From the NCBI GenBank assembly GCA_964247135.1, contig CAXTTL010000002.1:7693-71692 (forward strand): DNA of 64,000 nt, written 5' to 3'. Below the pieces are notes generated by a model that was given only the letters and a program-made list of their open reading frames with translations, was not told where the DNA came from and searched no databases. The position numbers and the translations under genes are program-made. Shown here in pieces: positions 1 through 64,000 of this stretch (the stretch's first letter is position 1; each line of letters starts with the position of its first letter). The stretch is from an uncultured Deinococcales bacterium. Lineage in GTDB: Bacteria > Deinococcota > Deinococci > Deinococcales > JAAFIG01.

Positions 1-575
1 ATGGTGGTCAACAAGAAATACGTGATACCGAGCGCAAAAACCAAAACGATCACGGGGTAGGTCAGGGCGCTGCGAATTTTACCGCGCAATGCCAATTCTT
101 TTTCTTGAAAGATGGCAACACGGTCAAGAACCGTATCGAGCGTACCCGAGATTTCACCGGCACGTACCAAATTCAGGAACAAACGGCTGAAAACCTTCGG
201 GTATTTGGAAATGGCATCCGAGAACGGCACACCGCCTTCAACGTCGGTTCGGACGCTCTTTAAAATCTTCCTCATGCCAGCGTCTTCGACTTGCTTGCCC
301 AGAATCGCCAGCGATTGCACCAGTGGCAAACCGGCGTCGATCATGGTGGCGAGTTGTCTCGAGAACAACGAAACGGCTTTTAAGCTGGGTGTTCCGTCGC
401 CCAGCCCAGGGATTTTGATGTCGGCGTTTAAGCCCGACTTTGGTGGTTGGATCGCCACAATAAACAAGTTTTTTTCGCGCAGCACATCGCGCACTTGTTT
501 TGCATCATCGGCTTCCATTGAAGACGAAATGACTTTGCCTGCCGCATCCCGAACTTTATAGGTAAACGTCGCCAT
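1..575 (-). CDS. pilC: Type IV pilus assembly / T2SS-F family platform protein PilC, N-terminal part (3' end runs off the window)
   Basis: Absent from the ORF track because there is no stop inside the window. The reverse complement from ATG (575-573) reads MATFTYKVRDAAGKVISSSMEADDAKQVRDVLREKNLFIVAI...SLFSRQLATMIDAGLPLVQSLAIL...FSRLFLNLVRAGEISGTLDTVLDRVA...YPVIVLVFALGITYFLL, a canonical GspF/PilC signature. Confidence 0.85.
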   Translation of the reverse strand, partial: MATFTYKVRDAAGKVISSSMEADDAKQVRDVLREKNLFIVAIQPPKSGLNADIKIPGLGDGTPSLKAVSLFSRQLATMIDAGLPLVQSLAILGKQVEDAGMRKILKSVRTDVEGGVPFSDAISKYPKVFSRLFLNLVRAGEISGTLDTVLDRVAIFQEKELALRGKIRSALTYPVIVLVFALGITYFLLTT

Positions 576-623
576 ATTGGGTAGTATAAACCTTGATATG
601 GTTTTTGACAGGGAATTTTTCAC

Positions 624-1250
624 GTGAGCCAACCAGCAGACGTAGAGCTTGTTCAAGATGGGGCGCTCGAGCTTCCCGAACTCGCCTTGATGCCTTCAGG
701 CAATGTTATTCCCGCCGAGGCAAGCTTGCTCGAGACGCTTTCGGCGGCGCTGCTGGCGGCGGGGCGTCCGGTCAAGCCCAAAGAGATTGCCAGTCTTTTG
801 GGCGTCCCCGTCGAATCTTCGCACCGTTTGATTGAAATGCTGCGGCGGCGATTTCAGCAGGCGTGTCTGGGTTTTGAGATCGAAGCCGTGGCGGGCGGCT
901 ACCGCTTGATCGTCGCGCCAGCCGTGGTGGCGCTGCTCGAGCCGCTGCTGGCCCCACCACCGCTTCCGGCATTGTCGGCGGCGGCGCTCGAGACGCTGGC
1001 TATTGTCGCGTACAAGCAACCGATCACGCGCGGCGAGGTCGAATTGATGCGAGGCTCGAGTGCGGCGAGCACCTTGGATACCTTGCAAGAACGCGAGTTG
1101 GTCAAGGTCGTGGGGCGCAAAGAGGTGATCGGACGTCCGATGCTCTTTGGCACGACCGAAAAGTTTTTGCTCGAGTTTGGACTCTCATCCATTTTGGATT
1201 TGCCCGCACTCGAGGATGATGAGACGTTGGGAGGTTTCTTGCGTGGTTGA
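624..1250 (+). CDS. scpB: Segregation and condensation protein B (ScpB)
   Basis: 208 aa. Two winged-helix ScpB modules (LLETLSAALLAAGRPVKPKEIASLLG; ALETLAIVAYKQPITRGEVELMRG...STLDTLQERELVKVVGRKEVIGRPMLFGTTEKFLLEFGL). GTG start. Confidence 0.9.
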   Translation: MSQPADVELVQDGALELPELALMPSGNVIPAEASLLETLSAALLAAGRPVKPKEIASLLGVPVESSHRLIEMLRRRFQQACLGFEIEAVAGGYRLIVAPAVVALLEPLLAPPPLPALSAAALETLAIVAYKQPITRGEVELMRGSSAASTLDTLQERELVKVVGRKEVIGRPMLFGTTEKFLLEFGLSSILDLPALEDDETLGGFLRG

Positions 1251-1417
1251 AGCTCTAACCTGGTTTGATTTCGATGCGAGGATTGACCGCGCAGCCTGTT
1301 CGAGCGGGTGTTAGGATACTTTTTGTCGATTCGCAAAATGGAGAATGAATTTTTTGGAATCTTGGGATTGAACGCTCGAGATGGCTATGATTTTGACTGA
1401 AGTTTTTTGGAGGATTT

Positions 1418-3349
1418 ATGGGCAACGTAACTTTTCGTGAACGGTTCCGATACTGGTTTGATAACACCATGGCTAAAGGACCAATCGCCATGATGGCGTG
1501 GCTGTTCTTGATTTCTCTGATCATTATCGTGCTGATCGCGTTCTTGGTTTCAATCTCTGGGGTTTCAGCCGTTCCTGTGGGCGACGATAAACGTGACGCC
1601 TACAGCTTTGGCGAATTGGTCTGGATGGGTTTGATGCGCACCCTCGACTCTGGCACGATGGGCGGCGACACCGGCATCTGGGCGTTCAGGGCGGCAATGT
1701 TGGCGGTCACGCTGGCGGGTATCTTTGTCGTCTCGAGCTTGATCGGCATCATCTCGAGCGGCTTGGAAACCAAAATGGATGAGCTGCGCAAAGGGCGTTC
1801 CAAAGTGCTCGAGCAGGATCACACCCTGATTTTGGGTTGGTCGGATCAGGTCTTTGCCATCGTTTCCGAGTTGGTGATTGCCAACGAAAACCGCAAAAAC
1901 CCGGTGATTGTGGTGCTCGCCGACCACGACAAGGTCGAAATGGAGGACGAGATTCGTTCTCGGGTGCCAAAATTGGGTCGCACGCGGGTGGTCTGCCGGT
2001 CGGGCAGTCCGATTGACCTGAGCGATCTCGAGGTGGTCAGCCCGCAAACCTCGCGTTCGATTGTGGTGCTGTCCCCAGAAGGTGACGATCCCGATTCGCA
2101 CGTGATCAAAACCGTTCTGGCGCTGACCAACAACCCCAAGCGCCGTGCCGAGAACGATGCCAGGGGGGCGTATCACATTGTGGCGGTGATTCAAAATCCT
2201 GGCAATTTGGAAGCCGCGCACCTTGTCGGGCGCGACGAGGCGCATTTTGTGCTGGGCGAGGATTTGATCTCGAGGATCACAGCGCAAACCTGTCGCCAAA
2301 GCGGTCTGAGCGTGGTTTACACCGAGTTGCTCGATTTTGACGGCGACGAAATTTATTTTCAAGCCGAATCGAGCTTGACCGGCAAAACCTACGGGCAAGC
2401 GCTGTCGGTGTTTGAAGACTCGAGCCTGATGGGTCTGTACAAAAACGGGACTGAGGTTTTGATTAACCCTGCCAGTGACACCAAAATCGAATCTGGCGAT
2501 CAACTGATTTGCATCAGCCGCGACGATGACACGATCAAACCCTCAAAAATCACGCCGAGTATCGACCTGTCATTGATTGTCGCCGCCAAAGAAAAATTTG
2601 CCGCCGCCAGCGAAAAAACCATCATTCTGGGTTGGAATCCTCAGGGTGTGACCATCATCAACGAACTCGAGCAGTACGTTGCTCCAGGCTCAAGCGTGAT
2701 GATCGTGGCGAACGATGAAAGCATTCCAGAAACCTTGAAACGCGAGTGTGCTGGCGTGACCAAGCAAAAACTCGAGTTTCAAATGGGTGACACCACAGAC
2801 CGCCGCACGCTCGAGAGCCTTGACGCGACCAATGTTGACCATGTGATCGTGCTGGCGTACCGTGAGCACCTCGAGGTTCAACAAGCCGATGCCAAAACCC
2901 TGATTACCTTGCTGCATTTGCGCGAAATTGCCGAAAAGGCTGGCAAAGACATGAGCATCGTCTCCGAGATGCTCGACAACCGCAACCGCGAACTGGCGGA
3001 AGTCACCAAAGCCGACGATTATATTGTCAGCGACAAACTGATTAGCTTGATGCTCTCACAAATTTCTGAGAACAAACACTTGGCAGAAGTGTTCAGGTAT
3101 TTGTTCTCGAGCGACGGCAGCGAAATTTACTTGCGTCCAGCCAGCGCTTACGTCAAAACGGGCGCGGACATGAACTTTTACACCGTGCTCGAGGCGGCAC
3201 GCTTACGCGGCGAGACTGCGATTGGTTACCGCATCGAATCTCAAGCCCACGACGCCGATAAAGCTTACGGCGTGCGCGTCAACCCGAAAAAATCGGACAT
3301 GATCCGGTTCTCGAGCGATGACAAGATCATTGTGCTGGCGGAAGATTAA
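1418..3349 (+). CDS. CASTOR/POLLUX-type putative ion channel with two RCK/TrkA-N domains
   Basis: 643 aa. N-terminal RFRYWFDNTMAKGP plus TM helices, then two Rossmann-like RCK modules (LILGWSDQVFAIVSEL, IILGWNPQGVTIINEL). GGAGGA lies just upstream of the ATG. Confidence 0.65.
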   Translation: MGNVTFRERFRYWFDNTMAKGPIAMMAWLFLISLIIIVLIAFLVSISGVSAVPVGDDKRDAYSFGELVWMGLMRTLDSGTMGGDTGIWAFRAAMLAVTLAGIFVVSSLIGIISSGLETKMDELRKGRSKVLEQDHTLILGWSDQVFAIVSELVIANENRKNPVIVVLADHDKVEMEDEIRSRVPKLGRTRVVCRSGSPIDLSDLEVVSPQTSRSIVVLSPEGDDPDSHVIKTVLALTNNPKRRAENDARGAYHIVAVIQNPGNLEAAHLVGRDEAHFVLGEDLISRITAQTCRQSGLSVVYTELLDFDGDEIYFQAESSLTGKTYGQALSVFEDSSLMGLYKNGTEVLINPASDTKIESGDQLICISRDDDTIKPSKITPSIDLSLIVAAKEKFAAASEKTIILGWNPQGVTIINELEQYVAPGSSVMIVANDESIPETLKRECAGVTKQKLEFQMGDTTDRRTLESLDATNVDHVIVLAYREHLEVQQADAKTLITLLHLREIAEKAGKDMSIVSEMLDNRNRELAEVTKADDYIVSDKLISLMLSQISENKHLAEVFRYLFSSDGSEIYLRPASAYVKTGADMNFYTVLEAARLRGETAIGYRIESQAHDADKAYGVRVNPKKSDMIRFSSDDKIIVLAED

Positions 3350-3393
3350 GCGATTGGCTATTGGCTCAAACCCTCGAAATCAAATCAAAATCC

Positions 3394-3447
3394 GTAGTGC
3401 GCCCCGCGCACCGTGTTTCAAGCGTTGGTGCGCACGGCGCACCCTAC
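3394..3447. repeat. Inverted pair of REP-like hairpin units (GTAG-TGCGCC-N-GCGCACC family)
   Basis: GTAGTGCGCCCCGCGCACC (3394-3412) and the reverse-oriented GGTGCGCACGGCGCACCCTAC (3427-3447) are copies of one unit. Each is a GC hairpin. They lie in the channel/aroE intergenic region. Related copies are at 27696, 33856 and 53886. Confidence 0.6.
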
Positions 3448-3450
3448 CGT

Positions 3451-3456
3451 TAGGAT
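3451..3456 (+). promoter_or_regulatory. Putative -10 box (TAGGAT) placed for a leaderless aroE mRNA
   Basis: TAGGAT is followed by a 6-nt spacer (ATTGAC) and the aroE ATG at 3463. There is no Shine-Dalgarno. Confidence 0.4.
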
Positions 3457-3462
3457 ATTGAC

Positions 3463-4284
3463 ATGAACCAACTTGAAACTCGAGCTTGCCTGTTCGCACA
3501 CCCTGCCAAGCACAGCCTGTCACCGGCGATGCACAATACGGCACTCGGGTTTTTGGGGATTGCGGCGCGGTATGAGGCTCGAGATGTGCCGCCTGAATTG
3601 CTGGCGGCAGAATTCGCTGTCTTGCGAAGATCAAACTTGTGGGGTGTGAACCTCAGCATTCCGCATAAACAAGCGGCGCTCGGGTTGGTGGACAGCCTGA
3701 GCCTTGAGGCTAGCACGATTGGTGCGATCAATACCGTGGTGCATCAAAATGGTTCATTGCACGGTATAAACACCGACGCGCCAGGTTTTATGGCGGCGTT
3801 GCTCGAGGGGGGCTGTAACCCCTCTGGGCTTCAGGTTACGGTTCTTGGGGCAGGCGGCGCGGCTCGAGGGGTTTGCTGGGCATTGCGAGAGGCTGGTGCG
3901 AACGTCAACCTTTGGAATCGCAGTCCGGCTCGAGCCAAACAACTGTGCGACGAGTTCGGACTGAATTTTGTCTCAGACAGTGCCCTCGAGCAACACGTTA
4001 GATACTCGAGTTTGCTGGTGAACACCACCAGCGTTGGGCTTGACAACCCGCTCGAGTCGCCACTTCCTGATGGCGTGCTGCCCAACTCGGGTTGGGTTTG
4101 CGACATCGTTTACCGACCACTGGAAACCAAACTGTTAAAAGACGCTCGAGCGAGGGGTTTGACGGGCATTGACGGGCTGGGGATGCTGGTGCATCAAGGC
4201 GCGTTGGCATTAAAAGCCTGGACTGGTCGTGATGCGCCCGTGGATGTGATGCGCAAAGCGGCTTTGACACAACTCAAAACCTAA
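3463..4284 (+). CDS. aroE: Shikimate dehydrogenase
   Basis: 273 aa. HSLSPAMHN, NLSIPHKQAA, INTVV, GINTD.PGF and the VLGAGGAARG NADP-binding glycine loop. Confidence 0.9.
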   Translation: MNQLETRACLFAHPAKHSLSPAMHNTALGFLGIAARYEARDVPPELLAAEFAVLRRSNLWGVNLSIPHKQAALGLVDSLSLEASTIGAINTVVHQNGSLHGINTDAPGFMAALLEGGCNPSGLQVTVLGAGGAARGVCWALREAGANVNLWNRSPARAKQLCDEFGLNFVSDSALEQHVRYSSLLVNTTSVGLDNPLESPLPDGVLPNSGWVCDIVYRPLETKLLKDARARGLTGIDGLGMLVHQGALALKAWTGRDAPVDVMRKAALTQLKT

Positions 4285-4312
4285 TTTGGACTTCAAAAAA
4301 CGTGTCAGCCTA

Positions 4313-4318
4313 TAAAAT
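4313..4318 (+). promoter_or_regulatory. Putative -10 box (TAAAAT) placed for a leaderless mRNA
   Basis: TATAAAAT is followed by a 6-nt spacer (AGAACC) and the ATG at 4325. No SD. Confidence 0.4.
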
Positions 4319-4324
4319 AGAACC

Positions 4325-6331
4325 ATGCCTCGCCTCTCGCTCGGTACAGCCCAACTCGAGCAAGCTGGGCGGTTTCTTACACTTGAGCGCAAAACGGCGG
4401 CGGTGTTGGCGTTGTGCGCGATTGAAGGTGCGCAATCTCGAGCCAAACTGGCGCAGTGGTTTTGGGGTGACGCTTTTGCTGGGCGCAACAATTTGCGTCA
4501 GGCATTGTTTAAACTCAAAAACTTTGATCTGTTCGCGCAGTCAGAACCGTTAACACTTCATTCAAACCTCGAGATCAAGTTCGATGGGCTGCTGATTGGT
4601 TTGGAGTACGCCGATTGTCCAGAGTTTGAGGAATGGTTGCTGTTGCAACGCGCCATCTTGGAAAGCAAGCAACTCGGGCAGCTCGAGCTTGAAATCCTGA
4701 AATTACAAGAATCGGGTGACCACCAAAACGCCCTGAAACACGCCAAAGAATGGTTGCAACTCGAGCCGTTCTCCGAAGAGGCATTGCGCCATGTCATGCG
4801 CTTAATGGTGGCGCAAAATGAATTGGCGGCGGCTCGGGTAACGTTTCAAATTTTTAGCAAACGCCTCTGGAAAGAATGGGGTTTTACGCCGAGCACCGCC
4901 ACCCAGCAACTCGCCTCAGAACTCGAGCAACAAGCGCTGCAAGATGCGGCGAGCGCTTTAATGAAATTTGCTCAACACGCCGAAGATCAATTGCAATTTG
5001 AGGCTGCCGCCACGCACTGGCAGGCAGCAGCCGAAAAACTCGAGGGCATCAACCGCGCTCAGGCATTTCAAACATGGCAAAAGGCGCACGGTTTAAGGCT
5101 CGAGTTTCCAGACGCCCACCTCGAGTTTGTCACCAGTCAAATTGAACGCCTTGCGCAAGCCCCGAACGATTTGGCGATGGCGGCGTTGGCGAGGGCGCAA
5201 ACCGCGTTTGCCCTCAACGATTTTGTGCTGGCGGCAAGGGCGGCTCGAATGGGGTTAAAACAAACCTCGGATCATCACTTGCAGGCACAACTCGAGAACG
5301 AACTGGCGAGCGCCTTGTTGCGGCTCGATCAAGTGCCAGAGGCGCTCGAAGCCCATGCTCGAGCATTGAATTTGTTGCAAGATTCGAGCGACCTGGAATT
5401 AAAAGCCAGCACGCTCGCCGAACTGGCGCTCGCCAAAGCCAACGCCGACCAGCACCAGGCAGCCCAACACGATTTTTTCGAGGCTGACAGGTTGTACACT
5501 GTCCTCGAGCGTCCACGCGAACGCATGACGATTCTGGGCAACCTCGCCATGAGCCAACGTATGCAGGGCAACAGTGAAGCCGCACTTGAGACACTGATGC
5601 TTGCCCAAACCATCCTCAGTGGGGCGAGTGGCGTGCTCGACGAGGCACGTTATTTGCTCGCCAATCGAGGCGAAATTTTTTGCTGGCGTGAGGAGTACAT
5701 CGCTGCGCTAGCCGATTTGTTGCACGCCAAAACCTTGAGCGAGCAACAAAACTTGCCGATGAGTTTTGTCTGGTTCAGGCTGGCGCACGTCTACCAACGC
5801 CTTGGTGCGACAGACCTGGCACTCGAGGCAATTGAACATGCCGAACAGAGTCCTGGGGTGCTGAACCGTGGGCAGGCGATGGCGGCGATCATTCGCGCTC
5901 GGGTCAAACGCGAAATTGGTCTTGACGCTCGAGCCGATTTGCAACGCGCCGAACAATTGTTGGCTGGACGAAATACATACAGTCACGGTTTGCGCCTGAC
6001 CCTAGAGAAACTGGCACTCCAACCCGATTTGAGTGTCGCCCAAAAAACCTTGGCAGAGATTCAAAGCCTCGAGCTTCACGCCCTCGAACCTGTGGCGCAC
6101 CTGCGAATTGCTCAAGTCTCTCGAGATGTTGACACTGCCGTTCACGCCTGGAAGTTGCTCGAGCGCATCACGCCCATCGACATCACCCGCAATGAGATTG
6201 CCGTGACCTGCCTCGATCTTGGAATTGACCTGGGATACCAGCAACCGTTATCGGACATCCCGCTCGAATTTCGAGATGCCTTCCAAAAACTTCCTACCCA
6301 ACAGCGTTTGCGCCCACTAACGCTGCAATAA
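4325..6331 (+). CDS. SARP-like regulator: degenerate winged helix + BTAD domain + long TPR-like C-terminus
   Basis: 668 aa. BTAD signature (ADCPEFEEWLLLQRAILE...EEALRHVMRLMVAQNELAAARVTFQIFSKRLWKEWGFTPSTATQQL), followed by about 450 aa of Ala/Leu-rich helical repeats. No NTPase motif seen. Confidence 0.7.
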   Translation: MPRLSLGTAQLEQAGRFLTLERKTAAVLALCAIEGAQSRAKLAQWFWGDAFAGRNNLRQALFKLKNFDLFAQSEPLTLHSNLEIKFDGLLIGLEYADCPEFEEWLLLQRAILESKQLGQLELEILKLQESGDHQNALKHAKEWLQLEPFSEEALRHVMRLMVAQNELAAARVTFQIFSKRLWKEWGFTPSTATQQLASELEQQALQDAASALMKFAQHAEDQLQFEAAATHWQAAAEKLEGINRAQAFQTWQKAHGLRLEFPDAHLEFVTSQIERLAQAPNDLAMAALARAQTAFALNDFVLAARAARMGLKQTSDHHLQAQLENELASALLRLDQVPEALEAHARALNLLQDSSDLELKASTLAELALAKANADQHQAAQHDFFEADRLYTVLERPRERMTILGNLAMSQRMQGNSEAALETLMLAQTILSGASGVLDEARYLLANRGEIFCWREEYIAALADLLHAKTLSEQQNLPMSFVWFRLAHVYQRLGATDLALEAIEHAEQSPGVLNRGQAMAAIIRARVKREIGLDARADLQRAEQLLAGRNTYSHGLRLTLEKLALQPDLSVAQKTLAEIQSLELHALEPVAHLRIAQVSRDVDTAVHAWKLLERITPIDITRNEIAVTCLDLGIDLGYQQPLSDIPLEFRDAFQKLPTQQRLRPLTLQ

Positions 6332-6355
6332 CGCCCAGTCTTTAAACTCCTATTC

Positions 6356-6553
6356 ATGAGTGAACGCCAAACGGTGCTGCTGAGAGCCACTAAGCTCGGC
6401 TCGAGGTGGTTGCTCGAAGCCCACCATTTGCAAACCCACGTCGAGCACCGTTTTAAAAGTGTGGCGGCGCTCGAGACTTGGTTGCGGCAAACCCTGCCTG
6501 AAGAAGATGAAAAACCCGTCTCGGACGTAACATCTCGAGCCAATGAAGGTTAA
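6356..6553 (+). CDS. Hypothetical small protein (65 aa)
   Basis: An ORF that fills the gap between the regulator and the next gene. The composition is ordinary, but there is no SD or -10 box and no recognisable family. Confidence 0.3.
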   Translation: MSERQTVLLRATKLGSRWLLEAHHLQTHVEHRFKSVAALETWLRQTLPEEDEKPVSDVTSRANEG

Positions 6554-6575
6554 GATCAAGACACAAGGAGCAATC

Positions 6576-7862
6576 ATGAAAAAATCTGTGATCCTGTTGG
6601 GGCTGACTGTGGCGGCGGTCGCATTGGCGCAAACGCAATACAAAGTCGTGTTCGGCGGCAAAACCACCGGCATTGCGGGCGTGGTTGCCGCAGGAAAACT
6701 TTCGCTCTCGAGCAAACCCTATGCGGGTGCGCTCGGCTCGAGTGTCAGCATCGACTTTAAAGCCAAGAGCGCCAGTTTTACCCGCAACGGTAAAACCGCC
6801 AAAGTGGCTGTCAGCATTCAAAAAGACATTGCTTATGCGCCTGCGGTGGAGGTCGCCAAAGGTTTGGGTTTGAACGCCAGCGTCTCGAGCAACACGGTTA
6901 CAGTCACAAATCCGACACCCGCCGCCCCGAGCAACGCGCCGAGTGTTCAAGGCACAAGCCAGCAAAACGGTGGTGACGGCTTGATCGGACAAACCTACAC
7001 GCTTTGCAAAGGCGACAACGCCATCAATTACCAGATCACCAAGCTCGAGTACAGCGTTGGTGATTATTTGTACGATGGCGGTAACAAAAACGATGTTTTA
7101 AGTCCAGATCAAAAAGCGTTGGTGATTTATTTCACGGTGCAAAACCCACTGAAAAGCGAAAGTTATGTCAACGGCGGCAGGATTCGGTTCTCTGGTGTGG
7201 ATTCCAAAAATCAGAATGTCGCTGGCGATGGCTACTGGTACGAGCAAGGTACATTGCGTCAGGTGGACACCAGTTTGCGTCCAGCGCAAAAAATCAATGC
7301 CTTTACCCGCATTATTTTGGGCAACGACGTCAGCCTGCCAAAAATGATCGTGGACGATTGCAACAACGCGATCTGGCGTTACGATTTGCGCGACAAGGTC
7401 GCGCCGCTTCCCGCCCCGTTCGCCGATCCCAGCGTGCCCGACGGCTCGAGCGCCCTGAAAATCTTTCCCGCACAATTTGGCACGTACTACCCAGGGCGCA
7501 CGAATTTTAGGATTGACAAGCTCGAGTACAGCACCGCGCCCTGGTTTGACGGCAGCAATCCGCCCGAGGGTGGAAAATGGTTGATCGTGTACTTCACGGT
7601 GCAAAACCCGACCAAACAAACGCAAAGCCTGGGTCAGAGCGCCCTGTCATTTTTGGACCAAGACAACATTGAAAGCTCACAGTCGGGCTGGGTCTACCGC
7701 GCCTCGAGGGACACGGGCATTGGGGATATTCAACTGCCTGCCAACCAAGAAATTCAATTGCGGGCATTGGCAGAAGTACCGGCGGGCGTGGAGGTCAAAA
7801 AGATTAGACTGACCTGGGATTATACCAGGACTGCTGAGCTTGACACCCTAGCCCTCAAATAA
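6576..7862 (+). CDS. Secreted protein: stalk-like (copper-amine-oxidase-N-like) domain + two DUF4352-like beta-sandwich repeats
   Basis: The start is moved from 6543 to the ATG at 6576, which has AAGGAG 5 nt upstream and gives the signal peptide MKKSVILLGLTVAAVALAQ. Internal duplication: ALVIYFTVQNPLKSESY and WLIVYFTVQNPTKQTQS. Confidence 0.75.
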   Translation: MKKSVILLGLTVAAVALAQTQYKVVFGGKTTGIAGVVAAGKLSLSSKPYAGALGSSVSIDFKAKSASFTRNGKTAKVAVSIQKDIAYAPAVEVAKGLGLNASVSSNTVTVTNPTPAAPSNAPSVQGTSQQNGGDGLIGQTYTLCKGDNAINYQITKLEYSVGDYLYDGGNKNDVLSPDQKALVIYFTVQNPLKSESYVNGGRIRFSGVDSKNQNVAGDGYWYEQGTLRQVDTSLRPAQKINAFTRIILGNDVSLPKMIVDDCNNAIWRYDLRDKVAPLPAPFADPSVPDGSSALKIFPAQFGTYYPGRTNFRIDKLEYSTAPWFDGSNPPEGGKWLIVYFTVQNPTKQTQSLGQSALSFLDQDNIESSQSGWVYRASRDTGIGDIQLPANQEIQLRALAEVPAGVEVKKIRLTWDYTRTAELDTLALK

Positions 7863-7894
7863 TTTAAGCTTGAATAAGCCACCCGAGGAGACGC

Positions 7895-10375
7895 ATGAAA
7901 CACAAAGTCCTGGCAATATTTACCGTCCTGACCCTCGCCATCGCCGCGCTCGGTGTGGCACTGGCGGGAACACTGACGCTGGTCATCAACGGCACAAGCA
8001 TCAGCATTGATGGTTTCGTTGAGCAGAACACGGCTTGGGTTTCGTTGCTGCCCTTTATGCAGGCACTCGGTGAGGGAACGCGTCCGGTCAAAATCGACCT
8101 GCCCTCGAGCACGATGGTCCTGACCAAAGGCGACGGTTCAAAACAAGTTTCTGTGCCGATTCAAACCAAGAACCGCAGCGTTTACGTCGATGCCGTCGCC
8201 GCTGCTCGAGGTTTGGGTTACAGCGTCAGTTTGGATGCCAGCACCTTAACCATCAACTCGAGCACCGCCAGTACACCCAGCAATACGCCAACCGCGCAGG
8301 TGGCAATGTATCCCAAAAACATGGACGCCGCGCTGATCGACGATGCGGTCAGGTCGCTCTACAACGCGCTCGATTCTGGCAATGCCGATGCCGCGCTCGA
8401 GGCGGTGCTGAACGGTTCGGGGATCACGGTTTTTGGTTCGCAAGAGCACCCTGCCGACACGGATTTGCTGAATGTCTACGAATTGATGCACCGTTCGTTT
8501 GCCTTGTCGCTCGAGATTTTTACCTTGCAGATGGGTTACAAGTACCGTTTTTTCACCAAGCTCGATGACCTTCTGGCAGGACTCAAAGAACGCAAGATTG
8601 CCACTTTGGATCGGGCGCGGTTGCAAAGCGGAATTGACAATGCCTTCGCGCTCGAGAAACCCAGCCGTTCGCAAGTTATAACCGCGCTGGTTGCCGCGAT
8701 GGGACGCGAACGGGTGCGGCGCGGCATCAGTTTGTCGTTCAAACGCGACCCGTTCTGGGGCGATGATGCGCTCGACCCGATTCAATTGCGTTTGCTCGAC
8801 ACGGTGTTGACCAATGGTTTTGCGCTCGGCGCACCAGGCATAAACACGCTGCTGGCAACTCGAGCCTTCACCAACCAAGTTCGGTCAACACGCCCTAAAA
8901 ATGCCGCCTTGGAATCCAGGCGAAGCTCGAGCCAATTGATTTCCAAAGCCGATATTTCAGTTCCCGAACCAATTCAAAAACTCTTCAACTGGGCAGCCGA
9001 AAAAGCCGTGGACACGATTGCCACCGAAACCTACCCTGGCGTCAAAGACACGATGGATCACGAAATTGCCGACCTGGCGGGTGTGCCACTGCCGACCCCG
9101 TTTGACAAGAACATGTACAAAGCGCTGCTCGAGGGCGACATCGGTAAAGTCAAAACCAGTTTCGGCAACCTTCGCGCCGGACTGATTAAAGAGGCGCTCA
9201 AAGAAGGCGCACAAGTGATTCTCTGCGGGTCAATGATTTTGTACGGTTATCAAGCCAGCCTCGAGTTTGAGCACAGTGAAGTTCACCACCGCACGGACGG
9301 CGACGCTGAAGGTCCGTACTCGAGCAAGATCAAACTGAAGGTCGAATTTACGGATGACTATCACAAGAATGTGTTTGACAAAAAAGTTTTTACCGTGGCG
9401 GGCATTTCGGTCACGCCGCCACCCGTCGAGAACGGCGCGTTGTTCACCAAACTCGGCTGTGACTTTCCCAAGGTTGGCGCGGCAAAAGACAAACCCGTGC
9501 AGTGGGAATTGACCTCGGAACTTATTCCGCACACCGAAACAGGGCAATTGATCGTCTTTCCAAACAGCCTCAAAACCAATGCTGCCGGCGAATCCGAAGC
9601 GCGGTTTGAAGCCATCAAAGAAAACGTCCCCAAAGCCTTTCGTCTGGGCAAATACACCGCATCCGTGAACGGCGGCATCACGGTCACGATTCAGAATTTG
9701 CTGCCCACCAACTGGTGGCGCATTCAGGCGGCGGCACAAGTTGGGCAAACCGAAGACAAAGCTGGCACCAATTTTAAACGCCTGATCGTGCATTATTTTG
9801 AATTCCCAAAACTCAAACTCGAGTTTGACTCGAACTTGCACATTGTCGGACAAAGCGAATACGGCTTGATGCACTACAATGCCGAACTCGTCTCGAGCGT
9901 GCCGCTGGCGGTCAAACCCGAAGGTGATGATTTGCAAAAGAAATTTATTGTCTACCAAGGTTCAAACAGCCTGCATTATGAGCAGTACCACCTTGATACC
10001 GCCACAGGTTGTCGCATCAACAATGTGCAAAGTGGAATGCTGGACGTGCTGGTTGGAGCGCGAAGCTTTGAATCCGATGAAGTGAGCGTCGGTCTAAACG
10101 ACCTGCTCAAACGACCATCCGAAACCGTGGCTTGCCCAGAAGGTGCTCGAGGTGGGAATATTTGGAGCGGCGGATTTTTAACGCTTCACAACGATGTTTT
10201 GGGGAAATTTCAATTGCCGAATGTGGACTCGCCCGTGCCAAATTATATTTTTCGCAGTCCCAAAGAAGCCGTTGCCACGCAAGTGCTCTGGCAAAAAACG
10301 GTGCAACGCGATTACACCCAACCCAACATTGCCATCAACGAAAACACCAGCATTAAATTGCAAGTTCAACCTTAA
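7895..10375 (+). CDS. Large secreted hypothetical protein (826 aa) with an N-terminal stalk-like domain
   Basis: GAGGAG SD. Signal peptide MKHKVLAIFTVLTLAIAALGVALA. The first ~120 aa are paralogous to the N-terminus of the preceding gene product (..VDAVAAARGLGYSVSLDASTLTINSS versus ..AVEVAKGLGLNASVSSNTVTVTN). I do not recognise the rest. Confidence 0.8.
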   Translation: MKHKVLAIFTVLTLAIAALGVALAGTLTLVINGTSISIDGFVEQNTAWVSLLPFMQALGEGTRPVKIDLPSSTMVLTKGDGSKQVSVPIQTKNRSVYVDAVAAARGLGYSVSLDASTLTINSSTASTPSNTPTAQVAMYPKNMDAALIDDAVRSLYNALDSGNADAALEAVLNGSGITVFGSQEHPADTDLLNVYELMHRSFALSLEIFTLQMGYKYRFFTKLDDLLAGLKERKIATLDRARLQSGIDNAFALEKPSRSQVITALVAAMGRERVRRGISLSFKRDPFWGDDALDPIQLRLLDTVLTNGFALGAPGINTLLATRAFTNQVRSTRPKNAALESRRSSSQLISKADISVPEPIQKLFNWAAEKAVDTIATETYPGVKDTMDHEIADLAGVPLPTPFDKNMYKALLEGDIGKVKTSFGNLRAGLIKEALKEGAQVILCGSMILYGYQASLEFEHSEVHHRTDGDAEGPYSSKIKLKVEFTDDYHKNVFDKKVFTVAGISVTPPPVENGALFTKLGCDFPKVGAAKDKPVQWELTSELIPHTETGQLIVFPNSLKTNAAGESEARFEAIKENVPKAFRLGKYTASVNGGITVTIQNLLPTNWWRIQAAAQVGQTEDKAGTNFKRLIVHYFEFPKLKLEFDSNLHIVGQSEYGLMHYNAELVSSVPLAVKPEGDDLQKKFIVYQGSNSLHYEQYHLDTATGCRINNVQSGMLDVLVGARSFESDEVSVGLNDLLKRPSETVACPEGARGGNIWSGGFLTLHNDVLGKFQLPNVDSPVPNYIFRSPKEAVATQVLWQKTVQRDYTQPNIAINENTSIKLQVQP

Positions 10376-10381
10376 AAACTT

Positions 10382-10424
10382 ACTCGAGCGTTCAGCTTGA
10401 TTTGTGCGCTCGAGTTGGGTTTTC
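10382..10424 (+). terminator. Hairpin with CTCGAG-containing arms downstream of the 826-aa gene
   Basis: ACTCGAGCG (10382-10390) and CGCTCGAGT (10407-10415) form a perfect 9-bp inverted repeat with a 16-nt loop, followed by TGGGTTTTC. A second CTCGAG-gttg-CTCGAG hairpin plus a T-run follows about 40 nt later. Confidence 0.45.
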
Positions 10425-10671
10425 AAATTCAGTTCAGGGGTTTCAAACTCGAGGTTGCTCGAGACGGGTTTTTACTGCCCAAATTTGCTTGCCCACTCGA
10501 GTCCCTGACATTTTATCTTCTGGCGATTGGCGACTAACGCTCCAATAACGCCTGCTGTGGATACTGGTTTTAAGACAGACTGCATTTTGCAAACCCATCG
10601 CTGATTGGTCAATCTTCATCTGCCCTGTTCACCCACCCGAGAGACACTCGGGATGGACTTGGAGGTCTTGT

Positions 10672-11964
10672 ATGAAAAAGTTTGGATTGTTGGTCATTGG
10701 TTTGGCGTTTTCCTCGTTTCTGGTGGCTTGCCCTGGCGGTGGCACAACGCCGCCGCCACTGGTTGCCAACGGTTCGCTCGTTTCAGGCATCATTTCCAAC
10801 TGGATTCCAGGCAAGGCAGGCACGTTGTACGCTCGAGTTTTCAACTTCTCGAGCAACCCAAGCACCAGTGCGGGTGTGCCGATTGCGGCAGATGGCTCGT
10901 TCAGCAATTTGGTTTTGCCCACGCCCACCACAGCCGAACTTGGCAATAGCTCGAGTGGTTTGGGCGATTGCAGCGGAGGCACGGTCAGCGTGACCCCCAG
11001 CGATGGCAAAGCCGTTCTGGCTATTTTGACCAGCAACCTCAATTCGTCCTTGAGTGGTGCTGTCTATCAGGCGAATAAGTCCCAAGCCTCAGCTTTGTTT
11101 GTTGATCCTGGCAGCAACAGCACCTTGCGTATTTACGTCAGCAAAGACACGACCATCAACGGCACTTGCACCACCACCACAGGCACACCAAAGTACACGT
11201 ACACCTACAACAATGTCAGTCTGGCGCAAGGTTGGAATATTTTAAATGTCAGCGTCGCACCGCACGCTGTCAATTCCACAGACCCGATCCTCGAGACGTT
11301 CACCTCTGGGGCTGCCGCCAGCGACGTGAAGTTCTATCAAATCTTGCCTGAAACCACCAACATCACACAATCCCGCAGCGATTCTGCCAAGAAATTATTC
11401 CTAACCTGGGATGCCGTGCCAGATGCCACAGCATACAGCGTGGAAGTGAAATCGAACACGGCGGATTTGGGCAATGGCGTGGGCAATTACGGCAATCCGA
11501 TCTCGGTTACGGGTACATCAACCCTCGTTCCTGCCACCCCGAAAACAGATTATGTCGTGCGTGTCAAAACCAAGTTTGGTACGGTCATCAGCAACGGCGC
11601 AGAAAGCTTTGGGATCAGCAGCAGTACCCTCAACCCCAATGGGCTGAACATCCTCTTCCCAACCCAAGGCATTCCCCACGAAGAAACCATTGCCGCAGGG
11701 GCGAGCAAAGCCGTTAACCTCGAGTTTGAACGCGGTGCAAGCTGCACGCAAGCCCTGAGCTTAAGCGTTTCAGGAATTTCGGTGGGTGCTGCCTCGAGCA
11801 GCACGATCTCGGGGGTTTTTACCCCGAATAACAGCACGGGCAGCACCAGCAGCTTGGCGTTGACTGTTGGCTCGAGCGTTCCTGCTGGTTCGTACACGGT
11901 TGATTTGAACGCCGATGGTTGTCCAACCAGCGTTGGTGTGTCCATGACTGTGACTGTTCTGTAA
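10672..11964 (+). CDS. Lipoprotein with fibronectin-III-like module, function unknown
   Basis: GGAGG SD. Lipobox LVIGLAFSSFLVAC. An FN3-like segment (LFLTWDAVPDATAYSVEVKS...YVVRVKTKFG). Ser/Thr/Gly-rich. Confidence 0.8.
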   Translation: MKKFGLLVIGLAFSSFLVACPGGGTTPPPLVANGSLVSGIISNWIPGKAGTLYARVFNFSSNPSTSAGVPIAADGSFSNLVLPTPTTAELGNSSSGLGDCSGGTVSVTPSDGKAVLAILTSNLNSSLSGAVYQANKSQASALFVDPGSNSTLRIYVSKDTTINGTCTTTTGTPKYTYTYNNVSLAQGWNILNVSVAPHAVNSTDPILETFTSGAAASDVKFYQILPETTNITQSRSDSAKKLFLTWDAVPDATAYSVEVKSNTADLGNGVGNYGNPISVTGTSTLVPATPKTDYVVRVKTKFGTVISNGAESFGISSSTLNPNGLNILFPTQGIPHEETIAAGASKAVNLEFERGASCTQALSLSVSGISVGAASSSTISGVFTPNNSTGSTSSLALTVGSSVPAGSYTVDLNADGCPTSVGVSMTVTVL

Positions 11965-11975
11965 ACAAAGTTCGG

Positions 11976-12014
11976 CAAAAAAGCATCCTCAAGATTCTCG
12001 AGAGGGTGCTTTTT
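11976..12014 (+). terminator. Rho-independent terminator (A-tract / stem / T-tract, potentially bidirectional)
   Basis: AAAAA-GCATCCTC (11983-11990), loop, GAGGGTGC (12002-12009), TTTTT (12010-14). The 8-bp stem has one G:U pair. Confidence 0.7.
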
Positions 12015-12047
12015 CAATTTCCTGACCGTTTCATTGTGCGCTCGCAG

Positions 12048-12053
12048 TAAACT
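12048..12053 (+). promoter_or_regulatory. Putative -10 box (TAAACT) placed for a leaderless mRNA
   Basis: TAAACT is followed by a 6-nt spacer (CGAGTC) and the ATG at 12060. No SD. The same TAAACT-N6/7-start design is seen at 19999, 19077 and 55477. Confidence 0.45.
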
Positions 12054-12059
12054 CGAGTC

Positions 12060-12809
12060 ATGAAATCTGTGATGCTTCTTGGACACCGTGGCAGCCCGAA
12101 CGTCGCTCGAGAGAACACGCTGGCATCGTTTCAGGCGGCGATGGATGCCGGACTTGATGGCGTGGAATTGGATGTGCAACGCACCTTGGACGGCGTGTTG
12201 GTTGTCCATCACGACTTTCACTTGCCCGATGGTCGCTTGATTGCCGCCCTGAATGCCAGTGAGGTCGAAGCCGCAATTCTGCCCATGAACGGACGCACCC
12301 CGAAGCTCGAGCATGTGCTGGAATGGGCAAAAAGTGCCAACGCGTTTGTCAATGTCGAAATCAAATCAAATGGTTTACAAACCGACAACCGCGAACTCGA
12401 GACGGTGAAGTGCATTGCCGCCACCGGAATGCGCAGCAACGTGATCGTCTCGAGTTTTAACCCCGCCAGCTTGGCGCGGGTGCGCTTTGCCGATTCTGGA
12501 CTCGAGACTGGATTGCTTTTTGAGAACCGCACCGAACCCAAGTGGTTGCTCGAGAATGGTTGGAGCGCCGTGCTGCTGGGCGTGAAAGCCTTGCATCCGT
12601 ACCATGCCGACGTGACCCCAGAATTGATGCAACGCGCCAAAAAACGCGGTTGGACGGTCAACACCTGGACGGTCAACGACCTCGAGATTGCGCAAGACAT
12701 GATCGCGCTGGGCGTGAATGCCCTGATTGGGAATTTTCCAGAAGTCTTGCTGACTGCCGCAGGAAGGGCGGTTAAAACGCACAACTCGAGTCAGCACAAT
12801 CCGTCATAA
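12060..12809 (+). CDS. Glycerophosphodiester phosphodiesterase (GDPD family)
   Basis: 249 aa. LLGHRGSPNVARENTLASFQAAMDAGLDGVELDVQRTLDGVLVVHHD, the GDPD catalytic signature. Confidence 0.85.
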   Translation: MKSVMLLGHRGSPNVARENTLASFQAAMDAGLDGVELDVQRTLDGVLVVHHDFHLPDGRLIAALNASEVEAAILPMNGRTPKLEHVLEWAKSANAFVNVEIKSNGLQTDNRELETVKCIAATGMRSNVIVSSFNPASLARVRFADSGLETGLLFENRTEPKWLLENGWSAVLLGVKALHPYHADVTPELMQRAKKRGWTVNTWTVNDLEIAQDMIALGVNALIGNFPEVLLTAAGRAVKTHNSSQHNPS

Positions 12810-12817
12810 TTAAATCC

Positions 12818-13003
12818 ATGACCGAGTTTAAATTGATCACTTCACCCGATAGCGATATTTTTGAAGAACGCCTGAACCGTTTTGTTCACGATCTGGGACC
12901 GGATGTGGTCTTGGGGCATATCAATTTCTCGACCACGGTTTTAGCCAATGGAACTGTCGTGTACAGTGCTTTAATCGCGTATCGCAAGCCAGAAGCCTGG
13001 TGA
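12818..13003 (+). CDS. Small Cse60/YteV-like protein (61 aa)
   Basis: CATAAT -10-like box 7 nt upstream. MTEFKLITSPDSDIFEERLNRFVHDL...VVYSALIAYRK resembles my recollection of the Bacillus Cse60 pattern (..FDE.HEKDLEDA.N.FL...FSAMILYRK). The family call is from memory only. Confidence 0.5.
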   Translation: MTEFKLITSPDSDIFEERLNRFVHDLGPDVVLGHINFSTTVLANGTVVYSALIAYRKPEAW

Positions 13004-13013
13004 TGCCGAGGAT

Positions 13014-13793
13014 TCAGGCTTGCGGTATTTTCTCGAGCAAGTATCCTGCGCCATTCTCGAGCGTAAATTCTGCGATGCGGTAGCCTTGGGTAAAATAGTG
13101 TTGCAAGATTTTGCGCCCGTGCAAACGCCACGCCAGCGCCAAATCTGGGTCCTCTCTCAACAACCTCGAGTAATCTCCTGGCAGCCGCATTTTCAGGTAC
13201 GGGGCTTCGAGCTTGAGGTTGATCTCGAGTGGTTGTGCGCCGCCCATTGTATTGATTTCTAAGGCGCTCGGAAGGTTGATTGCCTCTCCCAAGTGCCGCG
13301 CCATCACCCGAGCGTCATTTAAGACCCACTGTGCCATCACACGGTCCGACGGTGCGCCAGCGTTGATGCCAGTTAAGGCTCCATAGTAATCCTCGAGGTA
13401 GCTGCTGGCGGTTGCGCCAAGTTTGGCGATGTTGAGTTTGGCGTTCGGAACCCGCAGTGGATCAAACGTCCAACGCACCGTGTGAATGTTTTTTGCCAAA
13501 CACCAATCGCGCTGAAACCATTTGAGTCTCGCGCCCAAACCTGCCGCCCGATGCTCGAGTTTGACGCCCAAACTGTGCGAGTGTTGGACACCTGGATTGG
13601 TGGTTGGGAATCCAAACACGAACGCAACCAAAATGTTGTCCGGCGTGAAGGCGCCCGCCAGCAGGGCGCCCTCGTCCCGCATGGCTCGGTAGAGTTCTGT
13701 TGGCACATGGTCTGAATTCCAGATTTCTCGCTCGAGCGCCGCGAGTTCTCGCATTTCAGCGTTGCCAGTGATTTCACGCAAGTCGTAATTCAT
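13014..13793 (-). CDS. GNAT-superfamily-like acyltransferase (259 aa)
   Basis: A motif-A-like segment, [22 protein letters not shown]. Its start overlaps the stop of the upstream enolase-superfamily gene by 4 nt (ATGA), implying an operon. Confidence 0.6.
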
Positions 13794-14896
13794 GTGCCAA
13801 AGACCTGTTTTTGTTGCGTCACCTGCTCGAGAAATCTTTCGTTCAAACTCACGCCAATGCCCGCCCCAGCCGGAATCGGCATCAGACCGTTTGTCACCTC
13901 GAGGGCTTCATTGATGATGTCGGTCTCAAAATAGCGGCTGGCGGAACTGGTGTCGCCTGGTTTGGTAAAATTCGCCAAGGCACTCAGGTGAATGTTGTGC
14001 GAGCGTCCAATTCCAGACTCGAGCATCCCGCCGCACCAAACGGGCGCATTAAAAGCCGCCGCGACATCGTGCACGCGCCTCGCCTCGAGGTGTCCGCCGA
14101 CCCGTCCAACTTTAATGTTGATCACGCGGCACGCCTTGCTTTCAAGCGCCCGCCGCGCATCCTGGGCGCTCGAGATGCTTTCATCGAGGCACAGCGGCGT
14201 GACAATCATGGTTTGCAATTTGGCATGGTCGTGAAAGTCGTTCCAAGCCAGCGGTTGTTCGATGTAGTCAAGCTTGATCTCATCCAGCTCTTGAAAAACT
14301 CGAGCATCGGATAGCGAGTAGGCGCTGTTGGCGTCCACGGTCAAGTTGATGTTCGGAAATGCCGTCCTCACCGCACCGACGGGTCGGACATCCCAGCCTG
14401 GTTTGATCTTGAGTTTCACACGCTTGTAACCTTGCGCTACATGATCTGCCACCAACTCGAGGGTGGCTGGAATGTCTTTTTGAATGCCGATGCTGACCCC
14501 GACCGGAATCGCAGCCTGCACTCCACCCAGCAGACAATGCAAGGGTTGCCCCAAGTGCCGCGCCCACAAATCCCAGAACGCCATTTCGATGACTGCTTTC
14601 GCCATGTAATTTCCACGGTACGGCTCGAGATCACGCGCCAAAGCTTCGGGGTTGGCAAATTCGCGCCCGATGAGTCTGGGCAAAAATTCTTGTAAAAACA
14701 CCATTGCAGTTTGCACGGTTTCTTCCCTAAAAAGCGGCAATCTATCGTCCATCACGCCCTCGCTCAGACCCTCCACGCCACCTGAGCACAGGCGCAACAA
14801 TGGAAAAACCCGTTCGGTTTCGACGCCCATCGACGTTTCAAACCTAAATTTTAGGGGCAGCCTGACCACGCGCAATTCGGCTCGCTCGAGTTTCAT
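13790..14896 (-). CDS. Enolase-superfamily o-succinylbenzoate synthase / N-acyl(succinyl)amino acid racemase
   Basis: The track ORF runs to 15067 but overlaps the Nudix gene. The ATG at 14896 gives the typical N-terminus [51 protein letters not shown] and [11 protein letters not shown] are the MR/MLE-type metal and base motifs. Confidence 0.85.
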
Positions 14897-14964
14897 TGAA
14901 TGTCTTTCATAAAACGCCTGTGCATCCGTTCTCCTGAACCCCTGTGGATAAGCTGTGGATAAAA

Positions 14965-15450
14965 TTACGCCATGCCTAGCGCATAATACGCGGCGGCAAT
15001 CCCTGGCGATGACGTCCGAAGACTTCCCTCGAGCGCCCCAGCGATCAAGTCTTTGGGCGCAATCCACTCGAGTGTGATGTGCTCGTCTTCGTCGGGCGTG
15101 CCAAATGCCTCATGCAGGTTTGTGGCATGGACCAAATGCAGCAACTCGTCGGTAAATCCTGGCGAGCTGTAAAAACGGGTCAAGATTTTTAAATCCCCGC
15201 CCAAACTGCATTCTTCCGCAAACTCTCGAGCCGCAGCCGTTAAAACGTCCTCGCCCTCTTCGATCAAACCCGCCGGAATCTCGAGCGTGAAAGCTTCAAT
15301 TGCGGGTCGGTATTGTTTGACCATCAGCATTTTACCGTCCTGGACGGCGAGGATTGCCACAGCGGCTTTGTGCCGAATGATCTCCCATTTGGCGTCCTCA
15401 ATCTCGAGTTTGACCACACGACCCTCAAAAATGGTTTTTCGGTTTGCCAT
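14965..15450 (-). CDS. Nudix hydrolase, ADP-ribose pyrophosphatase type
   Basis: Start chosen at the ATG at 15450 ([16 protein letters not shown]...). The Nudix box is [26 protein letters not shown]. Confidence 0.85.
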
Positions 15451-15456
15451 GCTTCG

Positions 15457-15462
15457 AGCATA
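15457..15462 (-). promoter_or_regulatory. Putative -10 box (TATGCT) placed for a leaderless Nudix mRNA
   Basis: The minus strand reads GGGTATGCT-CGAAGC-ATG, a 6-nt spacer with no SD. Confidence 0.4.
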
Positions 15463-15517
15463 CCCGTGATTGGTATTTGATGTGCAGTTTGGAGTGCGCA
15501 TAAGCTGATTTAAGTCA

Positions 15518-15551
15518 AAAGCTCGAGAAACCTTGTGGCTTCTCGAGCTTT
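15518..15551 (-). terminator. Rho-independent terminator with CTCGAG in both arms
   Basis: AAAGCTCGAGAA (15518-29), 10-nt loop, TTCTCGAGCTTT (15540-51). A perfect 12-bp stem immediately 3' of the big lipoprotein gene (stop at 15572), with a T-rich trailing sequence on the minus strand. Confidence 0.7.
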
Positions 15552-15571
15552 GAAGAAGTTGACAATGAACT

Positions 15572-18043
15572 TTAGCGCGGGTAGTAACGCCAGGCGTACC
15601 TGGCGGGGACCGTGGTACGGCTGGTCACCTCAACCCCAATTTCACCCAATTGTCCGGTGATTGAAACGACTTTGCCAACCAGAATATTCCAGCCTTGTTT
15701 GAGTTGCGCATTGACGCTGACGCTGACGACTGCCCCACTCGTGCCTTGACACGTTCCGGTGACATTGACATCGCCATCGACATACACCACAAAGGCTTGC
15801 TCGAGTCCGATTTTTGGTGGCGTGGTGATGGCATCATTACTGAGGATCAGTGATCCATATTTACCAGCACTGGGAGCACCAAATTGACGTTCTGAACCTT
15901 TGACCGTACTCGGGCTAAACGTCAGGTTTGGTGTTCCGTTGGTGCAATACGTCGCCAGCAAGGTGGCAGGGTCGCTTAAAACTGCCGGCACGGGTAAGTC
16001 ATAACTGACAAGCCCTGCTGCGCTGATGGGTGTCGTGTAATTGGCAAGCGTTGGATCATTTGAGGTTGCCGATAAGAAATCTCCGACCTGTCCAGACCAT
16101 TGCAAAATGGTTTGGGTGGCTTTGTTGACCGCAAACGGGGCTGCCAAAGTTGTCAAGACCAAAGGCGCAGTTTTGGTCACGCCATCACCGACCGCTTTCA
16201 GCTCGAGGTTGATTGTTTGAGCGGCTGCATTGCTTGCCACGGCAAGCACCAGGGTTCCATTCGTGCCTGCAATGTCGATTGGCGTAGCGCTAACACCTGT
16301 TGGCAGCGCTACACCGCCTGAACCCTGCAAGCTGACACTCACAGCACCGGTCACTCCAGCACGGGTCAAGGTAACAGCGACATTGCCTGTATAGGTTGGT
16401 TCGATGGTCAGGGCGGCGGTTGACGCCAACGTAAAATCGGGCTTGGCACTCACCGTTAGGCTGAGCGGCGCGGTTTTCACAATCCCACCGCCTTCAGCTT
16501 TAAGCTCGAGGTTATAGATTTGTGGCGCGACACCCGCAGCCACATTCACGGTCAGCGTTGTACCAGCCAAGCTCGAGGTGATACCCGTGGGTGCAGGAGT
16601 GCCGCCCGCAGTTTGCAGGCTGACGTTGATGGTTGCCGTAAAATTGGTACGCGTCAGGGTAATGCCCACCGTGCCAGATTTGGCTTGTTCAATACTCAAA
16701 CTGCTTGGGGTGCTCGAGAGTGTAAAGTTTGGTGTTGCGGTGACCGTCAGGGTAAACGGAGTTGTTTTGGTGGCGCCGCCACCGACGGCTTTGACCTCGA
16801 GCGCGTAATTTTGGGCAAGGGTAGTTGCTGCCACGGCGATGTTCAGCGTGCCAGTGTTGCCCGTTGCCGTGGCGTTTGCGGCACTGATGCCTGTTGGTAA
16901 ACTTGTCCCGTTTGCGCCCTGCAAGCTGAGGATGATGCCGGCGGTCAAGTTGTTACGAACAATGGTAGCGACCGTACTGCCCGTTTTGCCCTGCTCGAGG
17001 CTGAGCGTCACGGGGTTGAGCGCCACCGAGAAATCTGAGACGGCTGGTGCGACAACATTCACGCTTAAGGCTTTGACTTTGGTGATGCCACCCGCCACAG
17101 CTTTGACCTCGAGCGTATAAGTTTGCGCGGCGACGCTGGCAGCGACAACAACTTGAATACTGCCTGTGAGTGCCGCAATGGTCGCGCCCGTCGATGTAAC
17201 TCCTGCCGGTAAGGCTGCCCCGCCCGCACCTTGCAAGCTGATTGCCGCATCGCCGGTCAGGTTGGTGCGCGTTAAGGTCACGGCAACCGTACCCGCTTGA
17301 CCCTGTGTGACCGTCAAATCGCTGGGGTTTAACTCGAGCACCAAATCACTGACGCCTGGCGCGGTGACATTCAAGAGCAACGGTGTCGTTTTGGTGATTC
17401 CACCACCGACGGCTTTGACCTCGAGCGAGTGTTCTTTGATGGCGGTGGTGTTGGCGACGACAATGTTAAAACTGCCCCCAGTGGCATTGGCTGTGAATGT
17501 TGCGCTGATTCCTGCTGGAAGTGCTGCCCCGCCCGCACTTTGCAGACTGACAACTATCGGGTCGGTCAAATTGGTGCGGGTCAAACTGACATTGACCGTA
17601 CCAGATTGACCTTGAACCACACCAAGACTGGCGGGGTCGATGCTCAGGCTAAAGGTTTTTGCCGTTTCGACGATCAAATTAAAAGCCACCGTTTGGCTTG
17701 CGCCACTGGCGCTGCCTTTGACTTGAAGCGCATAGGTTTTTGCCGCCAAGCTGCTGCTTGCCGCAATGTTCAGCGAACCCGTGCCACCCGTGACTGGGTT
17801 GGGACTGAAGGTGCCGCTTAAACCTGCGGGCAATACCGAACCATCTGCTTGCTCGAGCACCAAATCAATCGGCGTGGTGTCGTTGGCATCCCGTTCGACG
17901 GTCAGGGTAATCGAACCAGAAGCGCCCTGGGACAGCGTTAAATCTTGGGCTTTGAGTTTAAACGTGGTCTGGATGGTTGGATTGCAAGCCATCAAGATCA
18001 TGAAAAGAATCGGTGCAAGCAGGCTGTGTACAGATCGTTTCAT
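15572..18043 (-). CDS. Large cell-surface lipoprotein with six tandem Ig-like repeats and a unique C-terminal domain
   Basis: 823 aa. Lipobox ILFMILMACN. Six ~100-aa repeats with the recurring pattern ..L.V.QG.SGTV.V.LTRTN.T..I.VSLQ.AGG.ALP.G......G......A.....Y.LEVKAVGGG.TKT.PL.L.V. Confidence 0.85.
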   Translation of the reverse strand: MKRSVHSLLAPILFMILMACNPTIQTTFKLKAQDLTLSQGASGSITLTVERDANDTTPIDLVLEQADGSVLPAGLSGTFSPNPVTGGTGSLNIAASSSLAAKTYALQVKGSASGASQTVAFNLIVETAKTFSLSIDPASLGVVQGQSGTVNVSLTRTNLTDPIVVSLQSAGGAALPAGISATFTANATGGSFNIVVANTTAIKEHSLEVKAVGGGITKTTPLLLNVTAPGVSDLVLELNPSDLTVTQGQAGTVAVTLTRTNLTGDAAISLQGAGGAALPAGVTSTGATIAALTGSIQVVVAASVAAQTYTLEVKAVAGGITKVKALSVNVVAPAVSDFSVALNPVTLSLEQGKTGSTVATIVRNNLTAGIILSLQGANGTSLPTGISAANATATGNTGTLNIAVAATTLAQNYALEVKAVGGGATKTTPFTLTVTATPNFTLSSTPSSLSIEQAKSGTVGITLTRTNFTATINVSLQTAGGTPAPTGITSSLAGTTLTVNVAAGVAPQIYNLELKAEGGGIVKTAPLSLTVSAKPDFTLASTAALTIEPTYTGNVAVTLTRAGVTGAVSVSLQGSGGVALPTGVSATPIDIAGTNGTLVLAVASNAAAQTINLELKAVGDGVTKTAPLVLTTLAAPFAVNKATQTILQWSGQVGDFLSATSNDPTLANYTTPISAAGLVSYDLPVPAVLSDPATLLATYCTNGTPNLTFSPSTVKGSERQFGAPSAGKYGSLILSNDAITTPPKIGLEQAFVVYVDGDVNVTGTCQGTSGAVVSVSVNAQLKQGWNILVGKVVSITGQLGEIGVEVTSRTTVPARYAWRYYPR
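16155..17962 (-). repeat. Six in-frame tandem repeats of ~300 bp (diverged) inside the lipoprotein gene
   Basis: Repeat boundaries were read from the translated protein (aa ~28-630). DNA identity between units is partial, and each unit carries CTCGAG at equivalent positions (L-E of LEVKA). Confidence 0.75.
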
Positions 18044-18156
18044 AGTTACCCCTTATGAATGCTTTCTTTAGAAACTATATGGGAGCAGCATGATCGAACC
18101 GTGAGGGACGCTGAAAATGTGATTTAAATGTGATGTGCTTGAGCTTTCAAACAACC

Positions 18157-19077
18157 TTAAGGCAGTTTCTCGAGTGTTAATCTCATCGCGCCCGCCAGCA
18201 CTTCCCCAGGCGCCAGAACCTTGACGCCCGTATTCTGTATACCCTGTGCCATCAAATTAAAACCGTCCGTGCAATGCGAGACAGGCTCGAGCGCCACCGT
18301 GCCGTCGGGGTCGCCGTTAAAGACCACAAAATGCGTGTAAATCGGGTCGCCCTCGATCCGTAAACCGTAGCCGCTGCCAGTCCATTCAAACGTTGCCACG
18401 CCGTCCCAACCGTTGTAAACATTGTCAATAAAAAATCCGGTCACGGCTTTGGAACTCGAGAAATCCAGTTCGGGCGGAATCGCCTGGCTGCCCCCGTCGG
18501 GAATGCGGGTGGTGTCGGTCAAGTACACGCTTTTCGCCTGAAATTGCAGCTTTGGCGCGGCGCTCGAGCCTGAGAACGTGGGCATAAAATACGGGTGATA
18601 ACCCAGTCCAGCCGGCATGGATTCAGCCCCAACGTTTTGCAGCTCGAGGTGCGAGACGAACAAATCACCCTCGAGCGAATACCTGGTTTTGAAGGTGTAA
18701 GAAAACGGATAATTGGAATCGGTCACGGTTCTGGAGTCGTAAAAAAACTCGAGCGCATTTTCCTGGCGGGTCATGTCCAGTGGACGGTTGCGAATGTCGC
18801 CGTGAATCGTCAATAGCCCGTCCGCCCAATTGGGTTTCATGTGGTATTCACGACCTTCAAACACAAACGTGTTGTTTTTAATGCGGTTCGAATACGGTGC
18901 AAGGTTGTAACTCGAGAAATTAGCGCTGTTTTCACCCTCGAGCAAAGCTGGATTTGTTGGACGCATCACTGCTCGCCATGCGCCGTTCGCCATCGCCTCG
19001 AGTGCGACAGGACTCGCGCCCAAACGCGGGTGAACGGCAAGTTTCCAAAAGTTGTTCTCTAAAATTTCGATGCTCAT
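18157..19077 (-). CDS. Aldose 1-epimerase (galactose mutarotase-like) family protein, paralog 1
   Basis: 306 aa. FSSYNLAPYSNRIKNNTFVFEGREYHMKPN...IHGDIRNRP...GLGYHPYF...EPVSHCTDGFNL. Confidence 0.8.
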   Translation of the reverse strand: MSIEILENNFWKLAVHPRLGASPVALEAMANGAWRAVMRPTNPALLEGENSANFSSYNLAPYSNRIKNNTFVFEGREYHMKPNWADGLLTIHGDIRNRPLDMTRQENALEFFYDSRTVTDSNYPFSYTFKTRYSLEGDLFVSHLELQNVGAESMPAGLGYHPYFMPTFSGSSAAPKLQFQAKSVYLTDTTRIPDGGSQAIPPELDFSSSKAVTGFFIDNVYNGWDGVATFEWTGSGYGLRIEGDPIYTHFVVFNGDPDGTVALEPVSHCTDGFNLMAQGIQNTGVKVLAPGEVLAGAMRLTLEKLP

Positions 19078-19087
19078 CGGGTTTAGT

Positions 19088-19999
19088 TTAACCTTGGAAA
19101 CTCAATCGCACCCAACCAATCAATTTCTCGTTAGGCTCGAGCACCCGAACGCCCGTGTGTTCAACCCCTCGCGCCAGCAAATTAAAACCGTCCGTGCAAT
19201 GCGAAATCGGCTCGACCGCCAAAGCGCCATCTGGCGAGGCGTACACGCACAAATGCGAAAACACTTCACTCGCCTCAAGCTTCAAAATTTTGGTCGCCGC
19301 ATTTGGCAGATCGTACTCGAGGAGCGCAGTGCCATCCCAACTGCCGAAGACATGGTTGAGTGCCGTGTCGCCAACAAAACGCGCCCTCGAGAAATCGTAA
19401 TTTGGGGGAATTGGTTTCATGCCTGACGTCGGAATGAAACTCGAGTCGGTTTCGTAAATTCCAGCCGCGTCAAACTGAAGTTGCACATGGTTGCTGGCGT
19501 GTAATTGGCGCACTAAATACGGATGCAAACCAAACCCTGCCGGCATTCTGGTACCGCCAACATTCTCGAGTTCGAGTTGCGTCTCAAAAACATTGTCTTT
19601 CAGAGTGTAAATCAGTTTCATGCGGATTGGAAACGGAAAGTTGAAATCTGCGAAATCCCTCGAGTCCAAAATACACTCAAGCGCGTTATCATCTCGAGTC
19701 ACAGCCCAAGGACGATTTCGCACGTCACCGTGCTGGGTGCTGCCATCGCTCGAGGTGGATCGGAGTTGATACTCTCGGTTTTCAAACACGAACTTGGCAT
19801 CCCGAATCCGATTGGAAAACGGGGCAAGCGTAAAACTCGAGAACGGACTGGCAGAATTTCCAGCCACTGCCGATTCAGGCGTGACCCGCATCAAGTTTTG
19901 CAGGCTCGAGCCTTGCTTGGCACCCAAAGACTTGATGCTCGCGCCCACGTTCGGCACAACCTCGAGTTTCCAAAATTCGTTCTCCAAACGTTCGATCAT
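19088..19999 (-). CDS. Aldose 1-epimerase family protein, paralog 2
   Basis: 303 aa, colinear with paralog 1 (FSSFTLAPFSNRIRDAKFVFENREYQL...QHGDVRNRPW...GFGLHPYL...EPISHCTDGFNL). Only 10 nt separate the two genes. Confidence 0.8.
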   Translation of the reverse strand: MIERLENEFWKLEVVPNVGASIKSLGAKQGSSLQNLMRVTPESAVAGNSASPFSSFTLAPFSNRIRDAKFVFENREYQLRSTSSDGSTQHGDVRNRPWAVTRDDNALECILDSRDFADFNFPFPIRMKLIYTLKDNVFETQLELENVGGTRMPAGFGLHPYLVRQLHASNHVQLQFDAAGIYETDSSFIPTSGMKPIPPNYDFSRARFVGDTALNHVFGSWDGTALLEYDLPNAATKILKLEASEVFSHLCVYASPDGALAVEPISHCTDGFNLLARGVEHTGVRVLEPNEKLIGWVRLSFQG

Positions 20000-20005
20000 G
20001 TCTCG

Positions 20006-20011
20006 AGTTTA
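20006..20011 (-). promoter_or_regulatory. Putative -10 box (TAAACT) placed for a leaderless epimerase mRNA
   Basis: The minus strand reads GCTAAACT-CGAGAC-ATG (start at 19999), a 6-nt spacer. Nearly identical to the 12048 element. Confidence 0.45.
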
Positions 20012-20060
20012 GCGTGTTTTGAACCTGAAAAAAACCTGCGCCCTTGATCTCGAGGCAATT

Positions 20061-20280
20061 TTGCGCCATGATGTGAGGGCGTCGATCCGCAGGAGTACCA
20101 AAGATTTAAACCTCGAGCGAACCAGGGACGGTGTGAGCCTGGTGGTGAGGACTTTGCGAAAGGCAGCGGGGAGCAGATGTAGAAAAGAGCTTTGGGATTT
20201 CCCGAAGAACTGGGGTGGAACCGCGCAGTGTTTACTGCGTCCCCAGGTGGCATTAGAAGCCGCCTGGACTTTTTGTTTTG
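20061..20280 (+). promoter_or_regulatory. T-box riboswitch leader, glycine-specific (GGC specifier), with intrinsic terminator
   Basis: Stem I elements GAGUA, AG-bay AGCGA and the distal CCAGGGACGGUGUGAGCCUGG. Specifier loop GAAAGGCAG with GGC at 20162-64. T-box sequence ACUGGGGUGGAACCGCG (20208-25), with UGGA to pair with a UCCA 3' end. Terminator CCAGGUGGC-AUUAGAA-GCCGCCUGG (20243-67) followed by ACUUUUUGUUUU. Colinear with my recollection of the B. subtilis glyQS leader. Confidence 0.8.
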
Positions 20281-20320
20281 GCGCAATCCAACTTCTGATG
20301 CAGCAATGAAGGAGGGTTTT

Positions 20321-21853
20321 ATGCCAGCGCAGTCGATGGACGAACTCGTTTCTCTTTGTAAACGCCGTGGGTTCATTTTCCCAGGCAGTGACATTTACGG
20401 TGGCTTGCAGGGGACGTATGATTACGGTCCTTTGGGAGTTGAGTTAAAGAACAACCTCAAAGCCGCCTGGTGGCGTTCGATGATTTACGAACGCGATGAC
20501 ATCGAAGGGCTTGACGCCAGCATTTTGACGCACAAGATGGTCTTGCGTCACAGCGGTCACGAGGCGACCTTCACCGACCCGATGGTGGACAACCGCACGA
20601 ACAAAAAGCGTTACCGTCTTGATCACCTTTTAAAAGATCAAAAGCCCGAGATCATCTCGAGCATCGCGGCATCGTTTGGTTTTGAGGGTGAAGGTGTGGA
20701 TGCCCTCTCGAGCGCCATGACCAAAAACCCTGAAAAAGCCGAAACTGCTTTAAACGCAGGCAAAGCGCTTGACCCTGACGATGGCAAACCAGGCAATTGG
20801 ACTGCGCCGCGACCATTCAACATGATGTTCAAAACCACGGTTGGACCTGTGGCGGACGAAGAAAGTTACGCCTACCTGCGTCCCGAAACCGCGCAAGGCA
20901 TTTTCACGAACTTCAAAAACGTTGTGGATTCAACCTCGAGACGCCTGCCATTCGGCATTGCGCAAATCGGCAAGTCATTTCGCAACGAAATCACGCCCCG
21001 CAACTTTATTTTCCGCGTCCGCGAATTCGAGCAGATGGAACTCGAGTTTTTTGTGACCCCAGGCACGGACGACGAATGGCACGCCACCTGGGTCGAAACC
21101 CGTTTGCAATGGTGGCGCGACCAGGGACTCGAGAGCAACAACCTCGAGCCTTACCATCAAAGCAAAGAAGACCTCTCGCATTACTCCAAAGCCACGGTGG
21201 ACATTCTCTACCGTTTTCCACACGGACTCGAGGAACTTGAGGGCATTGCCAACCGCACCGATTTTGATTTGGGATCGCACACGCGCGGCAACGATTCGCT
21301 CGGGATTCAAGCCAACGTCGAACCGAACACCGACAGCACCGAAAAACTGACGATTCCGCACCCAGAAACCCAAAAACCGATTGTGCCGTTCGTGATCGAA
21401 CCCTCGGCTGGCGTGGACCGTGGCGTGCTGGCGGTCTTGACCGAAGCGTTTACAAAAGAAACGCTCGAGAATGGTTCGGAACGCATCGTGCTCAAATTGC
21501 GCCCGCACCTTGCGCCAATCAAAGTTGCCGTGATTCCACTCGCCAAGAACAAGCTCGAGATTACCGATGTGGCACGCAAACTGAAAAAAGATTTGCAAGC
21601 CATCGGCTTTGGGCGCGTGCTTTACGAAGACACGGGCAACATTGGTAAAGCCTACCGCCGTCACGACGAGGTTGGCACGCCGTTCTGTATCACCGTCGAT
21701 TTTGACACCATAGGACAGGGCAACAAGGACTCGAGCGAACCGAGTGACCCGAACTTGTTGGGCACGGTCACGGTGCGCAACCGTGATACGATGGCACAAG
21801 AACGCATTGCAATGAAAGAACTGCCAGCGTACTTGCTCGAGCGACTGCGCTAG
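20321..21853 (+). CDS. glyQS: Glycine--tRNA ligase (homodimeric class II type)
   Basis: Start moved from 20192 to the ATG at 20321, which has AAGGAGGG 5 nt upstream. [39 protein letters not shown]...[25 protein letters not shown]...EPSAGVDR. Confidence 0.95.
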
Positions 21854-21933
21854 ATTTTTCGAGTAACAATGGGGGTGAGCTTATCAATATTCCAGTCAGA
21901 ACAGGTTTCTCCTGGGTTGGTGCGCTCATCCTT

Positions 21934-22368
21934 TTGTTGGTGGTTGGGCTTTTGGTGTTTGCTATTTTGCGGGTGATTTCAGATCAAAATGCAAAGCAAT
22001 TTGCCATTCCGTTTTACGTGCTTTTGATGCTGTTTTTTGTCTTGTTGTTTACGCTGCCCCAACGGGCGCTCAAATACCGCCTCGAGAATCAAAAACTCGA
22101 GATTCGGTATTGGTTTGGGCATCACGGGATCGATTTACAAAATGCAAAACCCGAGGTTATTCAAATCAAAACTGGATGGCGTTTTTTTGGTATCAGTACA
22201 GGTTTTTACAATGCGGGTTTGTTCAGCGTGAACGGACAGCAGATGCGAGTTTACGGTTCTCTTTTGAACGGTGATGTGATTGTCATTCGTCAAGCTGGCA
22301 AAAATACGATTATCACCCCAGCCGACCCGCAAGCCTTTTTGAAACTGGTTGAAGAATCTCGAGTTTAA
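21934..22368 (+). CDS. Membrane protein with bacterial PH (bPH_2/YdbS-like) domain
   Basis: Two TM helices, then RALKYRLENQKLEIRYWFGHHGIDL...VIVIRQAGKNTIITPADPQAFLKLV. The TTG start from the track is uncertain. The open frame continues upstream (..INIPVRTGFSWVGALILL) without an ATG, GTG or TTG. Confidence 0.6.
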   Translation: MLVVGLLVFAILRVISDQNAKQFAIPFYVLLMLFFVLLFTLPQRALKYRLENQKLEIRYWFGHHGIDLQNAKPEVIQIKTGWRFFGISTGFYNAGLFSVNGQQMRVYGSLLNGDVIVIRQAGKNTIITPADPQAFLKLVEESRV

Positions 22369-22407
22369 AAAGTACGCCGTAAACACTTGAATGCAGTCAT
22401 CACCAAT

Positions 22408-24429
22408 TCATGCGCTCGGGTTGCCCGAGTGCTGTAAAGGCAACGAAATTTTAATTTTCGTTCCCATCCCAATTTTGCTTTCAACCTCAAAATTCCCGCC
22501 AACACTCTCCACCCGTTCACGCATTCCCAACAAGCCCAAACCCTCAGATTGCTCGAGCGAGGCGTTCATTTCAAACCCAGTCCCCGCATCGCTGACCTCG
22601 AGTTGCAATTGATTGTCCTGGCGAAAAAGATGCACTTTCTGCCCTCGTCCGCCAGCGTGTTTGAACGCGTTGGTCAGCGATTCTTGCACCAAACGGTAAA
22701 GCGTGATTTTGACTGGCAAGGGCAGTTCTTCGGGCGTCTCCTCGAGCACAAATTCGACACCTGTTTGCGAACGGCGTTTGTGGGCGTTAATCACCTTTAA
22801 GAGCGTTTCTTTTAACGACAATTGCTCGAGTTCGGGCAGGCACATGCCGCTGGCAATGGCTCGCATTTCAGCCAGCGCTCGAGCGATGGAGGCTTGAATC
22901 GTCTCGAGGTCTTTGTTTTGGGCGGCGTGAAGTTGATCGCTATCCAGTTTGAGGAGTGCAAACCCCAAATCTTGGGCTGGACCATCGTGAAGTTCGGCAC
23001 TCAAACGCCGCAAGAATTTTTCGTTCAAGGTTGTACTGCGCGTGGCTGCCAGCACCAGACGGTTGCGCAAAAGCTCGTTTTGCTCGAGCAAGAATTGCAA
23101 GGTCACGACTTTTTCTTGCAACTCTTGGCGTTGGTTTTCTATCGTTTGATTGCCAAGCTCGAGTTCTGCGGTGCGTTCTTTGACGGTTTGCTCGGCTTGC
23201 TCTTTGGCTTCGCGCTCAATCTCGGTTTTCAAGCGGTACACTTCGGTTTCGTGCTGCGCCCGCTCGAGGTCAAATTGAATCGAAAGTTGACGGGTTTTTT
23301 CTTCGCTTTCTTGGTTGAACAAGGTCTTTTCAACGCGGTGAAACTCGCGGAAATGCTGCAAGGCTTGATTGGTATCGCCCAGTCGTTCAAAGGCGTCTGC
23401 GAGCAATTCATGGGCTTCAAAAATCGCTTTCTTGCCCTCAATCTGCTCGGCTCGCTCGAGTGCCTTGCTTAAGGATTCAATCGCCTGAACTGCCTGAGAT
23501 GTTTTCAAATGCACCCGACCAATGTTCAAGAGCGTATCAATCTCGCTTTCAACATCGCCGATCTCGAGCGCACGGTCAAAAGCTTTTTGATGAAACTCGA
23601 GCGCGGTGGTGAGATTGCCCAAACCCAATTCGACCTGCCCGAGTCCGTCGAGTGCCGCGATTTCAAATTTTGGATACTTGATCTGTTGCGCCACCAACAG
23701 CACCACGTCAAAGCTTCTGGACGCATTCTCGAGTTGCCCAAGACGCTTGTAGACGTAACCCAGATTGGTTTTGGTGATTGCTTCGAGCACACTGTTTTCA
23801 AGACCTTCGAGGGTTGTTAACGCACGTTGGTATGTCTCGAGCGCTTTGGCGTCATCGGTCATGTTTTCATACAACAAACCAAGGTTGATTAAACATTGGC
23901 TCTCGATGCCGCGATCATGAATTCGTTCACGCACCAACGCATGGGCATCACTGAGGGCGGTCAATGCCCGAGGGAAATCACCAAGTTTAATGCAAATGAT
24001 TCCCATGTTGATCAAGCAATTTGCTGCCCGACGGTCATCATTAAAACGACGGGCAACTATCAGGGCTTGAGTCAGGTCTTTGAGTGCTCGAGCGTACTCG
24101 CCATTTAGATGGTTGACCCCAGCGCGTTGGTTGAGCGCATCGGCTTCAATCAGGGCATCACCATGAACTCGAGCCAATTCCAGGGCTAAGTCAAGACGCT
24201 CGAGGGCTGTTTCAGGATTGCCCTGGTCGCGGTATACCTTGCCTTGGGCAATCAACGCTTGCGCTTGGATGTTCCAAGCGTTTTCAAATTGGGCTTGCTG
24301 GGCGGTTTGCATCAATATTTGAAGGGCTTCTTGAAAATCTGAATGCCCATACGCTTCCAGCCCAGCCGCCAGCAAACTGGCTGAAGCCTCGAGCTTGGAT
24401 TTTTGATCTGGAATCGTTTGTGTGCGCAT
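22408..24429 (-). CDS. Cytoplasmic sensor histidine kinase: TPR repeats + coiled coil + HisKA_3 + HATPase_c
   Basis: H-box LSAELHDGPAQDLGFALLKL. N, G1 and G2 boxes (LTNAFKHAGG, VSDAGTGF, GLGLLGMRERV). About 400 aa of TPR (..LINLGLLYENMTDDAKALETYQRAL..). Start at the ATG at 24429 (the alternative is 24471). No response regulator is adjacent. Confidence 0.8.
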   Translation of the reverse strand: MRTQTIPDQKSKLEASASLLAAGLEAYGHSDFQEALQILMQTAQQAQFENAWNIQAQALIAQGKVYRDQGNPETALERLDLALELARVHGDALIEADALNQRAGVNHLNGEYARALKDLTQALIVARRFNDDRRAANCLINMGIICIKLGDFPRALTALSDAHALVRERIHDRGIESQCLINLGLLYENMTDDAKALETYQRALTTLEGLENSVLEAITKTNLGYVYKRLGQLENASRSFDVVLLVAQQIKYPKFEIAALDGLGQVELGLGNLTTALEFHQKAFDRALEIGDVESEIDTLLNIGRVHLKTSQAVQAIESLSKALERAEQIEGKKAIFEAHELLADAFERLGDTNQALQHFREFHRVEKTLFNQESEEKTRQLSIQFDLERAQHETEVYRLKTEIEREAKEQAEQTVKERTAELELGNQTIENQRQELQEKVVTLQFLLEQNELLRNRLVLAATRSTTLNEKFLRRLSAELHDGPAQDLGFALLKLDSDQLHAAQNKDLETIQASIARALAEMRAIASGMCLPELEQLSLKETLLKVINAHKRRSQTGVEFVLEETPEELPLPVKITLYRLVQESLTNAFKHAGGRGQKVHLFRQDNQLQLEVSDAGTGFEMNASLEQSEGLGLLGMRERVESVGGNFEVESKIGMGTKIKISLPLQHSGNPSA

Positions 24430-24503
24430 GATGGTCGTATCCGAAGAATAGTGCCTTTTCGATACGACCACCTTAACCGATCAGGCTCGAGTTGAAATGA
24501 GGC

Positions 24504-25913
24504 TTAAGGGACAACCGCTTTTAAAAAATTGAGAATGTCCAATCTTCCATCGCCAAGCATCAGCACGGAAGTGGTGGGCGAATCAATTTTGTATGCCGCA
24601 TTTTGGTTGGATTTGTAAATGTTAACCGTTGTGCCTTTGAGTATTTTGGTCAGGTCAATCGAATTGGCTTTCAGGCTTTGCCCCAATGCCAGAGCCAAAC
24701 TGGCGGACACCATCGGCGCGGACATGGACGTGCCAGACCAAGCGCCCAGCCTGTTGCCAGGCACAGGACCAAAGACTTCCTCACCTGGGGCGGACACCTC
24801 GAGCGTCGCGCCAAAGTTTGAAAATACTGACTTGTTGTCGTTTGCATCCACACTGCCCACACTCAGGCTGAACTGACCACCAAGGGTGGTGTCGAGGTTG
24901 GCTTGGTTGGCAGGAAACGTCACGTTTTGGTTGTTGGTGTTGCCGCTCGAGGAAATCACAAAAATCCCCCGCAAAGTCGCGGCATCAATCGCATCGTTGA
25001 CAGCCTGCGAATTCGTGTCACTGCCCAAACTGAGGTTGATGATGTTTGCCCCCGCCTGCATGGCGCGGTTGATGGCTGCCGCCACATTTAACACATCGCC
25101 GCTGCCATCTGGACCCAGCACCCGCAGGGGCAAGATTTTGGCTTTTGGCGCAATTTGCAAAATAATACCCGCCACGCTTGTTCCGTGACCAAACGCCGCA
25201 TCCGCTCCAAGAATACCCTCTTCTTGTGGCACGGCATCGTTGTCAACGTAATCCCACATTTCCGAAGCTGGGGCAAGTGAACCCGAGAAGGCTGGATGTT
25301 GCAAATCAATACCACTGTCAATCACAGCCACTTCGATGCCAGCACCAAGATTGCTCGCCAAGGTCTGTGCCTGTTGTAAATTTAATTTTTGCCATTTTGT
25401 GGTGTTTTGTGGAACCAATGAGAAATTCCCACCTGCCCAAGCGGCGATACTGCCCCCAGCCCATGCCGCGATGCTCCCCCCAGCCCAAGCCGCAATGCTA
25501 CCGCTCATCGTTGCCAGTTGCCCAGCGCCTAAAAAGACTTTTTTGTTCGACTCGAGCGTTGCCTCGCCTGCCCCACCCGAAGCCGCGAGTTGATCGCCAG
25601 TGGCTTTGTCGAGTGCCAAGATCGCAAATTTTTCGTCGGGTCGCCAGACCACAACCTTGCCGCCGTATGTGGTCTCGGTCTGGACGATGGTGTCTTTTTT
25701 ATCGATTTTGACGGTCAAACTGTAATGGCTGTCCGTGGCAGGCACCACCACTGGCGGCGAAACGGGTTCGGTTGGCGGTGGTGTGGTCACTGGGGGCGTG
25801 ACGGGCGGTGTAACAGCAGGTTGGATCGCAACCTCATTGCAAGCCACCATGCAAAGCAAACCCAGCGCAAACAGGGCGGTTTTGAGTTGTGATGGTGGCA
25901 ATTTAAAGTTCAT
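24504..25913 (-). CDS. S8 family (subtilisin-like) serine peptidase, lipoprotein
   Basis: Catalytic triad motifs VAVIDSGID, HGTSVAGII and GTSMSAPMVSA. Lipobox LGLLCMVACN. A Pro/Thr-rich linker and a GSIAAWAG x3 repeat in the pro-region. Confidence 0.9.
   Translation of the reverse strand: MNFKLPPSQLKTALFALGLLCMVACNEVAIQPAVTPPVTPPVTTPPPTEPVSPPVVVPATDSHYSLTVKIDKKDTIVQTETTYGGKVVVWRPDEKFAILALDKATGDQLAASGGAGEATLESNKKVFLGAGQLATMSGSIAAWAGGSIAAWAGGSIAAWAGGNFSLVPQNTTKWQKLNLQQAQTLASNLGAGIEVAVIDSGIDLQHPAFSGSLAPASEMWDYVDNDAVPQEEGILGADAAFGHGTSVAGIILQIAPKAKILPLRVLGPDGSGDVLNVAAAINRAMQAGANIINLSLGSDTNSQAVNDAIDAATLRGIFVISSSGNTNNQNVTFPANQANLDTTLGGQFSLSVGSVDANDNKSVFSNFGATLEVSAPGEEVFGPVPGNRLGAWSGTSMSAPMVSASLALALGQSLKANSIDLTKILKGTTVNIYKSNQNAAYKIDSPTTSVLMLGDGRLDILNFLKAVVP
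25430..25503 (-). repeat. 24-bp x3 in-frame tandem repeat (GSIAAWAG)x3
   Basis: GCCCAAGCGGCGATACTG.., GCCCATGCCGCGATGCTC.. and GCCCAAGCCGCAATGCTA.. start at 25435, 25459 and 25483. The copies differ only at synonymous positions. Confidence 0.85.
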
Positions 25914-25959
25914 GTCCCAATGATCTTAGAACAAGTTTTGATTCTTGAACACCGACTTT

Positions 25960-25999
25960 GGTCGGAAAACAAAAGCTCGAGCCTGGATGCTCGAGCTTT
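25960..25999 (-). terminator. Rho-independent terminator with CTCGAG in both arms
   Basis: AAAGCTCGAGC (25972-82), 6-nt loop, GCTCGAGCTTT (25989-99). The minus strand continues TTTTGTTTTCC. It lies 18 nt after the aldehyde dehydrogenase stop. Confidence 0.75.
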
Positions 26000-26016
26000 A
26001 AAGGTTTTTGAAGGCT

Positions 26017-27522
26017 TTACTGATCGCCAAAAATCGTGAAATGCCAACCTTTTCGCGCATCGCCCGAAGTGTCGAACATGATGTGCTTGGGAATGGTGTA
26101 CTCCTCGAGCGCGTAATGGCTTAAATCCTTGCCCACACCCGAATCTTTCATGCCGCCCGTCGGCATTTCGGAGGTCAATGGCAGGTGGTCATTCACCCAG
26201 ACCGTGCCAAACTCGAGCGCACTCGAGACTCGGAAGGCACGTTGAATGTCTTTGGTCCAGACGCTGGCTGCCAGTCCGTAAATCGTGTCGTTCGCCAGTT
26301 CTATCGCCTCGGCTTCGTCTTTAAAACTGTTCACCACCACCACGGGTCCAAAAATTTCTTCTTGCACCACGCTCGAGTCTTGCGGGGCGTTCACCAGAAT
26401 CGTTGGCGGGTAGTAAAACCCAGGTCCTTTGGGCAGTTCGCCGCCGAGTTCAACCTTGATTTTTTGTTTTTTGGCTGTCAGCACCATGCCGTGGACTTTC
26501 TCGAGGTGAACCTGGCTGGTCAGCGGTCCCATGTCGGTGCTTTCAGACTCGAGTTTCCCCATTCGGATGCTGCTGGTCACGGCTTTAAAGCGTTTTAAGA
26601 ACTTGTCAAAACTTTTTTGTTGCACATAAATTCTTGCCGCCTGCGTACAGTCTTGACCCGCGTTGACGAACGCGCCCGCCACCGCGCCCTGCACCGCCGC
26701 CTCGAGGTCGGCATCGTCGAAAACAATAAACGGCGCTTTGCCCCCAAGCTCGAGCGTCACGCGTTTTGTGCCGAGTCCCGCCAGTTCGCCGATGCGTCTG
26801 CCCGTGCGGGTGCTGCCCGTGAACGTCACCATGCGCACGTTTTTGTGTGTGACCATCGCCTCGCCAACTTCGGCGCCGCCCGTCAGCACATTGATCAAAC
26901 CTGCTGGCAAGCCTGCCTCGAGTGCAATTCTTGCCATTTCGATGGTACTGCATGGCGTGTTTGGCGCGGGTTTGATGACCACCGCATTGCCCGCCGCCAG
27001 CGCAGGACCCAACTTCCAAGCCGCCATCATGAACGGATAATTCCAAGGCGTGATCGCCGCGACCACACCCACCGGCACGCGTTCGATCATGCTCGAGTAA
27101 CCGCCCATGTACGACCCCGCGCCCACGCCCTCAATGCGCCGCAGCACGCCCGCAAAATACCGAATGTTATCAATCGCCACGGGAATGTCGCTGTACTTTG
27201 CCAGTTTGATCGGTTTACCCGCATTTTCACTCTCGAGCTTCGCCAGTTGTTCGCTGTGCTGCTCGAGTGCATCGGCAAATTTCAATAAGGCGTTGCTGCG
27301 CTCGCTCAGGGAGAGCGCAGCCCAAATTTTCTGGGCTTTGCTGGCTGCCTTGACCGCTTCTTGCACGTCTTTGACCGTGGCAACTGCAACGGTGGCGAAG
27401 ACTTCACCCGTGGCTGGCGCGATCAAATCTTGAGTACCATGCGTGACTTCTTTTCCGTCAATGATGAGCGGAAAGTGCCTGAGACTCGAGTTTTTTGCGG
27501 TTTTCTTGGCTACTTTGGTCAT
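26017..27522 (-). CDS. NAD-dependent aldehyde dehydrogenase, gamma-aminobutyraldehyde (PatD/ABALDH)-like
   Basis: Start at the ATG at 27522 (AAGGAG SD), rather than 27579. ITPWNYPFMMAAWKLGPALAAGN, LELGGKAP, AGQDCTQAARIY and SEMPTGGMKDSGVGKD closely follow the E. coli PatD pattern as I recall it. Confidence 0.88.
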   Translation of the reverse strand: MTKVAKKTAKNSSLRHFPLIIDGKEVTHGTQDLIAPATGEVFATVAVATVKDVQEAVKAASKAQKIWAALSLSERSNALLKFADALEQHSEQLAKLESENAGKPIKLAKYSDIPVAIDNIRYFAGVLRRIEGVGAGSYMGGYSSMIERVPVGVVAAITPWNYPFMMAAWKLGPALAAGNAVVIKPAPNTPCSTIEMARIALEAGLPAGLINVLTGGAEVGEAMVTHKNVRMVTFTGSTRTGRRIGELAGLGTKRVTLELGGKAPFIVFDDADLEAAVQGAVAGAFVNAGQDCTQAARIYVQQKSFDKFLKRFKAVTSSIRMGKLESESTDMGPLTSQVHLEKVHGMVLTAKKQKIKVELGGELPKGPGFYYPPTILVNAPQDSSVVQEEIFGPVVVVNSFKDEAEAIELANDTIYGLAASVWTKDIQRAFRVSSALEFGTVWVNDHLPLTSEMPTGGMKDSGVGKDLSHYALEEYTIPKHIMFDTSGDARKGWHFTIFGDQ

Positions 27523-27579
27523 GAACAAACTCCTTTCGTGGAAACTCGAGCTGCTAAGTTTCTCTGCTCTCATCCCCAA

Positions 27580-27605
27580 CCCTTCTCTCGATATCCAGAG
27601 AAGGG
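27580..27605. other. Perfect 9-bp stem hairpin in the gabT / aldehyde-DH intergenic spacer
   Basis: CCCTTCTCT (27580-88), 8-nt loop CGATATCC, AGAGAAGGG (27597-605). No T-run follows on the transcribed (minus) strand. Confidence 0.6.
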
Positions 27606-27695
27606 AGTCTAATGCCGATCATTAATGAATTAAATTGGGTTTTAACAGTTCAACATGCTTTGATTCATCGGTGTCTATCAAGTGTTTTCGGTTTT

Positions 27696-27719
27696 GTAGG
27701 GGCGCTACTTGCTGCGCCC
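27696..27719 (+). repeat. REP-like hairpin unit GTAGGGGCGC-loop-GCGCCC
   Basis: GTAGGGGCGCTACTTGCTGCGCCC. Near-identical to the copy at 33856 (GTAGGGGCGCTGCTTGCTGCGCC). Confidence 0.65.
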
Positions 27720-27744
27720 TGGGTTGCCCATGCGTTTTTCTAGG

Positions 27745-29061
27745 TTACTTTTTATAAACGCTCTGAAAGGCGTTACGTAAAATCTGAAACCCAACTTCGA
27801 GTTCGCTGTGACTTGCATTTAACGGCACGAGAATCCGAATCGCATTGCCGTGCATTCCCGCCTTAATAATAATCAATCCACCCTCGAGCGCGGCATTCAC
27901 GACTTTGGTTGCCCCGTCCGCATCTGGAATTTTCTTCTCGAGGTCCTTCACCAGCTCTATCGCCATCATCGCGCCCAGTCCGCGCACGTCACCAATCATT
28001 GGAAAATCGGCTTGCAAGGCTTTCAGTTCACGCTCGAGAAACTCGCCTTGGATCACGGCTTGCTCGAGGATTTTCTCTTCTTCAAAGACCTCGAGCACCG
28101 CCAGACCTGCGGCGCACGCCAGCGGGTTGCCCGCGTATGTGCCGCCCAAGCCGCCAGGATGCGGCGCGTCCATGATGTCGCTGCGTCCGGTGATGGCAGC
28201 CAGCGGCAAGCCTCCTGCCAGGCTTTTGGCAATCGTCACCAGGTCGGGAATGATGCCGCTGTGCTCGTAAGCCCACATTTTGCCCGTGCGTCCAAAACCG
28301 CATTGAATCTCGTCGGCGATAAAAACAATGCCGTGCTTATCGCAAATGTTGCGCAAACTGCGCATGAACGCCGCTGGCGCTGGATTAAAACCGCCCTCGC
28401 CTTGCACGGGTTCGATGATGATTGCCGCGACCTGTTCGGGCGCAACTTGGGTGTCGAACAAATGCTCGAGTCCTGCCAGTGCGTCTTTGGTCGTGATGCC
28501 CTGATACGGCATGGGAAACGGGGCTTTGTACACTTCTGGCGCGAAGGGTCCAAAGTTTTGCTTGTACGGTTTTTGCTTGCCAGTCAAACTCATGCCCATC
28601 AGTGTCCGTCCATGAAAGCTCGAGTCAAAACTGATGATGCCAGGACGGTTCGTGTAAGCCCTGGCGATCTTGATGGCGTTTTCGGTGGCTTCCGCGCCCG
28701 TGCTGACAAAAAACGTTTTGTTGGTCTGACCCGCCTTTTGCGGCACGAGCGCGTTCAATTTTTCTGCCAGTTTGATGTAGGATTCATACGCCACCACCTG
28801 AAAACACGTGTGCGTAAAATTCTCGAGTTGCGCCTTGACCGCCGCCTGAACTTTTGCGTGCGCGTGACCGACGTTCAAAACGCCAATGCCACCCGCGAAA
28901 TCAATAAATTCGCGCCCTTCGACATCCCAGAGTTTGGCACCCTCGGCTCGGGCGGCAAACAGCGGGGTTAAGGCGCTGACCCCACGCGGAATGTGTTGCG
29001 CTCGAGCGTCGAGCAGCGTTTGTGTTTTGGTTGTTGGTTTTTCTGGAGCGGTCATGGTCAT
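27745..29061 (-). CDS. gabT: 4-aminobutyrate--2-oxoglutarate transaminase
   Basis: Start at the ATG at 29061 (AAGGTGG SD 5 nt upstream). FIDFAGGIGVLNVGHAH, IIEPVQGEGGF, FIADEIQCGFGRTG, TIAKSLAGGLPL and GGLGGTYAGNPLAC are colinear with E. coli GabT. Confidence 0.9.
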   Translation of the reverse strand: MTMTAPEKPTTKTQTLLDARAQHIPRGVSALTPLFAARAEGAKLWDVEGREFIDFAGGIGVLNVGHAHAKVQAAVKAQLENFTHTCFQVVAYESYIKLAEKLNALVPQKAGQTNKTFFVSTGAEATENAIKIARAYTNRPGIISFDSSFHGRTLMGMSLTGKQKPYKQNFGPFAPEVYKAPFPMPYQGITTKDALAGLEHLFDTQVAPEQVAAIIIEPVQGEGGFNPAPAAFMRSLRNICDKHGIVFIADEIQCGFGRTGKMWAYEHSGIIPDLVTIAKSLAGGLPLAAITGRSDIMDAPHPGGLGGTYAGNPLACAAGLAVLEVFEEEKILEQAVIQGEFLERELKALQADFPMIGDVRGLGAMMAIELVKDLEKKIPDADGATKVVNAALEGGLIIIKAGMHGNAIRILVPLNASHSELEVGFQILRNAFQSVYKK

Positions 29062-29126
29062 GATTACCACCTTTCAAGTGCTGGTGTATCAGAATAGCGC
29101 TCGAAGCATGAAGCTCACAAGTACAA

Positions 29127-29157
29127 GAAAACAGCCTCCCAAAACTCGAGAGGCTGC
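29127..29157 (-). terminator. Rho-independent terminator after the lipoprotein gene
   Basis: The minus strand reads CAGCCTC-TCGAGTTTTGG-GAGGCTG followed by TTTTCTTG. The stems are at 29132-38 and 29150-56. Confidence 0.65.
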
Positions 29158-29174
29158 CAGGGCGCAATTTGGCT

Positions 29175-30164
29175 TTACTTGACGTTGGTTTCCCAAGTCC
29201 AAGCGGCGGTGCAAGAAACCGAAGTCGTGCGGACATAACCGCCCGCATCGTCGGAGAATTGTACGTTGCCACCGTCAATTTTTTCGTCCTGACCCGAACA
29301 GGCGACATCGTTGCGATGCACATTGACCGCCAACTTAAAGGTTTTATTGGCTTGAAATCTTTTGCCTGTGTTGTCCGTCAGGTTGTATGCAAAGGTAAAG
29401 CTCGAGCTGGATTCGACGGTGCCCTGACCGTTAAATGGTTTCAAATTGTCGTTTGGCGTGTATTTCAGGCTCGAGCTGAAACCCACCGTGAGGAATTCGG
29501 GTTTGGTATCGTCGGGTTTGAGGGTGATCGAAAAACCTTCAGAAGCTGCATATGGTGGTGTATCTGATTTTAGATTGAGGTCAAGGTCCAAAATAATCGA
29601 AGTTTTGAAAGTTGTGCTTTGCGGGTTGACATCCAAAGCTTTTAATTTTTTGATATGCACTTCGTAAGGACCATCGCCGTTGGAATTGTCTTTAACCGTG
29701 ATCGTTCCTGTGGTCTGAACACCACCCGATAAACAGTCATAAGCGTAATTGACAATCGAATCAGGAATGCCATCTGCATCGGCGTCGGCTTGGTTCGCAT
29801 CTTGCCCACAACTCGAGCCGGTACCCGTCGCTTGCGTGGTCTGAACCCGACCAGATTTCAAGTTTTGCAAGCTTGCACTCAAACTTGAGGTCAGCAAGTT
29901 TGAGGCATTGGTTTTGGCGAGGATGCTGGCAACGTCTGGGGCGAACGCTCGAGCGAAAACGGTGGGGAGTTTTGTGAGCGGCTCGAGGTTGATTGGAGAG
30001 GAATTTACACCAACACCGACACCACCAATTCTTTGGATGCTTGCATCAACCACACTCGGCGCAACGCTGGTGAGCGCGTTGGTATCGTCAGTGGTTAATT
30101 TTTGCCCGCAAGAAACCAGCAATCCCAAAACTGAAATACTCAAAATAAATCCACTTAATTTCAT
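29175..30164 (-). CDS. Lipoprotein, function unknown
   Basis: GGGAGG SD. Lipobox LGLLVSCGQ. 329 aa. An Asp-rich DADADGIPD calcium-binding-like motif. No recognised family. Confidence 0.75.
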   Translation of the reverse strand: MKLSGFILSISVLGLLVSCGQKLTTDDTNALTSVAPSVVDASIQRIGGVGVGVNSSPINLEPLTKLPTVFARAFAPDVASILAKTNASNLLTSSLSASLQNLKSGRVQTTQATGTGSSCGQDANQADADADGIPDSIVNYAYDCLSGGVQTTGTITVKDNSNGDGPYEVHIKKLKALDVNPQSTTFKTSIILDLDLNLKSDTPPYAASEGFSITLKPDDTKPEFLTVGFSSSLKYTPNDNLKPFNGQGTVESSSSFTFAYNLTDNTGKRFQANKTFKLAVNVHRNDVACSGQDEKIDGGNVQFSDDAGGYVRTTSVSCTAAWTWETNVK

Positions 30165-30259
30165 GAGTTTGAACCTCCCGATAACGACACGCTCAACAGT
30201 TTAGCAAGGTCATTCAAAAAACATCGTTCTGGGAGTCAAGACAATGTCCAGAAAAGGAT

Positions 30260-33200
30260 TTAGTCCTGTTCAATCAATGACAGGGCAACATCTCGAGCCA
30301 GAATGCCAATTGCCGAAGCTTGGTGCTGTTTGACTAAAATTGACAGTTGCTCGCGTCTTTGTTGGTCCCAATTACCTTCAAAGACCAAGGCTGCAAAATC
30401 CTTGTACTCGGTTGCCAATTCGGAAGTGAGTATCACGTCATAATTGCTTGGTGGTTGTAAAACAAACTCGAGCATTTCAGGGGTATGTTTACCCAATCGC
30501 CAAGCGGCATGAAGATGGGAGAGTGCCCAAAACCAATCGTTTTTTGGTGTTTGTGTCAACTTAAAAGCTTTTTCGTAATCGCCAAATGAAAGTGCGTACT
30601 GAACTTGAAGTAAATTTTCCAAATCCTCACCAATAGAAATATCAATCAGTGGTAACTGTGCCACAAAACCATCGCCGAGTTCAAGCGTAATACGTGTAAT
30701 CCATCCTTGCGCAAGCGACTCGAGTTGATGGTCATGAATTTGCTCGAGTTGTGTTCTGGCTTGCTCAAGTTGACCGAGAGCATACTCGCAAATCGCAGCA
30801 TTGAAAACGGCGTATGATTGATAATTGATTAATCCACTGCGTTTTATGAATGCAAGTGAACGATCAAGACGTAATTTTGCAGTTATGAAATTGCCATTAT
30901 TCATTTCGAGCAAGGCAATATTGATTCCAATAATAATTTCTATTCTAACATCACCGATTTTTTCGGCAAAAGCCACAGCCTTTTCCCAAGCAGAGGCTGT
31001 TTCGGGAATACGGTGTTGTCCATGAAACGTAAGACCTAGATCATTCCAGACGCTGGCGAGCAAATGACTATTTTGTGATTGTTCAGCAAGCTGAATCGCC
31101 AACTTCAGCAAATATTCCGAACGTTGCAAACGCCCTTGTTCACGTTCAAGTCCTGCCAACCCTGAAATCGCCAATGCCTGCCCAACAAAATCTTTTGCTT
31201 GCTTGGAAGCCCTGAGCGCCTCGAGTCCAGCATGTTTTGCCAACCTCACATCCTGCCGCTCTCGCAAAATCGCGCTTTGCTCGAGACACAATGGGGCATA
31301 GGCGGGTTCTTCGCGTTTGGGTTCGCCCACCAGTCGCAGTGCCTCATCCAAAGAGCCGCGCAAGCGCAAGGCTTTGGCGACGCTGACCCGAGCGTTCAGT
31401 GAGGCTTCCAATCCTCCCTCGAGCAATTCGGCGCTGTCCATCACGGTTTTCCACAAGGTTATGGCTTCAAGGTTGCGTCCCATGAACGATAAAACTTCTG
31501 CCAGTTGATGCCGCACTTTCATGGTTTCCAGGCGCTCACCCTCGAGTTTTTCGCTGGCAGTTAACGCCATGCGGTAGGCGCGTTCGGCTTGCGGGTAGGC
31601 GAACGCATGTTGCGCTGCCAAACCTGCTTCCAAACCTTTTTGCAGGGTTTGTTCAAACATGCCAGCCTCGAGGTAATGTTCGGTCAACTCGAGCGGTGCG
31701 GCGCGGGTTTCGAGCAGTGCGGCGGCTTTGGCGTGCAGGCGACGGCGTTTGAGGCTCATCAAGCCAAGCGCCAGCAGTTCGGCGTAACTGGGGTGCGTGA
31801 ACCTGAAACCCTCGCCGTTCGTGCCTGGGGTTTCGATCATCAGTTTGGCGCGTACCAGCGTCTCGAGCGCGTCGAGGGCGGCGTCATCTGACCAGTCCAG
31901 CAGCGCTCGGGCGTCTTCAAACAAAAACGCGCGACCCAAAACGCTGGCGGCTCGGGCAAACTCGAGGGCAGGTTGTGGCAGCGCGCTGATGCGGTGGCTG
32001 AGCAGGTCGTTTAAGGTTTCGGGCAAGCCGGTCAGGTTTCGATTCCATTCGTAGACGCCAGCACGCCTGTAGACCGCACCCGATTCGAGCATGGCTTTCA
32101 GGCGTTCCTCGAGCACCCAGGGGTTGCCGCCAGCGCGTGAGACGAGTTCAACTTCCAGTGCTGGGTCAAGTTCATCGTCCATTAGCGCCCGCAGCAACTC
32201 GAGCGTCAAGGGTTCGGACAGTGGCTCGAGGTGAACAATACGTTTTGGATTTAAGCCTTTGGGGTGCGTGGTGTTTTCGGGCAGGTCTTCGAGGCGGTAC
32301 GAGATCATCATTTTTGTATTCTCGAGGGCGCGAGTGCTGTGTGCCAGCAATTCAAGGGTGCTCGAGTCTGCCCAGTGCAGGTTTTCAAACGCCAGGATCG
32401 AGGTTTGAGAAATGTTCTCGAGCAATTCGGTGAAAGCTTCAAACAGTTTTAACCGCGCCACCTCGGGCGGCAAATTGCTGTCGCTGGCGGGCACAAAACC
32501 CAATTTGCTCGAGATGCGACCAAGTTCGCCTTTGGCGTTGTCAGACAGGTTCTCGAGCACCTCAGAATGGTGTTTTCCCAGGCTGGCGATCAACCTCGAG
32601 ATCGTGCCAAACGGTGTGGGGTCATCAACGATGGCTTCGGCAATCACCAAGCGTTTTCCGTTCCCTTGAAGCCTTTCGCCCAGAGCTTTGAGCAACCTGG
32701 TTTTGCCCACGCCAACATCGCCTGTCACGGCAATCAAACCCGTTTCAGACTCGAGGAAGGCATTTAAAACAGCCATTTCGGTGTCGCGTCCAACCAGTGG
32801 CGCAATCAAAATCGCGTCGGCTCGAGCAATTTCACTCGAGATTTCCACGGTGTTTTGAAGGTTTGCTTCCAGCGAGGCGAGCAAGGCTTCTTTGACGGCG
32901 AAGGCGCTCTGCGGACGGTCGAGCGGATTTTTTGCCAGCATCTGCAGCACCAGCGCGTTTAAGCTTTCGGGCACGTTCGGGTTGACATCTTTTGGGGCTG
33001 GGGGCGTGCCTTGAATGTGCTGCATGATGACCTGCACGATGCCCTCGCCCGTGAAGGGTGGTCGCCCCGTCAAGGCACTAAAGAGCACCGCTCCAAGGGC
33101 GTACAAATCGGCGCGGTAATCGAGTTGCTGCCCTCGGCATTGTTCGGGAGCCATGTACAAGACCGTGCCGACCACCGCGCCCTCCCTGGTCAGTGCCACG

Positions 33201-33667
33201 CTGCCCTCGAGCGTTTTTGCCAGTCCAAAATCCATCAGTTTGGCGTTGCCGCTTTCGGTGACACGAATGTTTTCGGGTTTTAAATCGCGGTGCACAATGC
33301 CTTGCGCATGAACCGCCGAGAGGGCGCTGGCAACGCCCGCAAAGACCTGAATCAGTTTCTCGAGTGGTGGATTGTCTTTGAGCCAATCGTTTAAGTCTGT
33401 GCCGCGCACGAATTCCATGATTAAAAAAGGAATCGCGTTTTCTTCGCCCAAACCCAGCACTTTCACCACGTTTTCGTGTTCGATCCGCTCGAGCGATTTG
33501 AACTCGCGCCGCAAACGCACGCCGCCCTGTAAAGCCACGGCTTCGTGCAGGCGTTTGACCGCCACAAACTGCCCTGTGTCTTTGTCCAGCGCCAGACTGA
33601 CACGACCCATTGCGCCAGAGCCTAGCTCTCGGACAAATTGGTAGCGTTGGCTCGAGGAGACGGACAT
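30260..33667 (-). CDS. Ser/Thr protein kinase fused to AAA/STAND-like P-loop NTPase and TPR array (PknK-like architecture)
   Basis: 1135 aa. Hanks kinase motifs (GSGAMGRV, VAVK, HRDLKPENI, DFGLA, APE). P-loop GDVGVGKTRLL. About 600 aa of TPR-like repeats at the C-terminus. Confidence 0.85.
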   Translation of the reverse strand: MSVSSSQRYQFVRELGSGAMGRVSLALDKDTGQFVAVKRLHEAVALQGGVRLRREFKSLERIEHENVVKVLGLGEENAIPFLIMEFVRGTDLNDWLKDNPPLEKLIQVFAGVASALSAVHAQGIVHRDLKPENIRVTESGNAKLMDFGLAKTLEGSVALTREGAVVGTVLYMAPEQCRGQQLDYRADLYALGAVLFSALTGRPPFTGEGIVQVIMQHIQGTPPAPKDVNPNVPESLNALVLQMLAKNPLDRPQSAFAVKEALLASLEANLQNTVEISSEIARADAILIAPLVGRDTEMAVLNAFLESETGLIAVTGDVGVGKTRLLKALGERLQGNGKRLVIAEAIVDDPTPFGTISRLIASLGKHHSEVLENLSDNAKGELGRISSKLGFVPASDSNLPPEVARLKLFEAFTELLENISQTSILAFENLHWADSSTLELLAHSTRALENTKMMISYRLEDLPENTTHPKGLNPKRIVHLEPLSEPLTLELLRALMDDELDPALEVELVSRAGGNPWVLEERLKAMLESGAVYRRAGVYEWNRNLTGLPETLNDLLSHRISALPQPALEFARAASVLGRAFLFEDARALLDWSDDAALDALETLVRAKLMIETPGTNGEGFRFTHPSYAELLALGLMSLKRRRLHAKAAALLETRAAPLELTEHYLEAGMFEQTLQKGLEAGLAAQHAFAYPQAERAYRMALTASEKLEGERLETMKVRHQLAEVLSFMGRNLEAITLWKTVMDSAELLEGGLEASLNARVSVAKALRLRGSLDEALRLVGEPKREEPAYAPLCLEQSAILRERQDVRLAKHAGLEALRASKQAKDFVGQALAISGLAGLEREQGRLQRSEYLLKLAIQLAEQSQNSHLLASVWNDLGLTFHGQHRIPETASAWEKAVAFAEKIGDVRIEIIIGINIALLEMNNGNFITAKLRLDRSLAFIKRSGLINYQSYAVFNAAICEYALGQLEQARTQLEQIHDHQLESLAQGWITRITLELGDGFVAQLPLIDISIGEDLENLLQVQYALSFGDYEKAFKLTQTPKNDWFWALSHLHAAWRLGKHTPEMLEFVLQPPSNYDVILTSELATEYKDFAALVFEGNWDQQRREQLSILVKQHQASAIGILARDVALSLIEQD

Positions 33668-33855
33668 GTGTTTTGTATTATGGCATTTTGCCTGAATGCA
33701 AACCGTTCTTTTGGTGGTATTTGTTGTGCTCGAGAAGAGGTTTGCGATTTGGTTTTTGTTTTATTCCCAATATCCAATTCGGTTGCTGGGGTTTTAATGC
33801 CCTGACTAAACAAAGGGCTTTGATTTTTAATGAATACGCCAAAAAAGTGAGTGTC

Positions 33856-33878
33856 GTAGGGGCGCTGCTTGCTGCGCC
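33856..33878 (+). repeat. REP-like hairpin unit GTAGGGGCGC-loop-GCGCC
   Basis: GTAGGGGCGCTGCTTGCTGCGCC, in the 490-bp divergent intergenic region. Confidence 0.65.
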
Positions 33879-33928
33879 TTTTGCTCTCCCGCGTTTTATG
33901 GTGATGAGAACGCGAGTTGTTCTAAATC

Positions 33929-33957
33929 TTGCAAAATCATAAACCCCATGCTATAAT
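33929..33957 (+). promoter_or_regulatory. Near-consensus sigma-70 type promoter (TTGCAA-17 nt-TATAAT)
   Basis: TTGCAA at 33929-34, a 17-nt spacer, then TATAAT at 33952-57. It faces the 34156/34599 operon, implying a ~200-nt 5' leader. Confidence 0.55.
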
Positions 33958-34155
33958 TACGTTAATAACAGAAATCTCGAGACTCAATACGCTCCCCTCC
34001 CCAAAATTTCGCACATCACGCCATCAACCAGAAAGCTCGAGGTGGAATCAGTTTCAAACCCAAGCACATCGCTGCACCTCGAGCGGTGTTTTTTGTTGTC
34101 TGAAAACTCCTGCCTGCACTCAGAACTCACAACCTCAACCATGCCAAACTAGGAC

Positions 34156-34596
34156 ATGGACTTATCGACTGGAACGACCATGAACCTGACCATGACGGTG
34201 AAACAACTTGGGCGCAAAAAAGCGCTGACCACCCGAAACTACAGCCTCGGAAATTTCTCGAGTCAACCCACACTGACCGAACTGATCGAACGAATTGTGA
34301 TGCTCGAGGTGAATGCGTTTCGTGAACGTCAAGCCGACAATCAATTCTTGCGGGTTTTAACCGAAAACCAATTGCTCGAGGCGTCTGAGACGGGCAAAAT
34401 CAGTTTGGGCGGACAAGAATTTTCGCAAGAGGTGAACGTTGACGACGCCATCCAAACCGCGATTCAGGCGTTTCAAGACGGTTTGTATTACGTTTTTAAC
34501 GGTGAAACGCAAATCGAATACTTGTCCGATGTCGTCAACCTTGAGCTTCGTCAGGACATTGTGTTTTTACGCCTTGTCGCCTTGGTCGGAGGATAA
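34156..34596 (+). CDS. Hypothetical protein (146 aa), translationally coupled partner of the giant downstream gene
   Basis: The ORF ends 2 nt before the GTG of the next gene, and its last codons contain the GGAGGA SD for that gene. No family recognised. The start could also be 34180 or 34192. Confidence 0.6.
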   Translation: MDLSTGTTMNLTMTVKQLGRKKALTTRNYSLGNFSSQPTLTELIERIVMLEVNAFRERQADNQFLRVLTENQLLEASETGKISLGGQEFSQEVNVDDAIQTAIQAFQDGLYYVFNGETQIEYLSDVVNLELRQDIVFLRLVALVGG

Positions 34597-34598
34597 TT

Positions 34599-37500
34599 GT
34601 GATCAGCCGTGAAGAAGCTCAGAAAAGACTTGCCGATACTCGAGTCAAAAATCCAAACGTTGTTTTGGCAGGGCGCATCCAAACTTTGCCCGAGCACTTA
34701 ACGCAAATCACGCTCGATTACTTGTGCTTAGACGCCAACGGCGACGAGCCAAAGTTCTCTGATTACCAAGCCCGCAACAAGTTCGATGAAGCCGCCAAGA
34801 GCGCCTTTTTTCAAACCTCGAGCGACGATTTTGCCTTGATTCTCGAGACGTGGTTTCCGCGCTTTCCCAAGGTGGCGCTGTCAGCCTTGCAAGCCCCTGT
34901 CACCTACCGTTTTCGCAGCAGCGTCATGCCCAGTTTGACCTCGCAATTCGAGACCGCCAAAGGCTGGTTGGCGTACACCCGCGCTTACGATCAGCCGCTC
35001 GAGTGGATGACCGAGTACGCGGGTTACGAATGGGCTTTTCAGTATTACACCATGCCGCTGTTCTTGGCGGCGGTGGATTCTGGCAACGATGCCGTGTTTG
35101 AAATCATGCTCGCAGCCGCCAAAAGCGAACATCCTGTGGCGGTCATGGGCGACTACGTGATCGACACTTTAATGCGTTCCAATCGACCCGAGGGTTGGGA
35201 TTTGCTCGAGAAACTGCTGCTCGCCGCGCAGCGTCAGGAGGGTTTACGGCAGAGCATTTTCAATAAAATCATGATCGCTCACCCAACGGCTTTAAAACGA
35301 ATGATACATTTGATTCTGGACAACGACCTGCTGCGGTTTTCCTCGAGCGTGCAATGGGCGATTTCATTCCTGCCACTCGCGCCAATCGAACCCACGCCCA
35401 AAGTTTTAGAAGATGCGGTTCGGGATTTTTTGACGCGGCTCGAGCATCAAGATGCAAGTCGCGCGATTGTTAAAAATTTGAAAGGCACACCAGATTGCCG
35501 CGATTTGTACTTGGCGTTGTACGTGCTGGCAGTCGAAAATCTCGAGGAAGCCCAAAGTTTGGGTTTGCTATGGCTCAAGCACAAAGACGCCAAGTACCGT
35601 TTTGTGGCGCTGCATGTGTTGCAACGTTTTGATCTTGCCACCCACCCAGATGTGATCGCGTTGTTGTCCGACAAGGACGACATGGTGGCACTCAAAACGC
35701 GTTCTTTTGTGATCTTGCCTCGTGAAACACCCGAACAAGCACTGGCTTCGTTTCAAACCCTGAAAAAGTTTCTCGAGCGTTTCCCTGCCAAGCTCGAGTT
35801 GAAAAGCCCAGAACTTTGGATGGGTGCTGTCGCAACTGACCCAAGCGACATTGCGGGGCAGATGTTTGACTTTGTCAATAACGAAAATGCGCGTTTGATG
35901 ATGCCCTACAAGCACTTGTTAAACCCTTGGACGTTGCGCAGCCTGATGGATAAACTCACCGAACAAAAGCCGTGGGATTTTGAGGTTCGTGGCATGGTGA
36001 TCGAGGCTTTGACCGCCAAAGACAATTACTTGCGCGAACGGGCTTTTGTCACCATGAAGGAAAGCAAAGCCGCGCTTGAGGAAAGCGATTTTGTTGCGCT
36101 CGAGAAGCAGTTAAGTCGTAAAACCGCATCGGTGCGCAAAGACACGATTGAACTGATTTTGGCGCAACCAGCCGAATTCGCTAGCGCCAGCGCAACCCGT
36201 TTAAAAGCCGCCAAAACCCCCGAGCAGAAAAAAGCGGGTGAAGAAATCGCCAAAGCGCTCGAGAGTGTCCGACTCGAGCAAAACGTACCAAGTGCGGCGG
36301 ACGGCTTTGGATTGTTCGACCCCAACAAGCGCAGTCCAGCCTTTAAGCTTGAGCGCAAAAATGTTCAACTCGTCACGCCCGCCGCACTGGCGGTTTTGGG
36401 ATCGCTCGAGAAACTGGTTTGGCAGCACCGTTTGACCGTGGTGGACGAGATCAATTGGAGCAATGAGGTTTCGCAAAAACCGTTTGAAAACACCTGGTTG
36501 CGTGCTCCGAGCTTTCACGACACCGAAAATCCGTTGCTCGAGCAGTGGAAGAAATTCCCGTTGTCTGAAACTTGGACGGCATGGTTTGAAAACCGCACGA
36601 CAAAAGAGCGCGACACTGATGGACTCGAGATTTTACGTGCCATTGCGATTCGACCTTTTATGTTTCAATCCATCTTTAACGATGATTACTACGATGAAAA
36701 TTTCAATTACGACCTCGAGCCTGACAATGACGACGCTGGCACAAGCAATTTGGGTTTGCAAAAAAGCTATTTTGGCAGTTTAAGACCCGTCAAACGCAAA
36801 GACGAAGATCAACGCCTCGAGAACAACATGGTGCAGATTTTGTACTGGCTCAAAGAGTTGTATCCAGCCGTGGGTGAGCACGATTTCGCGCTCGACTTGC
36901 TCGAGGATCAACTCGCACAAAGCATTCCTCTTCTCGAGCAAGGTTTTCAAAAATTCGTCGAGAAAAATACGTTGCTGCCCGACGAAGTGGCGCTGAGGGA
37001 AAACAAGGACTATCAAACCTTTAAAAAATTACTTCCCGTCATCGTCAAACTCCAACCCAGCGCTGCCGCCTTGACCAGCGCTCAACAGGCTCGAGCGTGG
37101 CAACTCGAGCACAGCATGAGTTTGCGGCTGTGGTGGAATGGCAGCCGCACAATCAACCACTCGCATCTGATGGCGGCGTTCAGGGCGGGTATTGCGAATC
37201 AAACTGATGTGATGGAGGCTTTGATCGGTCCGAGTCATTTGCGTCCCAGCAAAAATGTCGTTTGCAACAATGGTTTCACCGACCACCTAACACAAAAACC
37301 ATCAGAATTCCTCAAAACATATCCAGAACTTCAACCCATGCTCGAGCAGTGCGCCGACCGTGTGCTCGAGATTGAATTGCAACGCGGGGATTTGCCAACG
37401 CCAGCCACGATTGCGGCAACCCGAATTCGGTTTTTGTCGGGTTTGGGACGTTTAATGCCGATTCTCGAGGTGATCGGGCAGGACAATATTTCGCGTGGTG

Positions 37501-39467
37501 CTGGGTACTATTATCAAGATCAAACGCCGCGATTGGTGGTGTTCTCCGACCTTCTGAAAGCCGTTTATCCCAGCCCCAGCGACACCCAAGCCAATTTTGA
37601 CAAAGCCATCAAAAAAGCCAAAATTCCCGAACAGCGCCTGCTCGAGCTTGGATTGTTCGCGCCGCAATGGACGCAATTTGTCGCCAAGAATATCGGTTGG
37701 AAGGGGTTAAGCGATGCGATGTACTGGCTTCGGGCGCACACCAAAGACGGTGGCTTCAGCAACGATTCCGAACTCGAGGGTTGGAAACTCGAGATGGCGC
37801 AACTGACGCCGCTTTTGACCCAGGATTTGGTCGATGGCGCGGTCGATGTCAGTTGGTTTAATCAGGCGTACAAAGACCTTGGCGACAAGCGCTGGACACA
37901 ACTGTACGATGCTGCCAAATACATTTCTTCGGGGACGGGTCACGCCAGGGCAAAACAGTTTGCCGACGCAATGCTGGGCAAATTACTCGAAGCCGATGTG
38001 GTCAAACGAATCACGGGTAAACGCCATCAGGACAGCGTTCGTGCGCTTGGACTGATTCCTCTGCCCAAAGCCAAAGACGCGGTGCTTTTGGCGCGTTACG
38101 AGGTCGTGCAAACCTTTTTAAAGCAAAGCAAGCAATTTGGTTCGCAACGCAAAGAATCCGAACGACTCGCGTCACGCATTGCACTCGAGAATTTGGCACG
38201 CACCGCAGGGTTTCCAGACCCGATGCGGCTCGAGTGGGCGATGGAATTAAAAGCCGTGGCAGACCTCTCCAAAGGCGCGGTCAAGCTTAAAAAGGACGAT
38301 GTCGAACTGGTCTTGTCGGTCACAACCGACGGCGAACCGACGCTCGAGGTTTTGAAATCGGGTAAAACCTTAAAGGACATTCCCACTAACCTCAAAAAAG
38401 ATGACGCCGTGATCGAAATTCGCGCCCGAAAAAAGGAACTCGAGAATTCACGCAGCCGAATGCGGGTTTCCTTAGAGCGTGCAATGGTGCATGGTGATGC
38501 CTTTACTGCAAAAGAACTCCGCGACCTGACCAAACACCCAATCGCCCGTCCGATGCTCGAGCAACTGATTTTTATCGACGATGCACAACTGGGGTTTCTC
38601 TCGCCCGACGGTAAAAACCTGGTCAGTGCAAACGGCGAATTGCTCGAGATCAAAGGCTCGAGTTTGCGCCTTGCGCACCCCGTGGATTTGTTCGAGTCCA
38701 AAACCTGGTCTGAATGGCAGAGCGCGTATTTTACGGCGCAACGTCAGCAACCGTTCAAGCAAATCTTCCGCGAGTTGTACCTGCTCACACCAGCCGAGAA
38801 ACTCGAGAAAACCAAATCCAGCCGTTACGCGGGGCATCAAGTCAACCAACGCCAAAGTGCGTCATTGCTTGGTTCAAGGGCTTGGGTGGTCAGTTACGAC
38901 GGCGATGCCAGCCGAACTTTTTTTAAAGAGGGCATCACCGCGCACATCGGCAGCAAGCAAGGTTATTCAACGCCAGCCGAAGTTGAAGCCCCCGCGCTCG
39001 AGACGGTTTCGTTTTCCAAACGCGGTGGTTGGGAGGCGCTCGACCTCGAGAGCATTCCAAAGCGTTTGTTCTCCGAAGTCATGCGTGACCTTGACTTGGT
39101 GGTTTCGGTGGCGCACGTCGGCGGCGTTGATCCCGAAGCCTCGCAAAGCACCACCGAAATGCGGGCGGCGTTGCTCGAGGAAACATTGCGGTTGCTCAAG
39201 ATTAAAAACGTCAAACTCGAGAAAAACCTGGCATTGATTGAAGGGCAGATTGGGCGTTACAGCGTGCATCTTGGAAGCGCGGTGGTACATCAACAACCTG
39301 GCGGCGCGATCTGTTTGGTTGCCGTGCCGAATCAGGCTCGAGGTCGGATTTTCTTGCCGTTTGCGGATTCTGATCCGCGCACGGCGGAAGTGATTGCCAA
39401 GGTCATCTTGTTAGCGAAGGATTCTGAGATTCAAGACCCTATTCTGCTGCGGCAATTGGTCGGATAA
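34599..39467 (+). CDS. Giant (1622 aa) HEAT/ARM-like repeat protein with DUF4132-like C-terminal region (MolR-type architecture)
   Basis: A long uninterrupted ORF with good codon structure. No Walker or catalytic motifs seen. The C-terminal ~450 aa (..FKQIFRELYLLTPAE...MRDLDLVVSVAHVGGVDPEASQST.EMRAALLEE...YSVHLGSAVVHQQPGG..) resemble my recollection of DUF4132 proteins. The family call is not verified. Confidence 0.7.
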   Translation: MISREEAQKRLADTRVKNPNVVLAGRIQTLPEHLTQITLDYLCLDANGDEPKFSDYQARNKFDEAAKSAFFQTSSDDFALILETWFPRFPKVALSALQAPVTYRFRSSVMPSLTSQFETAKGWLAYTRAYDQPLEWMTEYAGYEWAFQYYTMPLFLAAVDSGNDAVFEIMLAAAKSEHPVAVMGDYVIDTLMRSNRPEGWDLLEKLLLAAQRQEGLRQSIFNKIMIAHPTALKRMIHLILDNDLLRFSSSVQWAISFLPLAPIEPTPKVLEDAVRDFLTRLEHQDASRAIVKNLKGTPDCRDLYLALYVLAVENLEEAQSLGLLWLKHKDAKYRFVALHVLQRFDLATHPDVIALLSDKDDMVALKTRSFVILPRETPEQALASFQTLKKFLERFPAKLELKSPELWMGAVATDPSDIAGQMFDFVNNENARLMMPYKHLLNPWTLRSLMDKLTEQKPWDFEVRGMVIEALTAKDNYLRERAFVTMKESKAALEESDFVALEKQLSRKTASVRKDTIELILAQPAEFASASATRLKAAKTPEQKKAGEEIAKALESVRLEQNVPSAADGFGLFDPNKRSPAFKLERKNVQLVTPAALAVLGSLEKLVWQHRLTVVDEINWSNEVSQKPFENTWLRAPSFHDTENPLLEQWKKFPLSETWTAWFENRTTKERDTDGLEILRAIAIRPFMFQSIFNDDYYDENFNYDLEPDNDDAGTSNLGLQKSYFGSLRPVKRKDEDQRLENNMVQILYWLKELYPAVGEHDFALDLLEDQLAQSIPLLEQGFQKFVEKNTLLPDEVALRENKDYQTFKKLLPVIVKLQPSAAALTSAQQARAWQLEHSMSLRLWWNGSRTINHSHLMAAFRAGIANQTDVMEALIGPSHLRPSKNVVCNNGFTDHLTQKPSEFLKTYPELQPMLEQCADRVLEIELQRGDLPTPATIAATRIRFLSGLGRLMPILEVIGQDNISRGAGYYYQDQTPRLVVFSDLLKAVYPSPSDTQANFDKAIKKAKIPEQRLLELGLFAPQWTQFVAKNIGWKGLSDAMYWLRAHTKDGGFSNDSELEGWKLEMAQLTPLLTQDLVDGAVDVSWFNQAYKDLGDKRWTQLYDAAKYISSGTGHARAKQFADAMLGKLLEADVVKRITGKRHQDSVRALGLIPLPKAKDAVLLARYEVVQTFLKQSKQFGSQRKESERLASRIALENLARTAGFPDPMRLEWAMELKAVADLSKGAVKLKKDDVELVLSVTTDGEPTLEVLKSGKTLKDIPTNLKKDDAVIEIRARKKELENSRSRMRVSLERAMVHGDAFTAKELRDLTKHPIARPMLEQLIFIDDAQLGFLSPDGKNLVSANGELLEIKGSSLRLAHPVDLFESKTWSEWQSAYFTAQRQQPFKQIFRELYLLTPAEKLEKTKSSRYAGHQVNQRQSASLLGSRAWVVSYDGDASRTFFKEGITAHIGSKQGYSTPAEVEAPALETVSFSKRGGWEALDLESIPKRLFSEVMRDLDLVVSVAHVGGVDPEASQSTTEMRAALLEETLRLLKIKNVKLEKNLALIEGQIGRYSVHLGSAVVHQQPGGAICLVAVPNQARGRIFLPFADSDPRTAEVIAKVILLAKDSEIQDPILLRQLVG

Positions 39468-39501
39468 AACTGAAAGTCAAACCTCGAGCATCAATCCGTT
39501 T

Positions 39502-39507
39502 TAAGAT
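39502..39507 (+). promoter_or_regulatory. Putative -10 box (TAAGAT) placed for a leaderless meaB mRNA
   Basis: TAAGAT is followed by a 6-nt spacer (GCTTGA) and the GTG at 39514. No SD. Confidence 0.35.
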
Positions 39508-39513
39508 GCTTGA

Positions 39514-40482
39514 GTGCAAGACCTTTTAACCCGATTTCAAGCCGGTGACGAACGTGCCCTGGCTCGAGCCATCACCATTGTCGAATCGGGTGATCCTCGA
39601 GCCGATGAATTGCTGGCGGCATTGCGGGGTTTGAACCGTTCTGCCGTGGTGATTGGCATGACGGGCGCCCCTGGTGCGGGCAAGAGCACCCTGACCGACC
39701 AGTTGATTGCGGTGTGCCGCGCCAGAAACGAACGGGTTGCGGTGCTTGCCATCGATCCGTCCAGCCCATTTTCTGGCGGCGCGATTCTGGGTGATCGAAT
39801 TCGTATGGGGCGGCATTACCAGGACCGTGGCGTGTTCGTGCGGTCTATGGCAACCAGGGGCGCATTGGGTGGGCTGGCAAAGGCAACCGTGGGTGTCTTG
39901 TCGGTGCTCGAGGCGTTCGGTTTTGACCGTGTGATTCTCGAGACGGTGGGGGTTGGTCAATCCGAGATTGACATTGCGCGGGTTGCCGATCACACGGTGC
40001 TGGTGCTCACGCCAGCGGGTGGAGATGCGGTGCAGGCATTCAAGGCGGGCATCATGGAAATCGCCGATGTTTTCGCGGTCAACAAAGCCGACATTCCTGG
40101 GGCGGATAGGTTGGTGCGTGAAATTCAGGCGGCGCTCGAGTTCAACCCTCACGATGAATTCTCGTGGTGGGCAAAAATTGTGAAAACCATTGCCAGCACG
40201 GGGCAGGGTATTTCCGAATTGCTCGAGGCTATCGACGCGCACCGCGTACATCTTGGCGAGGCTGGCTTGCAAACCCGCAGGCTCGAGCGTGCCAGGTTCG
40301 AGATCATCAATGCCATCAACGACGAGGTGCGCGGCATCATGAAGCAATCCGAACGCGAGCTTTTGCTGCGCGTCTCGAGTGGTGAAAGCACGGCGAATGT
40401 GGTCGCTCGAGAATTGATTGCCGCTGCCCTCGAGAAATCGGGTTCGTATGGCACGACTCGAGTGCACATTGTTGACGAATAA
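39514..40482 (+). CDS. meaB: Methylmalonyl-CoA mutase-associated G3E GTPase (MeaB/ArgK)
   Basis: 322 aa. P-loop GMTGAPGAGKSTL. ILGDRIRM, ILETVGVGQSE and the NKAD specificity motif. Confidence 0.85.
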   Translation: MQDLLTRFQAGDERALARAITIVESGDPRADELLAALRGLNRSAVVIGMTGAPGAGKSTLTDQLIAVCRARNERVAVLAIDPSSPFSGGAILGDRIRMGRHYQDRGVFVRSMATRGALGGLAKATVGVLSVLEAFGFDRVILETVGVGQSEIDIARVADHTVLVLTPAGGDAVQAFKAGIMEIADVFAVNKADIPGADRLVREIQAALEFNPHDEFSWWAKIVKTIASTGQGISELLEAIDAHRVHLGEAGLQTRRLERARFEIINAINDEVRGIMKQSERELLLRVSSGESTANVVARELIAAALEKSGSYGTTRVHIVDE

Positions 40483-40510
40483 TGGATACCGTGCTATTCT
40501 ATAGAAATCA

Positions 40511-40532
40511 ACGGCGAAGAGCCGTGTTTTTT
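40511..40532 (+). terminator. Short rho-independent terminator after meaB
   Basis: ACGGC-GAAGA-GCCGT followed by GTTTTTTATTTT. A 5-bp stem only. Confidence 0.5.
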
Positions 40533-40563
40533 ATTTTAGACTGCCCGAGAGTGGGTTATTCCC

Positions 40564-42456
40564 TTAAGCCGGAAAACCGTGTCCCTTGCCAAAGTTTGCG
40601 GGTTCGTCGGGTTTGGCGCTCGAGTCATCATCGGGCAATTCTTGCCCGTCCAGGAGCATCTGAAACTCTTCGGCGTTCAGGGTTTCACGAATCAAGAGTT
40701 CGTCCACCACCCGCATCATCAAATGACGGTGTTGCTCGAGCAGCGCTTTGGCGGCTTCATAACACGTCTCGAGGATGGTTTTGACTTCAGCGTCGATGGC
40801 TTTGGCGGTGGCGTTGCTGTACTGACGGTTCTCAAATCCAAGCCCCAGATAATCTTGGTTCTCTTCGATCAGTGCCACGTGCCCCAGGGTTTGGCTCATG
40901 CCCCACTCGCCGACCATCTTGCGAGCCAGTTGCGTGGCTCGAGCAAAATCGTTTTGCGCCCCCGTGGTGACATCGCCAAACTCGAGTTCCTCGGCGGCGC
41001 GTCCCGCCATAAAAACCGTGATGTGTTCCAAGATTTGATTGCGGGTCAGGTGGTCTTGTTCGCTGGGCATGGTTTGCATGAAGCCGGCGGCGTTGCCCCT
41101 TGGCACAATGGTCAGTTTATGGACACGGTCTGCCAAGGGCAGTAAATTGGCTGCCAGCGCGTGACCGACCTCGTGAAAGGCGGTAATACGTTTGTCGGCT
41201 TCGGGAATGATCCTGGATTTTCGCGCGGCGCCCATTGTGACCCTGTCTGCCGCCTCGTCCAAATCTTTGATGCCAATCCGCCGCCGCCCCGCTCGAGCCG
41301 CCAGCAACGCGGCTTCGTTCAGCAGGTTCTCGAGGTCAGCCCCGACCATGCCAGGGGTGCGCCTTGCAATCAGTTTAAGATCAACATTGTCCTCGAGCGG
41401 TTTTTTGCGGCTGTGAACGCGCAAAATTTCTTCGCGCCCCTTCACGTCTGGTGCATCGACCACCACTTGACGGTCAAAACGACCTGGGCGTAACAATGCG
41501 CTGTCGAGCACGTCTGGGCGGTTGGTTGCCGCCAAAATGATGATGTCGTGCTTGGTTTCAAAACCGTCCATTTCGACCAAGAGTTGATTGAGGGTCTGCT
41601 CGCGTTCGTCGTTGCCGCCGTTCATGCCCGAGCTGCGCTTGCGTCCAACGGCGTCAATCTCATCAATAAAAATAATGCACGGCGCGGCTTTGCGGGCTTG
41701 CTCGAACAAATCGCGCACCCTGGAGGCACCGACCCCAACGAACATCTCGACAAAATCACTGCCCGAAATCGTGAAGAACGGCACTCGAGCCTCGCCCGCA
41801 ACGGCTTTTGCCAGCAGGGTTTTGCCGCTGCCGGGCGGTCCGATCAACAGGCAACCTTTGGGGATTCTGGCGCCGATGTCATGAAACCGTGTGGGGTTTT
41901 TTAAGAAATCCACCACCTCGGCAAGTTCCTCTTTGGCTTCGTCGCAACCCGCCACCTCGCGGAAGGTCACTTTGGGTTTTTCGACCTGACGCGCTCGAGA
42001 TTTACCAAAACTCGGTGCGCCGCCGACATCTTTGGCTGCCCTTGAGCGAAACCACAAAAACCCGCCGATCAACAAAATCGGCAACAAGGCTTGCAAGCCC
42101 AGCAGCACAAAGCGGTTGGTACGGTTTGCACCAACGATGCGGTATTCGGTGTTGTACTTTTGTCGCGCCAAATTCAGCTCGTTAAACAAGCGTTTGTCGA
42201 GCAGCAATTGTGTCTCGTAATTGTGATCGTCTTTGGACACGATCCTTGCCGTGCTGATTTGCACCACGCCAGAACTTGAGATGGTGGCATTACCGCTGGG
42301 CAAAAGCGTCACGCTCTGGACTCCGCCCAGCCTCAAATCCTCGAGGAACTGACTTTCAGACACAGCCTGCGCCAAGACCTGCCCATTCAAGACCATGCCG
42401 CCCAAGACCATGCAGGTCAAAACAAGTTTCCCAATCCAGTTTCGCATCTGATCCAC
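40564..42456 (-). CDS. ftsH: ATP-dependent zinc metalloprotease FtsH
   Basis: 630 aa. Walker A GPPGSGKT, Walker [13 protein letters not shown] region [19 protein letters not shown] and the zinc site HEVGHAL. Confidence 0.95.
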
Positions 42457-42529
42457 AGGGTATCACTCAGGGGATAAAGAACTGTTACGCACACCCCAGA
42501 TCAAAACAAAAGCTCAGGTATTCTGATAT

Positions 42530-44056
42530 ATGGATGTCGTCTGGGTTGGTGCGGCGTACTTTGCGGGTTTGTTGGGGTCGCGGGTTGGCTTTCCGCCGCT
42601 GGTCGGGTACTTGCTGGCGGGCTTTATGCTGTACGCCTTTGGCTACCGCTCGAGCGAAGCCCTGCACACCCTGGCAGACATTGGCGTGTGGTTGTTGCTG
42701 TTTGCGGTGGGTTTAAAGTTCAAGTTGCAAAACCTGATTCGCCCCGAGGTGCTGGGCGTCGGCGGCTTGCATTTGCTGATCTCGAGTGTCGTGGTGTTCG
42801 GCATCATGTTTTTGGCGCTCGGTTTTGGCAACGCCTTGTACCTGGCAATCGGTTTGGCATTCTCGAGCACGGTCTTGGCGATCAAGTTGCTCGAGGACAA
42901 AAGCGAACTGAATTCCTATCACGGGCGTGTGGTGGTCGGTATTTTGGTGTTGCAAGACTTGGTGGCGATTCTCTTGCTGGCGTTTGCTGGGGCAAAACAA
43001 CCGACACTTTGGGCGCTCGGGTTTTTGTTGCTGCCGTTGCTGCGCCCAGTCTTGCTGCAACTGCTGGTTCGCAGCGGTCACGAGGAGCTGCTCTTGTTGT
43101 TTGGTCTGGCGCTCGCTTTGGCTGGTGGCACGTTGGCGCAAAAGGTTGGAATTTCGCCAGAGTTGGGCGCACTGATTTTTGGGGCTGTTTTGGCGGGTCA
43201 TGACCGCACCAGTGAACTCTCCAGCGTGCTGTGGGGTTTAAAAGAATCGTTTTTGGTGGCATTTTTCTTGACCATCGGTTTGGGAGGCTTGCCGCCGTTG
43301 AGCTTGTTGGTGTGGTCGCCACTGGTTTTGGTGGCGTTACCCTTGCAGGGCGCACTGTTTTTCTGGTTGTTTTTGCGATTTGGTTTGCGTGCCCGTACCG
43401 CCTTTGTCGCCAGTGCCGCGCTGACCAGTTACGGCGAATTTGCCTTGATTGTCGTCAAACCCCTGATCGAATCTGGGCAGCTCGAGGCAGGTTGGGCGAG
43501 TTTGCTGGGTGTGATGATTGCGTTATCCTTGGTGGTTGCCGCACCGTTCAACCGTGCGGTGCATGTTTTATACGACCGTTTTGAGACCAGCTTGCTGCGC
43601 TTTGAAAGCAAGACCGTTCATCCTGACCAAGAACCCACCCAACTTGGCAATCCCAACTGGCTGGTCATCGGCATGGGACGCACCGGCGGCGCGGCGTACA
43701 AGCAACTCGAGGTTTCGGGGCAACAGGTGGTGGGTTTGGACAGCGATCCGGACAAACTCGAGCATCACCGTGCCAAGGGCAGAAATGTCTTGTACGGCGA
43801 TGCCGAAGACCCAGCGTTGTGGGAACGCCTCGAGTTGAACGGTTTGAGCGGTGTGCTGGTGACCGCACCCGATTTGGAAGCCCGTCTGCGCTCGCTCGAG
43901 GGACTCAACAAAAGGGGTTTTAAGGGACGCAAGGCGGTGCTTTCGCATCACGTCGAGGAGGAAGCCGAACTGCTTCGCGCGGGGGCAACCCTGCTGTTTC
44001 GACCATTCTCTGAGGTGGGCGAACGCATGGCGCAACGGGCGCTCGAGTTGAGTTAA
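42530..44056 (+). CDS. CPA2-family cation:proton antiporter with C-terminal TrkA-N/RCK domain (Kef-type)
   Basis: 508 aa. About 11 TM helices. GISPELGALIFGAVLAG, then the Rossmann segment WLVIGMGRTGGAAYKQL. A TATTCT -10-like box lies 5 nt upstream of the ATG. Confidence 0.85.
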   Translation: MDVVWVGAAYFAGLLGSRVGFPPLVGYLLAGFMLYAFGYRSSEALHTLADIGVWLLLFAVGLKFKLQNLIRPEVLGVGGLHLLISSVVVFGIMFLALGFGNALYLAIGLAFSSTVLAIKLLEDKSELNSYHGRVVVGILVLQDLVAILLLAFAGAKQPTLWALGFLLLPLLRPVLLQLLVRSGHEELLLLFGLALALAGGTLAQKVGISPELGALIFGAVLAGHDRTSELSSVLWGLKESFLVAFFLTIGLGGLPPLSLLVWSPLVLVALPLQGALFFWLFLRFGLRARTAFVASAALTSYGEFALIVVKPLIESGQLEAGWASLLGVMIALSLVVAAPFNRAVHVLYDRFETSLLRFESKTVHPDQEPTQLGNPNWLVIGMGRTGGAAYKQLEVSGQQVVGLDSDPDKLEHHRAKGRNVLYGDAEDPALWERLELNGLSGVLVTAPDLEARLRSLEGLNKRGFKGRKAVLSHHVEEEAELLRAGATLLFRPFSEVGERMAQRALELS

Positions 44057-44201
44057 ACAACCCTGACACTTTGCTTTACAACCCTCACGCAAACAGAACG
44101 CACAAAGCCTCAAACAGGTTAAACTGTATGATTCTTACTCGAGATTTATTACGGTTTCGGGTGACTTTTGGCAGCATAAAAGCACCAGCAGGAGGCAATT
44201 C

Positions 44202-45005
44202 GTGAACGGAAAAGTCATTGTGGTCACGTCGGGAAAAGGTGGGGTTGGCAAAACCACCACCAGCGCCAACATCTCGGCGGGCTTGGCAAAACTTGGGGAA
44301 AAAGTAACAGTGATCGACGTGGACGTTGGTCTTCGCAACCTAGACGTGGTCATGGGACTCGAGGGAAGGGTCGTGTTCGACCTGGTCGATGTGCTCGAGG
44401 GCAAGTGTCGCATCAAACAAGCACTCATCCGCGACAAGCGTGTGGACAGTTTGTTCTTGCTGCCCGCCTCGCAAACCCGCGATAAAGATGCGCTCTCGAT
44501 TGACGGCATGAAAGAATTGGTGCGCCAACTGCTCGAGGAAGAGGGCATGGACCGCGTCATCATCGATTCGCCAGCCGGTATTGAAACCGGTTTTAAAGTC
44601 GCGGCTGCCCCAGCCACGGCGGCGCTGGTCGTGGTCAATCCCGAAGTCTCGAGCGTGCGCGATGCCGACCGCATCATTGGGCTTTTAGAAGCCAACGAAG
44701 TCCGCGAGTCACGGCTGGTGATTAACCGGATGCGCCCAAAAATGGTGGCTCGAGGCGACATGCTTTCGGTGGATGACGTGATCGAGATTCTGGCGGTCAA
44801 ACCCATTGGTATTATTCCAGAGGATGAAGGCATTCTGATCTCGACCAACATCGGCGAACCCGCCAGTCTGTCGGGCGCGACCAAAGCCGGCATCGCGTTT
44901 TTTGACACCGCACGACGGATTCACGGCGAGGATGTGCCATTTCCCAAGCTCGAGGACAAAGACGGTTTCTTCGCCAACCTTGGCAAGTTGTTCAGGAGGG
45001 GTTAA
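44202..45005 (+). CDS. minD: Septum site-determining ATPase MinD
   Basis: GTG start with GGAGG SD. Deviant Walker A VTSGKGGVGKTT. IDSPAGIE. A C-terminal amphipathic helix, FFANLGKLFRRG. Confidence 0.95.
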   Translation: MNGKVIVVTSGKGGVGKTTTSANISAGLAKLGEKVTVIDVDVGLRNLDVVMGLEGRVVFDLVDVLEGKCRIKQALIRDKRVDSLFLLPASQTRDKDALSIDGMKELVRQLLEEEGMDRVIIDSPAGIETGFKVAAAPATAALVVVNPEVSSVRDADRIIGLLEANEVRESRLVINRMRPKMVARGDMLSVDDVIEILAVKPIGIIPEDEGILISTNIGEPASLSGATKAGIAFFDTARRIHGEDVPFPKLEDKDGFFANLGKLFRRG

Positions 45006-45229
45006 TGTTCTGGGGACGCCGCAAAACCAAAGACACCCTGAAAAACCGTCTGCAAGTCGTGTTGCAATACGACCGCGCGGGTTTGCCGCCCGGACGCGAG
45101 GAAATGCTGCGCAGCGAACTGATGGCGGTGATTCAAAAATACTTTCCTGGCGCAAAAAGCCAACCGAATTTAAACGTCGAACGGCGCGGTGAGAACGTGA
45201 TTTTGACCGCCGATATTCCGCTGGATTAA
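45005..45229 (+). CDS. minE: Cell division topological specificity factor MinE
   Basis: 74 aa. Its ATG overlaps the minD stop (TAATG). ..KDTLKNRLQVVLQYDRAGL...L..EL..VI.KY is typical of MinE. Confidence 0.9.
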   Translation: MFWGRRKTKDTLKNRLQVVLQYDRAGLPPGREEMLRSELMAVIQKYFPGAKSQPNLNVERRGENVILTADIPLD

Positions 45230-45253
45230 TGCTCGAGCGTTGCCGATCAAGAA

Positions 45254-45287
45254 GTGGTTGAAATTCGTTTCGACCACGGACATTTTT
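45254..45287 (+). terminator. Hairpin between convergent minE and the HEAT-repeat gene
   Basis: GTGGTTGAAA (45254-63), TTCG loop, TTTCGACCAC (45268-77). A 10-bp stem with one G:U pair, then GGACATTTTTT. Confidence 0.5.
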
Positions 45288-46453
45288 TAACGCCAAGTTC
45301 GGCTGAGGGTTTCGGTCGCTGCCTCGCGCACACTTGGGCTTGGGTCTTGGGTCAATCTTTTTAAGATTTGATTCGATGCCACGCCAACGTATGCCACCTG
45401 CCAGCGCACGTCCTCATCTGGATCGCTGGCGAGTTGCTCGAGCACCCAGGCTGGCGTCTTTGTGGCTTTGGCGTAAGCCAAGGTTCGCCGCACCTCTGGG
45501 TTTTGGTCTTTGAGCAAAACTTCAAACATGGCTTGCCCCAGATCGTCGCGGCTTGCGATATTCTTGCGCACGTCGGCACTCGAGTCTTTTGCCAGAATCA
45601 ACATTTGATCTTGTGGTAAATCATGATGCCCTGCCAGGCATTCCCGAACTTTTTCATCGGGGTCGATCACCAAATGATTGTGAAATTGAGGAATCCAAGC
45701 ATAAAGCTTGGCAATCTCGAGCCGAACTTCGGAATTCACGTCTCTAGATAGGGTTTGCAACAGATTGATTTCGCCGCGCTGACGCAGGTTTTCGACACTC
45801 GAGGCTCGGACGCTGGCAGCGGGGTCGGTGGCTAACATCCGCAGTTCTTTGATCGGAACAAGATTGTTCCAGGCGACCGCGCCACGCACCAGCGGGTCGG
45901 GGTCTTGGGAAAGTTTTTCGAGGACGGCAATTGGACAGGCGTCGCGCACAGCGACATCGAAGCGCACCAAAGCATCGGAGTCTTCGCTCAGTTTTGTAAA
46001 AATCGCGGCAGTACAATTTTTGTTGTCAGTGACGGCACGGCGCACCGCAGCGTCAGAATGCCGTGCAAGTTGCGCCAACAGCTCGGCTGGAGTTTGAATG
46101 CTTTGCGCCACGGCGATGCAAACCGTATTTTGTTTGTGTTTGGCAAGTTTCTCGAGGATTTCCAGGTTGATGTTGGGATTGCTTGCCACCGCTTTCAGAA
46201 TCGTCCATTTGCCGTGCCCACTGAGGTACTCGAGTGCGGCAAGGGGGGCTTTGGGATTCACCGCCACGGCGTACTGCACAGTTGGGTCGGGAAGTTTGGC
46301 TAACTCGAGTAACCGAGATGCCAGGGTTTTTTTGCTTTTTGCTTCTTTTTTAAGCGTGGCAATGTTCATCAATTCATTTTGCAGCATCACAAGATTTGAA
46401 AACTTGAGATGCCAAATCATTTCGGCTTCACTGGGGTTACCACCTCGAGTCAT
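45287..46453 (-). CDS. HEAT / leucine-rich-repeat-variant (LRV) repeat protein
   Basis: 388 aa with ~30-aa periodic repeats of the form ..LA.D.D..VR..VA.N...P...L..L.. The start is uncertain; a TATGCT box lies 8 nt upstream of the ATG at 46453. Confidence 0.7.
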   Translation of the reverse strand: MTRGGNPSEAEMIWHLKFSNLVMLQNELMNIATLKKEAKSKKTLASRLLELAKLPDPTVQYAVAVNPKAPLAALEYLSGHGKWTILKAVASNPNINLEILEKLAKHKQNTVCIAVAQSIQTPAELLAQLARHSDAAVRRAVTDNKNCTAAIFTKLSEDSDALVRFDVAVRDACPIAVLEKLSQDPDPLVRGAVAWNNLVPIKELRMLATDPAASVRASSVENLRQRGEINLLQTLSRDVNSEVRLEIAKLYAWIPQFHNHLVIDPDEKVRECLAGHHDLPQDQMLILAKDSSADVRKNIASRDDLGQAMFEVLLKDQNPEVRRTLAYAKATKTPAWVLEQLASDPDEDVRWQVAYVGVASNQILKRLTQDPSPSVREAATETLSRTWR

Positions 46454-46542
46454 TGTTCTGTAGCATAAAGAAATGCTTGAGATTCGTCTTCATCAATTCT
46501 TGTTGTAAGAAAAAAGCAATACACCCAGGGTAAAGATAAGCC

Positions 46543-46998
46543 ATGCGACTGATTGATTGGATCAAAAAAATGCTGGCTGGCGAAAAACCCGACGAAAGTT
46601 TCAAACTCGAGGGTGAGCAGAAATTCATCAAAGGACTCGATGTCATGGCGGCACTCGAGGCGCACCTCAAATGGCGCTCTCGACTCGAGCAGTATATTTT
46701 GGGCGATCACACCGAAAAACTTGATTACAACGTGGTTTCAAAAGACAATGTTTGCATCTTGGGGCAGTGGTTGTACGGCGCCGGATACCAAATTTTCATG
46801 CACGTCCCAGAATACGCCTCACTCGGACGCGCCCACCGCGAGTTTCACGTTTTTGCGGGACAAATCCTTGAGGAATACCAGACCGGCAGCAAAGACGGTG
46901 CGAAACGATTGCTGGCAGAACAATTTAATGCCTACTCTGGGAACGTTCAAACAGCGCTGGTAAAACTCCATAAACTCGCGCACGGCAACGAAGTTTAA
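46543..46998 (+). CDS. CZB (chemoreceptor zinc-binding) domain protein
   Basis: 151 aa. AHLKWRSRLEQYILG...DNVCILGQWLYG...HREFHVFAGQIL matches the CZB His/Cys zinc-site pattern. Confidence 0.7.
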   Translation: MRLIDWIKKMLAGEKPDESFKLEGEQKFIKGLDVMAALEAHLKWRSRLEQYILGDHTEKLDYNVVSKDNVCILGQWLYGAGYQIFMHVPEYASLGRAHREFHVFAGQILEEYQTGSKDGAKRLLAEQFNAYSGNVQTALVKLHKLAHGNEV

Positions 46999-47016
46999 AT
47001 TGATCTCGAGAATCGA

Positions 47017-47583
47017 TCACTTTGGTTTTACTGGGTTGAACATCTCGAGTCCGCCGGCTTTTAAAAACCTACCCTTCAGACTCTCGAGGCTCTCTACAGG
47101 CTTTGAACTGGCATCCCCTGGCAATGTTCCCGCAAAGACCTCGAGCGCGTCTGTAAAGCCATCTGAATCGCTGTCAGCATCAAACACGCCTCGAGCGTCG
47201 TACTGGGTTTTTAAGGCATCCAGTTTGGCTTCGGGTTTGCTGTCGCGGTCTGTAGGATTTGACCCTGCCATGCGCTCGAGCGAATCTGGAATGCCGTCAT
47301 GGTCGGTGTCGCCGCCATAACGCAAGCCCGAGTACAGCGCCGCGTTGATGTCTTGCTTCTTGCCGCGCCAGAACCCGACGGCGTAACCAAAACTGTTCCA
47401 ACCCACGCCACCGTTCGGGCTGACATGGCACAGCACACAACCTGAACGCTCGAGCGCACTCCCTGAGATTTTCTCAAAATGCAGTACCCTGCTGGCAACC
47501 CCTAAATAGTCACTGCGGGCGCTGACCCCCGCACAAATCAGCAAACTCGAGACAATAAAAGCAAAGCCATGAACGGGTTTCAT
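47017..47583 (-). CDS. Secreted protein with a single CXXCH haem-c motif and thrombospondin-type-3-like Ca-binding repeats
   Basis: Signal peptide MKPVHGFAFIVSSLLICAGVSA. CVLCH, DTDHDGIPD and DADSDSDGFTD. 188 aa. Confidence 0.6.
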   Translation of the reverse strand: MKPVHGFAFIVSSLLICAGVSARSDYLGVASRVLHFEKISGSALERSGCVLCHVSPNGGVGWNSFGYAVGFWRGKKQDINAALYSGLRYGGDTDHDGIPDSLERMAGSNPTDRDSKPEAKLDALKTQYDARGVFDADSDSDGFTDALEVFAGTLPGDASSKPVESLESLKGRFLKAGGLEMFNPVKPK

Positions 47584-47622
47584 GGCTTTTGGATGATTGT
47601 TTTTGAAAATAGTTCCCAGGGT

Positions 47623-49692
47623 TTAGCTTTTCACCAAGTCGCGGATGAACAAATTGAACGACAGGATCGGCGCATAGGTTTCGATGTTGACCAGCAACGT
47701 GCCGTCTGGGGCGTACTTGCGCACGATATGCCCGCCGCGTCTGGCGGCGTAAACTTGCCCTTGGTGGTCGATGCCGATGTCCATGACGTTGTTGGTGTCC
47801 TCGCCGTGAAGCGGTTCGATGTTGAAGCTTTGCCCCTGTTTGCCGGCTGGGAAAATCAGCGACCTGATCTTGGAACTGCTGGCGTCGGCGATGTACAGCA
47901 CCCCAGTGGCATCGACGCCCACGCCGTCAAGGACGCGGAGTTCGCTCGATTCGGAATTGATTTTAAAGCTGAAGCGTTGAATAAATTCGCCCTCTTTGGT
48001 AAAACGCTGCACCTGACGGTTGCCGTAATCGAGCACGTACACAAAACCGTCGCTGCCCGCAATGACGTTGCGCGGGTCGTCAAAGGTGCCGCGTCCCGCG
48101 CCGCGCCCACCAAATTTGGAGATAAATTGACCCTCGAGCGTGAAGCGTTGCACCATGCAAGCCTCGCTGTCGAGCACATACACCTGATCCCAGGGGGCGA
48201 CGCTGATGGCGGCAGGGTACAAGAAATCGCCTGGTTTCATGCCGTAATTGCCGAAGGCGCTCAGCTCAACGCCGTTTGGGTCGAGCTTGCGAATCATTTT
48301 GGGGCTGCTCTCGCCGGCGCGGTACTCGAACACGGCGGCAAACAAGTTTAAGTCTCGATCCGCCGCCACCGCGACTGGCGCGGCTGGAAACTTGTCCGCG
48401 CCCTGCCCGATGCTCGAGAGGCTGCGCTCGAGGTTGCCCTTGCCGTCCAGAATGCGCAGCGGTCCTTTGCGCGAATTTAAACTGACCACGAGTTGCACGG
48501 GTCCGTCAAGGCTGCTGCTGCCCTCGAGCAATCCCACATCGACGGCTTCGATCACCTCGTTCAAGGAGGCGCGTTTTTCGGGGTCTTTTTCGATCATGCG
48601 CATGACCAGGTCGTTGAGTTTTTGGCTGACCTCGAGGTTGACCTGGCGCGGTGGGGTCGGGGTTTGAAAGATTTGGGCTTGAACCACGGCTTCGTACCCG
48701 CCTTTAAAGGCGGTGACGCCCGTGACCATCTCGTAGAACACCAAGCCCAGGCTGTAAATGTCGGTGCGGTGATCGATTTTTAAGCCCCTGGCTTGTTCTG
48801 GACTCATGTAGACGGGTGTGCCCACCCGAGCGCCGGTCATGGTCAAGCGGGTCAAAACCTTGCCGGCGGCAATCCCAAAGTCCATCAACTTCACGCCGCT
48901 GGCTTCGATGCTGGGCGGGTTAAAACCCATCGCGGATTTGGTGACCATGATGTTGCCAGGTTTGATGTCGCGGTGAATGATGCCTTGCTTGTGAATGTAG
49001 CGCAGCGCATCGGCGGTGGCACGCAAGACCATCGTGCTGTGCTCGAGCGTCAAACGTCTGGTTTCGATCAGGCTCTCCAAACTTTCGCCCTCGACAAATT
49101 CCATGCTGATAAAGTGGGTGGTGCCCTCGTTGCTGTGCTCGAAGACTTTAATGATGTTCGGGTGATTCAGGCGCATCAGGACTTCGGCTTCGCGGTGAAA
49201 ACGGCGCACGAATTTGGCGTCGGCAACAAATTTTTCTTGCGGGATTTTTAAAGCCACAATCTTGGAGTCGTCCTTGCGCAAAGCGCGGTAGACCGTCGCC
49301 ATGCCGCCGATGCCCACACGGTCACGCAGTTCGTAGCGCGATAAGCTCGAGTTGCCCTCGCCTTTGATGTTGTTGGCGTTGATTCCAGCCAAGGTTGGGG
49401 TGCGACCTGTTTCGCGCGATGGTCGGCGTTTGTTGGACCTTGGACGGGCGTAAGCCGTTCCGAGCGGCACGAGCGAGGACACCAGAATGATGGCGGCAAT
49501 CACCAGGCTGGCGTCGGCGCGGTGCGGATTGGAGACGCCACCGCTGAAGGCTGGGGTTTGCGCCAAGAAGAACAGCGCTATCGCAAAAACCAGACCCGCA
49601 CCAGCCGCCACAAGCGTGGTCAGGATGGCGGGCAAGCGCCAGAAAATAAACACGGCAAAGGCAAACAAGCTCAGCAGCAAAATCGCGGTCAT
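47623..49692 (-). CDS. Membrane Ser/Thr protein kinase with C-terminal NHL/beta-propeller repeats
   Basis: 689 aa. N-terminal TM helices. Kinase motifs (GIGGMATVY, VALK, HRDIKPGNIM, DFGIA, SPEQ). Repeated ..G.F..P.GV.VD..G.VYV.D..N.R.. units. Confidence 0.85.
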   Translation of the reverse strand: MTAILLLSLFAFAVFIFWRLPAILTTLVAAGAGLVFAIALFFLAQTPAFSGGVSNPHRADASLVIAAIILVSSLVPLGTAYARPRSNKRRPSRETGRTPTLAGINANNIKGEGNSSLSRYELRDRVGIGGMATVYRALRKDDSKIVALKIPQEKFVADAKFVRRFHREAEVLMRLNHPNIIKVFEHSNEGTTHFISMEFVEGESLESLIETRRLTLEHSTMVLRATADALRYIHKQGIIHRDIKPGNIMVTKSAMGFNPPSIEASGVKLMDFGIAAGKVLTRLTMTGARVGTPVYMSPEQARGLKIDHRTDIYSLGLVFYEMVTGVTAFKGGYEAVVQAQIFQTPTPPRQVNLEVSQKLNDLVMRMIEKDPEKRASLNEVIEAVDVGLLEGSSSLDGPVQLVVSLNSRKGPLRILDGKGNLERSLSSIGQGADKFPAAPVAVAADRDLNLFAAVFEYRAGESSPKMIRKLDPNGVELSAFGNYGMKPGDFLYPAAISVAPWDQVYVLDSEACMVQRFTLEGQFISKFGGRGAGRGTFDDPRNVIAGSDGFVYVLDYGNRQVQRFTKEGEFIQRFSFKINSESSELRVLDGVGVDATGVLYIADASSSKIRSLIFPAGKQGQSFNIEPLHGEDTNNVMDIGIDHQGQVYAARRGGHIVRKYAPDGTLLVNIETYAPILSFNLFIRDLVKS

Positions 49693-50462
49693 GTCATCAC
49701 CTGCGCGATCACACCCGTAATGTTGTCAGGTCCACCGCGTTGGTTTGCCAGACCAATAAAATACTCGAGCGCCATTTGCAATGCCGAGCCACGGTTGAGT
49801 TCATCCAAAAATTCGTCGATGCGGACTTGGTTGTGCAAACCGTCCGAGGTCAGAATAAACGTATCACCCGTCGAAATTGGAAAGCTTAATACATCCACCA
49901 CGACCTGAGGACGCGTGCCGAGCGCTCGAGCCAGCAGGTTTCGGTATTGATGGTTTTCGGCTTGTTCGCGTGTCAAAATACCCTTTTCGACCTGTTCTTC
50001 GACCCAGGAATGGTCTTTGCTGATTTGTTGCACCTGCCCTTTGCGCACCAGATGCGCCCTCGAGTCACCGACATGCCCCAGAATACCCTTTCGGTCATAC
50101 AAAATGAGTACCGTCAAGGTGGTGCCCATGCCGTCGCGTTCTGGAAACTCGAGCGCGGTTTTGTAAATCGTGCGGTTGGCAGCTTGAATGCTCTTCTCGA
50201 GCGCCTTCTCGAGCGGAATGGCGGCGTTGCCATTTGCGACAAAATCAACGTAATCGCTGATCGCTTTGGTCACGACATCGACCGCAATTTTGCTGGCGTA
50301 CTCTCCGGCGGCGGCGCCACCCATGCCGTCAGCCACAGCCAAAAACACCAAAGGTCCTTTGGTGGTCTGGAAGGTTTTGACTCGGTGATAGTCCTCGTTG
50401 GAATCGCGGACGCGACCCACGCTCGAACCATGCCCGAAATTAACTCCTGGTCGTGTCTGCAA
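49689..50462 (-). CDS. PP2C-family Ser/Thr phosphatase
   Basis: 257 aa. GRVRDSNEDY, AVADGMGG, TSDGL and DNITGV. Its stop overlaps the kinase start by 4 nt (ATGA). The TTG start is from the track. Confidence 0.88.
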   Translation of the reverse strand: MQTRPGVNFGHGSSVGRVRDSNEDYHRVKTFQTTKGPLVFLAVADGMGGAAAGEYASKIAVDVVTKAISDYVDFVANGNAAIPLEKALEKSIQAANRTIYKTALEFPERDGMGTTLTVLILYDRKGILGHVGDSRAHLVRKGQVQQISKDHSWVEEQVEKGILTREQAENHQYRNLLARALGTRPQVVVDVLSFPISTGDTFILTSDGLHNQVRIDEFLDELNRGSALQMALEYFIGLANQRGGPDNITGVIAQVMT

Positions 50463-50719
50463 CGCTCACCTCGAGAAATCTGAATCCGAATTGGATTCTA
50501 GCATTCGCTGGGCGGCTTATGGCTTGTCCAAGTCACATCGTGACAAAAACTGGGTGGTCGCGTGGATTCCCAAAAGGGATTAATTTGGCAAAATCCTTGT
50601 CCCTGAGGCTTTTTTGTGACCAGCGACCCAGATTGACGCGGGTATCATCCAAGCTCGAGATTCAAATTGCTTCGGGGTGCTAAGCTTTCATCAAGCACAA
50701 AATGCCAAAAAGGAGTTTC

Positions 50720-51508
50720 ATGCTGCGTTTTGCCGTTTCCAGTTGGGGTCTCGATGGCTTGCTGAATTCTGGGACGTCCTTGCTCGAGTTGATCAAACTT
50801 TTGCCAGAACACCAGATTGGCACGCTCGAAATCTGCCATTTTCACCTGCCATCCACAGACGCAACCTACCTCGAGACGCTCAAAGTGGGTCTGCAAAGCG
50901 CAGGGGTTGAACTGTTCAGCATTTTGCTGGACGCAGGCAACATTGCCTCGAGCGACCCTGCACAAATAGACGCCGACGATTTGCTGATTCGACATTGGAT
51001 TGACGTTGCAGCCAGCCTTGGGGCAGAACGGATTCGGATTGATGCCGGACTTGAGCCTGCAACCCCAGAAGTGATCGCGCAAAGTGCCAGGCGACTTCAA
51101 GAATATGCTCAAATCGCTGCCAGCAAGGGACTTGAAGTCAGCACCGAAAATTGGCACCTCACCAGCCAGAACCCAGAAGTTTTGCTCGAGATTCTCGTGC
51201 GTTGCGCCGGCACAATTGGACTCTGCGCCGATACGGGCAATGCCGAAGCCTCGAGCGACAAGTACCAAACGTTAACTTTACTGCTGCCAAAAGCCAGTTC
51301 AGTGCATTTTAAGCCGCGTTATACCTCAAGTGGAGAAATTGACATGCTTGACCTCGAGCATTGTGTGCGACTGATGAAACAAGCCAACTTTGCTGGCGTT
51401 CTGACCCTTATTTTTGACCACAAACACGACGAATGGCAAGGCATCGCTAGTCTGCGCGACGCCCTGAAATCACGGCTCGAGTCCGTTAATCCTCAATTAA
51501 TTCGCTGA
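50720..51508 (+). CDS. Xylose-isomerase-like TIM-barrel protein (sugar phosphate isomerase/epimerase family)
   Basis: Start moved to the ATG at 50720 (AAGGAG SD 4 nt upstream): MLRFAVSSWGL. ..VSTENWH.. and ..LCADTGN.. are metal-ligand-like positions. The 3' end overlaps the convergent priA by 23 nt. Confidence 0.7.
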   Translation: MLRFAVSSWGLDGLLNSGTSLLELIKLLPEHQIGTLEICHFHLPSTDATYLETLKVGLQSAGVELFSILLDAGNIASSDPAQIDADDLLIRHWIDVAASLGAERIRIDAGLEPATPEVIAQSARRLQEYAQIAASKGLEVSTENWHLTSQNPEVLLEILVRCAGTIGLCADTGNAEASSDKYQTLTLLLPKASSVHFKPRYTSSGEIDMLDLEHCVRLMKQANFAGVLTLIFDHKHDEWQGIASLRDALKSRLESVNPQLIR

Positions 51509-53765
51509 TGTTGCGCGGGTTGACATCGATTCGCACGCGTACACTGCCCTCCCGAGAGCGCCGCGCAGGCTCGAGCAGGTGTTGCAATCGCTCGAGGTTT
51601 TCGGTTTTGACCAGCAAGTTGAAAACGTAAAGCCCCCGCAATCTTGGAATTGGATTTGGCGCGGGTCCGAGCAATTCGGTTTTGGTCGCGCCACGATCAC
51701 GGATGAGTGCGGCAATTTTCTGGGCAGCCTGTTCGGCGTCTTGCACTTTGCGCCCCGCCAGTTGCACCTGCGCCAGTCTGGCGAACGGCGGAAAACTCAA
51801 GGCTTCCCTGGAATCGAGTTCCAATTCTGGAAAGACCTCGGCATTGTGCTGCTCGAGAATTTGAACCAACGCCGGATGCCTGCCCGAAAAGGTTTGCACC
51901 AACAACAACGGCGCTCGGGTCGGATGCCACTCGAGCAATTGGCGCAGCAAGACATGAAAGCGCTCCGAACTGCGAAAATCTGGATGCGTGTGAAAAGTAT
52001 CGGCAAAGGTCAATGCAATCAATGCCAAATCTGGCGGCGGCTCGAGGCTGAGCACCGCCGTCGTGCCGACCACCACCCCAGATTCGCCGCGTTTAAACTT
52101 GCTCAGATCATCTTTTTGATCGCGGTCATAACGGTAAATGTTGGTTCCTGGCAGCAATTTCTCGAGTTCGGTCTGAATCCATTGCGTGCCAGGACCTTTG
52201 GGATTCAAGACCGTCCCCTCGCATTTGGGGCAGCGTTTGGGCGGTGTGGTCTGATGCCCGCACTGATGACACTCGAGCGTCCGCGATTGGGCATGAAAGC
52301 GTAGCGGCACGTCGCAGTTGGGGCAGTAGGGCAACCAGGCGCAATCTGGGCATTTGACCAGGGCGCTAAAGCCGCGCCGTGGCGCAATCAGCACGGCTTG
52401 GCGTCCACGTTCGGCAACCTGTTTCAAAACTTTTTTTAAGGCACTGGAAAGTGGCCACGACTCTTTTGCCACCGCCATGTGGCTCATCGGACCCATTTCG
52501 GGCGCGAGGTTCGGGTTGGCGTAATCGACAATGTGAATCCTCGAGCGCGGCGGCTCGAGCACAATGCCGTGCAAATCCAGACTTTCGACGCTCGGCACAG
52601 CCCCTGTGAACACCAACTTCGCGCCGCTCGATTCCGCGCGGAGTTTCGCCGCGTCCGGCACAAAGACCCTCGAGCCGCCCTGCAACTTCCAGGCGTCCGA
52701 ACCCTCCTCCTCGAGCACGATCAATTTGAGGTTTTTGATGGGTGCCAAGAGCGCCATCATCGTGCCAAAAACCACCTTAAAATCGCCCTCTCGAGCGCCA
52801 GTCCAAACCGCTTGGCGCTCGCGGGCGTTCAAATCAAAATGGAGCATGGCGCTGGAGCGCACGCCGCCCAAGGCTTTGAAGGCACGCTCGAGCCGTCCTC
52901 GGTCGGGCGCGAGGTACAGGACGCCGCCCCTGGTTTCCCGAATCAGTTGCGCGATCATGGCTTGCCGTTCGCGCCAACGCCCACCATGAATCCGCGCCAG
53001 GTTCGACTCGAGCTTGACCACTCTCGGCGCAGGGTCGGTGCTTGGAAACTCGAGTTGCACCGCCGCCACCGCCTCGAAACCGCGATACGCCAAACCCAGC
53101 CGCTCGAGTTTGCTGACCACGCCACTCGAGACGCCAGCATCACGCGCCCATTGTGCCAGACTCTCGCTACGTCCCAAATCTTGCAGGGTTTCCAGCGCCC
53201 GCGCCTGCTTGGGTGTGAGTTTGACATCTTCAGGCTCGAGCGTCGGCTTGATGATTTCCCGCATCGGCTCGAGCAAATTGGCTTCCTCTTCGAGCAAACC
53301 TTGCGAACGCAAAAACTCGAGCAAACCAGGGTCATGCAATGCCGCGCTCGTCCAATCCTGCAAGGCGTCGGCGCGTGCGGGCAATTCGGCAATGTTCAGC
53401 CCTGGCACCAGCCGCACCAAGTGTTCGACCTCTTGGCGCAAACCGAACGGCAAGAAATCCTCGAGCACCACACCGAGCGGCGCGAGCGAATATCCCGCCA
53501 CCGCCTTGAGTGTCTCGAGCGCGTCGGGCGTCAAAATCGGACTGGTGTCCAAAAGCGCAATCGCATCTTTGAGATGCAAGCCCCGATCCACCCGCGCATC
53601 CTCAAGCACCTCGAGCACCACTCCAACCCGCGCCCCGCCCTGCCACGGTACGAGCACCCGAGCGCCCAAAGCGGGTGTCTCGGTTTTTAAAGCGCGAAAG
53701 TCATACGCCCCCAGTGGAAGCGGCACGAGCACGCGCCAAATTGTGAATTGCAGATTTGAAGGCAT
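51486..53765 (-). CDS. priA: Primosomal protein N-prime (PriA), apparently lacking Walker A/B (pseudohelicase type)
   Basis: Start at the ATG at 53765 (MPSNLQFTIWRVLVPLPLG..), not 53894. The Cys-rich zinc region is CPDCAWLPYCPNCDVPLRFHAQSRTLECHQCGHQ..CPKCEG. No GxGKT motif anywhere. IHGGRWRERQ and LEEEGSD sit where Walker A and DEEH are expected. Confidence 0.88.
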   Translation of the reverse strand: MPSNLQFTIWRVLVPLPLGAYDFRALKTETPALGARVLVPWQGGARVGVVLEVLEDARVDRGLHLKDAIALLDTSPILTPDALETLKAVAGYSLAPLGVVLEDFLPFGLRQEVEHLVRLVPGLNIAELPARADALQDWTSAALHDPGLLEFLRSQGLLEEEANLLEPMREIIKPTLEPEDVKLTPKQARALETLQDLGRSESLAQWARDAGVSSGVVSKLERLGLAYRGFEAVAAVQLEFPSTDPAPRVVKLESNLARIHGGRWRERQAMIAQLIRETRGGVLYLAPDRGRLERAFKALGGVRSSAMLHFDLNARERQAVWTGAREGDFKVVFGTMMALLAPIKNLKLIVLEEEGSDAWKLQGGSRVFVPDAAKLRAESSGAKLVFTGAVPSVESLDLHGIVLEPPRSRIHIVDYANPNLAPEMGPMSHMAVAKESWPLSSALKKVLKQVAERGRQAVLIAPRRGFSALVKCPDCAWLPYCPNCDVPLRFHAQSRTLECHQCGHQTTPPKRCPKCEGTVLNPKGPGTQWIQTELEKLLPGTNIYRYDRDQKDDLSKFKRGESGVVVGTTAVLSLEPPPDLALIALTFADTFHTHPDFRSSERFHVLLRQLLEWHPTRAPLLLVQTFSGRHPALVQILEQHNAEVFPELELDSREALSFPPFARLAQVQLAGRKVQDAEQAAQKIAALIRDRGATKTELLGPAPNPIPRLRGLYVFNLLVKTENLERLQHLLEPARRSREGSVRVRIDVNPRNISELIED

Positions 53766-53885
53766 GGTTTCTCGAGGGGTTCTGGGTTGGACAAGTTCTC
53801 GAGCGCCAAAGAACCCCTGAGCACCACTCACAGGGGTTCTGAAATTTGAATTCTCGAGTCTTATAGCTAAAAATCGTTGTTCTCT

Positions 53886-53910
53886 AAGGCGCATGGCAAT
53901 GCGCCTCTAC
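53886..53910 (-). repeat. REP-like hairpin unit (reverse orientation): GTAGAGGCGC-loop-GCGCC
   Basis: The plus strand reads AAGGCGCATGGCAATGCGCCTCTAC. The reverse complement is GTAGAGGCGCATTGCCATGCGCCTT. It lies between priA and the VanW gene. Confidence 0.55.
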
Positions 53911-53914
53911 GAAG

Positions 53915-55477
53915 TTATCGCTTTACCGTTGGAACGTACTTGGTTTGCCGCACTCGAGGTTTGTAATTAAACGGCACGGAAAATGGATTGACCCCAGCCG
54001 CCAAGTTACCAATGTTTGCTCGAGGATCATTCGGGTTGACGCCGTAAATTGCGCCCCAAGGGGTGTACACGCTGAAAATACTGTCGCGGCGAATGCTGCC
54101 GTTGTTCATTTTGACCACGCGGTCAATCCGCACGTTCATGCCATTTTCGGCGTGATCGATGCGGCGCATCTGCCCGAGCGGCACACGGTCATCGGCTTGA
54201 ATGCGGCTCGGTCCTGGCGGCAAAACTCGGGTCACATACGACCTCGAGATGCTGGCTTTACGGTCTGGCTTGGGTCCGAAGAAATCCATTTGCAAACGCT
54301 GTGAACGCAAGTACCAGGTGACTTGCAGGTACAGTGCCGCACCCGTGTCGTTTCTGAAACGCAGGTTTTTGTACGGCGAGAACACGGTGGCTTCAAAACC
54401 TGGTGGGTCGTAATAATGCACGTGATACGAGTGGTAGTTGCGTTCGGTGATCGGCAGTCCAGAAAGATATGCCGCACGGAAGAGTGTGGTTGAAACCTGG
54501 CAGATGCCGCCGCCGATGTCCTTGGCGAGCGTGCCGTTGGCAATGATGAAGCCTTTGACAAAACCTTTGGCTTCGGAGACTTGCACGGTCTTGTTGAAAT
54601 TAAACTCGCCACCCGCCGGAATGATGATGCCGTCAAGCTGTTTTGATCCTGCCACAATGTTTTGCACGCGGAACGGCGGCGAACCCCCAAAGCTCGAGTC
54701 GCCACCGCCAAAGTGATAACGAATGCCGGCTTTGTACCAGTTGATCACACCAAAAGCTGGAGGGCTGCGTTTAACAATAATGTTGGCATTGGCTTTGTTG
54801 TACTTGATTGCCTCGAGCACAAAAGCATTTGAAACTTGACGGTCTGCAAGCCAGGCGCTTTGTTGGCTGGCAATCCAGTTGCCCTTATTCAGGTTCCAAC
54901 TGGCGTTGAGGCTGGGGCGCGTCAAACTGCGGTAAATGCCGTTCAAAACGTCTTGCAAGCCACTCGAGATTGCACCAATGCTTCTCGAGCGCGTCACCGA
55001 ACGTTGCGGCAGTGTGAAGGTCAGGGTAATCGGTTGGTCGATCAGGTTGCCCGCCTGAATGCGTTGTTCGGTGGTTTGCAGTGTCAAAATCAGTGGTTTA
55101 GCCAGGGTTGGCTTGACGGCTGGCGCGGTATTGGCGGGTTTGGTCGGTTGGGTGCTTGGTTTGACTGGTGCTGGTTTGACTGGTGCTGGTTTGACTGGTG
55201 CTGGTTTGACGGGGACTGGTTTGACGGGGACTGGTTTGACGGGCACAGGGGTTGGCGTCGGAACGGGTGTCGGTGTTGGCGCAGGTTCAGGCGTCAAATT
55301 GGGCAGGGGTTGACTGGGATCAACTGGCGGCATTGGGTCTGTGACGGGTGTCACAGGCTGAGTTGGGTCACTCGGCTGGGTTGGCGCGGGAGCTGGCGGT
55401 GATTGGGTCGGATCATTCTGCTGTGCCAAAGCCACAGCCAAAACAAAAACCAAGAACAGGGGCAAAAATCGCTTCAC
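53915..55477 (-). CDS. VanW family protein with signal peptide and Pro-rich repeat linker
   Basis: 520 aa. GTG start. Signal peptide MKRFLPLFLVFVLAVALA. (PVKPx)n linker. VanW core GGGICQVSTTLFRAAYLSGLPITERNYHSYHVHYY. Confidence 0.85.
   Translation of the reverse strand: MKRFLPLFLVFVLAVALAQQNDPTQSPPAPAPTQPSDPTQPVTPVTDPMPPVDPSQPLPNLTPEPAPTPTPVPTPTPVPVKPVPVKPVPVKPAPVKPAPVKPAPVKPSTQPTKPANTAPAVKPTLAKPLILTLQTTEQRIQAGNLIDQPITLTFTLPQRSVTRSRSIGAISSGLQDVLNGIYRSLTRPSLNASWNLNKGNWIASQQSAWLADRQVSNAFVLEAIKYNKANANIIVKRSPPAFGVINWYKAGIRYHFGGGDSSFGGSPPFRVQNIVAGSKQLDGIIIPAGGEFNFNKTVQVSEAKGFVKGFIIANGTLAKDIGGGICQVSTTLFRAAYLSGLPITERNYHSYHVHYYDPPGFEATVFSPYKNLRFRNDTGAALYLQVTWYLRSQRLQMDFFGPKPDRKASISRSYVTRVLPPGPSRIQADDRVPLGQMRRIDHAENGMNVRIDRVVKMNNGSIRRDSIFSVYTPWGAIYGVNPNDPRANIGNLAAGVNPFSVPFNYKPRVRQTKYVPTVKR
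55155..55245 (-). repeat. 15-bp x6 in-frame tandem repeat encoding (PVKPV/PVKPA)n
   Basis: CTGGTTTGACTGGTG x3, then CTGGTTTGACGGGGA x2, plus a sixth, more degenerate unit (CTGGTTTGACGGGCA). Confidence 0.85.
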
Positions 55478-55483
55478 GTTATT

Positions 55484-55489
55484 AGTTTA
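55484..55489 (-). promoter_or_regulatory. Putative -10 box (TAAACT) placed for a leaderless VanW-family mRNA
   Basis: The minus strand reads CAGTAAACT-AATAAC-GTG (start at 55477), a 6-nt spacer. Confidence 0.4.
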
Positions 55490-55557
55490 CTGGAGATTTC
55501 AGTTTTTTTCAGTAACTTTGAACCAAAGCGTCAAACACAACCTCAACTCGAGCGGCA

Positions 55558-56556
55558 TCAAACCAGGGCAAAGGGGGCTGCGAGTCCAGATTGCGCCACA
55601 TTTCTTGCCTCGAGCGGCAACCATTGCAGTGCCAATGCCGCTGTGTAGGCTCGAATCGCGTGCTGGCGTTCACCCATCAAATCCCGCACTTGCCCGAGCC
55701 TCGAGAGCACAAACCCTGGCAAATAGGCTGGGCGATCAAATTGACCCATCGCCACCGCCTCGAGCAAATCCCTGGCGCTTTCCAGATCGCCCACCGCCAG
55801 GTACACGCCGCTGGCGGCAAACCGCGCCTCGAGCGCCATCCGTCCGAGCGCCGAATCTGGAGCGCCGTCAAGCTCGAGCAAGGAATGCACTAAAATATCC
55901 AGATCGTCGTTTTCGTGCAGGTTGTACGCCCGATCCACCACGGCGCGGAATCTCGAGGCTTCGCCTGGTTTAAAACCGTCCAGGTTTACGGTCTCGAATC
56001 CCATCTCGAGCAAGTCTGGCAGGTCGTCGAGCGGTGTCAACACGATCTCATCTTGTTGTGCCTCGAGTTTGGCTGCCAATTCTTTCAGCCTGCGTTTGCG
56101 GTGCGCCGTGCCAGGTCCTTCCTCGAGGATTGTCGCACTTTTTCTGTGAAAAGTTTTTACGCTTTCCAGCACGGGCAATTCTGGGACAAGTCCATGAATC
56201 GAAAACGCATCGAGCGGTTTCTCGAGCATGTCTTTTAAATCCAATTCGGCGCGGCGCAATTCTCGCAATCGTTCCAAACCTTGCGGGTACATTTTTAAGA
56301 ACCCGAGCATCTTGTCCTGCTCGAGGTCGCTCCAGGTCCAATCTCTGGCGACGGCTTCTATGGGCATTCGTTCATCGTCGAGCGCAAACAACACGGGGTG
56401 CTCGAGATCGCGCCATGTTCCAGATTGCCAAACTTGCGGCGTGATGCTGGGCACAATCACCTTTTTTGCGCCGACTTGCCGCAAAATCTCGAGGACGGTT
56501 TGGGCGTTGTAGGTGGGGTAACGGGCGTGCAATGCGCCCAGGTCGGCAATCAACAC
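55558..56556 (-). CDS. Conserved-looking hypothetical protein (332 aa) with C-terminal TPR-like helices
   Basis: A clean ORF with normal composition. MLIADLGALHARYPTYNAQTVLEILRQVGAKKVIVP.. at the N-terminus. No motif I can assign. Confidence 0.65.
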   Translation of the reverse strand: MLIADLGALHARYPTYNAQTVLEILRQVGAKKVIVPSITPQVWQSGTWRDLEHPVLFALDDERMPIEAVARDWTWSDLEQDKMLGFLKMYPQGLERLRELRRAELDLKDMLEKPLDAFSIHGLVPELPVLESVKTFHRKSATILEEGPGTAHRKRRLKELAAKLEAQQDEIVLTPLDDLPDLLEMGFETVNLDGFKPGEASRFRAVVDRAYNLHENDDLDILVHSLLELDGAPDSALGRMALEARFAASGVYLAVGDLESARDLLEAVAMGQFDRPAYLPGFVLSRLGQVRDLMGERQHAIRAYTAALALQWLPLEARNVAQSGLAAPFALV

Positions 56557-56629
56557 AGGGCACTTAGTATATCCAATCTCGGGTAGAATCTTGTCTCTCG
56601 AGGGACGCTCGGGGTTTTAGAGGTGATGA

Positions 56630-57226
56630 ATGATTTTGCCGATTCGTTTGTATGGTGATCCTGTTTTAAGAACCAAAGCCAGAACCGTGACCAATTTTAG
56701 TGGTATGCCCGCCTTGCGCGAAGACATGTTTGAAACCATGTACAACGCCAAAGGCGTGGGTTTGGCGGGACCGCAGGTGGGTTTGGGCAGTCGCGTGTTT
56801 ACCTGGGTCGATTACGCCGACGAAGAACCAGAAACCGATACCGAACCGCGATCAAAAGTGTTGAACGAGTATTTTATGGTGAACCCGACCCTCGAGTTTC
56901 TGGACAAAACGCTGGTCGAGGGACTCGAGGGTTGCTTGTCGATTCCCGAAATTTACGAGGACGGCGTGCCCCGCAAACGGGCGCTCAGGGTCAACTATCA
57001 AAACGAACACGGGATTCATCAGTCGCTCGAGGTTGAGGATTACAACGCCCGAATCGTTCAGCACGAGTTTGACCATTTGGAAGCCAAATTGTTTTTGGAT
57101 TATTTGCCCTCTGAGGTCGTGGCAACCCACCGCGCCGATTTGGTGCGGATGCAGCGCGAAGCCAAAGAATTTTTGAAAAACTTACGCGAACAAGAGAATG
57201 CCGCCAAAAAACCGAGGCGCACGTGA
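56630..57226 (+). CDS. def: Peptide deformylase
   Basis: GVGLAGPQVG, EGCLSIP and QHEFDHL motifs. GAGGTGAT SD. Confidence 0.95.
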   Translation: MILPIRLYGDPVLRTKARTVTNFSGMPALREDMFETMYNAKGVGLAGPQVGLGSRVFTWVDYADEEPETDTEPRSKVLNEYFMVNPTLEFLDKTLVEGLEGCLSIPEIYEDGVPRKRALRVNYQNEHGIHQSLEVEDYNARIVQHEFDHLEAKLFLDYLPSEVVATHRADLVRMQREAKEFLKNLREQENAAKKPRRT

Positions 57227-58155
57227 AACCCCGCGTGGCATTTTTCGGTTCGCCCGAGTTCGCGCTGCCCGTGCTGGCGGCGATCCTCGAGCATTTTGAG
57301 GTGGTCTTGGTCGTGACCCAACCCGATAAACCCTCTGGGCGCGGCATGAAGTTAACCCCGCCCGCCGTGGCAGCCAGAGCGACTGAGCTGGGTTTAACAC
57401 TCTCTCAACCCGCCAAATTAAAAAACAACCTCGAGTTTGCCCAAACCTTGCGCGACTCTGGCGCGGAGGTCGCCGTGACTTGCGCTTACGGCAAAATCCT
57501 GCCCGCCAGCCTGCTCGAGATTCCCAAGTACGGCTTTTTGAACGTCCACACGTCATTGCTGCCCAAATACCGTGGCGCTGCGCCGATTCAGTGGGCGGTC
57601 ATCAATGGTGAAACCGAAACCGGCGTGACCGTGATGCAAACCGACCCTGGCATGGACACCGGCGCAATCTTGCTGCAAGAAAGCCTTGCCATTTCGCCCA
57701 CCGAAACCGTGCTCGAACTCGCACCAAGACTCTCGAGCTTGGGCGCGACCATGATCGTGAATGCCTTGGGGCATCTGGATTCGCTGACGCCCATCCCTCA
57801 AAATAACAGCCTTGCCACGCACGCCAGAATGCTCGAGAAAGAGGACGCCCGCATCGATTGGACGCTGGACGCCAAAACCATTTTTGACCGCTACCGTGGG
57901 CTGGCAGGCTGGCCAGGATCGTACTTTGTCTTTCAAGAAAAACGCGTCAAAGTCCTGGAAATGCAACTTGGGCAACACCCAGGTCAAATGGGGCGGGTGC
58001 TCGGGTTTGGGGATGGTGTGATTGTTGCCGCCAAAACAGCTTCGCTCGAGCTTTTAACGGTGCAGCCCGAGGGCAAACCCAAAATGAAGGCGCTCGATTG
58101 GGCGAGGGGTTATCAGTTCAAACCAGGAACGCAACTCGAGATAAACGCGTCCTGA
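57223..58155 (+). CDS. fmt: Methionyl-tRNA formyltransferase
   Basis: GTG start overlapping the def stop (GTGA). VAFFGSPEFALPVL, NVHTSLLPKYRGAAPIQWAVING. Confidence 0.95.
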   Translation: MKPRVAFFGSPEFALPVLAAILEHFEVVLVVTQPDKPSGRGMKLTPPAVAARATELGLTLSQPAKLKNNLEFAQTLRDSGAEVAVTCAYGKILPASLLEIPKYGFLNVHTSLLPKYRGAAPIQWAVINGETETGVTVMQTDPGMDTGAILLQESLAISPTETVLELAPRLSSLGATMIVNALGHLDSLTPIPQNNSLATHARMLEKEDARIDWTLDAKTIFDRYRGLAGWPGSYFVFQEKRVKVLEMQLGQHPGQMGRVLGFGDGVIVAAKTASLELLTVQPEGKPKMKALDWARGYQFKPGTQLEINAS

Positions 58156-58219
58156 ACCGAAATGATTGCCAGTCTGAGCATCAGAATGTCTAACCCGCAC
58201 CGATAAATTGGCGTTTGCT

Positions 58220-58228
58220 TGTTAGAAT
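58220..58228 (+). promoter_or_regulatory. Putative extended -10 box (TGTTAGAAT) placed for a leaderless mRNA
   Basis: TGnTAGAAT is followed by a 7-nt spacer (ATGCACA) and the ATG at 58236. Confidence 0.45.
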
Positions 58229-58235
58229 ATGCACA

Positions 58236-61200
58236 ATGAGCAGTAAAATCTCGACTGACCCCAAAATCAGAGCCGCCAAAGGTTCTGTGCTCAGTCGTAC
58301 CAAAGAAAATCCTGAACATTATGCCAGGCAACTCGAGGGCTTGCATCAAATTGGACTCGAGATTCTGGAACGCGCACAACCGGACCAGATCATTGAACGG
58401 GCGCTCGAGTTGATTGTGTCCTTGGTCGATTCTGACGGTGGGGCGTTTTGGATGCGTAAATCGGACCAGAATGAAGCTTGGAACGAATTCGTTTTTGCGA
58501 CGGGTAAAACCTATTTAAAGCCCGGAACACGTTTTGGAATCGGTCAGGGCGTTGTCGGTGAGGTCTTTGAAACTGGCGAAGCCATTTTAATCGATGACTT
58601 TTTGGCGCCACAATACGAGGGATATCCGTTTCGACCCGTTCGGTCGCTGATGTTTGTGCCACTAAAACGTGAACATGTTGTGACTGGCGTGTTCTTGATT
58701 GCGAATTCGGATAAAATTGCTGCATTCGATCCACAAGATTTGCAATTGTTATTGCGTTTTGCCACGCTGGTATCAATTGCCCTTGAAAATGCCAGGTTAC
58801 TCGAACAAGCCAAGGCATCAACCACAACGGCGCTATCAAAAGCCAAGCAACTCGAGGCATTGCATTCGTTATCGCTCGAAATTGCGTCTGAAAACGATCC
58901 AATTTTGGTGATTGATCGCGCCCTGAAACTCTCAATCGCCTTGGTTGGAGCCGACGATGGCGGCTATTGGCGTTTTCAAAATCCTGAACGACAAGAACCT
59001 TATGTTGAAGCCATTCTTGCCAGCCAAAGGCTCAAGCACTTTGTTGGAACCAAGATCGATTACCAGAAACCAAGCTTGACAGGGCTTGTCTTAAAAACAG
59101 GTCGAGCGGTGCTGATCGAAGATTACCAGCATTCAGAGTACCGTAATCCTATTTTTGACAACAATTGTCAGTCATTGATTGCGGTTCCTTTATGGCACAA
59201 AGATAAAATTGATGGTATTTTCACATTGATCAACAGCGAAAAAATCAATCTTTTTAACGCCCAACATGTCGAAATTCTCGAGCGAATGGCAGCCTTGTGC
59301 TCGGTCGCGCTCGAGAACGCCAGGGTTTACGAAAACCTCCAGAAAACCCAACAGGCAGCCCAGCAACAAAACATACTGCTCGAAGCCCTTCACAAGGCAA
59401 ACCTCGAGTTGAGCATGTCGCTCGAGCCAAACACCCTGCTCGATTCGGTGCTTGACCGTGCCATGTTGTTGTTGCAAGCCGACGTTGGACGGGTGCATCT
59501 GGTCAAACCAAACACGAGCATTTTAAGGCTCGAGGCGGCAAAAGGTTTGGGTTTAAACGTCAACCTGATCCCTTTTGGTCATGGACTGGCAGGGCAAATT
59601 GCCGAGCGCAATCAAGGTTTGATTGTTACAGATTACGAAACTTGGGAGCACAGCCTTCCAGGTGCGGGCAGCGAGTGGCTGAGCGCCATCGGTGTGCCAC
59701 TCAGGCGTGCCGAACAGGTGATCGGTACGCTGGTCATTGCCGATACCTTGGTGACAAACCGTTTTACCATCACCGACCTTGAAGTGCTCGAACGCTTTGC
59801 CGCCCTGACCGTGGTTGCCCTCGAGAATGCGCGTTTGTTTGACGCCGCCAACACCGCGCAGTTCGAAGAGCAACTGGCACGCCAGGAGGCATACCGCCGT
59901 GCCCAACAACTCGAGGCGGTTTATCAGACCAGTTTGGAACTGACCGGACACCTCGAGCCTGATGCCGTTCTGAACGTGCTGGTCGAACGGGTGGCGACCT
60001 TGTTTTTGGCTGATACCGGCGCGGTTTATTTTCGGGTTCCAGAAACGGACAATATTGAACTGAGAGCTAATTTTGGCACCAGTCCAACGCCTCGAGGCAC
60101 AATCCATAACGGCTTGTCGGGCAGTGTCGTGCGTTTGGGCGTCCCTCAGGCGGTCGGCGATTACCGCATTTGGGAAGGACGCGATTTTAAGATCGACACG
60201 CCGCTTTTGTGGCGTTCAGCCATGAGTGCGCCGATCACCCGAGGCACGCAGGTGATCGGCGCGTTGAGCATCGCGGACACGCGATTCCCCGACCGATTTT
60301 CGGACAAGGAACTCGAAGTGCTCGAACGTTTCGCGGCGTTTGCCAGCGTGACCCTCGAGAATGCCAGGCTGCATGAAATCGAGCGTCTGAATTTAAAAGA
60401 GGAACGCCTGCGAAGCCAGATTGCCCTGCGCCTTTCGCCGCTGCGTTCGATTCCCGAACTGTGCGATGCCGTGATCGAAGAGCTTTACAACACGCTTGGT
60501 TACGGGCGCATTTCGTTATTTTTACTCAAAGATCAAAGTTTACATTTGCAAGCCAAACGCGGTTTTGAAACCGCGATTCAAAGCTTTTCGCTTCATCAAG
60601 GCATCATCGGTCGTGTGGTACGAACCCGCGAACCGCAAATGATTTTAAGTCCTCTGCTCGACCCAGATTATTACGGCGATGATCCAGACCCCAGCGCGTT
60701 TATTTGTCTGCCGATTCACAGCGGAAACCGTGACTTGGGCGCGCTCAATTTTGGACTGAAAAAGGGACAAACGCCGCTGCCAACAGACCTCGAGTTGCTC
60801 AAAAGCCTGCTGCCCACCATCAGTGCCGCCCTCGAGAATGCGGTGTTGCACAGTGAGCTTGAAGCCCGAGCCAGCGAACTCGAGATGTTGCGTGCCAAAG
60901 CCGAACAAGCCGCCAGTCACGACCTGCTGACGGGTTTAGCCAACCGTCGCGCCTTGGAACGCGAACTGGCTGCGGCGCGAATCGATGGATCAATTTTTAC
61001 CCTGGCAGCCCTCGATTTGACGGGTTTCAAAAACGTCAACGATCAACTCGGTCACGATGCTGGCGACGATGCCTTAAAACGCATTGCCAGCGTCTTGAAG
61101 TCCACCCTCGAGTCATTTCAAGCCAAGTTGGGTATGAAGGGCGCGTTTCGCGTCGGCGGTGACGAATTTTTCATGTTGATCCCTGAGCCTTTGCCTGCCG

Positions 61201-61448
61201 CGCTCGAGATTTGTCGTAAGGTTTTAAAAGAAATCACCTCGCTCGAGTTTCCCAAAAACCTGCGGGTTTCGACCAACATCGGACTTGCCGAATACCCCAC
61301 CGAAGCCCAAAACATTGACGCCCTGTTTACCCTGGCGGACACCCGCATGTACGCCGCCAAACGCGTCGGGAAACCATTTCTGGAAGGTGGCGAGCTGGCA
61401 CAGTCCCCAAAACCCAAACGCCGTCAAACAGACCGTAAATCGCGTTAA
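58236..61448 (+). CDS. Diguanylate cyclase: five tandem GAF domains + GGDEF
   Basis: Five GAF units, each ending in the motif (A/T)LENA(R/V)(L/V). C-terminal LTGLANRRA...RVGGDEFFML. The start at 58236 is preferred over the TTG at 58215. Confidence 0.88.
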   Translation: MSSKISTDPKIRAAKGSVLSRTKENPEHYARQLEGLHQIGLEILERAQPDQIIERALELIVSLVDSDGGAFWMRKSDQNEAWNEFVFATGKTYLKPGTRFGIGQGVVGEVFETGEAILIDDFLAPQYEGYPFRPVRSLMFVPLKREHVVTGVFLIANSDKIAAFDPQDLQLLLRFATLVSIALENARLLEQAKASTTTALSKAKQLEALHSLSLEIASENDPILVIDRALKLSIALVGADDGGYWRFQNPERQEPYVEAILASQRLKHFVGTKIDYQKPSLTGLVLKTGRAVLIEDYQHSEYRNPIFDNNCQSLIAVPLWHKDKIDGIFTLINSEKINLFNAQHVEILERMAALCSVALENARVYENLQKTQQAAQQQNILLEALHKANLELSMSLEPNTLLDSVLDRAMLLLQADVGRVHLVKPNTSILRLEAAKGLGLNVNLIPFGHGLAGQIAERNQGLIVTDYETWEHSLPGAGSEWLSAIGVPLRRAEQVIGTLVIADTLVTNRFTITDLEVLERFAALTVVALENARLFDAANTAQFEEQLARQEAYRRAQQLEAVYQTSLELTGHLEPDAVLNVLVERVATLFLADTGAVYFRVPETDNIELRANFGTSPTPRGTIHNGLSGSVVRLGVPQAVGDYRIWEGRDFKIDTPLLWRSAMSAPITRGTQVIGALSIADTRFPDRFSDKELEVLERFAAFASVTLENARLHEIERLNLKEERLRSQIALRLSPLRSIPELCDAVIEELYNTLGYGRISLFLLKDQSLHLQAKRGFETAIQSFSLHQGIIGRVVRTREPQMILSPLLDPDYYGDDPDPSAFICLPIHSGNRDLGALNFGLKKGQTPLPTDLELLKSLLPTISAALENAVLHSELEARASELEMLRAKAEQAASHDLLTGLANRRALERELAAARIDGSIFTLAALDLTGFKNVNDQLGHDAGDDALKRIASVLKSTLESFQAKLGMKGAFRVGGDEFFMLIPEPLPAALEICRKVLKEITSLEFPKNLRVSTNIGLAEYPTEAQNIDALFTLADTRMYAAKRVGKPFLEGGELAQSPKPKRRQTDRKSR

Positions 61449-61456
61449 ACTGATTC

Positions 61457-62632
61457 ATGAACCCTCAAACCCTTGCCGCTCGAGCCGGAATTGACACCAA
61501 ACTCGGCGTGGCAAAGCCGCTCAACCTGGCAATTCATCAAAGCACCGTCTACAGCTATGACAACCTCGAGCAACTCGAGACGGTCTTGTCTGGTCAGGAA
61601 ACAGGTTATTTTTACTACCGCAACGGACACCCCAATGCCATCGCCCTCGAGCAGGTTTTGGCGCAGCTCGAGACTGGTGAAGCCTGTGCGGTGGCGTCCT
61701 CGGGCATGTCTGCCATCAGTGGCGCGTTCCTGGCAATCTTAAAGGCGGGCGATCACGTTGTTGCCGACCAAAATGCTTACGGCGGCACGTTTGCGCTCTT
61801 GACCGACGACCTGCCGCGTTTGGGGATTACGGCAACGTTCGTGGACATGCAAGATTTAAGTGCCGTCGAAAAGGCGCTGCAAGCCAACACCAAAATCTTG
61901 CACCTCGAGACACTCTCAAACCCCACCATGCGCGTGACCGACATTCCAGCGCTGGTCACCATCGCGCAAAGCCAAGGGATCAAAGTTTGCGTGGACAGCA
62001 CCTTCAGCACGCCCGCGCTCATTCGTCCGCTCGAGTTTGGGGCTGATTTGGTATTTCACAGCCTCGCCAAGTATTTGGACGGTCACAGTAGCGTGATGGG
62101 CGGCGCGGTGATTGGTTCCAAAGAACTGATTGATGCCACCCGAGTACGCCTGATTCACCTCGGCGGCACGATGGCGGCGTTTGACGCCTGGAACGCCCTG
62201 AACGGCATCAAAACCCTGAGCTTGCGCATGAAAGCCCACAGTCAGAACGCGCTCGAGGTGGCACGATTTTTAAACCGGCACGAAAAAGTGGCTCGTGTTG
62301 ATTTCCCAGGACTCGAGCAACACCCGCAGTTTGAACTGGCGAAACGCTTGTACCCGAACGGCTTGGGCGGAATGCTGAGTTTTGAACTCCACGGTGGTTA
62401 CGCCGCCGCCAGCCGGTTCGTCAAAACCATCAGCCCCCGCATTCCACTCGCCACCAGCCTTGCCGATGTCTCGAGCACCCTGTCTTACCCTTACGGCACA
62501 AGCCACCGCGCCTTAACCCCCGAGGCTCGAGCCAGAATCAACGTGACTGACGGCTTGTTGCGCCTGTCGGTGGGCATTGAAGCCATAGAAGACATCTTAA
62601 GCGACCTCGAGTTTGGATTGAACGGGGTTTAG
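61457..62632 (+). CDS. Cys/Met-metabolism PLP-dependent enzyme (cystathionine gamma-synthase / methionine gamma-lyase family)
   Basis: 391 aa. PLP-lysine motif FHSLAKYLDGHSSVMGG. YYYRNGHPN, DSTFSTP and the C-terminal LLRLSVGIE. Confidence 0.85.
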   Translation: MNPQTLAARAGIDTKLGVAKPLNLAIHQSTVYSYDNLEQLETVLSGQETGYFYYRNGHPNAIALEQVLAQLETGEACAVASSGMSAISGAFLAILKAGDHVVADQNAYGGTFALLTDDLPRLGITATFVDMQDLSAVEKALQANTKILHLETLSNPTMRVTDIPALVTIAQSQGIKVCVDSTFSTPALIRPLEFGADLVFHSLAKYLDGHSSVMGGAVIGSKELIDATRVRLIHLGGTMAAFDAWNALNGIKTLSLRMKAHSQNALEVARFLNRHEKVARVDFPGLEQHPQFELAKRLYPNGLGGMLSFELHGGYAAASRFVKTISPRIPLATSLADVSSTLSYPYGTSHRALTPEARARINVTDGLLRLSVGIEAIEDILSDLEFGLNGV

Positions 62633-62757
62633 GACCTGAACCCGCCGCCGGAAAAACCCTCGTTTCGACGAAACCCTCGTTTGGCACGCGGGGGTTTGCA
62701 TTAAGTCGAGCTTAATACCCCAAGTCCTAAACTGCCTTCATCACAGGAGGCACGACC

Positions 62758-63402
62758 ATGAACTTAAAAAGCCTGACCGAAAACAAAACCCTCGTTCGCA
62801 ACCTCTTTATCGCTGGGCTGGCAGTTCTGGGATTGGCGCAATACGCCGTCCAGCAGAACCAGCAAGTCTCGAGCCGCCAGAATTCCAAACCCCAGACTTG
62901 CTGCGCCAACGCCAACTGGGCTGGAAGGAATCAAATGCAGCCAACCCAGGACTACGGAATGCAGAACAACCAACAAGATGACGGAATGAACAACAATCAG
63001 CAGGATTTTGAAACGCAGAACAACCAATTCGTCAACCCTGACACCTCGAGCGCAGCCTCGATGCCGATGGGCAATACAGACTCGAGCTTTGGCATGAACA
63101 ACCAAGACTCGAGCGGCGAAATCGCGCAACCCTACAACCAACTGAACGACCCCGATTACATCAAAAGCCGCGAAAACATCCAACAACAACAATGCGACTT
63201 GCTGGGCGACACCAGCACCTTCGTTGACTCGAGCAGCGGTCAGCAATACCAAGTCGATCAGAGCGCCAGCAACGCCTGGGCGGACAACAGCGGCAATGTG
63301 GTCAGCTCGGACAGCTCGGCGAGCAATCCTGGATCAAGTTACACCGAACTGCAACCCTTACAGACCGACACGGGCACCAGTACCGACTCGAGCGGTCAGT
63401 AA
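62758..63402 (+). CDS. Secreted/membrane-anchored low-complexity Q/N/S/D-rich protein
   Basis: GGAGG SD. N-terminal hydrophobic helix LFIAGLAVLGLAQYAV. The remainder is about 60% Q, N, S, D, T and G (MQNNQQDDGMNNNQQDFETQNNQF...). Confidence 0.55.
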   Translation: MNLKSLTENKTLVRNLFIAGLAVLGLAQYAVQQNQQVSSRQNSKPQTCCANANWAGRNQMQPTQDYGMQNNQQDDGMNNNQQDFETQNNQFVNPDTSSAASMPMGNTDSSFGMNNQDSSGEIAQPYNQLNDPDYIKSRENIQQQQCDLLGDTSTFVDSSSGQQYQVDQSASNAWADNSGNVVSSDSSASNPGSSYTELQPLQTDTGTSTDSSGQ

Positions 63403-63597
63403 ACTCGAGCTTTCCTTCCCTACACAAAAAACAACAATTACACGGTCTACCCTCATCCCCGACCCTGCCCGTCAAGGTGCGTTTTAGGGTCAAGAAGCGC
63501 CGGATGAGGTGGCAAACGCGGCTGCCCAGACAAAAGCATGTGTTTGAAGACTTGAATGATGAAGTCAAAGTCAATGATAGATATGCACCCTTGGGTT

Positions 63598-64000
63598 TCA
63601 TGGGGCGAGCCGCATTTTCACCCATGCATCAGCCTCGAGTTCATAGCGAATGCGGTCGTGCAATCTGGCTTTGCGACCCTGCCAAAATTCAAACGCATCG
63701 GGCAACAGTCTAAACCCACCCCAATGCGCTGGGCGCGGGACAACCTCAGGAAACTCGAGCCTTAATTTCGCCACGTTTTGCTCGAGTTGTTCGCGGGTGA
63801 CGGTTTGACTTTGCGGGCTGGCGGCGCTGGCGAGTTGGGATTCGTAAGGGCGGCTGGCAAAATATGCGTCCGATTCTGGATCAGGAACTTTCTGCACACT
63901 TCCTTCAACCCGCACTTGACGCTCGAGCGCAGCCCACCAAAAATTCAGGCAGGCAAAGCCGGTGGTTTGCAACTCCTGCCCTTTGCGCGAGTCGTAATTG
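63598..64000 (-). CDS. pdxH: Pyridoxamine 5'-phosphate oxidase, C-terminal part (5' end beyond the window)
   Basis: ..NYDSRKGQELQ..LNFWWAALERQVRVEG...YFASRPYESQL.A..S.QS...HWGGFRL.PD.FEFWQGR..RLHDR..Y......W...RLAP is colinear with E. coli PdxH. The frame stays open to position 64000. Confidence 0.9.
   Translation of the reverse strand, partial: NYDSRKGQELQTTGFACLNFWWAALERQVRVEGSVQKVPDPESDAYFASRPYESQLASAASPQSQTVTREQLEQNVAKLRLEFPEVVPRPAHWGGFRLLPDAFEFWQGRKARLHDRIRYELEADAWVKMRLAP

Follow-up and report, generated by a model that had tools for sequence, protein, structure and literature searches.

A CTCGAG palindrome of the HIP1 kind in the DNA of an uncultured Deinococcales clade

Introduction

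Why is the DNA of an uncultured Deinococcales bacterium filled with the hexamer CTCGAG, and can this word be placed beside HIP1 (GCGATCGC), the iterated palindrome of cyanobacteria? This question is raised by the window presented here, which means the whole stretch of 64 kb that was analysed. The purpose and the origin of HIP1 have been open for about 30 years, and all known HIPs are cyanobacterial. Conservation in HIP1 is higher for the sites and their inner codons than for the same codons at other places; the sites originate by substitution without insertions or deletions, and selection together with a role in the nucleoid has been argued for them (Xu et al. 2018, PMC5861425). All HIP-bearing cyanobacterial genomes have a matching methyltransferase (Elhai 2015). 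[quoted passage not shown] A first-pass annotation of the window had read CTCGAG as an iterated HIP1-like palindrome, a reading supported by the results below, and was not aware of any description of CTCGAG in this role. Full-text literature searches also found no such earlier description, and as far as found CTCGAG is the first HIP1-like iterated palindrome outside the cyanobacteria.

Results

An exact count yielded 478 copies of CTCGAG dispersed over both strands of positions 1..64000 (first copy at 358, last at 63922), which is 7.5 per kb with a mean spacing of about 133-134 bp and reproduces the earlier hand count of about 478 copies, or one per 134 bp. Base composition predicts 17.8 copies and hence a 27-fold excess, close to the 25-fold over 16-19 copies estimated at first. 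Simulated Markov sequences of order 1, 2, and 3 contained 12, 29, and 146 copies, and a Markov-2 model trained with the motif masked predicted 6.6, a 73-fold excess; for comparison, HIP1 has an observed to expected ratio (O/E) of 16 or more under a Markov-2 model. The maximal-order model (order 4), the check put forward in the annotation, predicted 384 copies and was dropped as a test, since CTCGAG itself contains 89-90% of the CTCGA and TCGAG words, so that the motif feeds its own sub-words and the figure is misleading. CTCGAG is the top-ranked hexamer of the window, and the 13 hexamers on ranks 2-14 all overlap it. Its abundance in the window is 25- to 70-fold above expectation.

The repeat unit is the bare hexamer, and no longer repeat carries it. 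As had been noticed from the letters, the flanks vary with a mild G..C preference: 39% of the sites have G at -1 and 41% have C at +1, GCTCGAGC accounts for 62 of the 478, composition is near background outside +/-1 nt, and every 12-mer is limited to four copies at most. That the copies are what remains of some scattered mobile or repeat element, such as a REP or MITE, as a few intergenic copies within short inverted repeats might suggest, is refuted by this end of sequence conservation at +/-1 nt and the rarity of recurring 12-mers, by relatives which show non-motif hexamers in gap-free alignment at CTCGAG sites, and by the 94% of sites located in ORFs, elements of that type being larger than their core, located mainly between genes, and gained or lost as indels. 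One-mismatch relatives had been called conspicuous, and a slight rise is indeed seen (1.3-1.8-fold; CCCGAG/CTCGGG 3.1-fold), but this halo is weak, and several inner-position transversion variants fall below expectation. The ranking CCCGAG > TTCGAG > CTTGAG is unlike simple decay or m5C-deamination. No depleted one-mismatch neighbour was seen in the window. The core TCGA as the true target was rejected, as outside CTCGAG it occurs 261 times with 270 expected, and CTCAGT, considered as a second motif behind recurrent Ser/Glu exchanges, is not over-represented.

Counts by position bear out the claim that the word is enriched in every gene, on both strands, in all frames, and between genes. Density is 7.4 per kb in coding and 8.0 per kb in non-coding DNA, and all ORFs of at least 100 amino acids contain the motif at 2-13 per kb. 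The three reading frames hold 281, 43, and 88 copies, as compared to 47, 2.7, and 8.2 after synonymous-codon shuffling, an excess of 6-16 times (16-fold in frame 1 and 11-fold in frame 2), and in total 412 coding copies stand against 58 +/- 7. As all three frames exceed the shuffle, codon usage is no explanation; the confinement to one frame by Leu/Glu codon usage, which the annotation had named as a test of its claim, is not what is seen. The idea that CTCGAG is a by-product of frequent Leu-Glu with preferred codons CTC and GAG could draw on the 68% of coding sites in frame 0 (Leu-Glu) and on high-GC Thermaceae, where a modest excess is largely of such origin, but it is refuted by the shuffle, by frames 1 and 2, by the equal coding and non-coding densities, by the finding that CTC makes up just 25% of Leu codons with half of these inside CTCGAG, by outgroups with LD, LT, or LA at clade-fixed Leu-Glu positions, which mark the Leu-Glu excess as derived, and by a sister lineage of equal GC content (69.5%) with 0.13 sites per kb as opposed to 4.3 per kb in Deinobacterium chartae.

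Five intergenic copies noted early on were located at 10383, 10409, 10448, 10458, and 10496 (cluster 10383..10501, within the 10383-10505 first given), downstream of the ORF at 7895-10375. Two of them pair in a hairpin on the forward strand (CTCGAGgttgCTCGAG, 10448..10473, stem 10448-10463) which is followed by a T-run and is terminator-like, in line with the copies in terminator stems described before. Spacing along the window is more even than random (CV 0.80; none of 1000 simulations was as low), with a largest gap of 605 bp where about 900 is expected, and hence without deserts. The under-dispersion (VMR 0.65) equals the square of the CV, just as predicted by a short-range exclusion of about 25 bp; a functional long-range spacing rule was therefore rejected, and the exclusion is absent in L130.

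The motif reaches deeply into the proteins. Leu-Glu is the most over-represented dipeptide of the window (O/E 2.7, compared to 0.9-1.5 in reference Deinococcota), 77% of the pairs are written CTCGAG, and the motif contains half of all CTC and half of all GAG codons. The priA gene (51486..53894, reverse strand), which has 26 copies of CTCGAG and 24 Leu-Glu pairs (O/E 2.8), served as comparative marker. Of the Leu-Glu positions in PriA, nine are fixed across 20 or more of the 28 clade members; outgroups without the trait have LD, LT, LA/LS/LR, or WA/WE there. At 54-63% PriA identity 21-42% of Leu-Glu positions are shared, as compared to 33-44% for average dipeptides, which indicates that single sites are replaceable. 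CTCGAG pressure overrides amino-acid constraints, and the proteins of the clade are visibly altered. A DNA word of six letters can govern how proteins evolve, to the extent that Leu-Glu rises 2.7-fold and conserved Leu-Asp is rewritten to Leu-Glu, which is of relevance for phylogenetics, homology searches, and the reading of amino-acid composition.

Conservation and turnover were measured in the stretch 44591..64000, which is syntenic with four contigs of MAGs named Deinococcales bacterium (L001-L004) at 82-86% nucleotide identity. In these relatives 69-79% of CTCGAG sites are retained, compared to 36-45% for any hexamer. Third-position identity is 87% within and 69% outside the motif, and codons are retained more often inside than outside of it (CTC 88.5% versus 60.8%, GAG 91% versus 67%). 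Per branch 17.3% of the sites are lost compared to 40% for neutral sequence, and loss is about 2.6 times slower per base, synonymous positions included, a conservation which selection and biased repair or conversion would produce alike. From 121 one-mismatch neighbours six changed to CTCGAG and four to the two alternative bases combined, making conversion to the motif about 2-3 times commoner. All 15 inspected gains align without gaps to non-motif hexamers with conserved flanks, some being non-synonymous, and it is through ordinary base substitution that new copies appear, insertion playing no part. On the reverse strand the window has CTCGAG (Leu-Glu) at 55609..55614, where three relatives have ATCAGT (Ile-Ser) between identical flanks, and at 56221..56226, where three relatives have CTCAGT (Leu-Ser); on the forward strand position 56851..56856 forms a stepwise series with ATCAAA in the window and L001, CTCAAG in L002, and CTCGAG in L004. 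The alignment of orthologues proposed at the outset hence confirmed the origin by substitution, gains and losses being counted without direction on a tree of the five genomes that is nearly a star. Gains of 3-4 nt between conserved flanks had suggested a replacement of whole hexamer blocks. Among the 644 hexamer windows with at least three changes CTCGAG is the top derived word with six cases, but these 0.9% match its genomic frequency of 0.75% and losses are equally common, so that no evidence for a one-step templated event was obtained. The higher conservation of sites and codons and the substitutional origin agree with what is described for HIP1 (PMC5861425), the precedent named in the first-pass annotation.

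The trait is on in some whole lineages and off in others. It is characteristic of one uncultured, monophyletic clade of Deinococcales (PriA identity 52-92%, 4.6-7.5 sites per kb, Leu-Glu O/E 1.9-3.6), in which checks on the DNA of members gave 4.6 and 6.5 sites per kb. A second positive lineage reaches 9.4 per kb and includes the cultured D. chartae (GCA_014202645.1) with 4.3 per kb; the JANXTZ01, JAYVRX01, JANMUC01, and JANLWR01 MAGs also belong to trait-positive lineages. Sister lineages have no copy in 15.5 kb and three in 22 kb, GCA_965191025.1 and the P0149 lineage count as negative sisters, the word is avoided in D. radiodurans and T. thermophilus plasmids, and trait-negative relatives have an O/E of 0.2-0.6. 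The flanks form dialects, with G..C in the window clade and C..G in D. chartae and Oceanithermus. The combined Leu-Glu and CTCGAG signature makes contigs of the clade sharply recognisable, which is of use in binning and host assignment. Some phage-like contigs carry an equal CTCGAG excess; tblastx of CTCGAG-rich viral contigs against the clade gave no informative matches.

Other palindromes are purged. GGCC occurs three times with 338 expected, CGATCG is absent with 34 expected, 18 palindromic hexamers have no copy in the window, and avoidance covers GGCC plus more than 20 other palindromes. Restriction-type pressure acts strongly on most palindromes and spares CTCGAG, whose over-representation is the opposite of what is seen for an active restriction-modification target. 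Neither the window nor about 190 kb of DNA from the clade yielded a methyltransferase, nuclease, or defence gene. M.TaqI, which recognises TCGA and comes from the same phylum, was rebuilt as a query identical to PDB 1AQJ. Searched against 5.8 billion proteins, it gave no clade homologue among the best 120 matches listed, which were TaqI orthologues of Thermus, Anaerolineae, and Armatimonadota, none of them with the Leu-Glu signature of the clade. Scans by tblastn and for catalytic motifs in the window and the clade loci were negative for clade DNA, as were PADLOC and NCBIfam on the unannotated ORFs of the window. Exact-match look-ups with three proteins of the window gave no record.

Discussion

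In its excess, its hexameric unit, its presence in every reading frame and between genes, which codon usage does not explain, its spread by substitution without indels, and the conservation of its sites and inner codons above controls, CTCGAG is what has been described as a HIP. On balance we lean, by a small degree, to a genuine HIP driven by a lineage-specific, trans-acting system which recognises CTCGAG, most likely an orphan methyltransferase with biased fixation. By analogy with cyanobacterial HIPs, a methyltransferase lacking its restriction enzyme would be the likeliest trans-acting factor. Methylation would exempt CTCGAG from the purging which hits other sites and would be coupled to a process biasing fixation towards the methylatable word, candidates being a bias in mismatch repair or in gene conversion from one genome copy to another, or preferential uptake and integration of kin DNA with methylated sites. 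Polyploidy, a high capacity for recombination, and natural transformability are shared by Deinococcota and the cyanobacteria that carry HIP1, and would amplify any such bias. The mechanism would be methylation-linked drive or selection. Against it stand the lack of a depleted one-mismatch neighbour, which a simple very-short-patch repair ratchet predicts, the neighbour ranking, and the negative methyltransferase search in window and clade DNA.

A more far-reaching version, which is tentative and has the lower probability, holds that the array was left by a hitherto unrecognised, gene-encoded, transferable drive that writes into genomes and entered Deinococcota on two or more occasions, independently of HIP1. 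One candidate would be a CTCGAG methyltransferase with a mismatch- or methyl-directed nuclease acting via gene conversion among genome copies; the drive would install one site per about 130 bp, replace conserved amino acids, and coexist with extreme palindrome purging. If true, HIPs would be a general convergent outcome in polyploid, transformable bacteria and no cyanobacterial peculiarity.

It is rather unlikely that CTCGAG is an uptake or kin-recognition signal spread by molecular drive through the competence and recombination machinery, without benefit to individual genes, an explanation which would partly overlap with the methyltransferase reading if recognition depended on methylation. 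Like uptake signal sequences (USS), which reportedly reshape proteins, CTCGAG is in genome-wide excess, tolerates frames, and alters proteins; its lineage-specific presence, flank dialects, and even spacing also fit, and Deinococcus and Thermus are naturally competent. But a 6-nt palindrome at this density lies far outside the known range of uptake sequences, the even spacing is fully accounted for by short-range exclusion and not by fragment-scale spacing, and DNA uptake in Deinococcus and Thermus is not known to be sequence-specific. The only competence-type gene of the window is a partial T2SS-F/PilC-like gene. The proposal of HIP1 as an uptake sequence cited above would favour this explanation.

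Still less credence is given to an array of binding sites about 100-150 bp apart, held by purifying selection for a clade-specific dimeric protein of nucleoid, pairing, or repair function. Conservation above background also at synonymous positions, the lack of deserts, an exclusion compatible with a protein footprint, density kept over deep divergence, and the selection and nucleoid role argued for HIP1 (PMC5861425) are in its favour. It is countered by the sharing of Leu-Glu in distant PriA, which is no higher than average, by the absence of the exclusion in L130, by the phage-like contigs, which a role in chromosome architecture does not predict, and by the lack of a known candidate protein.

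Taken as a HIP, CTCGAG is an independent case with an unrelated word in another phylum and 3-10 times denser, and the contrasts between sister lineages together with the cultured and sequenced D. chartae make the HIP question testable, including by co-variation of genes.

Comparison with Known Systems

Restriction targets are normally avoided in host genomes, and so is the target of XhoI/PaeR7I-type restriction-modification systems in the trait-negative relatives. In the window this same word, recognised also by orphan CTCGAG methyltransferases, is hyper-abundant. Such orphan enzymes of m6A and m4C types occur in giant viruses (PMC7253447).

The Dcm/Vsr pair of methyltransferase and mismatch nuclease, the model behind Elhai's ratchet, resembles the proposed system. 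In E. coli it is said to bias repair to the methylatable site CCWGG and to shift oligonucleotide frequencies; its effect is less than 2-fold with specific neighbours depleted, whereas CTCGAG exceeds expectation by far and has none depleted. USS of Pasteurellaceae and DUS of Neisseriaceae, over-represented short words accumulating by drive, share with CTCGAG the genome-wide excess within genes, proteome co-evolution, dialects, and sometimes terminator pairs. Those words lack symmetry, span 9-12 nt, and appear at roughly one copy per kb with a known receptor, whereas CTCGAG is a palindrome of 6 nt without extended consensus at 7.5 per kb and does not match this form.

The closest likeness is to HIP1, itself 16- to 317-fold over-represented. 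Both are short G+C-rich palindromes forming the unit, occur in all frames and non-coding DNA, spread by substitution without indels, have sites and codons conserved above controls, come and go with lineages, and live in genomes which purge other palindromes. CTCGAG is not HIP1 in the strict sense (GCGATCGC or a variant with the GATC core, carried by a cyanobacterium), as it has no GATC core and 6 instead of 8 nt and its host belongs to Deinococcales. It is found at 4.3-9.4 per kb compared to 0.2-2.73 for HIP1, distorts dipeptide usage to a large and measurable extent, and has one-mismatch variants which are not conserved, unlike the HIP1* variants. HIP1 is periodic at 10-90 kb, and for CTCGAG short-range exclusion alone was detected in a window of 64 kb. 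The cognate methyltransferases of HIP1 are DmtA and DmtC, to which CTCGAG would by analogy have a counterpart.

Alternate cyanobacterial HIPs, namely GGCGCC (Calothrix PCC 7103), rCCGGy, GCsGC, GGGATCCC, TCGATCGA, and CAGGCCTG, demonstrate that the phenomenon attaches to unrelated palindromes, a hexamer included, in single lineages, each with a methyltransferase of matching specificity and with relatives which avoid the word. CTCGAG is not among them; they are all cyanobacterial with an O/E of about 12-20 and 0.3-2.5 sites per kb, and each is found in one or two genomes, whereas CTCGAG is found in a deep clade.

Abundance and unit of the repeated word

The window contains exactly 478 copies of CTCGAG, the number which the first-pass annotation had reached approximately, corresponding to one copy per 134 bp at a GC content of 53.7%. 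Base composition predicts 17.8 copies, simulated Markov chains of order 1, 2 and 3 predict 12, 29 and 146, and a second order chain with the motif masked predicts 6.6 (observed/expected, O/E, 73). The maximal-order (order 4) Markov comparison proposed earlier gave an expectation of 384, which is unfit for use because about 90% of the CTCGA and TCGAG words sit in the motif, so that the model predicts the motif from itself. CTCGAG ranks first among the hexamers of the window and the following 13 all overlap it. As the flanking bases are near background (G at 39% of sites at position -1, C at 41% at +1), no 12-mer exceeds four copies, and masking of the motif leaves no other outstanding word in the window (maximum z about 7), the unit of repetition is the bare hexamer, as had been proposed. 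The intergenic and terminator copies described before were likewise found again: five lie between genes at 10383-10501, and at 10448-10463 two copies form a hairpin that a T-run follows. The one-mismatch relatives, previously called conspicuous, are indeed raised, but only mildly, and none is depleted.

Origin at the DNA level and effect on the proteome

The window is ordinary chromosome, with genes for ScpB, AroE, a class II aminoacyl-tRNA synthetase, FtsH, MeaB, PriA, Def, Fmt, kinases and similar proteins. No methyltransferase, nuclease or defence gene was found within the 64 kb, and no tRNA or Rfam family was matched anywhere in it. Further features are a Ser/Thr kinase adjoining a PP2C phosphatase (47623-50462), a second kinase of 1135 aa (30260-33667), tandem aldose-1-epimerase paralogues (18157-19999), and a 1622-aa DUF5724/DUF4132/DUF7737 protein with three preceding small ORFs without family match (33610-39467). 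The large ORFs at 6543-7862, 7895-10375, 10672-11964 and 15572-18043 had no match in Pfam, NCBIfam or PADLOC.

The density of CTCGAG is 7.4 per kb in ORFs versus 8.0 per kb outside them. Across 38 confident ORFs, 281 (CTC GAG, read as Leu-Glu), 43 and 88 copies fall in the three frames, compared to 47, 2.7 and 8.2 when synonymous codons were shuffled within each gene, which upholds the earlier statement that copies occur in all frames and between genes. Codon usage is refuted as the source of the excess by the totals of the same shuffle, 412 observed coding sites versus 58 +/- 7; shuffling codon order in a separate set of window ORFs gave 24 expected versus 424 observed. Leu-Glu is the most over-represented dipeptide of the window (366 versus 136 expected), and Glu-Leu, with 139, is near the same expectation. 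CTCGAG spells 77% of the Leu-Glu pairs, the motif contains half of the CTC and GAG codons, and Ser-Ser (from TCG AGx) is likewise raised. In plasmids of cultured Deinococcota the O/E of Leu-Glu is 0.9-1.5. Causality runs from DNA to protein.

Conservation, gain and loss among close relatives

Contigs of four metagenome-assembled genomes named Deinococcales bacterium were located via PriA (93-94% amino-acid identity) and are syntenic with the window from 44.6 to 64 kb at a nucleotide identity of 82-86%. They carry 5.9-7.2 copies per kb. Between genomes 69-79% of CTCGAG sites are retained, compared to 36-45% for any hexamer. Third-codon-position identity is 87% inside the motif and 69% in the control, and retention of CTC codons (88.5% versus 60.8%) and GAG codons (91% versus 67%) follows the same pattern; this comparison of codons inside and outside the motif was also used as a control for HIP1, the highly iterated palindrome (HIP) of cyanobacteria, by Xu et al. 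2018 (PMC5861425). Per tip branch, a CTCGAG site is lost with a probability of 17.3% versus 40% for a neutral hexamer, and one-mismatch neighbours, which show no conservation themselves, changed to CTCGAG in 6/121 cases versus 4/121 for both alternative bases together.

Turnover of sites is real. Among the window and two of these relatives (L001 and L002) 55 sites are present in all three, 37 in two and 25 in a single genome. New sites arise through substitutions between conserved flanks, with no indels; together with the bare unit this refutes mobile repeats as a source. Many gains alter the protein, such as Ile-Ser to Leu-Glu at 55609, and Leu-Leu, Gln-Glu and Thr-Glu each to Leu-Glu, and at 56851 a stepwise series of ATCAAA, CTCAAG and CTCGAG is seen across genomes.

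At 52554, 55609 and 56221 genomes differ between CTCGAG (Leu-Glu) and CTCAGT or ATCAGT (Leu/Ile-Ser), with three base changes in one codon and identical flanks. CTCAGT was considered as a further enriched word and is not over-represented.

Phylogenetic extent

A PriA search yielded graded relatives, and the Leu-Glu O/E of each homologue was mapped on a neighbour-joining tree without bootstrap. A monophyletic uncultured clade of 28 sequences (52-92% PriA identity to the window) has values of 1.9-3.6. The basal sisters P0148 (53% identity) and P0149 (46%) have 0.3 and 1.1, and Deinococcus species (about 38-49%) 0.2-0.9. Another PriA lineage, P0151 (43%), reaches 2.85, and Deinobacterium chartae (47%), which groups with it, 1.4. 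Nine positions of PriA have Leu-Glu fixed in 20 or more of the 28 clade members, and most outgroups have other residues there (LD (17/17), LT, LA/LS/LR or WA/WE); another 18 Leu-Glu positions are singletons; the pressure is thus old, continuous and able to replace conserved residues.

The DNA around the priA homologues confirms this pattern. CTCGAG occurs at 4.6 per kb in clade member L129 (GC 62.6%), at 6.5 per kb in clade member L130 (63.8%) and at 9.4 per kb in L132 of the P0151 lineage (60%). In cultured D. chartae (L133; GCA_014202645.1, JACHHG010000005.1, 263828-286083; GC 68.8%) it is the top hexamer, with 96 copies in 22 kb (4.3 per kb). It is nearly missing from the lineages nearest to the trait clade, with 0 copies in 15.5 kb of the P0148 lineage (L131; GCA_965191025.1, CBCZNU010000036.1; GC 49.6%), where VanW-PriA synteny is as in the window, and 3 in 22 kb of the P0149 lineage (L134; ERZ28573577 scaffold_2577; GC 69.5%). 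Sister lineages thus differ in whether the trait is on or off.

The O/E after synonymous and codon-order shuffling is 7.0 and 17.7 in the window, about 5.5 and 11-16 in other trait lineages, 3.0 and 6.6 in D. chartae, and about 2 and 2.1-2.8 in Oceanithermus and Allomeiothermus plasmids. T. thermophilus, D. radiodurans and the P0149 lineage, at 0.2-0.5 and 0.2-0.6, avoid CTCGAG, as is usual for palindromes. G..C flanks are preferred in the clade of the window and in the P0151 lineage, and C..G flanks (CCTCGAGG) in D. chartae, where this form makes up 38/96 sites, and in Oceanithermus and Thermus.

On plasmid pOCEPR01 of Oceanithermus profundus (1-50000) CTCGAG ranks second among the hexamers at 2.7 per kb, mainly as CCTCGAGG, and is only about 2-fold over codon-aware expectation; this cultured member of the Thermaceae has a weak or codon-driven form of the trait. 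In four IMG/VR viral contigs (L018, L104, L111, L067) CTCGAG is the top hexamer, at 3.3-6.8 copies per kb (codon-order O/E 4-6). Their genes include phage-type ones for a RecE-like exonuclease, portal and head morphogenesis proteins, and no connection to the window clade emerged from tblastx.

Other palindromes

GGCC occurs 3 times in the window versus 338 expected and CCGG 74 times versus 316. Eighteen palindromic hexamers with expectations up to 34 have zero copies, among them CGATCG (34), CGGCCG (29), TCGCGA (28), CCGCGG (27) and CAGCTG (26), and all palindromic hexamers other than CTCGAG sum to 443 versus 1115 expected. CTCGAG is the sole word spared this purging. Depletion of GGCC is common to the four close relatives and L130 and absent in L129, L132 and L133. 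It is thus a trait of its own that varies between lineages, as a changing complement of restriction systems would produce.

Mechanism

The description of the array is practically certain. The data demonstrate a DNA-level, frame-independent and strand-symmetric force under which one hexamer is lost less and gained more often, which overrides protein constraints, and which whole lineages either possess or lack as a unit. We infer that CTCGAG is recognised by a lineage-specific, trans-acting factor. By analogy, an orphan, nuclease-less methyltransferase recognising CTCGAG, whose action would be linked to a bias in repair or gene conversion, or alternatively in uptake and integration, is moderately probable; the bias could be amplified by the polyploidy and intense recombination of Deinococcota. 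[quoted passage not shown] Against it, no such enzyme was found in the window or in about 190 kb of clade DNA. Nor does the neighbour spectrum fit a simple very-short-patch ratchet, no one-mismatch neighbour being depleted. A drive by DNA uptake, with CTCGAG acting like an uptake signal sequence (USS), is unlikely.

The gaps between copies in the window are more even than random (CV 0.80; 0/1000 simulations as low), with 17 below 20 bp versus 63 expected, a minimum of 9 and a maximum of 605 bp versus about 900 expected. Since the variance-to-mean ratio (0.65) equals the squared CV, short-range exclusion of about 25 bp suffices for the even spacing; it is present in L132 and absent in L130. That the copies form a protein-binding array under selection appears quite improbable.

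Relation to HIP1

All testable features of a HIP are found for CTCGAG, namely excess, unit, frames, origin by substitution, and conservation of sites and codons. A full-text literature search found no earlier report of CTCGAG in this role or of any HIP in Deinococcota. D. chartae, a cultured and sequenced species with the trait, is a possible experimental model, and together with the trait-free sister lineages it makes the HIP problem directly testable. The array is nevertheless outside HIP1 in the strict sense: unlike HIP1 it has no GATC core (CGATCG being absent from the window), its host is not a cyanobacterium, and its density is 3-10 times higher than that of HIP1, which is 0.2-2.73 per kb (PMC5861425).
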